A DNA stretch of 64,000 nt from the NCBI RefSeq assembly GCF_004010195.1, contig NC_057718.1, forward strand, positions 76,200,210-76,264,209, read 5' to 3'. The position numbers and the translations under genes are program-made. Positions 1-64,000 of the stretch are shown here, piece after piece (the stretch's first letter is position 1; each line of letters starts with the position of its first letter). Source of the stretch: Chiloscyllium plagiosum. Its lineage: Eukaryota. The notes under the pieces were generated by a model. The model saw only the letters and a list, made by a program, of their open reading frames with translations, did not search any database and had not been told where the DNA came from.

Positions 1-812
1 TTTCAAGCTGAATTCTATAAAGAATTTACAGGAATATTGGCTGGGAGAAAGTGAGGACTGCAGATACTGGAGACCAGAGCTGAAAAATGTGTTGCTGGAA
101 AAGCACAGCAGGTCAGGCAGCATCAAAGGAGCAGGAGAGTCGATGTTTTCTGAAGAAGGGCTTATGCCCGAAATGTCGATTCTCCTGCTCCTTGGATGCT
201 GCCTGACCTGCTGCGCTTTTCCAGGAATATTGGCTGGTCCACTTATGGACATGTATAACTATTCATACAGTCAGGGCTGTCTCCCGCCTTTACTGAAAGA
301 GGCGAATATCTCTCTTATCCTTAAAAAAGGAAAGGACCCAGAAGATTGCGCGTCATACAGACCAATATCCTTGCTGAATGTAGATTTTAAAATCCTCTCT
401 GAAACATTAGCATCAAGGCTAGAAAGGGTATTGCCACATATTATAAAGGAGGATCAGACGGGGTTTATTAAGGGCCGTAGATCATCCAATAATGTTAGAA
501 GGGTTTTGAATGTGATTCAAGCCTGCCATCAGGGAAAGATACCAGGAGTAGTAGTCTCATTAGACGTGGAAAAGGCAGTCGACAGGGTTCAATGGTCATA
601 TTTGTTTTACACATTGGAAAGGTTTGGCGTTGGAAAAAATTGTTTACCAAATGGGTCTCAACACTGTATAGTGATCCCAAGGCAGTTGTGATTACTAATG
701 GATATGGCTCGGATAGCTTCAGTGTGGATAGGGGCTGCCTTCAGGGATGTCCTCTCTCACCATTGCTATTTATGCTAATAATTGAACCACTAGCAGAAGC
801 TATACGGGCTGA
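1..812 (+). mobile_element. L1/Tx1-clade LINE ORF2 (reverse transcriptase) fragment, frameshifted and interrupted by a PLE-derived insert at 45-221
   Basis: Motifs YRPISLLNVDFKIL, DQTGFIKGR, SLDVEKAVDRVQW and QGCPLSPLLF lie in ORFs 89..691 and 592..840. Confidence 0.88.
45..221. mobile_element. Short fold-back Penelope-derived insert with a hammerhead motif at 150-177 (+)
   Basis: The two arms are reverse complements of each other. A 16-bp TSD caggaatattggctgg lies at 29-44 and 222-237. Confidence 0.85.
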
Positions 813-814
813 CT

Positions 815-1290
815 CTGGATCTATACTCGATGGAGTTTAGAAGGATATAGGGGGAAATCTAACTGAAACTTGCAGAATACTGAATGGCCTGGACAGAGTA
901 GATGTTGGGAAGATGTTTCCATTGGTAGGAGAGACTAGGACCCGAGGGCACAGCCTTAGAGTAAAGGGAAGGTCTTTTCTAACCGAGATAAAGAGAAACT
1001 TCTTCAGCCAGAGAGTGGTGGATCTCTGGAATTCATTGCCACAGAAGGCTGTGGAGGCCAGGTCAATGAGTATACTTAAGATGGAGATAGACAGGTTCTT
1101 GATTATCAAGAGGATCAAGGGTTATGGGGAAAAAGCAAGAGAATGAGGTTGAGAAACTTGCACATAAACAAAGAAATTGCAATGGTATTCAGCAGAATGC
1201 ATGTTTCATTAACTTCTTACTTCCCCAACGGCGGAGCCCACCTATTGGCTGAATGGCCTAATTTCTGTTTCTATGTCTTATGTTCGAATT
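815..1290 (+). mobile_element. CR1/HER1-type LINE 3' fragment
   Basis: TRGHSLRV...RNFFSQRVVDLWNSLP is the CR1 ORF2 C-terminal motif, followed by the 3' UTR. Confidence 0.85.
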
Positions 1291-1334
1291 TATTTGCCTT
1301 AGACAACATTAACCAAAGTTTATCAGATTGATTT

Positions 1335-1740
1335 TGGGGACAAGTGGGTTAAGTAGAATGGGCCTGTATTCTCTGGAGTTTAAAAGAATGAGAATATATT
1401 GGGATATATAAGGATTAGAAAACTGGATGCTAAGAGGCAGTTTTCCGAGGCTGGAACGCTTCAGCATAGGATATTGCCTGTTTCGGGCCAAAATGAAGAG
1501 AAATTTCTTTACTGAGAGGGTTGTGAATCTTTGGAACTCTTTACTCTAAAAAGCTGTGGATGTCCAGTTGAAGAAACTATTTAAGGCTGAGAGCATTAGA
1601 TTTTGGGTGCTAAGAAAATTAATGGATTGGCTGAAAAAGGAGAGTTGATACAGAAGTTCAACCCTGATTTTATTTAAGCGAAAAGCAGACATGATGTGCC
1701 ACACATGGGCTAATACTTCTAGCATTGCTCATATCCGTAT
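1335..1740 (+). mobile_element. Older CR1-type LINE 3' fragment
   Basis: Degenerate match to the same motif (aatttctttactgagagggttgtgaatctttggaactct). Confidence 0.7.
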
Positions 1741-2973
1741 GGAAGGCAGTTTTAACAGATGGCACCATAGCTGAGCATGACTAGCTTGCACATGGCATCC
1801 AAAATGACACATTACTTTCCAGTGAGGTCAATGACTCAGGAATGGAAACCTTGTGTCATTACAATACAGACAAATAAAAACGTACTATACTCAGTTTGGC
1901 ACCAAGGGAATTCAGGTACAAAACAGTAACCAGGGATCACATATGAATTTCTCAGCTTACCAGTGCATTTATGAATGGATTTACATATTCTGATGATACT
2001 CGACTGATGTTGCAGATAGGTCTAGCACACTGACTTGGGGAAGTAAGAAGTTAATGAAACATGCATTCTGCTGAATACCATGCAATTTCTTTGTTTATGT
2101 GCAAAGGCCATCACATACTTCAATTTTTAACAGTACATTATGTTGTTAATTAAAGAACTACATATAATTCTTTAATTAGTCTGAGAGAAAATTGAGTAGC
2201 ATCAAGGTTACCTTTTCACTGGTCACCAACTTAAAATAGGGCAGTGAAACGTACAAGTTCATCATCTGTATTGGCCATGATTTGCATGCAATGATGGAGG
2301 CACATTGCCTCATTAATCTGTCTGGATGTCAAAGTCATTTATTATTCTCTGAAGTCTGGTGCTGATTGTGTCTGTGCCACTTAACTGAATTTAGATTGAG
2401 TGATAATGACTACGATAACTTCAGTGACTGTGCATCAATTCCGGCCAAATTACTTAAATGTTTTGTTCTATAGGGATAGATGATGGTTTCAAGGTTGATT
2501 TTCTGAAGATGTCCATGACAGTCACCACTATGTGTTCACTCAATAATACTTACAATATTACTACAGGAAAGGCAGTAATACTTATTACTTAGTTTTGCAT
2601 TCTGAGGTGACATGCACTGCTAATGGGAGGTTGGGCAAGGGGTTTTCAAATCTTCATGCTGCAGCATCAACAGTCAGACTCTCTCAGGGGAAAAAAAAAA
2701 GTTCAAAACCTAAATCAAACTTTGAATACTCCTTGACAGACTGGAAGTCTACTCTACGAGGCCCCAGTAACCATTCAACATCTGCAATGTGCTTGAACAT
2801 AAAAGATCTTTTCCAGACTTGCTGGAACCAATTCCCTGGTACTAACCTCATTAATAGCCAACTTCTGCTATCTGTCTAAATATAATGCTCTTCCCTGGCG
2901 ACAAAGCATCTACAAAATTGTTCGACCAGGAACCAATCTGTAATTAACTTCCAGGCCTTGCCTCATGAATAAA

Positions 2974-3058
2974 AGAAGGGCTTATGCCCAAAACGTCGAT
3001 TCTCCTGTTCCCTGGATGCTGCCTGACCTGCTGCGCTTTTCCAGCAACACATTTTCAG
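2974..3058 (+). mobile_element. Short PLE-derived insert whose 5' end falls inside the hammerhead core
   Basis: Family consensus sequence with a 12-bp TSD ctcatgaataaa at 2962-2973 and 3059-3070. Confidence 0.82.
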
Positions 3059-3209
3059 CTCATGAATAAACAAAAACTTGTTTGATCGGTTTTTCTTTTA
3101 CCTAGAATTGCTAGCCCCAGTTCAGAAGTACCAATAGCTCAGTTTACAGTTTAAAGCACCAAACCAAAATTAAAAGAAGAAAATATGAAAATGAAAATTA
3201 AGCAAGTGT

Positions 3210-3695
3210 CCTCAACCATTCATGAGAATGATCCCAGGAATGAAAAGCTTAACATATGAGGAATGTTTGAGATCTCTAGGATTATAGGACTGTATTCGAT
3301 AGAGTTTAGAAGGATGAGTGGACATCCGATCGAAACTTATAGAATAATGAACGGCCTGGAGAGAGATGTTGGGAAGATGTTTCCATTGGCAGGAGAGATA
3401 AGGACTCAAAGGCATAGCCTTAGAGTAAAGGGAAGACTCTTTAGAATGGAAATCAGAAGAAACTCCTTTAGCCAGAGAATGGTGAATCTGTGGAATTCAT
3501 TGCCAGTAAAGGCAGTGGAGGTCAGGTAATTGAGTATATTTAACACCGAAATAGTTAAGTTCTTGATTGCCAATGGGGTTCAAGGGTTACAGGGAGAAGG
3601 CAGGACAATGGGGTTGAAAAACCTATCAGCCATGATTGAATGGTAGAGCAGACTCAATGATCCAAACGGCCTAATTCCTGCTCCTGTGTTCTAAT
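3210..3695 (+). mobile_element. CR1/HER1-type LINE 3' fragment
   Basis: ORF 3263..3529 (GLYSIEFRR...RNSFSQRMVNLWNSLP), same subfamily as 815-1290. Confidence 0.85.
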
Positions 3696-3794
3696 TTACT
3701 TAAAGTACTGAATTAGCTGTCAACACTTTGGAATCTCCATACTTCATAGAACCCCTAGTGTGGAAGTAGGCCATTCAATTCATCAAGTCCACAC

Positions 3795-4488
3795 AGTTAT
3801 GAAGGTGTAGATGTGTACTGTACCTTTGAGAGAGAAAGGAAGCAGGCAAGAATCGACAAAGCACACAGTGTGCTGAACAATTTAAAAATGTAACATTTGG
3901 TTGAAACAAATAGCTGGAGTTGTGTTGTCATGCCCATGGAACAATGGCCAAATTCAAATTTGGCCAATCAGTTTAAATTATGCCCCAGATACCAAACTCC
4001 TATCGAATTTGAATTTTACTGTTTAGGATGACATCAAATCAATGTAATGATCCAATGTTTTGGAGTATAACATTTTGAACAGTTAGGGGGAGAACAGCAA
4101 AGGGCACCAACAAGTACAGACTGTTAGCCGAATAGCTCTCTGAAAGGTACCTGTCCATAGGAAACGCTGTGCAGCAGAAGACCAAAGAAAAGACGACAGG
4201 GGAGACATATTTTGAAATGTGATTATTTTTCGGAAATCTTCATTGGTTTTTTTTTTAATTGAACCTGCATCGTGGAAGGGGAGGTAAAAGATGGGTTTAA
4301 GAGCAAGGAGTTCTAAATAGTTGTTGTATTAATGTTCTCTTTTGGACTTAAACAAAATTGTTAATTTTTACTTTAAATAATGAGATGTGGGATGGTTTTT
4401 GCCCCTCAAAATCTAACAGATTGTGGCACGCGGTGAGCTTGTGTGTGTCAGGTTTAAATTAGCAGAAGGGTTTACCTGTGTCGTAACA
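3795..4488 (+). mobile_element. Probable solo LTR (about 694 bp) inserted into a minus-strand HE1-type SINE
   Basis: Termini agttatga...tcgtaaca approximate TGTTA...TAACA, with 4-bp flanks acac and acag. The SINE sequence gtccacac|cgaccctc is split around it. Confidence 0.65.
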
Positions 4489-5119
4489 ACAGCGACCCTC
4501 TGAAGACCTGCACATTTTTGGACTGTAGGTGGTTACCAGTGCACCTGGAGGAAACCCATACAGACACACGAAGATATTTCACACATTTCTTATGACACAG
4601 ACCTCTGGTTTTCAGAAAACTGACTGAAAACTGCACAATGCTTCATTTACTTTTAAAACTTCACAAGGTGGCACAATCAGTCAGTGAGTCTGCACAAAGT
4701 GCACACCCCAGATTGCACTGATTAATCAGAACCCCAAAGTACTACAGGTGTTTTAAGCCCTTAAATCTAAAATGCATTTTTTGAAAGAGGTATGATACAA
4801 AGTGACTGCAGATGTAAATTCAGTGGTTAACTGGTGAAACCTGTGTGGGACTGATATTGTAACACTTTGGGGTGCCAAAGAAACTTTACAAAGATAGAGG
4901 GTGAAAATACCCTTCCCACTCCCTCGAGAAGAGAACCATCTCTGGCAGACATTTTCATGGTTTATCCTTCCAGAAAAAAGAAGAAGCCTGGACATAAGAA
5001 GAGGATGGAAGAACCAAGTTTTATCATTTCCTATTAAATCTCCATTTGTTTGCACCTAAACATCCATAAAACAATTTCATTAGTGGAAATGAACCACAGG
5101 AAAACTGCAACATGCTTAC

Positions 5120-5337
5120 CCCGCTGTCTTTAACCAATAGATTTCCTGCATGATGTTCCTCTTGGTTCTGTGTGAAAATAAGAAGCCTGCTATTTGCTTC
5201 AGAAAAAGAAATAGTGGCAAAGAAGTTTAGTATACTGCTCCTTTTGCCAATTTCAATTAAAATCCTTTCCAAAATATCAGCGGCTTGAGGATCCGGAAGA
5301 GCTTCAAAAATCAGAACAATGTACCGTTCATCAGTAG
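5120..5337 (-). CDS. SENP6: SENP6 coding exon, last confident exon in window (218 nt, phase 1 to 0): TTDERYIVLIFEALPDPQAADILERILIEIG...NFFATISFSEANSRL...KDSG
   Basis: Acceptor ctattttgcag and donor GGG|gtaagc. Matches EEQYIILIFQNGLDP...EIG...NFFAKIPFEEANGRL. Confidence 0.95.
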
Positions 5338-5599
5338 CTGCAAAATAGAACATACAAATCTTGGTCAATGTGCATATATATTAAAAAAGGTTACATTGGT
5401 GATCTTTAAGTGCGATTTATTTTCTGCATTATTGATGTTGTATTATGAAAGTAACGCAATGGATAATTTTCAAAAAGAACATGATAAATTGCTACACTGC
5501 AGGCCTGTTGAAGCAAGGTTTAAACATCGATAGGAAATTAGTTAATAAAACAACTGGTATTTGTATAGCATTGTTACAGGAATCTACACCAACACAATT

Positions 5600-6560
5600 G
5601 ACAGAGGCATGAGGAAAAGTAGAATGTGAGTGAAAATGGACGAAATTCACACAGACACTATGGATTTTTAAAGGCAAGATCAATTTTGATGAAACTGAGT
5701 TTTTTTAAAGGTACAAGTAATGGAGAAGGAAATGTATATGGATGGCTTTTATGTGGACCTCCAGAAGATATTTGATGAAGCCGCTCAAAAGCTTGGGTTT
5801 AAAGGCAAATTAGAGTCTGGATTGGGAAATTGCCTGAGAAGCAAACGATAGAGGGTGGTGAAGTGGTTGTGCTCTAATTGTACAATGTGATGAGGACAGA
5901 AATGCAACAAAACTGTGTTGCTGCCTCAATTATTCTCTGTATTTATTAATAACTTGAAATGACGAGAGAAAAACATATAACTAAGCTTTGCTGATGACAG
6001 AAAGAAAGGTTATATAGTGAGATTTTAGATGGAAGCATAAAATAAAGAGACATTAATGGATTTAGTCAATGGGGAAAATGGTAGATTTCAATGCATGTAA
6101 ATAAGAGGTTATTCATTTTGGAGCTGTAGAAGTTAAATAAGCATATTTTCTATACATTGAAAATTGAAAAGGTCCAAGATGACTTAGGAGTCCTTTTACA
6201 CAGATTATTAACATATGAACAGGTATAAAAAATAATCAAAAAAGCGCATGACCTTCAACTATAGAGGACTAGAATACAAATGATTCGAAAACCTGCCACG
6301 ACTTGAGTACTGCGTTCAGTTCGGACCACCACATCATAGAAAGGATGCACTGGCCTTGGAGGGGGTAAACTTTAGATTCACAGGACTGGACTCCAAGGGT
6401 TCACTTGTGACAAAGTCAGAAAATTAGGGCTGCACTCACTAGAATTTACAATATTAAAAGGGTGATTTCATTGATGTTTTCATGATATTAAGCAGAACTG
6501 AAGAGTAATGAGAGTGAACTTATTAAAATGGAGGGATGTTTAGAAACTGCCATCACAGTA
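5600..6560 (+). mobile_element. Highly decayed CR1-type LINE ORF2 relic
   Basis: Degenerate motifs tatgtggacctccagaag, tttgctgatgacagaaa (FADD) and ttgagtactgcgttcagttc. Confidence 0.65.
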
Positions 6561-8007
6561 AATGCAGTGGAGGAGAACATCACACGACATGAAGGATGGA
6601 GGTGAAAGACACAGGGAAATATTTAATTTAAGCTTGTCATAACTTAAATTTGATCAATCAATTGTTTTTCAGCATAGTTCTGATTATAAATGTTCATCTA
6701 ATCAGTGGAGAATGTTCATCTGTCAGGGAGGTCACAACATTAGTTAAGATAAATCACAGCCATGAGGAGTGATGATTTGTTAAAGCACTATCAAGAATGG
6801 TTGAAACAAGGAACAGAAGACAGATAACCAAACATTATGGAGTATGCTACAGAACCCCAGACAGAGTAAGATAGCCATTTGGGCAAGCCTCTGAGAAGTG
6901 CAGAAACAATAGGGCAGAAATAGCAGGGAGTTTTTAAATAATCGTTACTGGTATAGAAGGCACAGAATTCCTGAAATTGTTTCACGTGAACACTTTTAGC
7001 CAGTTTTCAGCAAGCCCAATAAGAAAATGAGCAAGTGAAAGGGGGATTTGTGGATAATAACTTCATGTTCGTGAACATAATTCAGTTAGATTTATTGTAT
7101 TTGTTGAAAAAAGCAAACATAAACCAAGAATCAATGTGCTTAATTGGAAAGGGCCAATTTTATTAATTGGAAATATCATTTGGCTAAAATGAATTGGAAA
7201 CAGCCCATCATATTTTCGAAAGAACATGGAGAAATGGATAAAATAGTAAAATGTGAAATAGTAGAATTAAAGGGAAAGGAAATATGACTAATTGGTAAAC
7301 TTTCAAAGAGCAAGACAGACATAATGGGTCATATTCATCCATGTTTCAACATGATGATATATGAAGAGATCAAGTTTTCAAATTTAATAGATGTAGAGAC
7401 AAGAAGAGCAACATAAGGAGGAGGGTATTCTATTTCTACAAAGTGGCTATTATTCTTCACTTAAAATATTGCTAACTGCTTTAGTTCAATAAAAACCTGT
7501 ACTAATGGAGTACTGTTAATGCAGTGAAACATTCCAAAGCATTTCATAGAAATGCCTTAAAACAAAAATGACATTAAGCCCCACAAGGAGATATTAGGGC
7601 AGATGAGAACATTCAAAGTGGCAGGTTTTAAGGCTCATTTTGAATGAAAAAAGTGGGATAGAGGGATGAAAGAGATGTAGGAATATAATCCAAGAGTTTA
7701 ACATGCAGACAGCTGATAGCACTGGTTTGGTAATAATGGGGATGAGTGAGGGGTCAGAATGAGAGATCAAACTTCCTCGGATTGTAGGTCACAAAACTGG
7801 ACTGACAGTATGGAAAGGTCATGGAGAAGAATGGGAATGTGAATATAAAATGATATATTGAAGAATCAGAAGTCAAAGTAGGTCAGCAACCAGTGGTAGT
7901 GGTTAAATTATTTAACACACAGTGACACATACACTTAAGTACAGTGATATTCACACAAAAGATCAAGTTATCAATTTAACTTTATTAATGCAATGGATTA
8001 TACTTAC

Positions 8008-8187
8008 TAGTCCCTTGAGAATCAAACCAGCTTTTCTCTTTGCTCATTTTGAGAGATGTTCGTATATTGTGGCAAGCAGCAGGTGTCATTTGCAGAAAAA
8101 GTACTGGTAGTACACGTGAACCACACCATTCACACATAGTGAATTCTGTGGCTTTGAAAACTACCTCCTGGGACGACTCTTTAGGTA
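8008..8187 (-). CDS. SENP6: SENP6 coding exon (180 nt, phase 1 to 1): VPKESSQEVVFKATEFTMCEWCGSRVLPVLFLQMTPAACHNIRTSLKMSKEKSWFDSQGT
   Basis: Acceptor ccttcctttgcag and donor CTA|gtaagt. Matches [21 protein letters not shown]...WNDCKG. It is absent from the supplied ORF track. Confidence 0.94.
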
Positions 8188-9322
8188 CTGCAAAGGAAGG
8201 ATAATTATATTCACTTTTTTGTACATGAAATAAATTTTATTACTGATTTGATTTAGTTTTAATAAAGAAACTACCAACAAATGGATAGAATTAATTCAAC
8301 AAGGAAGACATTTAAATTACATTCCAAATGTCAAGGAGCTCTCTGCTACATTAAATGATTTAACATTACTTCTCATTTGATTGGCCTCCAGCATAGCATT
8401 TCAGAAGTGTAATTTATTAGCAGTTTGGTTAACAGTTGGGTACCCACCCTCTGATGCTGCCTGACCTGCTGTACTTTTCCAGCACCACACTGTCTATCCA
8501 CTGCTCTTGTTAACGTAAATAAGCTCTAAGAGAATATGAATTCTTGAATCTTGCTGCTAATATCAATTTACAATATAAAAGGGTCTATAGGGAAGATTCC
8601 CACAAAGATGACAATTTAGCTGATACACAGCTCAATTGAGGAACTTAAATAAAAAGACTTTGTAAAGCTAGAAGTTAATAACTCGGTCAAATCAGCTAGT
8701 GTATACAAAGAACTGTAAGAAATTTTCCACAAAGGCTACGAACATAAATTAATTTACAACTGAGTTAATTATGAAATAGTTCCAAATAAAACAATGTTGG
8801 CAATTCTTCTTCTTCATGGTAACCATATCGATTGACAAGAGAAAAAGTAGCATTATGCTATATAAGAACAAAATTAGCAGAGTAGAAAGAATACAAAATC
8901 ACCAAATGGGAAATGAAAATTAGTTTTCATTACGCAGTAATTATTACTAAAAACACGTGCATATTTTGATCCATTTGGTCATGATTCTGCACATTTTACT
9001 TCAGGAATAAAATAAATTTTTCCTTTGCCAGCAAACGTATGTTTAATTATTTGAGAAGCGGATTACTAGTTTGATGCTGGACTGAAACAGTTAGGTTTCT
9101 TTCCTCTGCAGTCTTTGTGGACGTGAAGAAACATCAATGTCAAGATGGAGGTTAAAACCTAAAAACTCTCCAAAAGGTGCTTCTATTAAGGAAATAGTTT
9201 TAAACAACTGTTTCCCCATTCCAACTCTATTTTCATCTCAAATTGATATGGAGGCTGTACTTTCGGATTTCAGTTTTACAGTCCGTTGATTCGCAGTTTA
9301 GAAATTGATTGAATAGACTTAC

Positions 9323-9356
9323 CTCCCATGCTGACCTTGATGAAGTCGAGGCTGAA
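9323..9356 (-). CDS. SENP6: SENP6 34-nt exon (phase 0 to 1): FSLDFIKVSMG
   Basis: Acceptor cttctactttcag and donor GAG|gtaagt. Matches FCLDFIKIQLD. Confidence 0.92.
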
Positions 9357-9620
9357 CTGAAAGTAGAAGAATTTGTTTTTAGTGTTTGCAAATCCAACAA
9401 CTTCAGCTGTTAAACAGCATCAATAAAAAAGATTGAACAAAATTACAACATATTTCAACCTAACATCACATCAATAAATCTTCACTTTTCTTCAAACAAA
9501 ACCTCAATCTAAATTAAATTCAAATTGGTTTGCTGCATACTTTAGGTGACACTTCAGAATTAGAAATTTACAGCAATGTTTCCATCTCCAACATGTGAAG
9601 GTGCCGCTGTAGGACTGGAG

Positions 9621-9775
9621 TGGACCAAGTTAAAAATCACATATCATCAGGTCATAGTCCAACAGGTTTCTTTGAAAGGACTAACTAGTTACTTGATGGA
9701 GCAGCGCTATGAAAGCTAGTACTTCCAAATAAACCTGTTGTTCTATAACCTGGTGTCATGTGATTTCTAACTTTG
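9621..9775. mobile_element. Second short fold-back family (resumes at 10480-10483), host of the 9776-10464 insert
   Basis: tggaccaagttaaaaatcac...ccaacaggttt is the reverse complement of aaacctgttg...gtgatttctaactttg(tcca). A central remnant ttgatggagcagcgctatgaaagcta resembles a hammerhead. Confidence 0.65.
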
Positions 9776-10464
9776 CGAAAGTGAGGACTGCAGATGCTGG
9801 AGATTAGAGTCAAGATTAGAATGGTGCTGGAAATACACAACAGGTCAGGCAGCATCCGAGGAGCAGGAAAATCGATGTTTCGGGCAGGAGCCTTTCATCA
9901 GGTATGAGGCTAGAAGCCTTGGGGTGGAGAGATAAATGGGAGGGGGCGGGCTGGGGAGAAGGAAGCTGGGAGTGCAATAGGCGGGTGGAGGAAGGGGTAA
10001 AAGTGATAGGTCGGAGAGGAGGGTGGAGCAGATAGGTGGGAAGGAAGATTGACAGGTGGGACAGGTCATGAGGATGGTACTGAGCTGGAAGTTGGGAACT
10101 GGGGTAAGGTGGGGGGAGGGGAAATGAGGAAACTGGTGAAGTCCACATTGATACCATGGAGTTGAAGAGTTCCGAGGCAGAAGGTGAGGCGTTCATCAAA
10201 CTTCCAGCTCAGCACCATCCTCATGACCTGTCCCACCTGTCAATCTTCCTTCCCACCTATCCGCTCCACCCACCTCTCCGACCTATCACCTTTACCCCTT
10301 CCTCCATCCACCTATTGCACTCCAGCTACCTTCTTCCCAGCCCCACCTCCTCCCATTTATCTTTCCAGCCTCATTCCTAATGAAGGGCTCCTGCCCGAAA
10401 CTTCGATTTTCCTACTCCTCAGATGGTGCGTAACCTGCTGTGCATTTTCAGCCCACTCTAATTC
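9776..10464. mobile_element. Penelope-like pseudo-LTR insert in inverted (fold-back) arrangement
   Basis: About 9810-10095 is the reverse complement of about 10198-10464. A 15-bp TSD tgatttctaactttg lies at 9761-9775 and 10465-10479. Hammerhead-like motifs sit at 9874-9901 (-) and about 10377-10404 (+). Confidence 0.88.
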
Positions 10465-11119
10465 TGATTTCTAACTTTGTCCATCTCCAACAAGCATTGC
10501 AACAGGATTTTCCATTACTAAAAGTGTAGCTACTGATCACCATGAGCATTCCGACATGCCACTATACGGAGTCGTAGAAGGCCAAGTGTTCCAAGATTTT
10601 TGATGGCTCTCTGCATGGTTCCACCTTAGTTACTCTTCACATCATAGATTAAATTTGCAATTTGAATGTTTTTGTCTTGGACTTTTGCTTTTAGATAGTG
10701 CCACCTCTTAGTTTCATGGTTCTCCTCTATTCTCCACACACACTCACTTTCTGGGCTGGCTCAACCCCTCTCGTCCCATTTTCTCCAGAAATGTGTTTTT
10801 AACTAGCTCTGGACTATTCACATATTCCTCTTGATCCCTCTCAATCATACACCCTTCATAAAGTGGAGCTCAACTCAAAATTTGCTGCCTGAATGCTAAC
10901 TCTCACTAATCTCATTTAATCATGACTCCTAATCTGCACTACTGATTTTACAGTTCTCAATACACGTTAAAATCCTTGATGATCTTTCTGTTTACTAACT
11001 CATAACCTCCACCAACCCTACAATCCAATAAGATTTTGAAATTCTGATCTCTTGTATATCTCTTGTTGTAATCACTAACATGTGTCTTCAAATGCCAAAG
11101 TCAAGCTCTGGAATTTCTA

Positions 11120-11327
11120 GAGCTGAAAAGGTGTTGCTGGAAAAGCGCAGCAGGTCAGGCAGCATCCAGGGAACAGGAGAATCGACGTTTCGGGCACGAG
11201 CCCTTCTTCAGGAAGAAGTGCTTGTGCCCAAAACGTCGATTCTCCTGCTCCTTGGATGCTGCCTGACCTGCGCTTTTCCAGCAACACTTTTTCAGCTCTG
11301 ATCTCCAGCATCTGCAGTCCTCACTTC
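11120..11327. mobile_element. Short fold-back PLE-derived insert
   Basis: Palindromic arms centred near 11212, with a 14-bp TSD ctctggaatttcta at 11106-11119 and 11328-11341. Confidence 0.88.
11184..11211 (-). ncRNA. Minimal type I hammerhead ribozyme motif, intact core
   Basis: Minus strand reads CUGAAGA-A-GGGC-UCGU-GCCC-GAAAC-GUC: conserved core, 4-bp stem II, palindromic ACGU in place of stem III, and a GUC cleavage triplet. Confidence 0.7.
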
Positions 11328-11966
11328 CTCTGGAATTTCTACCCAAAGCAGTTCCCATTCTGATTCCTTTTAGATGCTGAAGTAACCTAGCTTTTGACCA
11401 AAGGTCATGTCGTTTGGCCTACAGTATCCATGTGATCTAATGTTAAATTGTAATTTATAATGATCTTGTGAAGCACCCAGAGATGTTTTACTATGTTAAA
11501 GTGCTATATAAAAAAAATTAATGTCTCAGTCTTCAAAACAGACTGAGCCAAGAAAAAAATTTCAAATGCAGCTAATGACCAAACTAATAAACCTTCACAT
11601 TTCCAACTCAGAAAAGCAGAATCAAAGCAAGTCAGCTATATTAGATTCCCGTGCCCAGAGGAATGCATTCAATTTTCTGTCACCAGAATGGGTTCAAAAA
11701 CAAAGAAAAAATATGCGACCCACAAGGACAAAATTGAGCACCCTTCACTGCCTGAGGGACACATCAAAGCAGCATTCCAACAGTGCAAGGCTAAAACCAA
11801 AAGGCAGGTCTGGGATATAAAGGACAAATGGTGAGAATAGAAAATCTACATTATCCAATGTTATGTTGATTACGATAAACCAAATTTTTTAAGCCACCAA
11901 ATTTTTTTATCAAATGGATAAAATTCCTTGCAGTCACAGGATTGTTTAGTTTCTAAGAATTACAAT

Positions 11967-12287
11967 GGGCGGCATGGTGGCACAGTGGTTAGCACTGCTG
12001 CCTCACAGCACCAGAGACCCGGGTTCAATTCCCGCCTCAGGCGACTAACTGCTTGGAGTTTGCACATTCTCCCAGTGTCTGCGTGGGTTTCCTCTGGGTG
12101 CTCCGGTTTCCTCCCACAGTCCAAAAATGTGCAGGTTAGGTGAATTGGCCATGTTTAATTGCCTGTAGTGTTAGGGCCGGGGTAAATGTAGGGGAATGGG
12201 TGAGTGGGTTGCGCTTCGGCAGGTCGGTGTGGACTTGTTGGGCCGAAGGGCCTGTTTCCACACTAAGTAATCTAATCTAATCTAATC
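11967..12287 (+). mobile_element. HE1-type tRNA-derived SINE, full length
   Basis: A box tggcacagtgg, B box ggttcaattcc, a CR1-like 3' end and a (taatc)n tail. Nearly identical to 29028-29351. Confidence 0.9.
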
Positions 12288-12649
12288 ATCCCATCAATTT
12301 GTAAGATTATTTTTAAATCAACCATTTATCCATATATCTTGGAGAAGACACTCTCCAAGACTATTCCCCTGTTGTGGAGTCCATGTTTTTGATGCAACAA
12401 ACTGTCAAATAGTTGAAAACCAAAAAACAAACAAGCAGACTCAAAGGTATCCAGCCAAGATGATTTTTTTCAAGTAAAAGCTTCATGCAATTATTCTATG
12501 GGTTTATAAGGAAAAGTAACTCCAGGAATGCGACAAGTGTAATTAACTTCGAGAGAGATAAATCATACTCTAAGAAATGTTGAGGTAGTTCTCTCTTGCC
12601 CATTGCAGGAAAAATCCTGATATATATTCTCCTACTTCCAGTGGCTGAG

Positions 12650-12910
12650 GAAACCTCCCCGAGGTTTTATGCTTTCCAGAGGAATCTCCACAACACTCTC
12701 TGTTGCCAAACAAATCCTAGATAAATATCAAGAACACCACGAAGAACTCTCATTCTATTCATCAACCAGTAAATTGTTAGGCTATGTGGATTCTGCTCCT
12801 AGCAACCTCATTATAATCCTGCAATTGCTTAGTAATCATGTAACTGCTTTCTTGAGTGGGAGATCTGATTCAGATGCCTTCAAATTCCAAAACAAGGTCA
12901 AGTAAGCCAT
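12650..12910 (+). mobile_element. Decayed RTE-clade LINE fragment
   Basis: The translation RGISTTLSVAKQILDKYQEH...SDAFKFQNKVK resembles RTE RT motifs. Confidence 0.45.
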
Positions 12911-13942
12911 GATAGGATCTTATAAACAGGAGCTAAGAGAAAGAAAGGGGAGGGCAGGATATTGCACCTCCTCTGGCATTCAAAAACATGATTTCTGATC
13001 TCATCATGACTGTAGTTTGCAGCTTGACCTTAGACTCCTTTCTGAATCAAAAAATCTTGAATTCAATATTGAAAATGTTCAATGATTGCAGCATGTAATG
13101 TTTTCTTGGAATGAATTCGGAGAGCTAATGATCCTCAAAGAAGAATTTCCTCTCCATTTGATATTAAGTGGGACAGCCCCTATTTTTAAACTATGCTCCC
13201 AAATTCTTCTATTGCCCAATGAGGGCAAGCATCATCCCAATATTTAACCCCTAAACTCATTCAGAGTTTTGTGTTTCAATACAATTTCATCTCATTCTTT
13301 CAGACTTCAGTGATATGAGGAAGAATGAACCTGGTGAACTTTCTCTGACGGTTGAAGTGACTGGACTTCAGAAGTTTGTAATTTACTCTTACAGTCCTCA
13401 GCTTACATCTGAAGTTAAAGGAACTACATAAATCTATTTTCCTTTCCTTTCTCCCCTTTCCAAACCTTCCCTCCCTTCTAACCTTGCTCGTTACTTCTGC
13501 TTAACGTTCCTCCATCTTCTCCCTCTTACCTTGCACCTTCTAGTTGACAGTACAAATTGACTTAAGCTCCAGTCCAATTGCTGGAAAATAAATGATACTT
13601 GCCCTTGACCCTGTGTGTGTGAAATTGACTGGTTGACATCCACTCTCGAAAAGGATTCTAAACTTTCCAATAAAACAAGGTCATCTGCAACCTGGGAAAT
13701 GCCAGCAACTGGAATTGAAACCCTGCTTGTGCCAGTAATTTTTATCCCTTTACCTCCCCCCAAACAGATGTGCTAAGAACCTAAATATGGATTTTGTTCT
13801 ATTGTTCTGTTTCTTGAAACTTAATTTCCCTGCCTTACATTCACATCCCAAGATACGGTTACGTTTATTTTTTAAAATTACTATGGTATGGCAACAAAAG
13901 ACAAAGCTTCAACAAAATTAAAACTTCCAAGACCACACTTAC

Positions 13943-14113
13943 AATGACAGGTTCCAATACTGTTGTGCGAAAGCTTCCTATTCGTATACTTCGACACTTG
14001 AGAATAATACTTTCACAGCTATTTTCCATTTGCAAACTAAGAGCATCCTTGTGTGTGTGAGTAGATTCAAATTTTCGTTTTTTGCCCACTGTGTCATGGT
14101 ATGAATTTCCAAA
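13943..14113 (-). CDS. SENP6: SENP6 coding exon (171 nt, phase 0 to 0): FGNSYHDTVGKKRKF...ESIILKCRSIRIGSFRTTVLEPVI
   Basis: Acceptor ctatttacag and donor ATT|gtaagt. Matches FGNS...KRRK...[23 protein letters not shown]. Confidence 0.95.
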
Positions 14114-15690
14114 CTGTAAATAGAGTAAAGACAAAAAGAGTTTTTAAATGCAAATTGAAAACCAGAATACTGTTCAGAAAATTTTGGACTTGACATCTAT
14201 CTGATTAAGTTAAGAAAACAAATTTATACCAAATGAGTTTCTTTAACATTCTGTTTGTTACAAATGATATACTTTAAATATAAATCTTTAGAGAACCGAC
14301 ACTTAAGTTGATGTGTACTGTTAATGCTTTCTTGTCCCTATCCCTCAGCTTACTTCAGCCAGTACATGGTATAAGAACTAAACTTCTTGTTACTATTACT
14401 ATGGAAGATAAATGTTTCTTAAATAAACTGCTTTCTGGAGCAAACTAGAATTGCATGTTAGCAATATCCATGCTACTAGATTTACGAGATGTAAATAATT
14501 TTAGAATTCGTATTTTAATGGATCAAATAATAACTTCAATTACAAAAACTTTCTTATAGTAATTCATATTTTTCCACTTTGTGAACCTGGTGGGCAATGC
14601 AACATGTGTGGAAACTAAATGGAAGTGGATTTCACACATTTGGCAAGATTATCCCACCTTTTTTGGGATGACAATCTGTGAATGAAATAAATGAGCACAC
14701 ATGTTACTTATATTTTCAATGCTTCTCGTATACAAAGAGATCACCCTGATGATTAGAAATTAACACTGGCCTAAAGTCTGAGAAATTACAAACAGCTACG
14801 TTGACCCCATTTCACAATTCAGTCTCAACTACTTTTACCTGCCTAAAGTCCGTACCACTTAGCCGACAAATGTTTTACTTTCGCAATGTTACAAGCTCAA
14901 ACTATCCCAACATTTACAGCTTTCTGGAAAACAGAATTCAAATTTCCATTAGCCTTCATGTGAAGAGATAGTTAAAGTGGTCTAGGTCTACCTTTAAGGT
15001 TATGACACCTCATTCTTGATTCCCCATTAAATGGATTGTCTCATAATCACTCTGTTTACTTTCAATATTTTAAAGCATAGCAATCAGATTACCCCTTAAC
15101 TTTCTACAATCAAGCCAAACTTATTCAACCTGCCTTCAAAGTTTAAACCTCAAATCAGTCTGCATCATGCCCAATTCCAGAGGCAAATTATTCTGATGCA
15201 AGCTTATTTCACTTTTGAAGGGGATAGAAGACAAGTGCATCATCTCTGTTGCAACAATGGTGTGAGCAATCTAACTTTCCAAACTTCTCCCACCATGTTC
15301 AGGATCAATTCCTGTAGGCGGAGTATTCTGCCTACGAATTAGGAGCTGCATCTACATTCTCACATGCCCTCACAGAACTACCCCTGGAGCTGAGTTACTC
15401 CACTTACTGACTAATGCCGTTGCTAACCATTTTGAAATGAGGTACATCAATTCATTCCAACACACTATATTGTTCTGATGCTAACATTTCTTTCTTGGGC
15501 ATGTTGCAGCGTTCCAGTGAAGCAAAGTAGTGAAACAGCACTCATTTTCTGCTTAGACACTTTCCAGCCTTCAGTTCAACAATACAGAGTTCACCAACTG
15601 TGAACTCAAAACTCCATTTTGATTGAAGCCCACTCCTCTCACCTTGTTTGCAAGGGTTTGCTCTTAACAGAGCTTTTTTTGGGGGCTATA

Positions 15691-16650
15691 TTTACGATGC
15701 GGAGGTTGAACCCCTCTTAATTAAAACCAAACACTCAGAAAAGCTCAAGATTAGAGTGGTGCTGGAAATGCACAGCAGGTCACGCAGCATCCGAGGAACA
15801 GGAAAATCGCGTTTCAGGCAGGAGCCCTTCACTCAGAAATGCTTGCCTTGCCTTGTAATCTTTAAAATGTGAGTGATTAATAAAAAACTCCTAATTTCCA
15901 CTATTTAAAGAAAAATAACAATTTATTTTCCTAACCATAATAGTGGACAATAAACAAAAACTATTCACAAATCCAAGACCCCTCATCTTAGCTACTTACT
16001 ACCTGATGCCAAATCTATAAAAATGCTATTCCAACAACACACTTAAAGATTACATTAACTTAATCTCAAGTCCACACACACTGTCTTCTCTGCTGTCTTC
16101 AATCTTCCATCTGATCTCCCTGGGTTACATAGAAACATAGAAAAATACAGTGCAGTACAGGCCCTTTGGCCCTCGATGTTGCGCCGATCCAAGCCCACCT
16201 AACCTACACTAGCCCACTATCCTCCATATGCCTATCCAATGTCCATTTAAATGCTTATAAAGAGGGAGAGTCCACCACTGCTACTGGCAGGGCATTCCAT
16301 GAACTCACGACTCGCTGAGTAAAGAATCTACCCCTAACATCTGTCCTATACCTACCACCCCTTAATTTAAGGCTATGCCCCCTCGTAATAGCTGACTCCA
16401 TACGTGAAAAAATGTTCTCATGGTCTTTCTTTTATTGTCTTTCTTTTTACTGCGAGTACATTTTATGTGAAAAGATACCTTTTTTGATAGTGTGTCTTAT
16501 TTCTTTGAGAGCAAAATGTTAGATGGGCAGTCAGCTCTACAGCAGTTGCTCTCTGACTAAACCTTCAAAATGTCCTGGCTTTATACTCCCCAGTGTCGTT
16601 CCCAAGCTCCAAGTCACTATCATTCACTGCATAAGTGATGTTTCTTCACA
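15691..16650 (-). mobile_element. Probable second solo LTR related to 3795-4488, with nested PLE (about 15746-15829) and CR1 3' (about 16128-16425) inserts; right boundary uncertain
   Basis: 15691-15745 resembles the reverse complement of 4430-4488. The nested PLE insert is flanked by a near-duplicated cactcagaaa(a/t)gct. Confidence 0.5.
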
Positions 16651-16767
16651 TTTCCCTGCATCTCTTAACCAAAATCTAACCCTTATCTCTCCTCCTCGCA
16701 ATCAAATGTGACCAGTTTTCTTTGTCTAACTTATTTAAACTGGTTGGAGGAACCCAGAGGAAGCTTG

Positions 16768-16895
16768 GAGAAAGTGAGGACTGCAGATGCTGGAAATCGA
16801 GTTGAGTGTGTGTTGCTGGAAAAGCACAGCAGGTCAGAAAGCATCTAAGGATCAGGAGAATCGACATTTCGGGCATGAGCCCTTCATCAGAAATG
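16768..16895 (-). mobile_element. Short PLE-derived insert with a hammerhead motif at 16863-16890
   Basis: Minus strand reads CTGATGAAGGGCTCATGCCCGAAATGTC, followed by the family 3' body. Confidence 0.82.
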
Positions 16896-17159
16896 AGCTT
16901 GTACATATTATATAATTTTCCTTTAATCCAGGATGAACATTTCCAATTTTGTTACCTTAAGCTTTTAGCTAAAATTCTCATTCTTGGAATCGTTGCACAT
17001 GTCCTCTGCATCCTCTCAAGCACTTTCACATGTTTTTTTCCAGGGTCCACTTCACTTAATTATGGCTTAACCAGGATTTTATAGGGATTTCTTTCAGACA
17101 CAATCTCCCTCTGTATACCGCTCCTGTTCCCAATATCTTAGAAAGGCCAAGAAAGAAAT

Positions 17160-17508
17160 AGATCGTAGAATCCCTAAAGTGTGGAAACAGGCCAATTGGC
17201 CCAAAAAGCCCACACTGACCCTCTGAAGAGTAACACATCCAGACCCACTGCCCTACCCTATTACTCCACACTTCCCCTCATTAATACACCAAACATAAAC
17301 ATCTCTGAACACTATGGGCAATTTAGCATGGTCAATTTACCCAACCTGCACATCTTTGGACTGTGGGAGGAAACTGGAGCACCCAGAGGAAGCTCACGTT
17401 GATAAGGAGAGAATGTCTGTGTGGAGTTTGCACATTCGTCCAAGGCTGGAATTGAACCCGGGTCCTTGCGCTGTGACAAAGCAGTGCTAACCAATGAGCC
17501 ACCATGCT
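17160..17508 (-). mobile_element. HE1-type SINE, diverged
   Basis: Reverse complement of the 11967-12287 consensus (ggaattgaacccgggtcc; ggaggaaactggagcaccc). Confidence 0.85.
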
Positions 17509-18343
17509 AAAATGTTTTGTTGGGTTTTATCATTTCCCTTCTCCTAGTTTAATTGCCTTATATACTTTAGTTTCTCCTTACTTGTGAAGCCTAAATGCAC
17601 AATTTTTTCTGCATTCTCTTCCTATATTTTTTTCTAACTATTACCTAATTCACCTGTTCCAACCAAGTACTCCACTGCTCGCTCATTCTTTCCGCTCGCA
17701 CACTGGCACAAACACTGTTCAAATGGAAGTGATCCCAGGTTTTCATGCCTCAATATTAGTGCTGGTTCTATCAAATATAATCCCTCTTTTCCACATGCCA
17801 CCAGGAACAAAATGCACCTCTTCCACCATGTCCTTTACAAAATGTCCTGGAAAAGTTTCACAAGTTGAAAAAATCAAAATTCTTTTCAAATTTACATGAT
17901 GCCAATGAAATTCACTACCCCTTCAAAATATTAATTATTCTACCGACAGATATCAACTTCTATCTAGGGGAATAAAGAGTTAAACTAAGACAGATAAACA
18001 TTTCTCCTATGATGTACTCCACTGAACAAAAACAGTTTTGATAACGGTGACACAATTCTTGCCAAGTCAAAGTATGCCACAGCATACTGAGAAAAGAGGA
18101 ACTTTTCTATGGTGTGCCGGCCAATAACAATCATAAAACCAATTCCATAATTAACAGATTATCTGATTATTGTCTTATTCCTGTTTCAGAACTTGTCTCG
18201 TTCAAATTCGCTGCTTTATTTCCATTAATAATGGTATGTCTAACAAAGTTTATCTTTGAAAAGTGCTATTTAAATTATAGGATTTTTTTTGTTGTTTCAT
18301 AGATAACAAATGTCAGAGTATCTAAAGCTTTGCTTTTTATTAC

Positions 18344-18597
18344 CTTGTCTTTCATTTTTGCCTTTCTTGGCAACGTAGCTGTAGATTCCACTTCTGTGAG
18401 TACATTTTCAGAAATCTGTTCTGCTGCTTTTCCATCAGGAGGCTCTTCTAAGACAGGTTCTAAGGGTCTAGTGGAGGGTACAGGAGAAAGACTTGCAGTG
18501 TCAGTAACTCTACCAGTAGAATGAACACTGTCCATTCTACTACTTCCGGTACTGGCATTATCATCTTCTTCCTCTTCATCATCACTGGACAGCACAA
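18344..18597 (-). CDS. SENP6: SENP6 coding exon (254 nt, phase 1 to 0): IVLSSDDEEEEDDN...TATLPRKAKMKDK, containing a SIM plus acidic tract
   Basis: Acceptor tttttgcccag and donor AAG|gtaata. Matches IILSSDDDDD...TVTLPRKARMKDQ. Confidence 0.95.
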
Positions 18598-19169
18598 CTG
18601 GGCAAAAATTACAAAATTAGTGCACAGAAGCAAACCTAATAACATTCCCCTTGTTTTAACAAGGAACATTTCACTCATACATCATAACATCACAGAACAG
18701 CTGCAATCTGTAAAAGCACTTTGAAAGAAATTCTGTAAATATAATTTCATGCATCTTGAGCTGTTAAAGATGATGCAAACTTTTGCATAGGATAAGTTTT
18801 TAGTCACAGAACAAAAAAAAAGATAAATGCAGCAGAGGCAAAGGGAATGTAGCACCAAGATGATTGGTGACTTGACTCATCTTTGCCCATATCCCTCAAT
18901 GCCACAAATTAACACAAGTCCATCAATCGGTTTTAATTTAACAACTAATTGAACAACAGTTTGTGGAAGATTATTCAAAACCTGTTTCGCTGCGTAAAAA
19001 TGTTTTCTAATTTTACCTTGGAAGGCTTAAATTTAATTTTGCTATTCTTTCAAGCTCTAAGCATAGCAATCAGCAGAAATGTTTTCTCACTATCTTCCCT
19101 ATCCAATTCTTTGATGCCTTGAAAGGTTCTATCGAATCATTCCGTAACGTTCTTCATTCTTCACTCATC

Positions 19170-20650
19170 TTTGTGTAGATTTATTTATCATTTACGGGAT
19201 CTGGGCTTCACTGACTATGCCAGCTGTAATTAGCCACCTGCAATTACCCTCGAGAAGATGGAGGAGAGCTGCCTTCTTGAATTGCTGCAGTCCAGTCGAT
19301 ATAGCTAGACTTGCAGCGTTGTTAGGAAAGGAACTCCAGGATTTAGACCCAGCAAAACTGAAGGGATGAAGATATAGCTCCAAGTCAGGATGGCAAGTGA
19401 CTTGGAGGGGAACTTACAAGTGGTAACGTTCCCATCTGGTGTACTTGCCCTTCTAGATGGATGAGAGTTTGGAAGTTCTGTACAAGGAGATTTGCTCAAT
19501 TTCTGCAGCATATCTTGTAGATAGTACACACTGCTTCTACTGTGCACCAGAGATGGGGGTAGTGAATGTCTTTAAATGTGGTGCCAACCAAGCGAGTTGC
19601 TTTGTCCTGGATGGTGACAACGTTCTCGAATGTTGCATTTGAGTTGCATTTAGACAAGTGGGAGTACTCCATCACACTCCTGACTTCTACCTTGTAGTTA
19701 GTGGACAGGCTTTGAAGAGGCAGGTGAGTTACTCAGTAATCCTCGCTGCAGTAAGGGCTGATGAAGGGCTTCTGACCGAAACGTCGATTTTCCTGCTCCT
19801 GGATGCTGCCCAACCTGCTGTGCTTTTCCAGCATCACTCTAATCTTGACAGTATTTATACAGCTAGTCCAGTTCAGTTTCTGGTCAAAGGAAATTCTCAT
19901 GATGTGTATATAGGGATTCAACAATACTAATGTAAAGGAGCAAAGGTGGGATTTACTCTTGTTAGAGATTGTCATTACTTAGCATTTGTATGGTTCAAAT
20001 GTCATTTGCCACTGTCAACCCAAATCTATATATTATCTAGGTCTTGCTGCATTTGGACATGGAATGCTTCAGTTTCTGAGCAGACATGAATGGTGATGAA
20101 CACTGTGCACTCAGCGAACATGCCCCTTCAGACCTTATGATGGAGAGAAGTCATTGATGAAGCAGCTGAAGATGGCTGAGCCTGGGACACTAGCCTGAGG
20201 AACTCTTGTTGAGATTCCCTGGAACAAGGCTGACTGACCTCCATCACAACTATCTTCTGTTGAGCCAGCATGCTTCCTCCGATTCATATCCACGCCAGTT
20301 TTGCTAGGGCTCCTTAATACCACACACAGTTAACAGTGCTATCAAGCAGCACTTGCTCCCAAAGCAACTCACACTTGACTGTAAATCACAGTACTACCAC
20401 ACCCGTTGACCGTGAGTTCGGAAATACCCAGTTATGGAGATGCTGTTGAACATTATAAGTAAGATATGATTCCAGGAACATGATTTTGTCAGGGCATTGC
20501 TTGACCAGACTGTAAGAGAGTTCTCCCCCATTTCAGCATAGTTGGTAAGGAGAGCTGTGCAAGATCAACAGAGCTGGGTTTGCTGTTGTCATTTTTGGTA
20601 CCCATGCAATCAGTTGGGTTTAATTTCTTGAGACGTTTTAGCATTTGATA
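19170..20650 (-). mobile_element. Decayed LINE (CR1/L2 group), with a PLE insert at about 19756-19848
   Basis: RT motif VPQASVPGSAIFSCFINDF in ORF 20135..20323. The PLE insert begins at ctgatgaagggcttctgaccgaaacgtc (19758-19785). Confidence 0.65.
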
Positions 20651-22575
20651 CAGCTAAATTGCTTGCTTGGCCACTTCAGAGGGTGGTTACGATTCAACTA
20701 CATCCAAAGTGGACAATCTTGTATTTGTCTAATTTGAAGTAAACTTGTCACTGATTTGCTATTGTTACTAGTGATAAATTATAGCCCACCGATTTTCAAA
20801 TTTCAACTTGAGTTTTGAGATTTTTATGGACTGAAATGTTTTCAGGGTCAAAAATACTGACTTAAAAATGGCATTGCTAGTCACCTAACCAGAGGTTGAA
20901 TCAAGTTTCAGGAAGCTATCAAAGAGCAGTCTGATCTCCACTAAACATTTTTATTAACAGAGATTGAAACCAGTCAAACATGAAGAAACTAGTTTTGTCT
21001 ATTTGTTTTCCTTCACTCCAGAAAACCCTGAAGATGGTTCCTGGTTGCTTCTGGTAAACTAGATATCTACAGTTCCTATTGGAATCAGATAGAGTTACAT
21101 ACGAAAAATAAAATTTAAAAACATTGTGTGGCCAAAAGGAGAAGGGTGAAAAATAATGCCAATTCTTCCATTTTCACCTGGCTGTGACACTCAATTATTT
21201 TGTATTCTTCTGATTCCATTTAATTGTTTACAATATCACCCATCCTTGGGTGACCAGAAAATTTTGTTAAATAGCTTCCTACCTTATCATCTAACTCAGT
21301 AACAAATATGGTGAGTAACTGAGAACCAAAATGTGGCGCACATGAATCATAGTAATCTTCAATTTCAAATTCAGATAAATATCAGGATCGTCATCAAACA
21401 TCTTGTGAAAGCAAACATAAAATATGTTTAAAGATACTATCCTGTTCACTGCTTTAGTCATCTCTTCAAAAACCCAAATCAGGTTTGTCAAGCACTATCT
21501 ACTTTTGATAAATGGAGATACCCTGGGAATCATTGCTAGGACCCCTGCCCAATTCTCTAGACCTTGGTATACACATATAATTAAAAATATTTAGTTTCTA
21601 CAAAGCTTGGAAGTATTGTTAACCTTGAGGAGAATAGCATAGCTTCAAAATGATAGACAGGTTGGTCAAGTCCAGAAAAATCTGGCAATGTGCCTGAATG
21701 ACAACCACTCAGTAGCTCTGACACCCATTATTATGAAGTGCTTCAAGAGATTAGTAACGGTACACGTTAACTCCAGCTGCCCAGAATGGCTTGATCCACT
21801 GCAATTTGCTTACCATCACAATAGATCCACAAAACGACAACTCCCTGACCCTACACTCATCCCTGGAACATCTGGATAACAAGGACACCTATGTCAGACT
21901 CCTATTTATTGAACTTAGCTCCACCTTCAACACCATAATTCCAACAAAACTCACCTCGAAACGTTGACACCTGAGACTCTGCTTACCCTCCTGCAGTTGG
22001 ATCCTCAGCTTCCTGACCGCCGACCATAATCAGTAAGGATAGGCAACTACACCTCCTCCCCAATAATTCTCAACACTGATGCCCCGCAAGGCTGTGTTGT
22101 CAGCCCCTTACTGTACTCCTCCTCCACTCATGACTATGACCAAATTCAACCTTAACTCAATTTACAAATTTGCTGATGACACCACCATAGTGGGTTGGAT
22201 TTCAAACAATGAGAAGGCAGAGTACAGGAAAGAGATAGACAAGTTAAGGGCATGGTGTAAAGAAAACACTCTCTCCCTAAATGTCAGCAAAATGAAAGAG
22301 CTGGTCATTGAATTCAGGAAGTGGAGTGGAGGACACGTCCATTTGCAATTAATGGTGCTGAGGTGGAAGTGGTTAGGGCTTCAAGTTCCTAGGAGTAAAT
22401 ATCTTGGTCCACACACATTGACTCCACAGTCAGGAAAGTACACCAATGCCTTTACTTCCTCAGGAGGCTAAGAAAACCTGGCATGTTCACAATGATTCTT
22501 ACCACTTGTTTTACAGATGCACCACAGAAAGCATTCTATCTGGATTCATTACAGCTTGGTATGGCAACTGCTCTG

Positions 22576-22712
22576 GTAAAAACAATGACTGCAGATGCTG
22601 GAAACCAGATTCTGGATTAGAGTGGTGCTGGAAAAGCACAGTAGTTCAGGCAGCATCCGAGGAGCAGGGAAATCGACGTTTCGGGCAAAAGCCCTTCATC
22701 AGGAAAGAGCAA
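22576..22712 (-). mobile_element. Short PLE-derived insert
   Basis: A 15-bp TSD atggcaactgctctg at 22561-22575 and 22713-22727 duplicates the host Rex1 GNCS codons. Confidence 0.88.
22675..22702 (-). ncRNA. Minimal type I hammerhead ribozyme motif, intact core
   Basis: Minus strand reads CUGAUGA-A-GGGC-UUUU-GCCC-GAAAC-GUC. Confidence 0.72.
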
Positions 22713-24159
22713 ATGGCAACTGCTCTGCCCAAGACCATAAGAAATTACAGCAAGCTGTGAATACAGCTCAATTCATCATGAAAACCAGCTTTCCTTCCAA
22801 CGACTTAGACCATTCCTCCTGATGCCTGGGAAAGCTGCCAATAAAATCAAAGACCCCAGTTATACTTTTTGCCACCTTCTTCCATTGGGCAGAAAATACA
22901 AAACTTTGAAAACACGTACCAGCAGATTTGACAGCTTCTTCCCTGCTGATTATCAGACTTATGAATGGACCTCACATTTCTCAGAGTTGATCTTTCTTTG
23001 GACCATCTCTGTCGCTGTGACACTATATTCTGCATTTTGCTCTATTACTCAGAAGTATTTACACATAAGGTATGCTTTGTCTTGTTAGCACACAAAATGA
23101 TACTTCTCAGTGTATCGCGGTACATGTGACAATAATATATCAAATCAAAGTGGGAAGATGTGACAAATGCAACATAATGACATATTAAATGACTTAATTT
23201 TGGTATGAAAAAAATTGCAGAGACAGGATAGAAAGGGTACAGTTCCTAAGGGAATGCAAGAGCAAAAGGACCTGTGTTTATATGTGCCTAGGTTACTAAA
23301 GGTTCCAGTGCAGGTTGCGACGTGATCAAGAAAGCTTGTTTTACTTGACTTTCACTCTTTGCTCTTAAGACACCATTTCTCAACTCTTTCCAGTGCCTGA
23401 AACATGCTCACTCCTGGGCTGTCCAAAAATATCTTTCAAATGTGCTATAACACAGACTTAGCCTAATCTCTAGTTCCATCTCATCCTCAGGGCCTCTCCC
23501 AGTTTACTTACAGGGAATCAAGCACACAGCATCAATTCATTGCTTGGAGCCTCCTCTTCTAGTTTTCTGCCAGTGGTCCCATGCTATTGTCTCCCCATCT
23601 GGTCTTTCAGGAGATTTACCCTTTCTTTCTAGTTTTTGTTAGTTTTGGTGGTGTCTTGGTTTCTTCAGGTGTTTCAGTTGCTTTTTTCATAATTCCGGAT
23701 TCATCTTCAATTTCTTCTGATCACTTTTGCAACCATCTTTTCACTAACCTGGAATCACTCCTGGATCTTGTGCACTCCTATTATAGAGCCCATAGTAAGT
23801 CCCGCGACTCCTGATTTTCGCTTGCTTGGTTAATACACATCTGATTGGCCAGATGGCCAGGTCCATTAACTGTTTAAGAGGAATGCTGGAGCGAATGCGT
23901 GCGACCTGCCTCACTGCACGAAACTGGCAGGAGTCTCAGCCACCTGCAGATACAATTCTCTGCCTCCATCTGGAAACACAGTAAACTTAGTTTCATAACA
24001 ATTTCATATGCACTGTCTGGATGGATGAAGCAGGATCACTTAAGGTTTTTAAAAGGGAACTGAACATCATTTGCAAACAGAAAGATTTGCAGGGTGACAG
24101 GAAAATGGTAAGGGAGTGATAAGAAATGAATTGCTACTTCAGAGGGTCAGCACACAGAT

Positions 24160-25340
24160 AAGACCATAAGACATAGAAGCGGAAATAAGGTCATCATCCC
24201 ATCAAGTCTGCTCCACCATTCAATCATGGCTGATAAGTTTCTCAACCTCATTCTCCTGCTTGCTGCCTGTAACCCTTGATCCCCTGGATAATCAAGAACC
24301 TATCTATCTCCATCTTAAATATACTCATTGACCTGGTCTCCACAGCCTTCTGTGGCAAAGAATTCCATAGATTCACCACTATCTGGCTGAAGAGGTCTCT
24401 CTTTATCTCCATTCTAAAAGGTTATGCCCTTGGGTCCTGGTCTCTCCTACCAATGGAGACACCTTCCCAACATCTACGCCATTCAGTACTCTAAGTTTCA
24501 ATTAGATCCCCCTCATTCTTCTAAACTCCAAGTATAAACCCAGCATCCTCAAACGATCTTCATATACTAAGTGTTTCATTCCTGGGACCATTTTCATGAA
24601 CCTCCTCTGAACACACTCCCGGGCCAGTACATCCTTTTTGAGACATGAGGCCCAATACTGCATATAGTACTCTAAATGTGATCTGACCAGAACCTTTTAG
24701 AGCTTCAGAAGTACACCCCTGCTTTTATATTCAAGTGCTCTCAAAATAAATGCCATCACTGCATTTGCCTTCCTAATTACTGACTCAACCTGCAAGTTCA
24801 TCTTGAGAGAATCCTGGACTAGAACTCCCAAGTCTCTTTGCACTTTAGGTTTCTGAATTTTCTCCCCATTTAGAATATAGTCCATGCTTCTATTCTTCCT
24901 GCTAAAGTGCATGACCTCACACTTTCCTACATTGTACTCCATCTGCCACTTCTTTGCCCACTCTTCTAACCTGTCCAAATCCTTCTCCAGCCTCCCCACC
25001 TCCTCAATGTCACCTGTCCTTCTATCTATCTTTGTATCATCTGCAAACTTAGCCAGAATGCCTTCAGTTCCTTCATCCAGTTCATTAACATATAAAATGA
25101 AAAGTTGTAGTCCCAAAACTGAGCCTTGCAGCACACCACTTGCCACCAGCTGCCATCCTGAAGGACCCTTTTATTCTCAAGCTCTGCTTTCTGCCAGACA
25201 GCCAAGCTTCTATCCATGCTAGCACCTTGCCTCTGACACCATAGGCCCTTATCTTACTCAGTAGCTTCCTGTGCGGCACCTTGTCAAAGGCCTTCTTGAA
25301 GTCCAGGTAGATGATATCTATCGGGTCTCCTTGGTCTAGG
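24160..25340 (-). mobile_element. CR1/HER1-type LINE, 5'-truncated
   Basis: ORF 24697..25146 contains SGVLQGSVLG...KFADDTK...WQMEYNVGKC. The 3' tail is at about 24160. Confidence 0.92.
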
Positions 25341-25456
25341 TGACTAGATTAATAACTAAATGGTCACCTTCTTATTTATATCCAATCTTGGATTCTAAAC
25401 CCTACCAACTGACATTGATCAGCAAAAATGTTTTCAAGAGGCTTTGTTGCCTTACT

Positions 25457-25504
25457 CTCAAGCATAGAGCTAAGCAATTTCTCAAGCATAGAGCTAAGCA
25501 ATTT
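25457..25504. repeat. Perfect 24-bp tandem duplication (ctcaagcatagagctaagcaattt x2)
   Basis: Read directly from the sequence. Confidence 0.9.
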
Positions 25505-27629
25505 CTCAACAACAGATCTCAGGCTAACTTATTTTCTATTACCTGCTTTCCCTCTCTCATGTTTCTTCAACAGATGAACAGATACAACATTCTAATCTAC
25601 AAAACGGCCCCCAATAAAAAAATCTGTGGAGGATTATAGTTAGGGCAATTGCAAAGTACACCTATTTATTTTAGAATCTGTCATTGAAATAATCTGGTCA
25701 TGGGAATTTGTTACTCGTGCTATTATTTTCTTTTATCCTAACATTGTTGTCACTCTTGACTTTTCTAACTTACCCAGTCAATAAATTGTGTGCTCTCTTT
25801 CTTTTGGTTTTATGTCATCTCTCACTTCTTTCATAGTTTATGACAGTCTTTTTTGCACAACCTGCGCTCTTTCATTTAGAGATATTAACTGGCTGTGTCA
25901 CATTAAAATTTTGAGCACTAACCACTTAAGATTGGTTGCTTTACCCAATAAAAGAACAGTGATCAGGTTATCCTTGCCTGCAAATTTCACCCTACTCGTC
26001 CTTATATTTAGTGAATCACCCTCCGCTATTCCCACAACCCTTGCATGATGCCATACCGAACAAATATTGTCCATCCTTTGTCTTTCAGCAATTCAAAGGG
26101 ACTACTCACGTCTCAATTATCTGGTCCACTCCTTCAATCATCCCCAACAACCAGTCTCCTATAACACCGAAGAGGGCAGTTATTTACTTTCTAGAATCAA
26201 ATTTTCAGGTGCTAGTAATAGAAAGTCAACAAGGGGTCAAAAGGTGCAGATCTCCAATTACTCCCTTTGCAGCACACCAGCAAGAATGCATATGGCACGC
26301 CGGGGTGGGGGATAGCTGGGACCAGTTTATGCATAGGAAGAATCGATACAAAAGTGGCAGGCTTCAGCTCTACAAGACAGGAACCAGTTGTGACAGTGTT
26401 GTGGCTTTAAGAGCTGCATTTCCTCCTGGTTTTTTTAAGAATAAAAAAAGAGAATGAAGAACAGGTCCCACGCAGTTAATGAGAACATAAACAATTTGAG
26501 AGGCCTTGGATTTTTTTTTTATAAATGTTGGAACAATAGAAGCAGCTAGAGTGGGTATGATCAAGCTCTCAGATCCAAGAGTTTTGATAGCTTTTGCCAG
26601 TTGTTGCTGGGGTCTAAGCAGGGTTGGAAGGCAGTGAATCTCTTCTAGTGTAACATTTACTCACTCTCCAAACTGGCTTTTGATGTCCTTTCCTCCTGGA
26701 TTGGAGAACTGCATGAGATACAGTCTGCTTTTCAATTTGTCTTTTTGCCAAGGGTGTGCTTATGGGATGTTAGTATATTAGAAGTTAATTAGTAACAGCT
26801 ACTGCGCTTATAATTCTAGTAAGTTTTCCAATACAGTTACATCATTCTAAGTGCTTCTTCCTTCTTCCAGGTTAGTATTTTAACTATAGTGTTCGAATGA
26901 CTGGTGTTTTGCTTAATATAGCATCTGACATTTACCATTGAAATAAAAAGAAATTAGGTGCAAGAAAGAGAGAGGGAGTGGGAGGGGGAGCAGGAGCAGG
27001 GAGATCCTATTGCCTCGATAAACATGAAGGCAGTATTACTCATTGTTTGGCTTTGCTTTCTAGATATAATGACATCCGAAAGTATTTTTAACTTATAAAG
27101 TCTTAGACTGTATGGTTTCAAACCTACCCCATTGCCTCAGCAATATAGACTAAAAGGTGAGCACATTACTGAAGGAGTGCGATATCATCACTTATTTCGG
27201 ACCAGATGCTAAACTATAGCTTCCGTTGCATTTATATAGTTATAAAGGTTCCTACTCCACTAATACTTCACAAATAAAATAGTCGTCATTTATTTTCCAA
27301 TCACTTCATGATCTAATTCCTCACCATTTCCACGTAGACAGGTTCAGAAAAGTTCCCTTGATATAGTGGAAAATTTGTCAATGAACGTTCAGATTTAAAC
27401 AGCTGCTATTTACGTCATGAAAACGATTATTTGCAAAGTCACTTTTTCAAATTAGACAGAAACATTTAGAGCAGGTTTATCACGGCTATGCTTGTCAGCC
27501 TGCGGTTCTTTTTTTAACCTGTTACTTTAATTACACTGCTATTTACCCGTACTAAACAATCTGGTCTTGTGTAAAAATTTTGCGTGAAAAGGTATTTGAG
27601 ATAGGAGCATACCACTAGTTATTGAGTTA

Positions 27630-28188
27630 AGAGTCGTACAGCACAGAAACAGACCCTTCAATCCAACTTGTCCATGCCAACCAAATTTCCCATTTGTATG
27701 CACTTGGCCCTTATCTCTCTAAACCTTTCCTATTCATGTACCTCTCTAACTGTACCAGCATCTACCACTTTCTCTGGCAGTTCATTCCATATATGAACTA
27801 CCCTGAGAGAGAAAACTTTGCCTCTCATGTCTCTAAAATCTTTCTCCTCTCAAGAGAAATAGAATCATAGAATTCCTACAGCGTAGAAACAGGTCAACAC
27901 TGACCTTCTAAACAGTAATCCACCCAGACCTATTCCCCTACTCTATTACTCTACATTTACCCCTGACTAGTATACATAATCTACACACCCCTGAACACTA
28001 TGGGTAATTTAGCAAGGCCAATTCACCCATCCTGCACATCGTTGGATTGTGGAAGGAAAACAGAGCACCTGGAGGAAACCCACAGACACAGAACGCGCAA
28101 TCTCCACACAGACAGTTGCCTGTCAGTGATCCACCCAAGGCTGGAATCGAACCTGGGTCACTGGCATCAGTGCACCACTGTGCCACCC
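27630..28188 (-). mobile_element. CR1 3' end (about 27630-27850) followed by a diverged HE1-type SINE (about 27860-28188)
   Basis: The first part matches 31194-31440; the second matches the reverse complement of the SINE consensus. Confidence 0.8.
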
Positions 28189-28559
28189 TAAATTTATAAA
28201 GTTTCTCTCCAATACACATCAAATTATATTCTGCATTAAAATTAAGCATTCAAAAGACTTGAATACATGGCAGTGTATAAAACCTGCACTTCCAAGGTAT
28301 CTAACTGACAAGATTTTTCTTTGATGCACTTTACTCAATCTAGTCAAAGTTGAGTCTTCAAACAGTTTCAAACAGCTGCTTGGACCTCATGATCACCTTC
28401 ACTGAAGAACCCCTGAACACAACTGTAAACAATTAAGAGACAGTAGCTTGAAAGTACAGATGCTAAGTATTGATGAAAGAAAAGGGGAGCTGATGAAGCT
28501 TTCGGTCTTGAACTCATCAGGACATGCAACATCCAAGACTGAACAAGATTCTGAGGGAT

Positions 28560-30180
28560 AAGATATATGTGTATTTGAAAAGACAGGCTTTGATTAATTG
28601 TGGTCAGCATGGCTTTGTGCATGGGAGATCATGCCTCACAAATTCGTTAAGAGTTCTGTGAAGAAGTGACCAGGAAGGTTGACGAGGGCAGGGCGGTAGA
28701 CATAGGCTATATCGATTTCAGTTAGGCCTTTGGTAAGATTACACATGGTATGCTACTCTGGAAGGTTAGATTGCATGGAACCCAGGGGAAGCTGGAAAAT
28801 TGGATGCACAATTGGCTTGATGGTAGGAAGCAGAGGGTAATAGTGGAATAATGCTTGTCAGATTGGAGGCCAGTGAACTAGTGATGTGCCTCAGGGTCCA
28901 TTATCCATGTTTTGTTATCCATGGATGAAAATGTACAAGGCATGATTAGTAAGCTTGCAGATTACTTTGAAATAGGCGGTATTGTGCATGGTGAGGGAGG
29001 TTTATCAGAAATTGCAGCAGGACCTGTGGGCGGCACGGTGGCACAGTGGTTAGCACTGCTGCCTCACAGCGCCAGAGACCCGGGTTCAATTCCCGCCTCA
29101 GGCGACTCTCTGTGTGGAGTTTGCACATTCTCCCCGTGTCTGCGTGGGTTTCCTCCGGGTGCTCCGGTTTCCTCCCACAATCCAAAAATGTGCAGGTTAG
29201 GTGAATTGACCATGCTAAATTGTCCGTAGTGTTAGGTGAAGAGGTAAATGTAGGAGTATGGGTCTGGCGGGTCGGTGTGGACTTGTTGGGCCGAAGGGCC
29301 TGTTTCCACACTGTAAGTAATCTAATCTAATCTAATCTAATCTAATCTAATTTGACCTTGAACAGCTGTGGAACTGAGCAAGCAGTGGTAAATGGAGTTT
29401 AATACATAAAATGTGAGGTCTTGCATTTTAGAAAGTCAAATCAAGGTATGAGTTTCATGGTGAATGGTAGGGCCTTAAGGAGTGTAGTGGAATACAGGGA
29501 CCATGGAGTTCAAGTGCATGGTTCTCTGAAAGTGGAGTTACAGGTAGACAGGATAGTGAAGGCTTTTGCACACTGGCTTTCATCAGTCAGCACACTGACT
29601 ATAGAAGTTGGGAAATTATGTTGCAGTTGTACAGGACATTGGTAAGGCTACAGTTCATTTTTGGTCACCTTGTTATAGGAAAGAAGTTATTAAACTGGAA
29701 AGAGTGCAGAAGAAATCTACAAGCATGTTGCCAGGACTCAAGGGTCTGAGTAATAGGAAGAGGTTGGACAAGCTAGCACTTTTTACATTACAGCACAGGT
29801 GACTGAGGGAGGAATCTTATAGAAGCGCATAAGATCAGGAGAGGCATGGATATGGTAAATGCACTCAGTCTTTTTCCCAGGGTTGGGGAATCGAGGACTA
29901 CAGGGCATCACAGTTTAAGGTTTGAGGGGAAAAAATGAAAGGGAACCTAAGGGCAATGTTTTTTATATAGAGGGTAGTAAACATATGGAATGAGCTGCCA
30001 ACGGAAGTGGTTGAGGCGGGTACATTAACAACATTTAAAAGGCATTTGGACAAACACATGGATAGGAAAGGTTTAGAAGAATTTGGGCCAAATGCAGGGA
30101 AATAGGGTTCACACGGATGGACATTTTGGTTGACATGAACCATTCTGGGCAGAAGGGCCTGTCTCCATGCTGTGGGACTC
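28560..30180 (+). mobile_element. CR1/HER1-type LINE fragment interrupted by a SINE at 29028-29351
   Basis: Motifs cagcatggctttgtg and ggtaggaagcagagggt, HFWSPCYRKEVIKLERVQKK, and the 3' UTR. Confidence 0.85.
29028..29351 (+). mobile_element. HE1-type tRNA-derived SINE, young (CpGs retained)
   Basis: A and B boxes plus a (taatc)n tail of about 6 units. Confidence 0.92.
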
Positions 30181-30718
30181 TATATTTCCAAGAAATGGTC
30201 AAGTGCATGTCTCTCAGCAGTAAGAGATACTGCTGCAAAGTGGAAACTTCCTTTTTTTTGCTTAAAAGTAGTGAAAATCTTCATCATATAACCAAATGAG
30301 TTAAAAGTGTGCAAGTTTCAGACTTTAGCTTACTTTATCTACCAAAAGATAGTTTATTTACTTAGCAAGTGGAGTCTTCAAAGTACAACCGAACAGCTTC
30401 TTGAAAATCCAATTAAATTGAATATAATCACACATTACCAGTTGTGTCCAAAATCAATGCTCTTCACTTGTATCAGTGCAGGTTTCATGCATGACTGACG
30501 GCAAACATATTCAGTAACATTCATTTTTGTTGTGCTACCATTTGCAGCTTTTTTAAAAATAAAGCGTTGTTTCCTTACCTTTTAGGTGTTACCATCTGTG
30601 CAAATAGTGGCTACATCAATATTCTTACCATGTGGCATTATCATGCAAATTGCCACACGGTGCATGAACTCTGGAACATTACCCTTACATTTCAGGTGCG
30701 GAAAATATCCATACTTAC

Positions 30719-31115
30719 TGGGATCATTCAATGCCGGCTTCTTGGAGTCCATCCGTCCAGCTCCATATACAACTGTACGCCCCATCAACCCTATGCTGCC
30801 ATTAGTTTGTAAGAAGTTGCTCCTGGTAGAATATAATTTAGTAGTGGGTACTGTAGTCAATATTATATCGAGAGAAGGTTTGTTGTAAAATGTCTTGGCA
30901 CTGACACCCATGTTGCCCTCAGTTTGTGTTGGGGTACATGCATGAATCGATGGACGTGGCTGAGGTGTCCCAACATAGGCGGAATCAGAAACTTGCTTGG
31001 GTCGTCTTATTGCATCCTTGGGTATTGGCTTTCTACAATGTTCACATTTTGTATGGTCTTCACTTTTTCTCCCACAATTTTTACATATACTGAAGAATTC
31101 ATCGAGTGCCTGCCC
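30719..31115 (-). CDS. SENP6: SENP6 coding exon (397 nt, phase 0 to 1): GQALDEFFSICKNCGRKSEDHTKCEHC...KTFYNKPSLDIIL...FLQTNG...ALNDP
   Basis: Acceptor tttttcaaatttcag and donor CCA|gtaagt, inside ORF 30582..31169. KTFY, DII, LQTNG and LNDP match SENP6 (KKFY, PIDIIV, YLQTNG, DLNDP). Confidence 0.93.
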
Positions 31116-31193
31116 CTGAAATTTGAAAAACAAGAGTGAAACTTTTTTTTTACAAAAATCTATCATCACACAATCATGTACTCATACATACAA

Positions 31194-32410
31194 AGTCATA
31201 CAGATGTACAGCATGGAAACAGACCCTTCGGTCCAACCTGTCAATGCTGACCAGATATCCCACCTGCCAGCACCCGACCCATATCCTTCCAAACGCTTCC
31301 TATTCATGTACCCATCCAAATGTCTCTTAAATGTTGCAGTTGTACCAGCCTCCACCACATCCTCTGGCAGTTCATTCCATACACGCACCACCCTCTGAGT
31401 AAAAACGTTGCCCCTTAGGTCTCTTTTATATCTTTCCCCTCTCACCCTAAACCTATGTCCTCTAGTTCTGGACTCCTCCACCCCAGGGAAAAGACTTTGC
31501 CTATTTACCCTATACACGGCCCTCAATTTTGTAAACTCTATAAGGTCACCCCTCAGCCTCCGATGCTCCAGGGAAAAACAGTCCCAGCCTGTTCAGCCTC
31601 TCCCTATAGCTCAAATCCTCCAACCCCTGCCAACATCCTTGTAAATCTTTTCTGAACCCTTTCAAGTTTCACAACATCTTTCCGATAGGAAGGAGACCAG
31701 AATTGCACACAATATTCAAACAGTGGCCTAATCAATGTCCTGTACAGCCGCAACATGACCCCCCCAACTCCTGTACTCAATACTCTGACCAATAAAGGAA
31801 AGCATACCAAATGCCTTCTTCACTATCCTACCTACCTGCGACTCCACTTTCAAGGAGCTATGAACCTGTACGCCAAGGTCTCTTTGTTCAGCAACACTCC
31901 CAAGGACATTACCATTAAGTGTATAAGTTCTGCTAAGATTTGCTTTCCCAAAATGCAGCACCTCGCATTTATCTGAATTAAACTCCATCTGCCACTTCTC
32001 AGCCCATTGGCCCATTTGGTCAAGATCCTGTTGCAATCTGAGGTAACCCTCTTCGCTGTCCACTACACCTCCAATTTTGCTGTCATCTGCAAACGTACTA
32101 ACTGTACCTCTTATGCTCGCATCCAAATCATTTATGTAAATGACAAAAAGTAGAGGTCCCAGCACCGATCCTTGTGGCACTCCACTGGTCACAGGCCTCC
32201 AGTTGGAAAAACAACCCGCCACCACCACCCTCTGTCTTCTACCTTTGAGCCAGTTCTATATCCAAATGGCTAGTTCTCCCTGTATTCCATGAGATCTAAC
32301 CTTGCTAATCAGTCTCCCATGGGGAATCTTGCCGAACCCCTTACTAAAGTCCATATAGATCACGTCTACTGCTCTGCCCTCATCAATCCTCTTTGTTACT
32401 TCCTCAAACC
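31194..32410 (-). mobile_element. CR1/HER1 LINE, young 5'-truncated copy
   Basis: ORFs 31728..32228 (VTSGVPQGSVLGPLLF...FADDSK), 31604..31810 and 31182..31526. Confidence 0.95.
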
Positions 32411-35179
32411 TTACCTCTCCTGCAATCTGAAATTTATCAAGATAACAGATTGAAATTAAACAAAAGACATGAGAAGCATTTTTCAATGTAAGGTGTTTGA
32501 ATCTTTAACTCTGGGAACACTGAGGTAGTCTTTGCTGTGGAATCAATATTTTTGAGAAAGGTACACTTAACATTTATAATTTGAGTGTGTAGAACAGGGG
32601 AGGTAGGGGGAGGAGGAGGAATGAACAAAAAGGAATGTCTGTGATGGGGAAGTTCAAAGTGATTTTAAATAAACAAAATAAGTGTTGGTATGGAGCAAAA
32701 AAAAAACACAATGATAATGGAACAACAGGGAAATAAACAGGAGATCAGAAAAGGTATAAATGGCAAAGTAAAAGCATCACCAGCAAACCCCCTCCTATTT
32801 CTCCACTTTTTAGTGTTCTGCACTTGCTAATTAACTTACAAGAAAATCAACATCACCAATTTCTTCCAGTTCTGTTGAAATGTCATTAAGTTTTCAGTAG
32901 TTATCACACTTTGCTTTGGTTAGATTTGAAAAATGTCAAAAGATCAGAGTGTGTTGAAAACAATTTCAAGTAATCACAAGAAACCAAATTAAAACAGAAA
33001 ATTCTGGAAATGTTCTGATTAAACAGCATTTGAAAGCGAAAACAAAGCTCAATATCCCTGCAAGATTGCTTTGAGGACTTGTTTGACATGTAATGCCAGT
33101 TTAACAGATTTTCTGTTTGCTGTTAAACGACTTTCATCCAAAACATGAACTTGTGTTTTCACTTTCAGATGTCAGTGGGCCAGCTAAGTTTCCAGCTTTG
33201 CCTGCTTCAATTTATGGCTGTAATTACATACATTGACGTTTTATACTCTCATTTTTTGTTCACTCTATCAAAGTATCAACTATATCAGTTACCCACTGGA
33301 CCTAGTTCAAAAAGCAATACACAACATAACCAAGATAAAAGATATCATATAACTATTACTTCCATAGTAATGTGAACCCATTGCAAGTCTAAACAATTTT
33401 CTATCCTCCATCAAATAACAGCGAAAAACAATTTCAGGCCTAGCTTGTTAATCAGAAAAATAACAGGTTGTATAATTACATTTATACACAAATATTAAAA
33501 ATAATTATAAAATATGAAAATATAAATCAAAATGTACAAAGCAGCATGAATTAGAATTTCTTCACTTTTGCAATGTAGAAATAACCAACACATTGTTATT
33601 AAAATATTTTTTAAAAACTGCTTACAAAACTATTCAAGCCAGTGACAAATAAATGTTTTTAAAATCAAGTGAATCAATACCAAGATCAAGATGAAGATCC
33701 ATTTAAATAGTCACTTGGTAATACAGAACTAGAGTATTGTTGAATAAAAGACAAGCTTCTGATGCTTTTCACTCTAATTCATCAGGATAGAATTGCAAGA
33801 ATACCAAATCGCCAAGGGAACAAAATTTACACTGCATGAGAAGAGATTGGTGGGAAGGAGATCTTGCTTGCTCCAGGAATTGCCATATATCAGGGAACAG
33901 TTGCCAAGCTTTTGATTAAAATCAAGGATCTGTTACTGAAACCAAAACACTGCACACATGCACAAACACCCTTTGTGTCAGCAAGTGCAGCCTACCACAA
34001 TATGAACAGTTATTAAAATAATCTCATGAATTGATTTTCCTAACTAACACACTACTGATTGTTGCCAAATGCGAAAATGAAACTAATCGTTGAAATTTAA
34101 AATAAAATTAATTTAAAATAAAAATTGAGTTTTGTTTCATACTTTATTTCTGTGCTCCCATACACAGTTTCATTCAAATAGCATTAATTGGTATGTTAAT
34201 TTGTGTAATCATATTTATGAGAGATATTATTGCTTCAAATGGCATTCTCCTTAGTGTCAGTAAACACAGGCTAAATTTAAAACAGGTACGTTAACTATGA
34301 TTGATAAAGAGATTTACTATGAGTGTGCACCAGAGAAAGACTGTCCTTGAGCTTTTAATCAGTTCAGAAAGGTGCACTAAATGGACATGTTCTTTCTATT
34401 TTCAAAGGACACAGACCAGAGCATGAATGTATCTGGCTTCGAGCATACACAAGCAAGCCACATTGCTGTGGCTGTGATGATCTTAAATTGGTTGTTAGCA
34501 TAATTCATAGCAAAAACAGGATTGCTTGGCATGTACAGTCCAATTGCAGAATCACCTCCAATGTTGAACACTGTATTTGGAGTTTGGCAAGCACCAAGCT
34601 AGTTGGGTATGGTCAACACTCTGTTGTAAATGTTACAGCATCAATTTCAAAGGAAATATACTAATGAGAAAATAACTTGGATGCAAAATATGTCAACAGC
34701 AGTGACTGTAAAGTCCAGCTTGTACAGTGCAACTTGAGATGGCTGGAGGAGTGATTTCCTGCAACAATGTTTGCTGAACTTTTATAGTGAAGTTGCCAGC
34801 TAGGAAATCCTGTAATATATCTTAAGTAAAGAGAACCTATACTTGGGTTTACCTGGTATGAGCTTGTAAGTTTATGTTCAGTAAACAGAGCCACAATAAC
34901 GAACAGCTGAAGGAATGTTTATATTATCCAATCATTGGATTGAATGGTCTATATACCTGGTTTCACAATTCTAATGAAATTAATTTACTACAATATTCAT
35001 TTATGCTCAAATTGTTGATCAAATCTTTCAGACACAAATTGTTCAGAGTGATCTGAGGTAGCCTTAGGCCCACTCATGAGCTTACACAATATATAGAGAA
35101 CAGGGTAACCAGTAACTGACAGGACAGTTCCTTTCTCAGGTTTCTTTTCTGCACTTCCTTGTACTGTTCTTTTTCCTCA

Positions 35180-35480
35180 GGGAACCCCTACAGTGTGTGG
35201 AAACAAGCCATTCGGCCCATCGAGTCCACACCAACCCTCCAAAGAGCATCTCACTCAGACACATCCTATAGCACTGCATTTCCCATGGCTAACTCACCTA
35301 GAAGGCAAATTTAGCATGGCCAATCCATCTAACCTGAACACCTTTGGACTATGAGAGGAAACCGGAGCGCCTGGAGTAAACCCACACAGACACGGGGAGA
35401 ATTTGCAAGCACCCTATGGTCGCCCATGGGTGAAACTGAACCTGGCAATGTGAAACAGCAGTGCCAACCACTGAACCACT
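35180..35480 (-). mobile_element. HE1-type SINE, diverged
   Basis: Reverse-complement match to the SINE consensus (aggaaaccggagcgcctggag, cacacagacacggggagaa). Confidence 0.8.
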
Positions 35481-35559
35481 ATTTCCCTCACCTTTGGGAG
35501 CCTCCTTCAGGTTGGACTAATCTGAATGAGGGCCTTCTGGGCTGTACTTCTTGAGGGAA

Positions 35560-36480
35560 ACCTTTCATGGACTCTTTGAAGTGCTTCCTTGGTTCTCCTC
35601 TTATTCAAGTGCTTTCCCTGAGTGGGGTGAAGATGATTAGCTTTGTCAGTCAGAACTCTGGCATCCTAATCAGCCCAGCGAATTGGTTTCTAATGGTTAT
35701 GAACTCAACGCCGGTGCTATTGGCTGTTTCAAGGACACTGATGTTAGTATGCCTATCCTCGCAGTTAATGCAGAGAATGCATTTCAAACAGCACTGATGA
35801 TACTTCAAGGGTCTTGAGGTGGCATCCATACTCCAAGTAGTCTAAGTTTGGGAGCCATATAGAGGAGTCATAACTACCTTATACACAAGGATCTTGGTAT
35901 CAATATGAATGCTGTGGTTGTTAAAACCTTTCACCTATAAGTGTGCTAATGTGGTGCTCGTGAATGGGATATGGCTTTAGATCTGCACATCATTGCCAAT
36001 TTCAGATGAGAGGTGGCTCCCCATGTGGGGGAAGTGTTCCACATTTGGGTGGATTTCTCCAATAATCGCAATGGAGAGATTAGTGAAGGATAGGAGTGTT
36101 TTTGAGGCTAAGACTGAGATCAGTTCTTTAATACGATTCTGAGACAGCAGAGATGGCATGTCTTCCATATACTGAAGTTTCATAACTGATGTCAGTGTCA
36201 CTGATTTCAAGGTCCATACCAGTGGGAAGCTTAGTCTCGACACGACGACAAATGGTGGCAATGAAGGTGGAGAAAGGGTGAGGGGAATGACATATCCTGC
36301 CTGACGGCCACTTACTACTATTGGTGAAAACAGTGACAAAATCTTGTCATGGTGGAGAAAGAGGGTGTTGATGAATTTTTCTGGACAGCAAACCTTTGAC
36401 AGAGGTTTTCCATAGCACTTCTTTACTGATTCAGTCAAAAGCCTTAGGTCAGATTGCTGAAGGCCATGTAGTAATTGGCA
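35560..36480 (-). mobile_element. Decayed RTE-clade LINE
   Basis: ORF 35977..36438 ends CCPEKFINT...VEHFPHMGSHLSSEIGNDVQ, resembling the RTE motifs GCP.K.I and V..F.YLGS.LS. Confidence 0.65.
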
Positions 36481-37369
36481 TCCTAACAGGATTTAATAAA
36501 TTTTAAGAATTCTGGGATGGAAAGTCAGATGGGTCAACTGGAGCGTATGTTCTGTGGGATGTATGAAGTCATTGAAATACTTGCAGAAAGTGTCTCTGGC
36601 TGCACAAATCTGAAACTTGGGTTTTTGAACGTGAACAGTAGTTCAAGTCACTGTTGTGCACTTATGAGGTAGATTGTATACATAGGAAGGTGATTACAAG
36701 CTTTCAGACAGAGGGATTGAGTGATTACCAGGAAATCTAAGACAACCAGGAAGGTAATGTAGGAATTCCCTCAATGTAATGAGAATTCCAGTTTGGAAAC
36801 TGGTGAGGATGATGCTTCGTAGTGCAGCCAGAGTCAAGCCCATGGCATCATGTGTAAGGAAGAAGAAGAATGGAAGGACAATAAATGTGGAGGATCCAGT
36901 GTCAGATGATCAGACACATGTTTCCGTGGCAATAAACATAATTCCAAATTGACATGTTGCCTTGTTGGTGCTAGGGTCAAGGATGTCACACAGCAGATAC
37001 TTCTTTTCTTTTGTGGGGTGGCAAGGGGTGGAAAATGAAGGGAGGAAAGATGAAGAATCAGCCTCAATGGTACCAACAACACAGGTAGGAAAAGGGAAGA
37101 GGTCCTGAAGGCTGATTTCAGGGAGTTAGGAAGAAAATTAAAAAGCCAAACCTGAACAGCAGCAATCTCAGGATTTTGTCCTGTGTCACATGCTAGTGAG
37201 CATAAGCATTCATGGATTTGATACATGGCTGGAGAACAGGTATAGGAAGGTGTGCATCAGATTTGAAAACTTGTAACTAGTTCTGTGGCAGGTGGGACCT
37301 GTACAAGCTGAATGGGTTACACCTTACTAGGACTGATAACCTCATGGGGAGATTTGTTACTGCGATGCA

Positions 37370-37720
37370 TGGAAATTTAGAAAATACTTAAAAGGGATAA
37401 GCAGGATAGATGCAGGTAACATGTTTTTGTTTGCTGGGGAGTCTTGAACCAAGGGGCACAATTTAAAAATAATGGGATGGCATTTAGGTCTGAAATGAGG
37501 AGAATTTTTTATTCAGACGGTTGAAAACCTTTAGAATTCCCCACCACAGAGTGCTACGGAAGCTTAGTCTTTAATTACAGTTAAGGCAGAGATTGATAGA
37601 TTTCCGACTACCAATGGTGCACAGGGTAATGCAGATGGGGTGGGTAACAGTCATTGAAGTGTTTGATCAATTGTGATCACAATGAATGATGAAGCAGGCT
37701 CAAATGGCCTATTCCTGTAC
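37370..37720 (+). mobile_element. CR1-type 3' fragment
   Basis: Motifs accaaggggcacaattt and gaggagaattttt, plus the 3' UTR. Confidence 0.7.
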
Positions 37721-37725
37721 TGATA

Positions 37726-37851
37726 GGAGAAAGTGAGGACTGCAGATGCTGGAGATCAAAGTCGAGTGTGGTGCTGGAAAAGCACAGCAGCCCACGCAGC
37801 ATCCAAGGAGCAGGAGAATCGACGTTTCCTGATGAAGGGCTTATGCCCGAA
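37726..37851. mobile_element. Short PLE-derived insert (minus arm) with an inverted hammerhead core at 37829-37851
   Basis: Junction reads gaatcgacgtttc|ctgatgaagggcttatgcccga. Confidence 0.8.
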
Positions 37852-37869
37852 TTTCTTATGTCTAGTGAA

Positions 37870-40500
37870 TAGCTGCCCATCTGCAGCTATCCAGCACACC
37901 AGCTCTCCCTGCTCACCTGTCCACCCCACAATGCATCCTACCCCTCCATCTCTCCTCCCTCCTCTCTACTTCTTCCCCCTTACACCCCTCCCCATAACCA
38001 ATCCCTCATCCCCCATCTCTCACTCTTTTCCCTCACACAACTACACCATCCATCAAAGCACATCCAACCTCCACCACAATGCCCTTGCCATCTTCCCATT
38101 TTTAGCCTCCTCAAGACTCACCCAAAACCCACCCAAGCCTTGCCCACATATTCACTATCTTTCCCAACCTCAAACTCTGAGGCAGGAACAGTCTGTCCTC
38201 AGGAAAGGGCTCATGTTCATGCCCCTCCACCCCCACCTTAGCAAGTTCCATGCTCTTCACGGTGCAGAGCTCTTCTTTCGCCACCTCTGTTTCCATGCCT
38301 TCTTCTTTGACAAAGACACTCAACCACCCTCGGAGGACCCCTTCTCCCGACTCCAACCTTCTTCCACTTGGATACGTCCTCTTGGACTCTTACCTACCTT
38401 GTAACTCTTTACTGCCAACGCAACGTCAGCTGTCTTTATTTCTCCATCTCCCCCTCACCTAATCCAACCTCACCCCCTCCGAATGTGCAGCGCTCCATTC
38501 CTCCCACACCAACCCCATTTCACCATCAAACCTGCTGACAAAGGCAGCGCGGTAGTCTGGAGGATGGATCTCTTTGCCATAGAGGCAAAATGCCAGCTCT
38601 TTGATTCCATGTCTTACTGCCCCCTTGACCACAATCCGACCATAGCCCATCAGGCCACTATCACCCACACTGGCCACGATCTCATTGCCTCCGGTGATCT
38701 TCCCTCCACCACCTCCAACCTCAGTCCCCCAGCCCGCACTGCCGAGTTCTACCTGCTGCCCAAGATCCACAAGCTCCGGCCAACCCATAGTCTCCGCATG
38801 TTCCTGCCCAACCGATCTCATATTTTCCTACGCTGACTCCATTCCCAAACTACATCCAGGACACCAACCACATCCTCCACCTCTTTGGAAACAGCCAATT
38901 CCCTGGCTCCTAGCATTTCATCTTCGCTATGGATGTGCAGTCCTTATACATGCCCATTTCCCACAATGACAGCCTGTAGGGCTTCAGTTTCTTCCTCACC
39001 AACAGACCCATCCAGTCCCCCTCCACCAATACCTTCGGACACCCTGCAGAATTAATCCTCATCCTCAATAATTCTTCCTTCAACTCTTCCCCTTTCTTCC
39101 AAATCCAAAGGGTGGCCATGGGCACTTGCACTGACCCTAGTACACCTGCTTTTTGTTGTTTCTGTGGAAGTGGGTACTGCAGATGCTGGGAGAGTCAAGA
39201 TTAGAGCAGTGCTGGAAAGGCACAGCAGGCAGCACGAGGCAGCATCCAAGGAGCAGGAAAATCAATGTTTCAGGCAAAAGACCGTCATCATTTTTTGTTG
39301 GCTATGTCAAACAGTCCCTCTTCGGCACATACACAGGTACTGTTCCTGAACTCTTCTGCCATTACGTTGATGACTGTATCAGTGCTGCATCTTGTGCCCA
39401 GGCTGAACTGGAGCAGTTCATCGACTTTGCCAACAATTTCCACCCCACTCTTAAATTCACTTGGTCTATCTCAGACACCTGCCTCTTCTTCATTGACCTC
39501 TCAGGTGATAATTTATGGACTGACATTTATTACAAACCCACAGACTCCCATGATTACACCTCCACCCGCCCCATATCCCGCAACATCTTCCTGTTTTCCC
39601 AATTCCTCCGTCTTATCTGCTCTGACAAGCAGACGTTCCACTCCCAAGCATCCCAGATGTCCATCTATTTTAAACAACATGCTCCCCCACCCCCAACCAC
39701 CATCGTCCAGACCACCTCCATTCCCCGGTCCACTGCTGTAAACCCCATCTCCCTCGAAACGCAATAAAGACAGGGTCCTCTCCTTGTTCTCACCTACCAC
39801 CCACCAGGCCACACATCCAAAGCAACATCCTCAAATCTTTCCGCCAACTGCAACTAGACCCCATCACCAAGAATATATTCCTTTCTCCACCCCTCTCTGC
39901 CTTCCACAAGGACCATCCCCTTTGCCACTACTTGGTTCACGCCACCCTCCCCATCAACCCCCCTGAAAATTCCCCTAAAGCCGTAAAAGATGTAAAACCT
40001 GGTAGCACACCACCTCCCTCACCTCCATTCAAGGCCCCAAACAGTTCTTCCAGATGAGAGAAAGGTTTACCTGCCACTCAACCTAGTTTACTGTATCTGG
40101 TACTCCCAGTGTGGTCTTCTCTACATCGGTAAGAACAAACATAAAGCATGTTTCACTGAGCATCTCAGCCAGGCCTGATAGGGCAAGCCTGACCTCCCAG
40201 TCACCGCCCATTTCAATTCCCTTTCCCATTCTCTCTCTGAAATGTCCATCCTCAGTTTCCTCCATAGTCACAGTGAATCAGACTGTAAATTTGAGGAACA
40301 ACACTTTCTGCCTGGGCAGCATACAGCCCAGAAGATTCAACATTGAGTTCTCCAATTTCAAATAACCATCCACACCCATCCCTCAACTTCCTTTCCTGCC
40401 CTGCCTCCTCCCTTCCATCCCTCTGACCAACCCCTCCTTCCAGCTACCAACTGGATTCATTGCTCCTACTGACCAACCAAATTGTACCTAGCACCTGCAT
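37870..40500 (+). mobile_element. Near-full-length decayed Penelope-like retroelement (RT plus GIY-YIG endonuclease) with a nested short PLE insert at about 39159-39291
   Basis: Ordered motifs SVLRKGL, KPADKGSAVV, FYLLPKIHK, PIVSAC, MDVQSLY, VAMGT, YVDD, YYKPTDSH and VYCI..SQCGLLYIG. The nested insert is flanked by tttttgttg (39150-39158 and 39292-39300). Confidence 0.9.
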
Positions 40501-41305
40501 TTACTTAACAGAATTTAGAAGAATGTGAGGCAATCTTATTGAGACATACAAGATACGAGGTAATTTGTCAAGGAGCATACTGAAAGGCTGTTCAGCCGTG
40601 TTGAAGAAACTATAACTATGAAACACAGTTTAAAAATAATGAGTGTTCCACTTAATCTTTGAAACTCCAGCCCAGAGAATGATGGAGATGGGATCACTGA
40701 ATATTTTTAAATCACAGGTAGATAGAGCCTTAACCAATAAGTCAGTCAGGATTAACATGGAGTTCAGGCCACAAATCAAATCAAATCAACCATGGTCCTA
40801 CTGAATGGCAGAGAAAGCTAGAGGGTCTAAATTGCTGATTTGTACTCCATGTTCAAACGTATGTAGGAGTTAGGTCTCACTTAATTTGAATATTTCAACC
40901 AGACTTGCAACACAATTTCCATCTTCTTGAACCACTTCCTATACCAATCAAGAAGCTTGTTTTTATAATAAAACAATTCATGGCTGCAAATCATTTCACA
41001 CAGCGCATTCCATTTAGTATTCTATGTAATTAATGTTGCCACCATAATTATTTGACACTGAGACACAACTGCTAAAGACATCTGAATAATCAGCACAGAT
41101 AAACATGTGTCAAGTTAAAAGGATTAATAATACCAACTTCCACTACTTTCTCTCCCAGAATATCATGGACCTTACTGAAAATGTCAGGTGTATCAAAGGA
41201 CCTTCCCTCCTCAGACATAACTGTGTGGTCTCATAACTTGTTTTTTGCATTTATAGTTTTAGCACCAATCTCGCTATACATGGAAAGAACATTGCCAATG
41301 CCCAC

Positions 41306-41460
41306 CTCTGTACGTGTCGGATTTTGCGCAGCAGAAGCTTCAACAGCTGTTGATCCTGTCAATGCTGCCGTTAAGCCTTCTTTCAGTCGCTTTGTCGAAA
41401 CATGTCTTTTAATATTTGGTACAGAATACATCTGTTCTTCTAATTCTGGAGAGCCTACAT
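41306..41460 (-). CDS. SENP6: SENP6 coding exon (155 nt, phase 1 to 0): DVGSPELEEQMYSVPNIKRHVSTKRLKEGLTAALTGSTAVEASAAQNPTRTE
   Basis: Acceptor cattttgtttgatag and donor GAG|gtgggc. PNIKRHVSTKR resembles PEIKRKVQQKR, and the phases link both neighbours. An in-frame alternative AG lies 6 nt downstream. Confidence 0.8.
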
Positions 41461-41769
41461 CTATCAAACAAAATGCAAAGATTGAGCTCTGTAAAGAGTT
41501 TCGAGAACTCAAAATGCTTCATCAATACAAAGAGACAATTAAATTTGAAGGGCGCTTACAAAAGTAAATTAGTGAACATCTATTGTAAATGCCATAGCAT
41601 ACTTGCTTAAACCTGGTGCGTGTCAGTCAGTCCAGGATTAACTATATTTTTCTTTCCACAAGTACTGCCTGATGTGTATTTCTAGCTTTTTCTGTTTTTA
41701 TTTCAGCTCTATGGACAGCATTTTAAGAATATATGACTGATCAGGTATCTCAAACATACAGGAAGTGTA

Positions 41770-42460
41770 GCTGAACAAAGAGACTATGGACTGCAGGTTC
41801 ATAGCTCCTTGAAAGTGGAGGCAAATGAAGGCTGCATTTAGTATGCTTTCCTTTATTGGTCAGAGTATTGAGGACAGGAGTTGGGAGGTCATGTTGCAGC
41901 TGTACAGGACATTGGTTAGGGCACGGTTGGAATATTGCGTGCAATTCTGGTCTCCTTCTTATCGGAAAGTTGTTGTGAAACTTGAAAGGGTTCAGAAAAG
42001 ATTTACAAGGATGTTGCCAGGGTTGGAGGATTTGAGCTATAGGGAGAGGCTGAACAGGTTGGGGCTGTTTTCTTTGGAGCGTCAGAGGCTGAGGGGTGAC
42101 CTTATAGAGGTTTACAAAATTATGAGGGGAACGGATAGAGTAAATAGACAAGGTCCTCTCCCTGGGGTGCGGGAGTCCAGAACTAGCAGGGATAGGTTTA
42201 TGGCGAGAGGGGAAAGATCTAAAAGAGACCCGAGGGGCAACTTTTCCACACAGAGCGTGGTACATGTATGGAATGTGCTGCCAGAGGAAGTGGTGCAACA
42301 TTAGAAGGCATTTGGATGGGTATATGAATAGGAAGGCTTTGGCGGGATATGGGCCGGGTGCTGGCAGGTGTGACTAGAATGGATTGGGTTACCTGGTCGG
42401 CATGGACGGGTTGGACCGAAGCATCTGTTTCTGTGCTGTACATCTCTATGACTCTATAAC
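41770..42460 (+). mobile_element. CR1/HER1 LINE 3' fragment, same young subfamily as 31194-32410
   Basis: ORF 41825..42304 (LYRTLVRARLEYCVQFWSP...RGDLIEVYKIM) and a ctctatgactctat tail. Confidence 0.93.
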
Positions 42461-42548
42461 TGATCTCTAACCTCCACAGATGATTAAAAGCAAAACTTGA
42501 GATTTTAACACAAAAAAGTTATGAATCAGCTTTAAACTACAGACTCAC

Positions 42549-42619
42549 CTTTCCTATCAGACTCCATTAAAATAATACTGTCCACTGGAATCCTTTGAAC
42601 ATCAGCTGGATATTCTTTT
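42549..42619 (-). CDS. SENP6: SENP6 coding exon (71 nt, phase 2 to 1): KEYPADVQRIPVDSIILMESDRK
   Basis: Acceptor tactttcag and donor AAG|gtgagt. Matches KEYPPHVQKVEINP. Confidence 0.9.
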
Positions 42620-42899
42620 CTGAAAGTACATAAATGATTTTAACAGAAATTGGTCTTTCTGCCAAATGGATTTTGCAATCCACTGCATAACCTAAACAGC
42701 CACATAACATCTAATTAAGCACTCTTTTCAACAAACCAAAAAGATGTACTCCTGCATCCAGCAGCCACAGTATTAAAGCCAGTTACAACTTAGTGTTTAT
42801 TCATATTCAGTTTGAAAAGTTATTGCTAATACAAAACAGGTACTGTTTTAAGATTGTCAAACCCACCCATCACTTTTGTCAACCTGAAAGTTTCTTGCA

Positions 42900-43420
42900 A
42901 TTCCATTGAGCTCATTTCACCATTCAACACAATCACGGCTGATCCTCTATCTTAATACCATATGCCTGCATTTTTCTTTACTTTGACATCTTTAGCCTCT
43001 TAAAAGTCTATACTCCTTTCTTTAAACATATTCCGTGACTTGGTCTCCACAGCTTTCTGTGGTACAGATTTCCACAGGTTCACCACCTTCAGAGAAGAAG
43101 GTTTTTCTCATTAGTACAAAACGACCTATCCCATATCCCAAGACTGCATCCATTCTGTCTAGCCATGTCAGAAAATTATATGTTTCAATAAGATCCCTTT
43201 ACACTCTTCTAAAATCCAGTGAATAAAGACACAATTGACCCAATTTCCCCTTAGGAATGAGTCTGGTGAATTGTCACTGCACTACGTCTATGACAAGCAA
43301 TGAGGCCAAACTTTCATGTAATGCCTGGCTTTAATAAGAGTTGCTTGCTCTTCTTCTCAAACTCTCTTACAATGAAGGCTAATATATTATATACATTCCT
43401 AAGTGTTTGCTGCACATGCA
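42900..43420 (-). mobile_element. Old CR1-type 3' fragment
   Basis: Motif ctccacagctttctgtggtacagatttccacaggttcaccacc. Confidence 0.65.
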
Positions 43421-44054
43421 AGTAATTATGCATAAAACAATTTTAAATAACATTACAAGATGTAAGCCTAAGCACATGCAATTAAGTTCTGAAGAAAACA
43501 ACACAACTAAGGTTTGACATGAAGCCTCACATGACACGAGTTGCTTTTGAAAGAAGCATGAAAGAATGGGAACTATTATTCAGCAGCAACAGTCCTGGCA
43601 GAGTGTATTAACTATATTAAGCAAAGCACATTCGCATTGACAATTATCCACTTAAAAGCTTGTACTTGTGCAAAACAAGGAAGATAAAATACTTGAAGTA
43701 ATTTTTCAACAATGGATTCCAGTTTAATTTTTATTGAGTTAATCAATGCTATATTTTCATAATACAAGTCTAGATAAAGGGTCTTCTGGCACAGGGGCAG
43801 TGACCCTATCTTTGGGTCATAAAGGTCTGCATTCAAATACAACCTGAAGACATATTTTTCAGAAATCTGTTCAGATATTTACATGTGACAATAAGGGGTT
43901 TCGTGGCACAGTATAGCATCCTTATTCCTTGGTGAGAAGGTCCAGGTTCAAGTCATACCTGTCCTGGGAGGTAGTCATAACATGTCCAAACAGATTGATT
44001 AAAATAATTATGGTGAAGTTATTGCTACCTAGTACAAGGTGACTTCTCTTCTGT

Positions 44055-44595
44055 TTATAGGGCAATGTTGGAGCTGTATAAAACTGTGGTTAGGCCACAC
44101 AGTGTGCAGCACTATAGGATGAGATTACACTGGAGGGCGCGCAGAAAAGGTTCACCAGGATATTGCCTGGGTTGGAGCCTCTTAGCTATGAAAAGATAGG
44201 TGTGGGTCATTTTCTTTAAATCAGAAAAGGCTGAGGTGAAACATGATTGAGGTGTATAAGATTGAGGAGCATGGACAGGATGGATTTAAAGCAGCTGTCC
44301 CCTTTAGCTGAAGGGTCAAAAACAAGAGGGCATAATGTTGAGATGAAAGGCAGGAAGCTTAGAGGGGATTTAAGAAAAAATTACTTTCACCCAAACGGGA
44401 ATGGGAATCTGGAATGTACTAGTTGTGAGGGTAGAAAAGGTAGGGGACTGCCTTTAAAAAGTACTTTGATGAGCCCTCGAAATGCCACAAGATTCAAGGC
44501 TATGAGTGAAATGCTCGAAAATGAGATTTAGTGCAGTTAGATTGGCACAGACTTGATGGGTTTAAGGGCCTCCTCGGTGAGGTATGACCCTGTGA
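44055..44595 (+). mobile_element. CR1-type 3' fragment
   Basis: ORF 44247..44531 (KTRGHN...LRKNYF) and the 3' UTR. Confidence 0.75.
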
Positions 44596-45496
44596 GAAGA
44601 CATTAGAAAAAGCTATTGAGAATTGTCACAAATCTTAGTGCACAAACAAATTTGCAGCTCATTGGGCATTCTGTATCAATCTTCTGGGTACCAAATGCTT
44701 TTTCAGGATTTTACAACTATTCTTTCACAACAGTGTAATTAACCACAAGTTACTTTCTCTAGATTGCAAATGAAATAAATCTGAAGTAGATATTAGACTA
44801 AGTAGTATGGTGTGGAGATGTTGACTAATAGTCAGCTTTCTACAGCAGCAGACAGCTTAATGGTGGACTAATGATCACTTCTTGAAACATTGCAATGGAT
44901 CTTCCGAATCAAGCTTATTCTGCACTACTCCAATCTGAAACTGCTTATATCTCTTCACTGATTATGAAGAATTGTTTCAATTTATGACACTTCGATTCAA
45001 TCATAGAACAAAACTACAAGAAAATTATCTACAGCTTTGGAACAGATATGAATCTTGTTTGCACAAAACTTGTTAGTGAACAGCAGAACAACAAAATTAA
45101 ACCGAAGGAACTTCAATTGTATGTTCACATTGAGCACAGCATGCAAGATCAAAATTTAAAGGGATTGGATCAGTGAACAGTATGATCAGAATTAAAGTAC
45201 ACGTGCATTACTTTTGCAATGTTTGTTATGCAATACTAATTGTCAAAAAAAATGACTCGATTGCCAAGATCACACAGAACACCTGTGGTGAGGAATGGAA
45301 AAATACCATTTTGGAAGAAAAATGGTAAGATGAGATGAGCTGAGCTGAACCAGCACACTTGCATGCCTTGACTGTACTCATTTTAAATGAAGTCCCAAGC
45401 AAATGACAAGCGCACAATGCATTTACACTAATTAAGTGATTTAAGAGTGTGCAACTCCAAACCCAGCTGTTATGTGAAAACATTAATGACACTTAC

Positions 45497-45520
45497 CCCT
45501 CATCAGATAAGCCAAGATTG
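45497..45520 (-). CDS. SENP6: SENP6 24-nt frame-preserving microexon (phase 2 to 2): (S)NLGLSDE(G)
   Basis: Acceptor ctcattttcttaaaag and consensus donor GGG|gtaagt. It falls between TAAQ and KEYP, where mammalian SENP6 has a 7-residue S(S/N)LDRKER segment. Confidence 0.75.
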
Positions 45521-45910
45521 CTTTTAAGAAAATGAGAAAAAGTAATAATCTCACATTAATGTTACAGGTTGACACAGAGCAAAATATTAGTATATTACAT
45601 GTTTTATTTTTTAGTTTCTTTAGAAGTCAACGATAAAACACTATTTCCAGTTATACAGACTCCTTAAAAGCCTGATTATTTTAAAAATAAACTTTAAAAT
45701 GTCCAACAATAGCACTAATTAAACTAAGTGCTTAATCAGGAGATGCTTTGTAAATTCTAAATTTTACTTGATGTATCATATTTCCAGTTTAATCTCTTTA
45801 AATTGCAGTATAAAATTTAAAAACAAAAAAGCTTTCAGTAAAATGCTTCTGCCACTTTCAATTTACACTGCCTATCCCACTTTGGGTGTTGAGGCATTTG
45901 GAGTCCAAAG

Positions 45911-46003
45911 AGGTAAAAACAATGACTGCAGATGCTGGAAACCAGATTCTGAATTAGTGATGCTGGAAGAGCACAGCAGTTCAGGCAGCATCCAAGGAGC
46001 AGC
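45911..46003 (-). mobile_element. Short PLE-derived insert truncated downstream of the hammerhead (22576-type subfamily)
   Basis: An 8-bp TSD gtccaaag lies at 45903-45910 and 46004-46011. Confidence 0.78.
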
Positions 46004-49000
46004 GTCCAAAGTCAAGACCTTTATCATAGAGATTTAGACCAAATGTTGCTCCATCATTTAAATGCCATAAAGTGTTAATCACAAATTGAAAATACTGGAT
46101 AGCTGAGCAATTTTAAAGCGCTGCTACTCAGATATTACATCGTGATGACTTTTCTGGAGGCTACGATTTAATTAGGGCAGAATGAATTTCAGTGGTTTGA
46201 AAACTGGTACTATAATCCAATCATGTGCAGATATGCATTGATAAGGCAAGTTCAAATATGTAAAGAACCACACAATTTCCAACCTGTACTGAAACCAATT
46301 TTTCTGCCTGAGATAGCTAACCAAAACCTTGACTGACTCTGTGCATGTGGTGACTGAAGTACTGGCGTGATTTATTTGGAAATGCTGTTCAAATGTGTAC
46401 TTCCTCTCACCAAGTCACCACAAAAATCTTTTCCCCACCTCCCAAATTTACTGTAAAATATTCATGAGCAAGCAATCAGTAGTAGTTATAGTATGAGTAA
46501 CTAAAAAATTGAAAACAATTCATTTTCCAAAAAAAGAGTTTCATTCATATGACACCAAATTATTCAGCATATTCTGATCAAAATAATTTAATACAAAGTG
46601 AACAGATTAGTTAACAGCTGAAAATAACCAATATGAATAATATTAAAGAGAAACATCAGTTACAGTCCCTAACTGATTGATACATTAGGATTTATATTGC
46701 TTACCACTACTTTTTACTACATAATTACATGAATTATGATGAAATCTTTCAAGCGTACACATTTGGTCATTTGCTTAAATCTCAAAAATTTGATGAATGC
46801 ATGGACATCACAAAAGCAAATCCCCCCACATTGAAGATTATTTAATTTCTTCAAATTTCAGCATTTGAATTTGATCGATATTCCATAAAAAATGCTACAA
46901 ATGATCACTGAAAGAAACTTGATACATTAGGTGAACTTACCAGGGATCAGATAGTCAAAAATTAATTTAACTTATTGCATGTAACTGATTTATGTTAGAC
47001 AGTTTTTCTGTGTTTCTAGCAAGTCCCGTGCTCCCCAAAACATAAACAGTCCCTCTGCTGGTAATTTTAATTAGGCTATAGATATTATATTAATTCTCTC
47101 AAAAGCTAATAACAGCACTTAAAAATTAGGATTATGCTCAATGAAATGCTGGTAGGCTTAAGCTAGTGGAAATTTTAAAAAATATATAACTCATGACTCA
47201 AAAGACTTTTGGAACTTGTGACTGCTTCCTATGCGACTCCTTTCTCATGCTTACATCCACATTCAACCCCAATCACTGCCAACTACTAGATTTTAAATAG
47301 GTGAATGCATAAAAGGAATCTTGATGAGTTTATACTTTTTTTCAAAAGATATTACTATTGTTTGATGGAGTTTTGCCAACATATCACATCCAAAGGACTT
47401 GCTTTAACGGAGGTCAAAGGAGACAGTTTTGTTATTGGAAATTAATGTTTATTTTAACCACAAAAGGTATTAGCTTTAAACAGAAACATTGGTTACAAAT
47501 CAGTTAATAAAACATTAACATCTTAGGCTTCCAAAATAGAGGCACAAGTGTAGAAAGTTATGCTGACGTCGTAAAAAAAACTTCAGTTTGGCTACAGTTG
47601 GAAAAATATGTTCAACTTCAGATGGCATAACTTCGGAAGATTTTAAAGACTTTGAAGAAAAGGTGAGAGATTTACAGCTGTACACCTGCAACTTGCCTAT
47701 GTAGATAGATTGAAACAGTGGGGCTTTTCAAAAGCAGAAGTGATTAAGAGGAAACCTGATAGAGATATCTAAAATCATGAAGGATTTAAGTGGAGTAAAT
47801 AAACAGAAATTTTTTTTGGCAGTCAGGAATGTACAGATTTAAAGTGGCTGGCAAAATAACCACAATGGAATCAGCAAAACCATTTTTAGAGATAAGTGGT
47901 TAACTGGAGGAGAAGAGGATAGTCACGTAGGCGTAAAAAAAATTAAATCATATAGATAAAAGGTATAGTTGAAAGTAGGACCACAAGTACTAAATGAACG
48001 AAAATTCCATAACGAAAAGAGTTTCATTGGGTAATGTCCATTGTTATCTTTGACTTTTATTATGATTGGAACCTGACACAATATAGTGCCTGGCTTAAAC
48101 AAGGTTGCTTCAAAAACTGCTATCAGAAATTAGATGCCCATTTGATGCCATCAAAAACTACAAAATGAATAGCAATTTAGCTTAACAGTCTGAACAAATC
48201 ATACAAAGGCTCTGTGACATTGTTTATTTCACTCAATAAAACTCCATTATGTGCCCATGATTAAAGGATGCAAATGCAGTAAGTGATAAAAATCCAAGTA
48301 CATATTTCCAACATTCTTACATGATCGAAAACCGGAAGAAGAAAATCATTAAGCACCCAATAGCTTTATTTTCTTGAAACAAAATGTTAAGATCTCAGAT
48401 AACACTTCTTCCTGTGATCAGGGCTATAAATAAAGCAGCAAACCTATAAGGAAGGTGAACTGATGAAGCAATCAGCAGCTGAGTGACAATTAATATTTGT
48501 CACAAATCTCCAAAATGTGAATTAGCACCATTAAAACAATAAGTACCAAGAATTGTTCTCAAATGGTAGCTGTACCATATCAAAAGATTGCTGGTTGAAA
48601 TCCTACTGTGAAGATTTAAATACAAAAAAATGGGGAGCTGGTTATGCAGTGATAATGTCACTAGGATAGTAATCCAGAGGCCCAGGGAACATCCTGAGGA
48701 TATTGAGTCAAATTTCACTTAGGCAGCAGGGCACGCAGCAGGTGCTGAGGGAACAAATCTATTTTGACTGCACAACCTCAGGTCTAAATGTTGCAGATGC
48801 ATCTGTCCATGACAAGATAGGTGTAGTGGCCACAGCACACTTTTTGTGAAAGAGAAGCCCCTTCTTCACACTGAATGTATCTTTCATTGGGTAGGATGGT
48901 ACTAAAACTATATCAAATGGGATAGTTTCAGAACAGAGCTTGCAACAGTGGAATTATATTTAACGACTACCTGTAAGCTCACAACCTGGCATATCCCTCA

Positions 49001-49020
49001 CTATACCATTGCATTCAAGT

Positions 49021-49140
49021 CCTGAAGAAGGGTTACACCCAAAATGTTAATTTCTCCATCTCCTGATGCTGCCTGACTTGCCTTGTTCTTCCAACCTCCT
49101 ACTTGTCTCCCTTGGATTCCAGCATCTGCAGTTTTTTTGT
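49021..49140 (+). mobile_element. Diverged PLE-derived short insert starting at a degenerate hammerhead
   Basis: cctgaagaagggttacacccaaaatgtt...gatgctgcctgac...ccagcatctgcag. Confidence 0.65.
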
Positions 49141-49819
49141 TTTGTTTTTTTTGGTCAAGGGATCAATGCAGTGCAATAAAGTATACAGGACAGCACAACA
49201 AGAGCAGCACCAGGAATGAAAGTGTCAACCTGGTAAAGCTACAACTCAGGACCATTTGGATACCATACAGTAGAACAACATGCAATAAGCACAGCTAAAC
49301 GATCCCACAACCAGTGGATCAGATAAAGCTCTGATTTCTGCTACTTCCAGCTGTGAACGGTAGTGAGTGATTAAACAACAATCAATAGGAGCAAACTCCA
49401 CTAATATATGTCTATCTACAATGATAGGGGAGTCTAGCACAACAATATAAAAGACAGGGCTGAAATATTTGCAGCCAGAAGTGCTAATTGGATGTTCTGA
49501 CCCAGCCTCCTCCCAAGAACCCCAGGATCACAGATGCCAGTCTTCTACCAATGCTATTCATCACATGATATCAACAAACTGCTGACAACAGTATGGCAGT
49601 ATGGTAGCATGACAGAATCCATGCTCCAAAGTGAAATGAATCCCGAACTAAGCTGTTGCGTATTGTTACAACAATTGAAAATACCTATTTGGAAAAATTG
49701 CCCAAACATGTCCTATCCACAAATGCACGACAAATCAAACTAGTGCTAAACCAGTTATTCATTAAGCAAAATAACAAAGTGCCATTGACAGTGTCACCAA
49801 ATTATACATAACAATTACA

Positions 49820-51780
49820 TGAACCTTGGATGACCAGGGATGTTATGACTTTGGTTAAAAAAAAGGAAGCATACACAAGGTCTGGGAGGATGGGAACTGA
49901 CGAAGCCCTTGAAGTATATAAGGTAAGTAGCGAACTTAAGCAAAGATTTAGAAGGGCTAAAAGGGGTCATGAAAAGTCATTAGCAAACAGGATTAAGGAG
50001 AATCCAAAGGCTATTTATACAGACATAACAAGCAAGAGGGTAGCCAGGGAAAGGGTTGGCCCAATCAAGGATGAGGGAGTGAATCAATGGGCGTAGTCAG
50101 AAGAGGGAGGTGAAGTCCTAAACAAATACTCTGTCAGTATTCACCAAAGAGAAGGAATTGGTGAAGGATGATCTCAGGGAAGGGAGTGTCAAGTTTCAAA
50201 TCCAAGTTGCTACTAAAAAGGAAGCAGTGTTGTTAGTCTTAAAAAGTATTAAGATAGATAAGTCTCCGGGTCCTGATGGGATCTATCCCAGGATATTGAG
50301 GAAGGGAAAAGAACAAATTGTTGTAGCATTGACAGGCATCTTTGAATCCTCTTTGGCCACAGGTGAGATTCCTGAGGACTACAGGATAGAAAATGTTGCC
50401 CCATTATTTAAGGGTAACAAGGATAGTCCTGGAAAATGACAGATCTGTGAGCCTCACGTCAGTGATAGGAAAATTATTAGAAAAGATTCTCAGGGACAAG
50501 ATCAATATGCATTTAGAAGTAAATGGACTTATTAGTGATAGACAGCCTGGTTTTGTGTGGGGAGGTTATGCTTCAGTAACCTGATCAAGTTTCTTGAGGA
50601 GGGCATGAAGATGATTGATGAGGGAAAGTGGTTGATGTTGTCTACATGGACTTCAGTAAAGCCTTTGACAAAGTCCCTCATGGCAGACTGGTACAAAATA
50701 TGAAGTCACTTAGTTTCGGGGTAAGTTGGCAAGACAGACACAGAACTGGCTTAATCATAGGAGACAGAGGGTAACAGTGGAAGGATACTTTTTGAAATGG
50801 AGGGTCGTGACTAGTGGTGCTCCACAGGGATAAGTGCTGGGGCCTCTGCTGCTCGTGATCTACATAAATGATATTTGGAGGAAAATGTAGCTGGTCTAAT
50901 TAGTACGTTTGCTGACAATACAAAGATTGATGGTATTACAGTTATTGAGGAGATTGTCAGAGGATATAGCATGATATAATCAATTGGAAGATTGGGCAGA
51001 AAAATGGCAGATGGAGTTTGATCTAGACAAACATGAAGTGATGCATTTAGGAAGGTCAAGTACAGATGGAAATTATACAGTGAATGGCAGAATTCTCAGG
51101 AGTATTGATATACAGAGGGATCTGGGTGCGCAGGTCTACAGATCTGCAGGTGGATAAGGCTGCAAGGAGTATTGTGAATAAGGACAGACAAGATTTCCTG
51201 CAGCTTTATAGAACTTTAGTTAGGCCACACATAGAATACTGCATACAGTTCTAGTCACCACACAACCAGAAGAATGTGGAATCTTTGGAGAGAGTACACA
51301 AAAGGTTTACAAGGTTGCTGCCTGGTATGGAGGATTTTAGCTATGAAGAAAGGTCGAATAGACTTGGTTTGGTTTCACTGGAACGCAGGAGGTTGAGGAG
51401 TGACCTGATAGAAGTTCATAAGATTGTGAAGGGCATGAATAGAATGGAAAGTAGGAGGCTTTTCCCCCAGGATGGAGGAGTCAATTATTAGAGGTCACAT
51501 GTTCAAGGTGCAGGATGGAAGGGAGGAATTTAAAAGATATGTGAGGCATGTTTTTCACACAAAGGGTGGTAAGTGCCTGGAACACACTGCCACAGGTGGT
51601 GATGGAAGTAGACACAACAACAGCATTCAAGAAACACATGGATGAATACATAAATAGGAAGGGAATAGAGGGATACAGATTCTGTAAGTGAAGACAGTTT
51701 TAGTACGGAAAGGCAAAATGTGTGAGCGCAGGCTTGGAGGGCCGAAGGACCTGTTCCTGTGCTGTATTGTCTTTTGTTCT
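49820..51780 (+). mobile_element. CR1/HER1-type LINE, about 2-kb decayed copy
   Basis: Motifs IKENPK, KSPGPDGIYPRIL, SLTSVIGKLLEKI, tttgctgacaatac and LERVHKRFTRLLPG, plus the 3' UTR. Confidence 0.92.
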
Positions 51781-51989
51781 AATTAACACACTGATATCAT
51801 TTCCTTACTTCTCCATTATGAATCCCTTACTGTCATCCAAACAGACCAATGCTTACTTTAGCTTTCTTTTTATAGACTACCACAAGCTTTTGCTGTCTGT
51901 TTTTATATTCTTTGCCAGTTTCCTCTAATATTCTCCCTTATATTTGTTTTATTCATCCATTACTGATCTCTGAAAATTTTCCAATCTTC

Positions 51990-52170
51990 TCCTCCTCAAT
52001 AACCGCATCATCAATCTTTGTATAGTCAGCAAATTTACTAATTAGACCAACTAGATTTTTCTCCAAGTCATCTATGTAGATCACGAGCAGCAGAGGTCCC
52101 AGCACTTATCCCTCTGGAGCACCACCAGTCACAACCCTCCACTCTGAAAAGCATCCTTCCACCTCTGCAG
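51990..52170 (-). mobile_element. CR1 internal fragment, inverted copy of about 50770-50950
   Basis: Reverse-complement match to the neighbouring CR1 RT segment. Confidence 0.75.
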
Positions 52171-52682
52171 TACTGTAAACCTTTTCTTGAAATTTAACAC
52201 CATTGTAAACTTACTGAATTAGCTGTGGACGGCAAAGTTTTCTCACAGATTAATTCCATAAGAAAAGATTTTGCTAATAATGACGAATTCTCTTCAAGTG
52301 TCAGACAACACTTCTTTACCATTCTATCTTTTACCTTATTTTCCCAGCCACGCTAGCCAAAATTACATTTTTGTAATTGCTTCAATTTAAAACTCTAGTG
52401 TTAGATGCATATTTTTCACCCTCCAACTGTATATCAAAATTCAAGATCTTGCCTTAAGGACCCTTCACTAAAAGGTAGTTAAATAATCCAGTCTCATTAC
52501 ATATTTCAAGAAACTGTCCTGAATACATGCTTATGAACTTGTCCTCCAGACTACCTTTATAAATTTGATTGGTCCAACTTTATTAAGTGGAATAGTGCAG
52601 GTTTGTACAAGCAGGTTGGCATTAATGTCTGATGTCAAGAGAATGGAAGGAGCTCTACCATGCACGCATACATGGTACATCT

Positions 52683-52930
52683 GAGTCGAAAAGCGTAACC
52701 CTGGAAAAGCACAGCAGGTCAGGCAACATCCAAGAAACAGGAGAGTCAACGTTTAGGGCATAAGCCCTTCATTAGGAATGCGTTGGGGAGAGTGCTGAGA
52801 CCAAAACAAAAGGAGGGTGGGGGTATGGGGTGAAGGTAGCTGGGTCTCCACCAACACATTCATTTGATTGGTGGAAGTGGTCCTCACTCTCAACAACTTC
52901 TCCTTCGAATCCTCCCACTTTCTTCAGACC
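52683..52930. mobile_element. PLE chimera: minus-strand pseudo-LTR joined to a plus-strand Penelope RT fragment
   Basis: gtggtcctcactctcaacaacttctccttc (VVLTLNNFSF) matches about 56860-56910. Confidence 0.72.
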
Positions 52931-53440
52931 TGTACCCTCCATGACATATGAGCCTAAAGTACTTAATGGTATCAAAAGATGGAAAATGCACTGCTATTTT
53001 TCATCTTAATGTGCATTAAAAAAGTGAGCAAGTAGGTTCTGAATCGCAGTGCTACATTTTTTGTTGTGCATTCTTCACTGTTCAGCTTTCAGATTCAGAA
53101 CTCTACTTTAAGAGACACCTCTCACTCTGCTTCACTTTAGAATCAGTTAATAATCAATTGACATTGAAGTTCTGATCATTACCAATAGTTTGAAATTAAT
53201 AAACAATCAAACTTGTTTTACAATTTGGGATACAAAGTGTGAGTGATAAACACCAGCAATGAAAATAGCACATTTATCTAATTTTAGGTTGACGACATTT
53301 ATAGCAACTGCTTGAAGGTCATTACACTTAGTAATTACACTTAGTATGACACAACATTCCTGACGAGCCTAAGCCATATAGCTAAATATGCAGAACTCAA
53401 TATTTCAAATACAGCAATCAAGACAAATACCATTCTTTAG

Positions 53441-53988
53441 AAGAAAGTGAGGACTGCAGATGCTTGAATTCAGAGTCAAGAGTGTCGTGCTGGAAAGGCA
53501 CAGCAGATAAGGCAGCATCTGAGGAACAGGAGAATCAACGTTTCGGGCATAAGCCCTTCATCAGGAATGAGGCTAGTGGATTGGGGTGTTGAGAGATAAA
53601 TGGGAGGAGTTTGGGCTAGGTTTGGGGGGTGGGGTGAAAGAGGGGGGAAGGTAGCTGAGAGTGTGATAGGTAGATGAAGGTGGGGGAGAAAGTGATACGT
53701 CGGAGAGGAGGGTGGCATGGATAGATGGGAAGGATGATGGACAGGTCAAGAGGGTGGTGCCGAGTTGGAAGATTGGGACTGGGGTAAGGTGGAGAAAGGG
53801 GAAATGGGGAATCTGGTGAAATCCACATTGATCCCATGTGGTTGCAGTATTCCAAGGCAGAGGATGAGGCATTCTTCCTCCAGGCGTTGGGTGGTTAGGG
53901 TTGGCGATGGAGGAGGCAGAGGACCTGCATGTCCTTGGTGGAGTGGGGTTAATTGGTGCGGGTGCCTCAATGTGAGTGTCTCTGAAAC
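53441..53988 (-). mobile_element. 5'-truncated Penelope-like element (end of ORF plus pseudo-LTR), with a hammerhead motif at 53537-53564
   Basis: ORF end QRLEEECLILCLGILQPHGINVDF. A 15-bp TSD aataccattctttag lies at 53426-53440 and 53989-54003. The core reads CUGAUGA-A-GGGC-UUAU-GCCC-GAAAC-GUU. Confidence 0.88.
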
Positions 53989-54959
53989 AATACCATTCTT
54001 TAGTCTTGGAATACCAACAATAGGAAGAAATTTGTTCTTGTCATATAACAAAGGATAATTTTACAAGGGGGAATTGCCACTCCATTCCTTTTGTGTGTGT
54101 AAAGAAAGGTCACCACAATTCTGACAGAAGATTCCAATTAGAGTTCCTTCAGAAAGCCAAAGCAATTTTAATTCTTACTTGTGCATTGCAGTGCAGGATA
54201 TGTGGGGAAAGTAGCTGCCATATTCTCAGTGTTAAACGACTAGTATCACAGGCTACTTCTGTGAAATGGTAAGCATGTAAGGCAAGATAGAGATTAGGGT
54301 GCCAGTGCCAAAGAGCAGAAGTAGGACAAGTAGATGATGGAGTGTTTCAGGCATGTCCGGGTATACAGAGAATATTAGGTTATTAGGGAATGGGATGCAG
54401 TGTGGTGATCTTCAGTCCCAGGTGGAAAATAGTGGTTGGTATGAGGGAGTAGGGAGCATTGTAGTTGTTCAGCCCTGAGGGAAATGGGGAATGTAGTTCA
54501 GGATCCAGAGGTTGTAAGGGGTGTGTAAGAAGCCATGATCATTTTGAATCTTGGGATAGGCTTAATGGGCTGAATAGCCTGTTTCTGCTCCTTTGTTCTC
54601 ATGTTCTTAATTTGACTTGTCAGTTTATTAATTATCCAGGTGTTAGACTGGGTTTTTAATAATCTAATCTGTCCTGAGTAACTGTTTAATTAATTGCAGA
54701 ACACTCCAAGTTCTCCAATTTAACTGGAAATTCAATGAGCACAATCGAATTGCTCATTGGAATCTTCAATTCCCAGGGAGTCTTCTATGTCTGGGAGTCT
54801 GCAGGGTCTTGATGCACAACTCTCATTTACGCTGCAGAAAGAATTGCCCGGCCATTGGAAAACTCCGGCTAATATTTTTTAGGATTTTGAATCAGATAGT
54901 TAAAACTCCAAAACGGTCCAATGAATTAGCAATTGAACACGAAAAAAGAGCAGAACTAC

Positions 54960-55118
54960 CTTTGTGCTGCTGTTTTTACAACTGATTGGGCATTGGCATG
55001 ATGAAACCGCCTTCCACGGACCACAATTCCTGGAGGTGAAGGACCACTAATTACGAAGTATTTGTTCCGATTTTTTTCAATCTCCTTGTTTGATACAAGT
55101 TGGGAGGTCACAGTTTCA
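54960..55118 (-). CDS. SENP6: SENP6 coding exon (159 nt, phase 2 to 2): ETVTSQLVSNKEIEKNRNKYFVISGPSPPGIVVRGRRFHHANAQSVVKTAAQ
   Basis: Acceptor cttttctatttacag and donor AAG|gtagtt. Matches the SENP6 motif [25 protein letters not shown]. Confidence 0.93.
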
Positions 55119-55319
55119 CTGTAAATAGAAAAGTGTTGGCATTTAAATATAGAAAAATGCCATTCTAATTATCTACTGACAAGTAGAGACATCAGCAATT
55201 TGGAGATGAGAAGGGACAGAGTTTGAAATATCATGCAAACTTTCAAGCAGATGATCACAAGACTGACCGTGCTAAATAAGAAGGTGATAAACTTGCACGA
55301 CCTATTTTACAATTAAGTG

Positions 55320-55616
55320 GGAGAAATCCAGGACTGCAGATGCTGGAGATTAGAGTCGAGAGTGTGGTGATGGAAAAGCACAGCAGGTCAGGCAGCATCT
55401 GAGGAGCAGGAGAATCGACATTTCGGGCAAAAGCCCTGCATAAGAGATTAGCATGTAAAATTAATTTGGTGAAGTGTACTGACATGGATCGAGAACTGGC
55501 TGGCAGACAGGAAACCTAGTCTTTCCTGATGAAGGGTTTTTGCCCAAAACATCTATTCTCCTGCTCCTTGGATGCTGCCTGACCTGCTGTGCTTTTCCAA
55601 CACCACACTCTTGACT
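55320..55616. mobile_element. Fold-back PLE-derived insert with an about 80-bp CR1 fragment between the arms
   Basis: Inverted arms at about 55320-55443 and 55525-55616, with the flank ctattttacaa duplicated at 55302-55312 and 55617-55627. Confidence 0.8.
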
Positions 55617-57312
55617 CTATTTTACAAGTTAAGTTGATCAAAGCCAACACTGTTTGCAGCCTCTAGGTCAAAGCAGTAGAACTGCATGCTGTTTTACAAA
55701 TCTCAATGTTTTAAGTCAGTCAATATATCCCATGCAGGTATACATTTAAAACTTTCTAGTAAAAACAAAGCAGTGGAGGCCCATATTTTTCTAGCTATGT
55801 TTGTTTTATCTTAATCCTGCATTTTGAACAACGTTAGGAATTTGACATTTGGTGTATGTTCCTTCAATTGTTTCCATGCATCCAGTGAAGTGGACCTCAC
55901 CACAACTTTGTTAAACTTTTAGTCATTAAGCACAGTATCTGCACCTGAATTCTTAAAATACACGATCAGTATAAAGATGCATGTTGTGTCCACAGAGCAT
56001 AAATAATGCTTTATGAGAAAGGCCATTTAATCATACAAAAATAGAAAACAGGATTGGCCATTCACTCCTTTGAGCTTGTTCTGCCATTGATTATGACCAA
56101 GGCTGATCAGCCAGCTCAATAGCCTGTTCCTGCTTTTCTTCCATATCCTTTCATCCCTTTAGCTCCAAGTACTGCATCCAACTTCTTCTTGAAATCATAC
56201 AATATTTTGGCCTTGACTGCTTTCTATGGTAGCCAATCACCATAGACATCACTGTGTGAAGAAATTTCCCATTTTGGTCCTAAATGGTATACCCTGAGTC
56301 CTTATACTGTAACCCCTGGTTCTGGACTCCCACGCCATCAGGAACACCCTTCCTGCATTTACCCTAACTCGTCCTGTCAGAACTTTATAGGTTTCTAGGA
56401 GATATTCCCCCCACCTCCCAATTCTTCTGAACTCCAGTGAATACAATTCTTACCAATTCAATCTTTCTTATACATGTCAGTCCCGCCATCCCAGCAATCA
56501 GTCTAATCAAACCTTTGCTACATCCTTTTTACAGCAAGAGCATTTTTCCTCAGATAAAGAGAACAAAACTATACATAATATTCCAGGTGTGGTCTCACCA
56601 AGGCCCTGTATAATTGCAGCAAGACATCTCTGTTCCTGTACTTGAATCTTCTCATTATGAAGCTAACATACCAACTGCTTCCTTACTTACTTACCTTTAG
56701 CAAATGGTGAACAAGGACACCCTGGACTCACTGCACATTCCCCTCTCTCAATTTATAACCATTCAGATTTGTCCACATCATATGTACCGCTCCGCTTCTT
56801 CCTTTCCCGCCGTACCAACCAGTACCCTTCCACTGACACCCTCCTTCAACTGACTGAACTGGTCCTCACCCTGAACAACTTCTCTTTCCAATCCTCCCAC
56901 TTCCTCCAAACGAAAGGAGCAGCCATGGGCACCCGCATGGGCCCCAGCTATGCCTGCCGCTTCGTAGGATATGTGGAACAATTCATCTTCCGCAACTACA
57001 CTGGCCCCAAACCCCACCTTTTCCTCCGCTACATCGATGACTGTATCAGGACTGTATCGGCGCTGCCTCGTGCTCCCACGAGGAGGTTGAACAGTTCATC
57101 CACTTCACCAACACCTTCCACCCCGACCTCAAATTCACCTGGACAGTCCCAGATTCCTCCCTCCCCTTCCTCGACCTATCTATTTCTACCTCAGGCGACC
57201 GAATCAACACGGACATCTACTACAAACCAACCGACTCCCACAGCTACCTGGACTACACCTCCCCCCACCCTGCCCCCTGTAAAAACGCCATCCCATATTC
57301 CCAATTCCTTCG

Positions 57313-57956
57313 NNNNNNNNNNNNNNNNNNNNNNNNNNNNNNNNNNNNNNNNNNNNNNNNNNNNNNNNNNNNNNNNNNNNNNNNNNNNNNNNNNNNNNNN
57401 NNNNNNNNNNNNNNNNNNNNNNNNNNNNNNNNNNNNNNNNNNNNNNNNNNNNNNNNNNNNNNNNNNNNNNNNNNNNNNNNNNNNNNNNNNNNNNNNNNNN
57501 NNNNNNNNNNNNNNNNNNNNNNNNNNNNNNNNNNNNNNNNNNNNNNNNNNNNNNNNNNNNNNNNNNNNNNNNNNNNNNNNNNNNNNNNNNNNNNNNNNNN
57601 NNNNNNNNNNNNNNNNNNNNNNNNNNNNNNNNNNNNNNNNNNNNNNNNNNNNNNNNNNNNNNNNNNNNNNNNNNNNNNNNNNNNNNNNNNNNNNNNNNNN
57701 NNNNNNNNNNNNNNNNNNNNNNNNNNNNNNNNNNNNNNNNNNNNNNNNNNNNNNNNNNNNNNNNNNNNNNNNNNNNNNNNNNNNNNNNNNNNNNNNNNNN
57801 NNNNNNNNNNNNNNNNNNNNNNNNNNNNNNNNNNNNNNNNNNNNNNNNNNNNNNNNNNNNNNNNNNNNNNNNNNNNNNNNNNNNNNNNNNNNNNNNNNNN
57901 NNNNNNNNNNNNNNNNNNNNNNNNNNNNNNNNNNNNNNNNNNNNNNNNNNNNNNNN
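57313..57956. other. Assembly gap (644 N)
   Basis: Run of N characters. Confidence 1.
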
Positions 57957-58079
57957 CACCCCAGTCTGACCTATCACCTTCACCTTGACGTCTTTCCACC
58001 TATCACATTTCCGCCCCCCTCCCCCAAGTCCCTCCTCCCTACCTTTTATCTTAGCCTGCTGGACAAACTTTCCTCATTC

Positions 58080-58107
58080 CTGAAGAAGGGCTTATGCCCG
58101 AAACGTC
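58080..58107 (+). ncRNA. Minimal type I hammerhead ribozyme motif in the Penelope pseudo-LTR
   Basis: CUGAAGA-A-GGGC-UUAU-GCCC-GAAAC-GUC, with predicted cleavage after 58107. Confidence 0.75.
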
Positions 58108-60067
58108 GATTCTCCTGTTCCCTGGATGCTGCCTGACCTGCTGCGCTTTTCTAGCAATACATTTTCAGCTCTGATCTCCAGCATCTGCAGACCTCACTTT
58201 CTCCTCATATGTACATTTGCCTACTCAACTCATCCAATTCAACCTCCTCACAGCTCACTCTCCCACTTTGCTTTGAATCAACTGCAAATTTGGGGATATT
58301 ACATTTAGTTCTCTCATACAAACCATTAATATAAATTCTGAATAGCTGAGCTCATAGCACTGATCCCTGTAGTACTCCACTCGTCACTGTCTGCCATTTA
58401 GGAAAAGGACCATTTATTCTTACTCTTGGTTTCACGTCTGCCAGCCAGTTCTCTATTCATGTCAGTACAGTACACCAAATTCCATGCACTTTAATTTTCC
58501 ATGCTAATCTCTTACGTGGGGCTTTGTCCAAACACCCAAATGAACCAAATTCTCTCATCAATTCTACTTGTTACATCCTCAAAGAGCTCCTGCAGATTCA
58601 TCAAGCATGCTTTCCCTTTGGTAAATCAATGCTGACTCTATCCAATCCTGCAGCTGTTTTCCAATTATTCAGTTATTAATTATTTTATAATGGTCAATAG
58701 CATCTTCCCCACTGCTGACATCAGGATGACTGGTCTATAATTCCCAGTTTTCCCTCTGCCTCTCTTCTTGAACAGAGGGGTTACATTAGCTAATCTTCAA
58801 TCTGTAAGAACTGCTCTTGAGTCTGAGGAATCTTCGAAGATGATCATCAGTGCATCCAGTATTTCTAGGGTCATTTCCTCAATTATTCTGGGATGTAGAT
58901 TATCAGGGCCTGGGGATTCATTGGCCTTCAATCCCATAAATTTCCCCATCATTACTTCCAGACTATTGATTTCCTTGTGTAACTTCCCTCTTACTATAAT
59001 CTGCATTCCCCAATATTTCTGATGTGTTGCATCTTCCTAAGTTAATACAGAACCAAAGTATGTATTTAGCTTGTCAGCCATTTTTTGTTCCCCATTATAA
59101 ATTCTCTTGCTTCTGATTAAGGAACATACATTGTTGAAGATAAATCTTTTTCTCTTTGTATACCTGTAAAAGCTAACTGAAAAAGTTTATGCTCCCTACA
59201 AGTTCCTTCTCTATAATTTGATGCAGTCACAATTGGATTATTTTGAAAATTCTACGTACTAAATTCCCATGGGACATTATATTATGCATGCTCAACAAGT
59301 TGCATTAAACATGCACATGCATGAGTACAAATAAAAGCCACAGCCCTCTTGGTAGCACTCAAGTAAACCGCTACGTTTAGAAATACACACTTGCTGCAGA
59401 AGTGTATTAAAAATGCCTCCCAATAGCAGAATAGTCAGTAAACAAATGACAATGAAAAATAAATATAGAAAAAGCAAGCTCATTTGTGGAGAGGACAAGA
59501 GTTTCAACAGACTGTTACTTTCTCTTAGACACTGCCAACCTGCTGAGCATTTCCAGAATTCTTTTTCATTTCAGAATTTGCAGTATGTTGCTATTGTTAC
59601 AGAGATTTAGGTTGATTAACATAAGGTCAGAGACACCATTAGGAAACTTTCCTTTATGGTGAGTTACCATGATCTGAAATGCACTGCCTGAAAGAAGATA
59701 AAATAGTAATTTTCAAAAATGCATTGGAAAAATACTTAAAAAGGGAAACAATACAGAGGTATACGAAAATAGTCAGTGACTTGAATCATTAGTTTGCTCA
59801 ATCAAAAACCTGGCAAAGGCACATTGTGCTGCATGAAATTGGCTTCTAAGTTGTACAAAATCTTTGTTAGAAAGGCCAGAATGCAATCTTTGTTAGAAAG
59901 ACCACAAAAATCATTAATTTAGCTTGTCATATACCTTAACATCCTGAATCAATGCAACAGCACAAACAGGTTTTGAATGCAAACAAAAAACACTGATTAG
60001 AGAGCCTACAGAAAATATTGCTCATCTGAAATGCTTGAATTTAAATGAGTTTATAAATTTAACAGAC

Positions 60068-60213
60068 CTTGGTTTCTTGCCAGACCCCAGCATGTTGAGT
60101 CCAGTTGCATTTCCTTTCAAAGTTTTAGAAAAACCACTGCCTTGATTTCTTCTTGCATAGTTTTTCAAGAAACCAGTACTGTTAACTGATTCTGATGAAA
60201 AGGGAGTTTTGGT
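60068..60213 (-). CDS. SENP6: SENP6 coding exon, first in window (146 nt, phase 0 to 2): TKTPFSSESVNSTGFLKNYARRNQGSGFSKTLKGNATGLNMLGSGKKP
   Basis: Acceptor ctttctctttcag and donor AAG|gtctgt. The translation matches the recalled human SENP6 motif [32 protein letters not shown]. Confidence 0.9.
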
Positions 60214-60289
60214 CTGAAAGAGAAAGTAATCACAAATGGCACTTTAGTGCACATGCTTTCTGGATTGGTGTGGTCAGTTACAACTTTAG

Positions 60290-60670
60290 TGGGAGGTGCA
60301 GTGTAGTGGTAACATCACAGGATGGGTAATCCATAGATTCTGGGGACACGAGTTCAAGTCCTATTACAGAAGCTGGTAGAATTTGAATTCAATTAATAAA
60401 GACCTAGAATTGAAAGCTTGTCTCAGTAATGGCATCATTACATGCCCCAACTCAATGTGGCTCACTTATGTCCTTTAGAAGAAGAAAATCTAACATTTTT
60501 TGTCTGGTCATGCCTCCAGGTGATTCCAAATCCACAGCAATGTGGCTGATCTTTAGTTGTCCATTGATTGGTCAATCAGGCCATTCAGTTCAAAAGTTAA
60601 TTAGGGATGGGGAACAAACTGGCAACTGTCCTTGCCAGTGATGCCCACATCCAATGAAAGAATAAAAAAA
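60290..60670 (+). mobile_element. Old tRNA-derived SINE-like repeat
   Basis: A-box-like gtgtagtggt and B-box-like gagttcaagtcc, with an aataaaaaaa tail. A related head lies near 48640-48730 and a related 3' part at 61130-61400. Confidence 0.5.
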
Positions 60671-61959
60671 ACTTGCAATTTGTTTTGAAGATGTAGACGT
60701 TGCAATTCTCTCCACATTCGTTGTTTTGTTATTTTGGCATGTCCAGCATGGTTACTTTTCAATTCACTGATCCAAGGTCAGATTAAAATTAAAATTAGCT
60801 TTATTCTCAAATGGATGCAAATGAGTACAGTGAAAAGTTTACAAGTGTCACTTATGGTGCCATCTTAGGTACAAGAGGACCTAGGTACGGATTCTTAGGG
60901 GAAAAACAAATTAGAAAAATAGAAGAAATAAAAGTCCAGCATTACAGAAGATAGGAATAAATTAGAAAAATAAAGAAATAGCAAGTCCAGAATAACAGAT
61001 TAACCTCGAATGAAAATAAACTCCCAAGTTTCTCAGGTGTTTTGAATGCAAAATTTTATAAAATTGCTGCATTTCAAAAGTTTAGTTCAATTGAAGGTAA
61101 ATTTATGGTGCAGCTAAGCACAAGCCATAATCCCATGGCAGCAGATAAATGGGGACATCACCACCTGCAAATTCCCCTCCAGGCCACTCACCATCTCAAC
61201 TTGGAAATATACTGTAGTTCCTCACTATCTCTAGGTCAAAATCCTGGAATTCCCTTAAGGGCACTGTGGGTCACGTACAGCACATGGAATGCAATGTTTC
61301 AAAACAGCAGCTCACCACCACCTTCTGATGAACAACTAGAGAAATGCAATAACTGCTGTCCAGGTAGTGAGGTCCATGTCCCATGAGTGCATAACAATAA
61401 AAAACTCCTACTAGTTATACCTAGTGGTAGCTGATATGACCTTTCTGCCACAGGGAACCAGGTTCAGATCCAGCTCAAATTAAAGCAAAATGCCAATTTT
61501 TTATACCCAAAGACAAAGGAAGTTTTACTCGTGTCAGAATCATGATTCAAAAGACACAGAACAAAGATAGGAAAAACTGCAGCTGCTGGAAACAACTAGG
61601 TAAGGTGGACATTTTCTGTTAGCCACCAAGCTGAATGCTGCAGAAATAGGGACTGTGAAAATTAAAGATGACTTGAAGATGCACCATGCTGTGGTGAGGA
61701 ATTGTCATCGTCACTGAAGCATATCTCAGCAGGAAGTTAGTACTGGTTTCTCAGAAGACTGAGGAAAATTACTTTCGCTGGACAGTGGACATTGCCTCTC
61801 AGCAAAATGGGATTTAAATTGGTTCTTGTCAGGACTCCAATTCTGCAGAGTGCAATACAACATATAAACATGACTTGGAGTTTTTGGTCATGTTACAAAG
61901 CTACAGCGGATACCTCTTCTGTTGTTGAGGTAGTTAGTACCTTCTAAATAGCTGTAAAA

Positions 61960-63950
61960 CCACACAGCACAGAAACAAAACCTTCAGTCCAACTTGTCCG
62001 CACTGACCAGACATCCCAATCTGATCTAGTCCGCTTGACAGTTAGAGGTGTACAGCACAGAATCAGACCCTTCAGTCCAACTCATCCATGCAGATCAGAT
62101 ATCCTGAATTAATCTAGTCCGATGTGCCAGTATTTGGCTCATATCCCTCAAAACCCTTTTTATTCATGTACCAATCCCTGATGCCTTTTAAATGTTGCAA
62201 CTGTACCAGTCTCCACTACCTCCTCTGGCAGCTCACTCCATACACACACCACCCCTTGCATGAAAAAGCTGCCCCTTAGGTTCCTTTTAAATTTTTCTCT
62301 CCTTGTATTAAACCTTTGTCCTCTAGTTTTGGACTGCCCCACCATGGGAAAAAGACTTTGGTTATTCATCCTCTCCATGCTCATGTTTTCTTTAAATCTA
62401 ATAAGGTCACCCCTCAGCCTCCAGGAAAAAGAAACCCAGCCTATTCTGCCTCTGTCTATACCTCAAATCCTACAATCTTGACAACATTCTTGTAAATCAT
62501 TTCTGCATCCTCTCAAGTTTAACAATATCCTTCCTACAGATGGATGACCAAAATGGTGCACGGTATTCTAAAAGTGGCCTCATCAAAATCCTGTATAGCA
62601 GCAACATGATCTTCCAACTCAATGTTCTGACCAATGAAGGCAAATGTACCAAATGCCTTATTCATCACCCTATCTACCTGCAACTCAACTTTCAAGAAAT
62701 TTTACACATACCCCTAGGTCTCTGTTTGGTAACACTGCCCAGAGCCATGTCATTAACTGTATAAAGACCTGCTGTAGCTTGCCTTACCAAAATGCAACAT
62801 CTCACATTTATCTAAACTAAACTCCATCTGCCACTCCTTGAACCATTGGCTCATCTGATCAAGGTCCTGTTGTACTCAGAGGTAACCTTCTTCACTGTCT
62901 ACCACTTATTTTGGTGTCATCTGCCTCCTTTATTCACATCAGAATCATGTATATAAATGATGCAAAGCAGTGGATCGGTGCCAAACTTTGTGGCACACCA
63001 GTAGTCACAGGCCTCCAGTCTGCAACCTTCTACCACCATGCTGTCTTCTACCTACAAGCCAATTTTGCATGCAATTGGCTAGTTCCCCCTAGATCTCATG
63101 TGATCTAATCTTACTAACCAGTCTACCATGCTGAACCATGTTGACTGTTTTGCTGAAGAAGTTCATATAGACAATGTCTACTGCTTTCCCTCAATCTTCC
63201 TCACCCCTTCAAAAAAAAACTCAATTAAGTTAGTAAGACACGATTTCTCATGCACAAAGCTATGTTCACTATCCCTAATCAGTCCTTACCTTTCCAAATA
63301 CATGTTAGTCCTGTCCCTCAGAATTCCCTTCAACAACTTATCCAACACTGACATGAGGCTCACTAGTCTAGTGTTTCCTGGCTTTTCCTCACAGCCTTAA
63401 ATAATGTTACAATATTAGCCAACCTCCAGTCTTTCAACACCTCACGCTTAGCTGTCAACGAGGTAGATATCTCCGTACAGGGCCCAGCAATCTCTTCCTT
63501 AGCTTCCCACGCAGTTCTGGGAAACACTTGATCAGGTCCCAGGGATTTATCTAACTTTATGCATTTTACGGCCTCCAGCAGCTCCTCTTCTGTAATGTAT
63601 ACTCTTTTCAAGACATAATTATTTATTTCCCCAAGTTATCTAACTTCCATGTCCTTCTCCACAGTAAATACAAATGAAAAATATTCACAGTTAGTATCTC
63701 ACTCATCCCCTGGGGTTCCACACATAGATGGCCACGTTCATCTTTAAGGGGTTCTATTCTCTCCTAGTTACTTTTCTGTCCTTAGTGTACTTTAGGATCT
63801 TTTTGGGATTCTCCTTAACTATTTGCCAAATGTATCTCGGGTCCTTTTTTTGCCCTCGTGATTTCTCTCTTAAGCCTATTGCCCTTATATTCCTCTAGGG
63901 ATTCACTCGATCCCAGCTGTCTACACCTGACATATGCCTCCACATTTTTT
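61960..63950 (-). mobile_element. CR1/HER1-type LINE with a duplicated 3' tip
   Basis: ORFs 62160..62384 (KTRGQR...FFMQGVVCVWSELP) and 63363..63611 (DKSLGPDQVFPRT). The motif cagcacagaa...ccttcagtccaact occurs twice (about 61965 and 62052). Confidence 0.88.
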
Positions 63951-64000
63951 TTTACAGCAGAATTCTTAAAAATGTCATTGAAATTCAAATCTCTAAAAAT

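Follow-up and report, generated by a model that had tools for sequence, protein, structure and literature searches.

Short hammerhead-bearing inserts in the SENP6 introns of a bamboo shark as copied end modules of Neptune-type Penelope-like elements

The stretch of DNA analysed here, referred to as the window, comprises 64,000 nucleotides of the genome of Chiloscyllium plagiosum, and the gene SENP6 lies on its minus strand. A sequence-only reading of this DNA had noticed about 15 copies of a short unit scattered through the SENP6 introns. BLAST within this single 64-kb window confirms the repeat at all 17 of the coordinates that had been given, and since five of these loci are inverted (head-to-head) pairs (44/147, 9777/10369, 11119/11212, 37725/37826 and 55320/55520), the 17 loci hold 22 arms, together making up 3.6% of the window bases. 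No arm overlaps any of the 11 mapped exons of the bamboo shark SENP6. Relative to the SENP6 transcript, 12 arms are sense and 10 antisense, as are four and two, respectively, of the six motifs that pass a strict hammerhead descriptor; selection against cutting of the pre-mRNA is therefore not apparent at these small numbers. A search of a protein atlas with a SENP6 exon gave no usable match. The features are given below, where PLE stands for Penelope-like element and positions within a unit are counted from the C of CUGA as 0.

5114..60216, minus strand: SENP6, the host gene, with 11 exons mapped (residues 62-667)
44..148, minus strand: inverted-pair arm, full tail, 5' end at +21
147..226, plus strand: partner arm, start about -3, without tail, hammerhead descriptor passed; the pair 44-226 is flanked by a 20-bp target-site duplication with 1 mismatch
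2974..3061, plus strand: solo unit, start +3 (CUG absent), end at the first 3' site; 12-bp duplication
8448..8491, plus strand: short fragment without hammerhead; no duplication above chance
9777..10197, minus strand: long arm with endonuclease C-terminus, 3' UTR, hammerhead (9901) and full tail
10199..10462, plus strand: partner arm with 3' UTR and decayed hammerhead (10377), without tail; the pair is flanked by a 15-bp duplication
11119..11214, minus strand: inverted-pair arm, start about -3, hammerhead motif intact by the descriptor, without tail
11212..11330, plus strand: partner arm, start +2, full tail; the pair has a 14-bp duplication
15745..15832, minus strand: solo unit, start about +5, without tail; 14-bp duplication, 1 mismatch
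16768..16897, minus strand: solo unit, start about -7, descriptor passed, full tail; duplication score within chance
19758..19849, plus strand: solo unit, start 0, without tail
22576..22712, minus strand: solo copy belonging to the ...cattgtttttacc variant, with intact hammerhead motif and full tail; 15-bp duplication
37725..37828, minus strand: inverted arm, full tail, 5' end at +20
37826..37851, plus strand: 5' half of a hammerhead (-3 to +22) at the head of an old PLE body
38039..40460, plus strand: near full-length, decayed reading frame of a Neptune-type PLE with many stops and frameshifts (DKG, RT, linker remnant, GIY-YIG remnant)
39159..39290, minus strand: solo unit within the RT region of the old PLE, start +1; 9-bp duplication
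45912..46002, minus strand: solo fragment of the ...cattgtttttacc variant, start +37, without hammerhead; 8-bp duplication, borderline
49020..49140, plus strand: divergent variant, start -2; stem II GGGU-UAC-ACCC by eye
52683..52843, minus strand: arm with about 63 nt of 3' UTR and decayed hammerhead, without tail
52841..52930, plus strand: RT fragment, inverted, that adjoins the preceding arm at the 5' end of the latter
53439..53960, minus strand: long copy with endonuclease C-terminus, 3' UTR, hammerhead (53564) and full tail, without RT
55320..55444, minus strand: inverted-pair arm, full tail, 5' end about +7
55445..55519, plus strand: foreign retroelement RT sequence of about 75 bp between two arms, 78% identical to 58425-58525; CR1-like by a motif
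55520..55618, plus strand: partner arm, start about -4, without tail; the pair is flanked by a 13-bp duplication with 1 mismatch
56788..58205, plus strand: young, 5'-truncated PLE with RT (56790-57313), N gap (57313-57956), 3' UTR and unit
58074..58080, plus strand: TCATTCC, initiator-like by the consensus YYANWYY; the A at 58076 (-4) is a shared 5' landing site genome-wide
58076..58111, plus strand: minimal type I hammerhead motif, predicted cut after 58107
58115..58190, plus strand: predicted second stem (58115-58131 with 58179-58190), near-invariant across variants
58172..58205, plus strand: optional 34-nt tail between two 3' end sites

The units represent inserted copies of the module, hammerhead plus tail, that forms the end of Neptune-type PLEs. 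With homologues as queries, tblastn locates an N-terminus, RT and endonuclease, in that order, at 38039-40460. RT sequence occurs in the window at 56790-57313, 38.0-39.8 kb and 52841-52930, and one piece of RT shares 84-87% identity with Chiloscyllium punctatum proteins. The assignment to Neptune is by the linker: a CX2-5CXXC linker between RT and endonuclease is present in 16 of the 22 homologues that extend to the endonuclease, and the window copy retains its remnant RKRCKT. The old PLE at 37.8-40.5 kb also keeps the endonuclease remnant CGLLYIG, has half a hammerhead at its head and ends 3' without a unit. In a Stegostoma homologue (P0024) the reading frame continues into the same hammerhead frame. 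Pfam returned nothing above cut-off for five window reading frames, and only RVT_1 at E 0.1 for fragments. The Penelope origin that the sequence-only reading had proposed is thus borne out by RT identity, endonuclease, linker, tail, inverted pairs and duplications. It had further taken the unit for the 3' pseudo-LTR of two RT-coding elements, which is correct for 56788-58204, an element interrupted by a 644-base N gap whose continuity is therefore judged from the 10-bp duplication that flanks it; at 53441-53988 only the last ~30 endonuclease residues and the 3' UTR match, and RT is absent.

The copies bear the marks of insertion. Target-site duplications scored at least 9 at 9 of the 17 loci, a score that was reached by 1 of the 300 random pairs used for comparison, and in all four duplication-bounded pairs the tail is on one arm and absent from the other. 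At their 3' ends, 12 arms extend into the tail or past it, nine stop at or before the first site and one is cut at +22. Some 34 nt separate the two 3' end sites, which correspond to the known PLE tail, and loose 3' ends genome-wide fall at 58204-58206, that is 117-119 nt from the start of stem II. Where at least two 3'-end subfamilies had been proposed, several variants indeed exist, by eye about five rather than two. Endonuclease-positive PLEs such as Neptune are likewise described with 5' truncation, an adjacent inverted copy, a 30-40 bp tail at one end, duplications around the whole unit and solo pLTRs, and a rotifer pLTR carries an initiator-like TCACT comparable to the TCATTC seen here (Craig et al., 2021, PMC8557442; Arkhipova et al., 2013, PMC3846280). 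Unlike the inserts described in those studies, most inserts here consist of the last 95-130 nt with a common 5' edge, and whereas the rotifer solo pLTRs are attributed partly to recombination or deletion, the shark units have duplications of their own.

The motif at the head of the unit is the already described minimal type I hammerhead of PLEs, a predicted ribozyme. As in the PLE hammerheads surveyed by Cervera and De la Pena (2014, PMC4209133), it combines the CUGANGA core and GAAA box with an extra nucleotide 9/10.1, the closing pair G10.1-C11.1, a palindromic minimal helix III and a short helix I; the survey also describes mostly single dispersed motifs, some opposite-strand pairs, and copies numbering thousands in each genome for fish and frogs. 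Helix II has 4 bp here versus 7-8 bp in the schistosome families (PMC4209133). In the copy at 58076..58111 a weak stem I is followed by CUGAAGA, an extra A, GGGC-UUAU-GCCC and GAAA-CG-UC, and helix I has four pairs with a U-U mismatch, which a variant making up ~6-10% in three runs converts to U-A. The strict descriptor is passed by 6 of the 22 arms (150+, 58080+, 53564-, 22702-, 16890- and 11211-), whereas 100 resampled sequences gave 0.27 passes on average and never more than 3. The recommended Rfam scan, run on the window at E up to 1, gave no hammerhead match and one chance scaRNA match. Folding models predict stem II only in the monomer, and intermolecular pairing around ACGU in a homodimer; dimer cleavage is reportedly the subject of a study by Lunse et al. 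2017. A scan of metagenome contigs with the unit pattern gave 0 matches; a 16-mer pattern matched 10 times in viral contigs, which was taken as chance.

The sequence-only reading overstated how many copies begin with the full CUGANGA-A-GGGC-N4-GCCC-GAAACGUC, which is complete in only 3 of 22 arms, most others carrying CpG-type changes or lacking the 5' part. Its description of a variable stem II loop was accurate, as all five loops it named (UUAU, UCGU, UUUU, UCAU and UCCU) are present, together with UUGU, UUCU and the 3-nt UAC. Differing cells in the hammerhead core number 9/37 at CpG and 2/161 at non-CpG positions, and 6/118 in stem II, 16/68 in loop II and 6/15 at N7. The low change in core and stem II and the high change in loop II support the idea of a constrained RNA structure, as one that would act at the level of the source elements. 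The covariation sought in stem II did not emerge: across 21 aligned arms, 0 of 7 pairs change on both sides, with stem II 94% paired, and one compensatory pair (U-A for C-G) appears only on re-reading the 49022 variant by eye. For the whole-unit fold, covariation was found in 1 of 23 predicted pairs. Within the overall explanation given below, we lean towards a hammerhead that selection maintains in source elements and that degenerates in inserted copies, and whose cleavage does not set the ends of the copies.

It is the shape of the copies that is informative. Thirteen of the 22 arms have their 5' end within -10..+7, the 18 nt around CUGA (P ~2e-9 under the most favourable exponential), as do 11 of the 17 loci (P ~1e-5); the ends are scattered over these 18 nt and a G precedes only some. 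None of the 22 arms begins at the predicted cut site (+28). Depth, loose ends and joints were further read from four public runs aligned to the 58-kb copy. A plateau of 136-143 at 58041-58064 is followed, from 58070 to 58084, by a step in depth of 4.1-fold in raw reads (from 135 up to 557) and of 8.5-, 8.4- and 12.6-fold in contigs, which is inflated by variants whose 3' UTR is unlike that of the reference copy. Raw-read depth still climbs from 557 at +4 to 800 at +20, so that many ends must lie inside the hammerhead, and shows no step at the cut site, 58108 (800 at 58100, 829 at 58110). A discrete short-unit peak is thus found rather than smooth truncation. Loose ends with mixed flanks fall at 58076 in three of the four runs (117 contigs, 98 reads and 27 contigs; agreement 0.33-0.36), with a final G in the consensus of two runs and T in one; run X14 has none at 58076 among the loose ends listed. 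Among the joints listed, those landing at 58074-58079 (6 of 69 rows) all have a G directly before the landing, which in five of the six is unexplained by the other arm. An extra G is known as a mark of capped full-length L1 inserts (PMC11702581). One raw-read RNA run, from poly(A) single-cell material, showed no pile-up of molecule starts that would mark a transcription start, and a search with an intron stretch listed no RNA data set containing it.

On balance, we consider the short units likely to be run-off cDNAs, made when the element's protein begins reverse transcription inside the first 130 bases of its own transcript and proceeds to the 5' end of that RNA; that most inserts start just before the hammerhead, and not at its predicted cut site, would then reflect this run-off. 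Transcription of the PLE would begin at, or close to, the A in TCATTC, which lies 4 nt ahead of CUGA. The internal RT start known in vitro for an anole PLE, if used at the module heading the transcript, would yield a product of 95-130 nt, and its use at the 3'-end copy of the module would give the longer truncated inserts. Both nicked strands may be primed, and two cDNAs joined via the 3-nt match TTC/GAA would form the palindromes. Much of this parallels PAc, the Poseidon element of Anolis carolinensis (Frangieh et al., 2024, PMC11167929), with the qualification that the in vitro data come from Poseidon and the window elements are Neptune: RT starts internally, about 111-118 nt beyond the beginning of stem II, the tail is bounded by two start sites, both strands are extended, a shorter template 5' end gives a shorter product, and hammerhead mutants still insert, cleavage being dispensable. 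PAc needs 172 nt of ORF, beyond the capacity of the tail, and solo units are probably dead on arrival. PAc belongs to another clade, and the main text of that study presents no genomic run-off inserts ending at a transcript start. In Penelope of Drosophila virilis, the hammerhead begins at the end of an intron and the start is located about 120 nt ahead of that point (PMC2377424, PMC4209133). Starting at the edge of the hammerhead is thus no general rule, which counts against the run-off reading. A fuller version, to which we give rather less credence, is that shark Neptune starts on its hammerhead, that priming at the head module gives a capped, 'strong-stop-like' cDNA of ~130 nt integrated alone or head to head, and that such by-products outnumber transpositions several-fold.

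It is unlikely that the units are instead SINE-like, with some 130-nt units serving as source genes that have an internal promoter at the initiator-like site and are recopied by the PLE protein. The short units do have a discrete length, a sharp 5' edge and insertion marks of their own, and in this the SINE-like label stands; an internal promoter is known in D. virilis Penelope (PMC2377424), and there are non-autonomous Chlamys PLEs (PMC8557442). The ...cattgtttttacc variant (two copies, paired with 94/99 support) and the 49022 variant also lack a long partner in the window, an absence not demonstrable for the genome from 64 kb. A separate lineage is not demonstrated: short copies have diagnostic letters in common with long ones and are intermixed with them in a tree of weak support, without a strongly supported branch (20 rows, ~107 columns), where long copies need 5 changes against a mean of 4.6 for shuffled labels. 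The anole protein, moreover, is reported to require ~55 nt past the start site (PMC11167929), which a solo unit lacks. No Rfam match to a SINE-type RNA polymerase III head (tRNA, 5S or 7SL) was found in the window, the head of the unit being the hammerhead.

We judge equally improbable a biased truncation, in which all copies come from the 3' module and synthesis stops or joins at the 5' edge of the hammerhead through structure, protein or microhomology. Strong 5' truncation is normal among PLEs (PMC8557442), TTC/GAA microhomology lies at -3..-1 at three pair junctions, two arms terminate at +20/+21, by the foot of stem II, and raw-read depth climbs further up to +20. However, the steepest rise lies upstream of the structure, which the polymerase would by then already have opened, and the mixed-flank ends on one base (58076) and the G preceding the listed joints also speak against it.

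Spread as a retrozyme, with the hammerhead cutting the unit from tandem transcripts for circularisation and reinsertion, is very improbable: despite the descent of animal retrozymes from PLE ends (Li et al., bioRxiv 10.64898/2026.07.22.740005) and head-to-tail joints from 58206 to 58075 in five contigs of run X1 and one of X14, none of the 22 arms in the window is tandem or starts at the cut site, depth there is nearly flat, and the four-pair helix I with its U-U mismatch and the minimal helix III are unlike canonical retrozyme hammerheads (PMC7229834). Animal non-LTR retrozymes share with the units a short, non-coding form, a type I hammerhead, kinship with PLE ends and dispersed monomers (PMC7229834; bioRxiv 10.64898/2026.07.22.740005). 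They are defined, though, by tandem repeats and circular RNA, whereas the shark units are solo or head-to-head, do not start at the cut site and fall below the mean of 363 bp given in the preprint for its one cartilaginous fish. With no cut-site starts, no tandems and no separation of the short copies, retrozyme-like spread is unsupported and a SINE is unneeded.

The kind of element and the ribozyme motif were already known; the copy shape adds something. The passages of the hammerhead survey on solo motifs call them 'probably related to truncated PLEs', report no 5' end peak and name no shark (PMC4209133), and a literature search, with subscription papers, Repbase and Dfam outside its scope, turned up neither a description of a 5' end peak nor one of PLE hammerheads in sharks. 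A sharp 5' edge before the hammerhead, with none at the cut site, provides a genomic argument that cleavage does not define the template. The copy shape also ties the internal start observed in vitro for PLEs to what is the most common insert of a vertebrate genome, and bears on where PLE transcripts start and why the hammerhead is retained. Should the run-off reading be true, the units would be a fossil record of the start site, the priming sites and two-strand priming in this retrotransposon class, and if the window is typical, its six descriptor-passing motifs per 64 kb would imply hundreds of thousands of hammerhead motifs in the shark. In annotating shark genomes, it would be prudent to file the stubs under the parent PLE, not as a new SINE, until source genes of their own are shown.

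Two further candidates were set aside. The downstream promoter element of D. virilis Penelope is RGACGTGY (PMC2377424); GAAACGUC resembles it, but is mismatched and 2 nt off the register. A 3' splice site as the source of the 5' edge was rejected for the reference variant, which has no AG before 58076, mixed-flank loose ends and no skip joint in RNA. Three long copies of other variants carry an AG 9 nt before CUGA.

The units are end modules of Neptune-type Penelope-like elements (PLEs) with a minimal hammerhead, a known kind. The reverse transcriptase (RT) piece at 57041-57310 has 416 protein matches, of which the best-scoring named proteins belong to Chiloscyllium, Rhincodon, Stegostoma and rays, and a CX2-5CXXC linker is found in 16 of the 22 homologues that extend to the endonuclease. 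A zinc-finger-like linker marks Neptune and Nematis, and the CX2-5CXXC formula is the one stated for Neptune (PMC8557442). The stretch 53441-53988, taken as RT-coding in the sequence-only reading, holds, of the PLE coding sequence, only an endonuclease end and is therefore not RT-coding.

PLE sequence in the window, from homologues mapped back
38039-40460, decayed near full-length PLE frame
56790-57313 and 52841-52930, PLE RT sequence
53889-53797 and 10197-10099, endonuclease end only

Two ray gene models, P0037 and P0055 (called kinase-domain protein and nicotinamide riboside kinase), contain the PLE RT piece at ~70% identity, through either misannotation or exon capture. In the old PLE at 37826-38404, the hammerhead core (CUGAUGA) contains an ATG that shares its frame with the conserved N-terminal PLE motif (225 codons from the upstream stop), but what follows stem II resembles the usual tail at only ~71%. 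Either the old element has its start codon within the hammerhead, like the anole element, or a young pair has inserted at its head.

The host gene is SENP6, matched at 99% identity to that of Chiloscyllium plagiosum by the exon 31118-30720, which makes a bamboo shark the most likely source of the window. Eleven exons (residues 62-667, two of them matching over just 10-11 residues) were mapped on the minus strand from 60216 to 5114, and no unit overlaps them. BLAST with two window copies as queries recovered the repeat at all 17 places reported earlier, as 22 arms. The unit covers 3.6% of window bases; a figure for the genome would have to be extrapolated from these 64 kb and presupposes that they are typical.

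The short-unit length peak, set earlier against smooth truncation, is real. Counting from the C of CUGA as 0 (58080 in the reference copy, 56788-58205), with ends set by eye, 13 of the 22 arms start between -10 and +7, four between +20 and +42, and five reach 63 to >1200 nt upstream. Since the best exponential puts at most 8% in this 18-nt span, which was picked after seeing the data, P is ~2e-9 for arms and ~1e-5 for loci (11/17). Beyond the window, four of the 24 listed public runs were compared with 57957-58316 at 90% likeness. Raw RNA reads, which we infer to be largely from intronic copies, have successive bin depths of 136, 143, 182, 576, 774 and 884 over 58041-58112. Their depth increases 4.1-fold from 58070 to 58084, and that of three contig sets, one of which comes from a second species, 8.5-, 8.4- and 12.6-fold, a step inflated by variants with a different 3' UTR. 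Among the rows listed, loose ends at 58076 (117 contigs, 98 reads and 27 contigs) have mixed flanks, with an agreement of 0.33-0.36 against 0.52-0.78 at the variant boundaries 58016 and 58169; the fourth run has no loose end at 58076 among its rows listed. Depth passes from 800 to 829 across the predicted cut (after 58107), and 3' ends accumulate at 58204-58206 among the rows listed. Searches of openly available article text turned up no description of this 5' peak or of these shark units. Thousands of mostly single minimal hammerheads per fish or frog genome, with some opposite-strand pairs, were reported in 2014 and ascribed to truncated PLEs (PMC4209133).

Flanking duplications of 9-20 bp, scoring at least 9, bound 9 of the 17 loci as against 1 of 300 random pairs (18 boundary sets tried, two for the 37.7 kb locus); one other locus is borderline at score 8, and seven have no duplication above chance. 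At five loci two arms stand head to head. Four of these pairs are bounded by a duplication, and in each the tail (the optional last ~34 nt, 58172-58205) is on one arm and the other arm ends ~34 nt or more earlier. Three pair junctions share a TTC/GAA overlap at -3 to -1. Inverted copies and a one-end tail are textbook PLE features (PMC8557442; PMC3846280). A short unit with a 9-bp duplication (39159-39290) lies inside the RT region of an older opposite-strand PLE. At 55445-55519, ~75 bp of another retroelement's RT, joined via AAAGCCC microhomology, stands between inverted arms within one target duplication and looks like a template switch during insertion. Joints in public contigs that jump back 34 nt (58207 to 58173, 58205 to 58171) look like duplicated tails.

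The best explanation of the peak is that copying runs off the 5' end of the transcript. Position 58076, where helix I begins, is occupied by the A of TCATTCC, a sequence that fits the initiator consensus YYANWYY. A CA initiator has been described (PMC6389100), and a rotifer pLTR has TCACT (PMC3846280). A G precedes the landing base in 6/6 listed joints at 58074-58079, one of them explained by an inverted arm and two possibly one event; in the window as a whole, 24% of bases other than C are G. Full-length L1 inserts copied from capped RNA are marked by an extra G (PMC11702581). For anole Poseidon on a pLTR-ORF template, reverse transcription begins 111-118 nt past the start of stem II, compared with 117-119 nt from stem II to the main 3' end here; shortening the template at its 5' end gives a shorter product, 172 nt of ORF are needed, extension occurs on both strands, and mutating the hammerhead leaves insertion normal (PMC11167929). 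The PLE transcript would start at -4; this and the 3' end distance would therefore place the priming site ~130 nt from the cap, and copying from there would yield exactly the short unit. Against a start at -4, the poly(A) RNA run shows no pile of molecule starts. D. virilis Penelope also speaks against it, as its start lies at 371 and its intron extends to 491, the point at which the hammerhead begins (PMC2377424; PMC4209133).

Short source genes, spreading in a SINE-like way, could possibly lie behind some units, because two variants have no long partner in the window. On a tree built from 20 arms (without 8448 and 37826, which are too short; no strongly supported branch) the five long copies, which reach into the 3' UTR or ORF, show no separation, needing 5 changes, as do shuffled labels. 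The retrozyme-like spread suggested earlier is highly improbable as an origin, since tandem units and circles are the defining features of retrozymes (PMC7229834; bioRxiv 10.64898/2026.07.22.740005), none of the 22 arms in the BLAST search is tandem, 0/22 start at the predicted cut site, and head-to-tail joints, though they exist, are rare (five contigs in X1 and one in X14, two of the public runs).

The hammerhead motif as first written is complete in only three arms. A strict descriptor of the minimal hammerhead is satisfied at six window sites, whereas 100 resampled sequences average 0.27; an Rfam scan of the window gave no hammerhead match. In an alignment of 21 arms, which omits the 26-bp one at 37826, differences occur in 2/161 non-CpG and 9/37 CpG cells of the core, 6/118 of stem II, 16/68 of loop II, 6/15 at N7 and 113/1019 downstream of the hammerhead. 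The Fisher P of 6e-6 for core versus downstream is too strong, because related copies are not independent. The alignment suggests selection acting on source elements, with neutral decay in copies. In the proposed check for stem II covariation, no pair in the aligned arms changes on both sides. In public data, the six variants among the rows listed for 58080-58111 fall at N7, three loop positions, the CpG G12 and one place that completes helix I. A T-to-A variant at 58110 replaces the helix I U-U mismatch by a U-A pair; its frequency is ~6-10% in three runs from one species but 0.1% in the second species. A second predicted stem at 58115-58190 (GAUGCUG with CAGCAUC, lengthened by CUG/CAG) is conserved across all variants, in 10-12 of 12 copies, shows no covariation, and is a candidate binding site for the element's protein.

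Other repeats share the window. An imperfect 147-bp palindrome at 9627-9773, 73% identical to its own reverse complement and unrelated in sequence to the main unit, includes a decayed hairpin followed by GAAAGCTAG, and may represent two head-to-head copies from a second PLE family with a hammerhead. Its last bases were duplicated by the insertion at 9776-10462. Many fragments of another RT-bearing repeat lie across 24205-63406, and the window has at least two other families of 300-430 bp.

Other repeats in the window
31194-32407, 41761-42461, 50402-51675 and 61964-63406, examples of the other RT-bearing repeat
815-1228, 3219-3654 and 24205-24600, repeat family of 300-430 bp
11966-12301, 17154-17507, 29027-29354 and 35182-35482, repeat family of 300-430 bp
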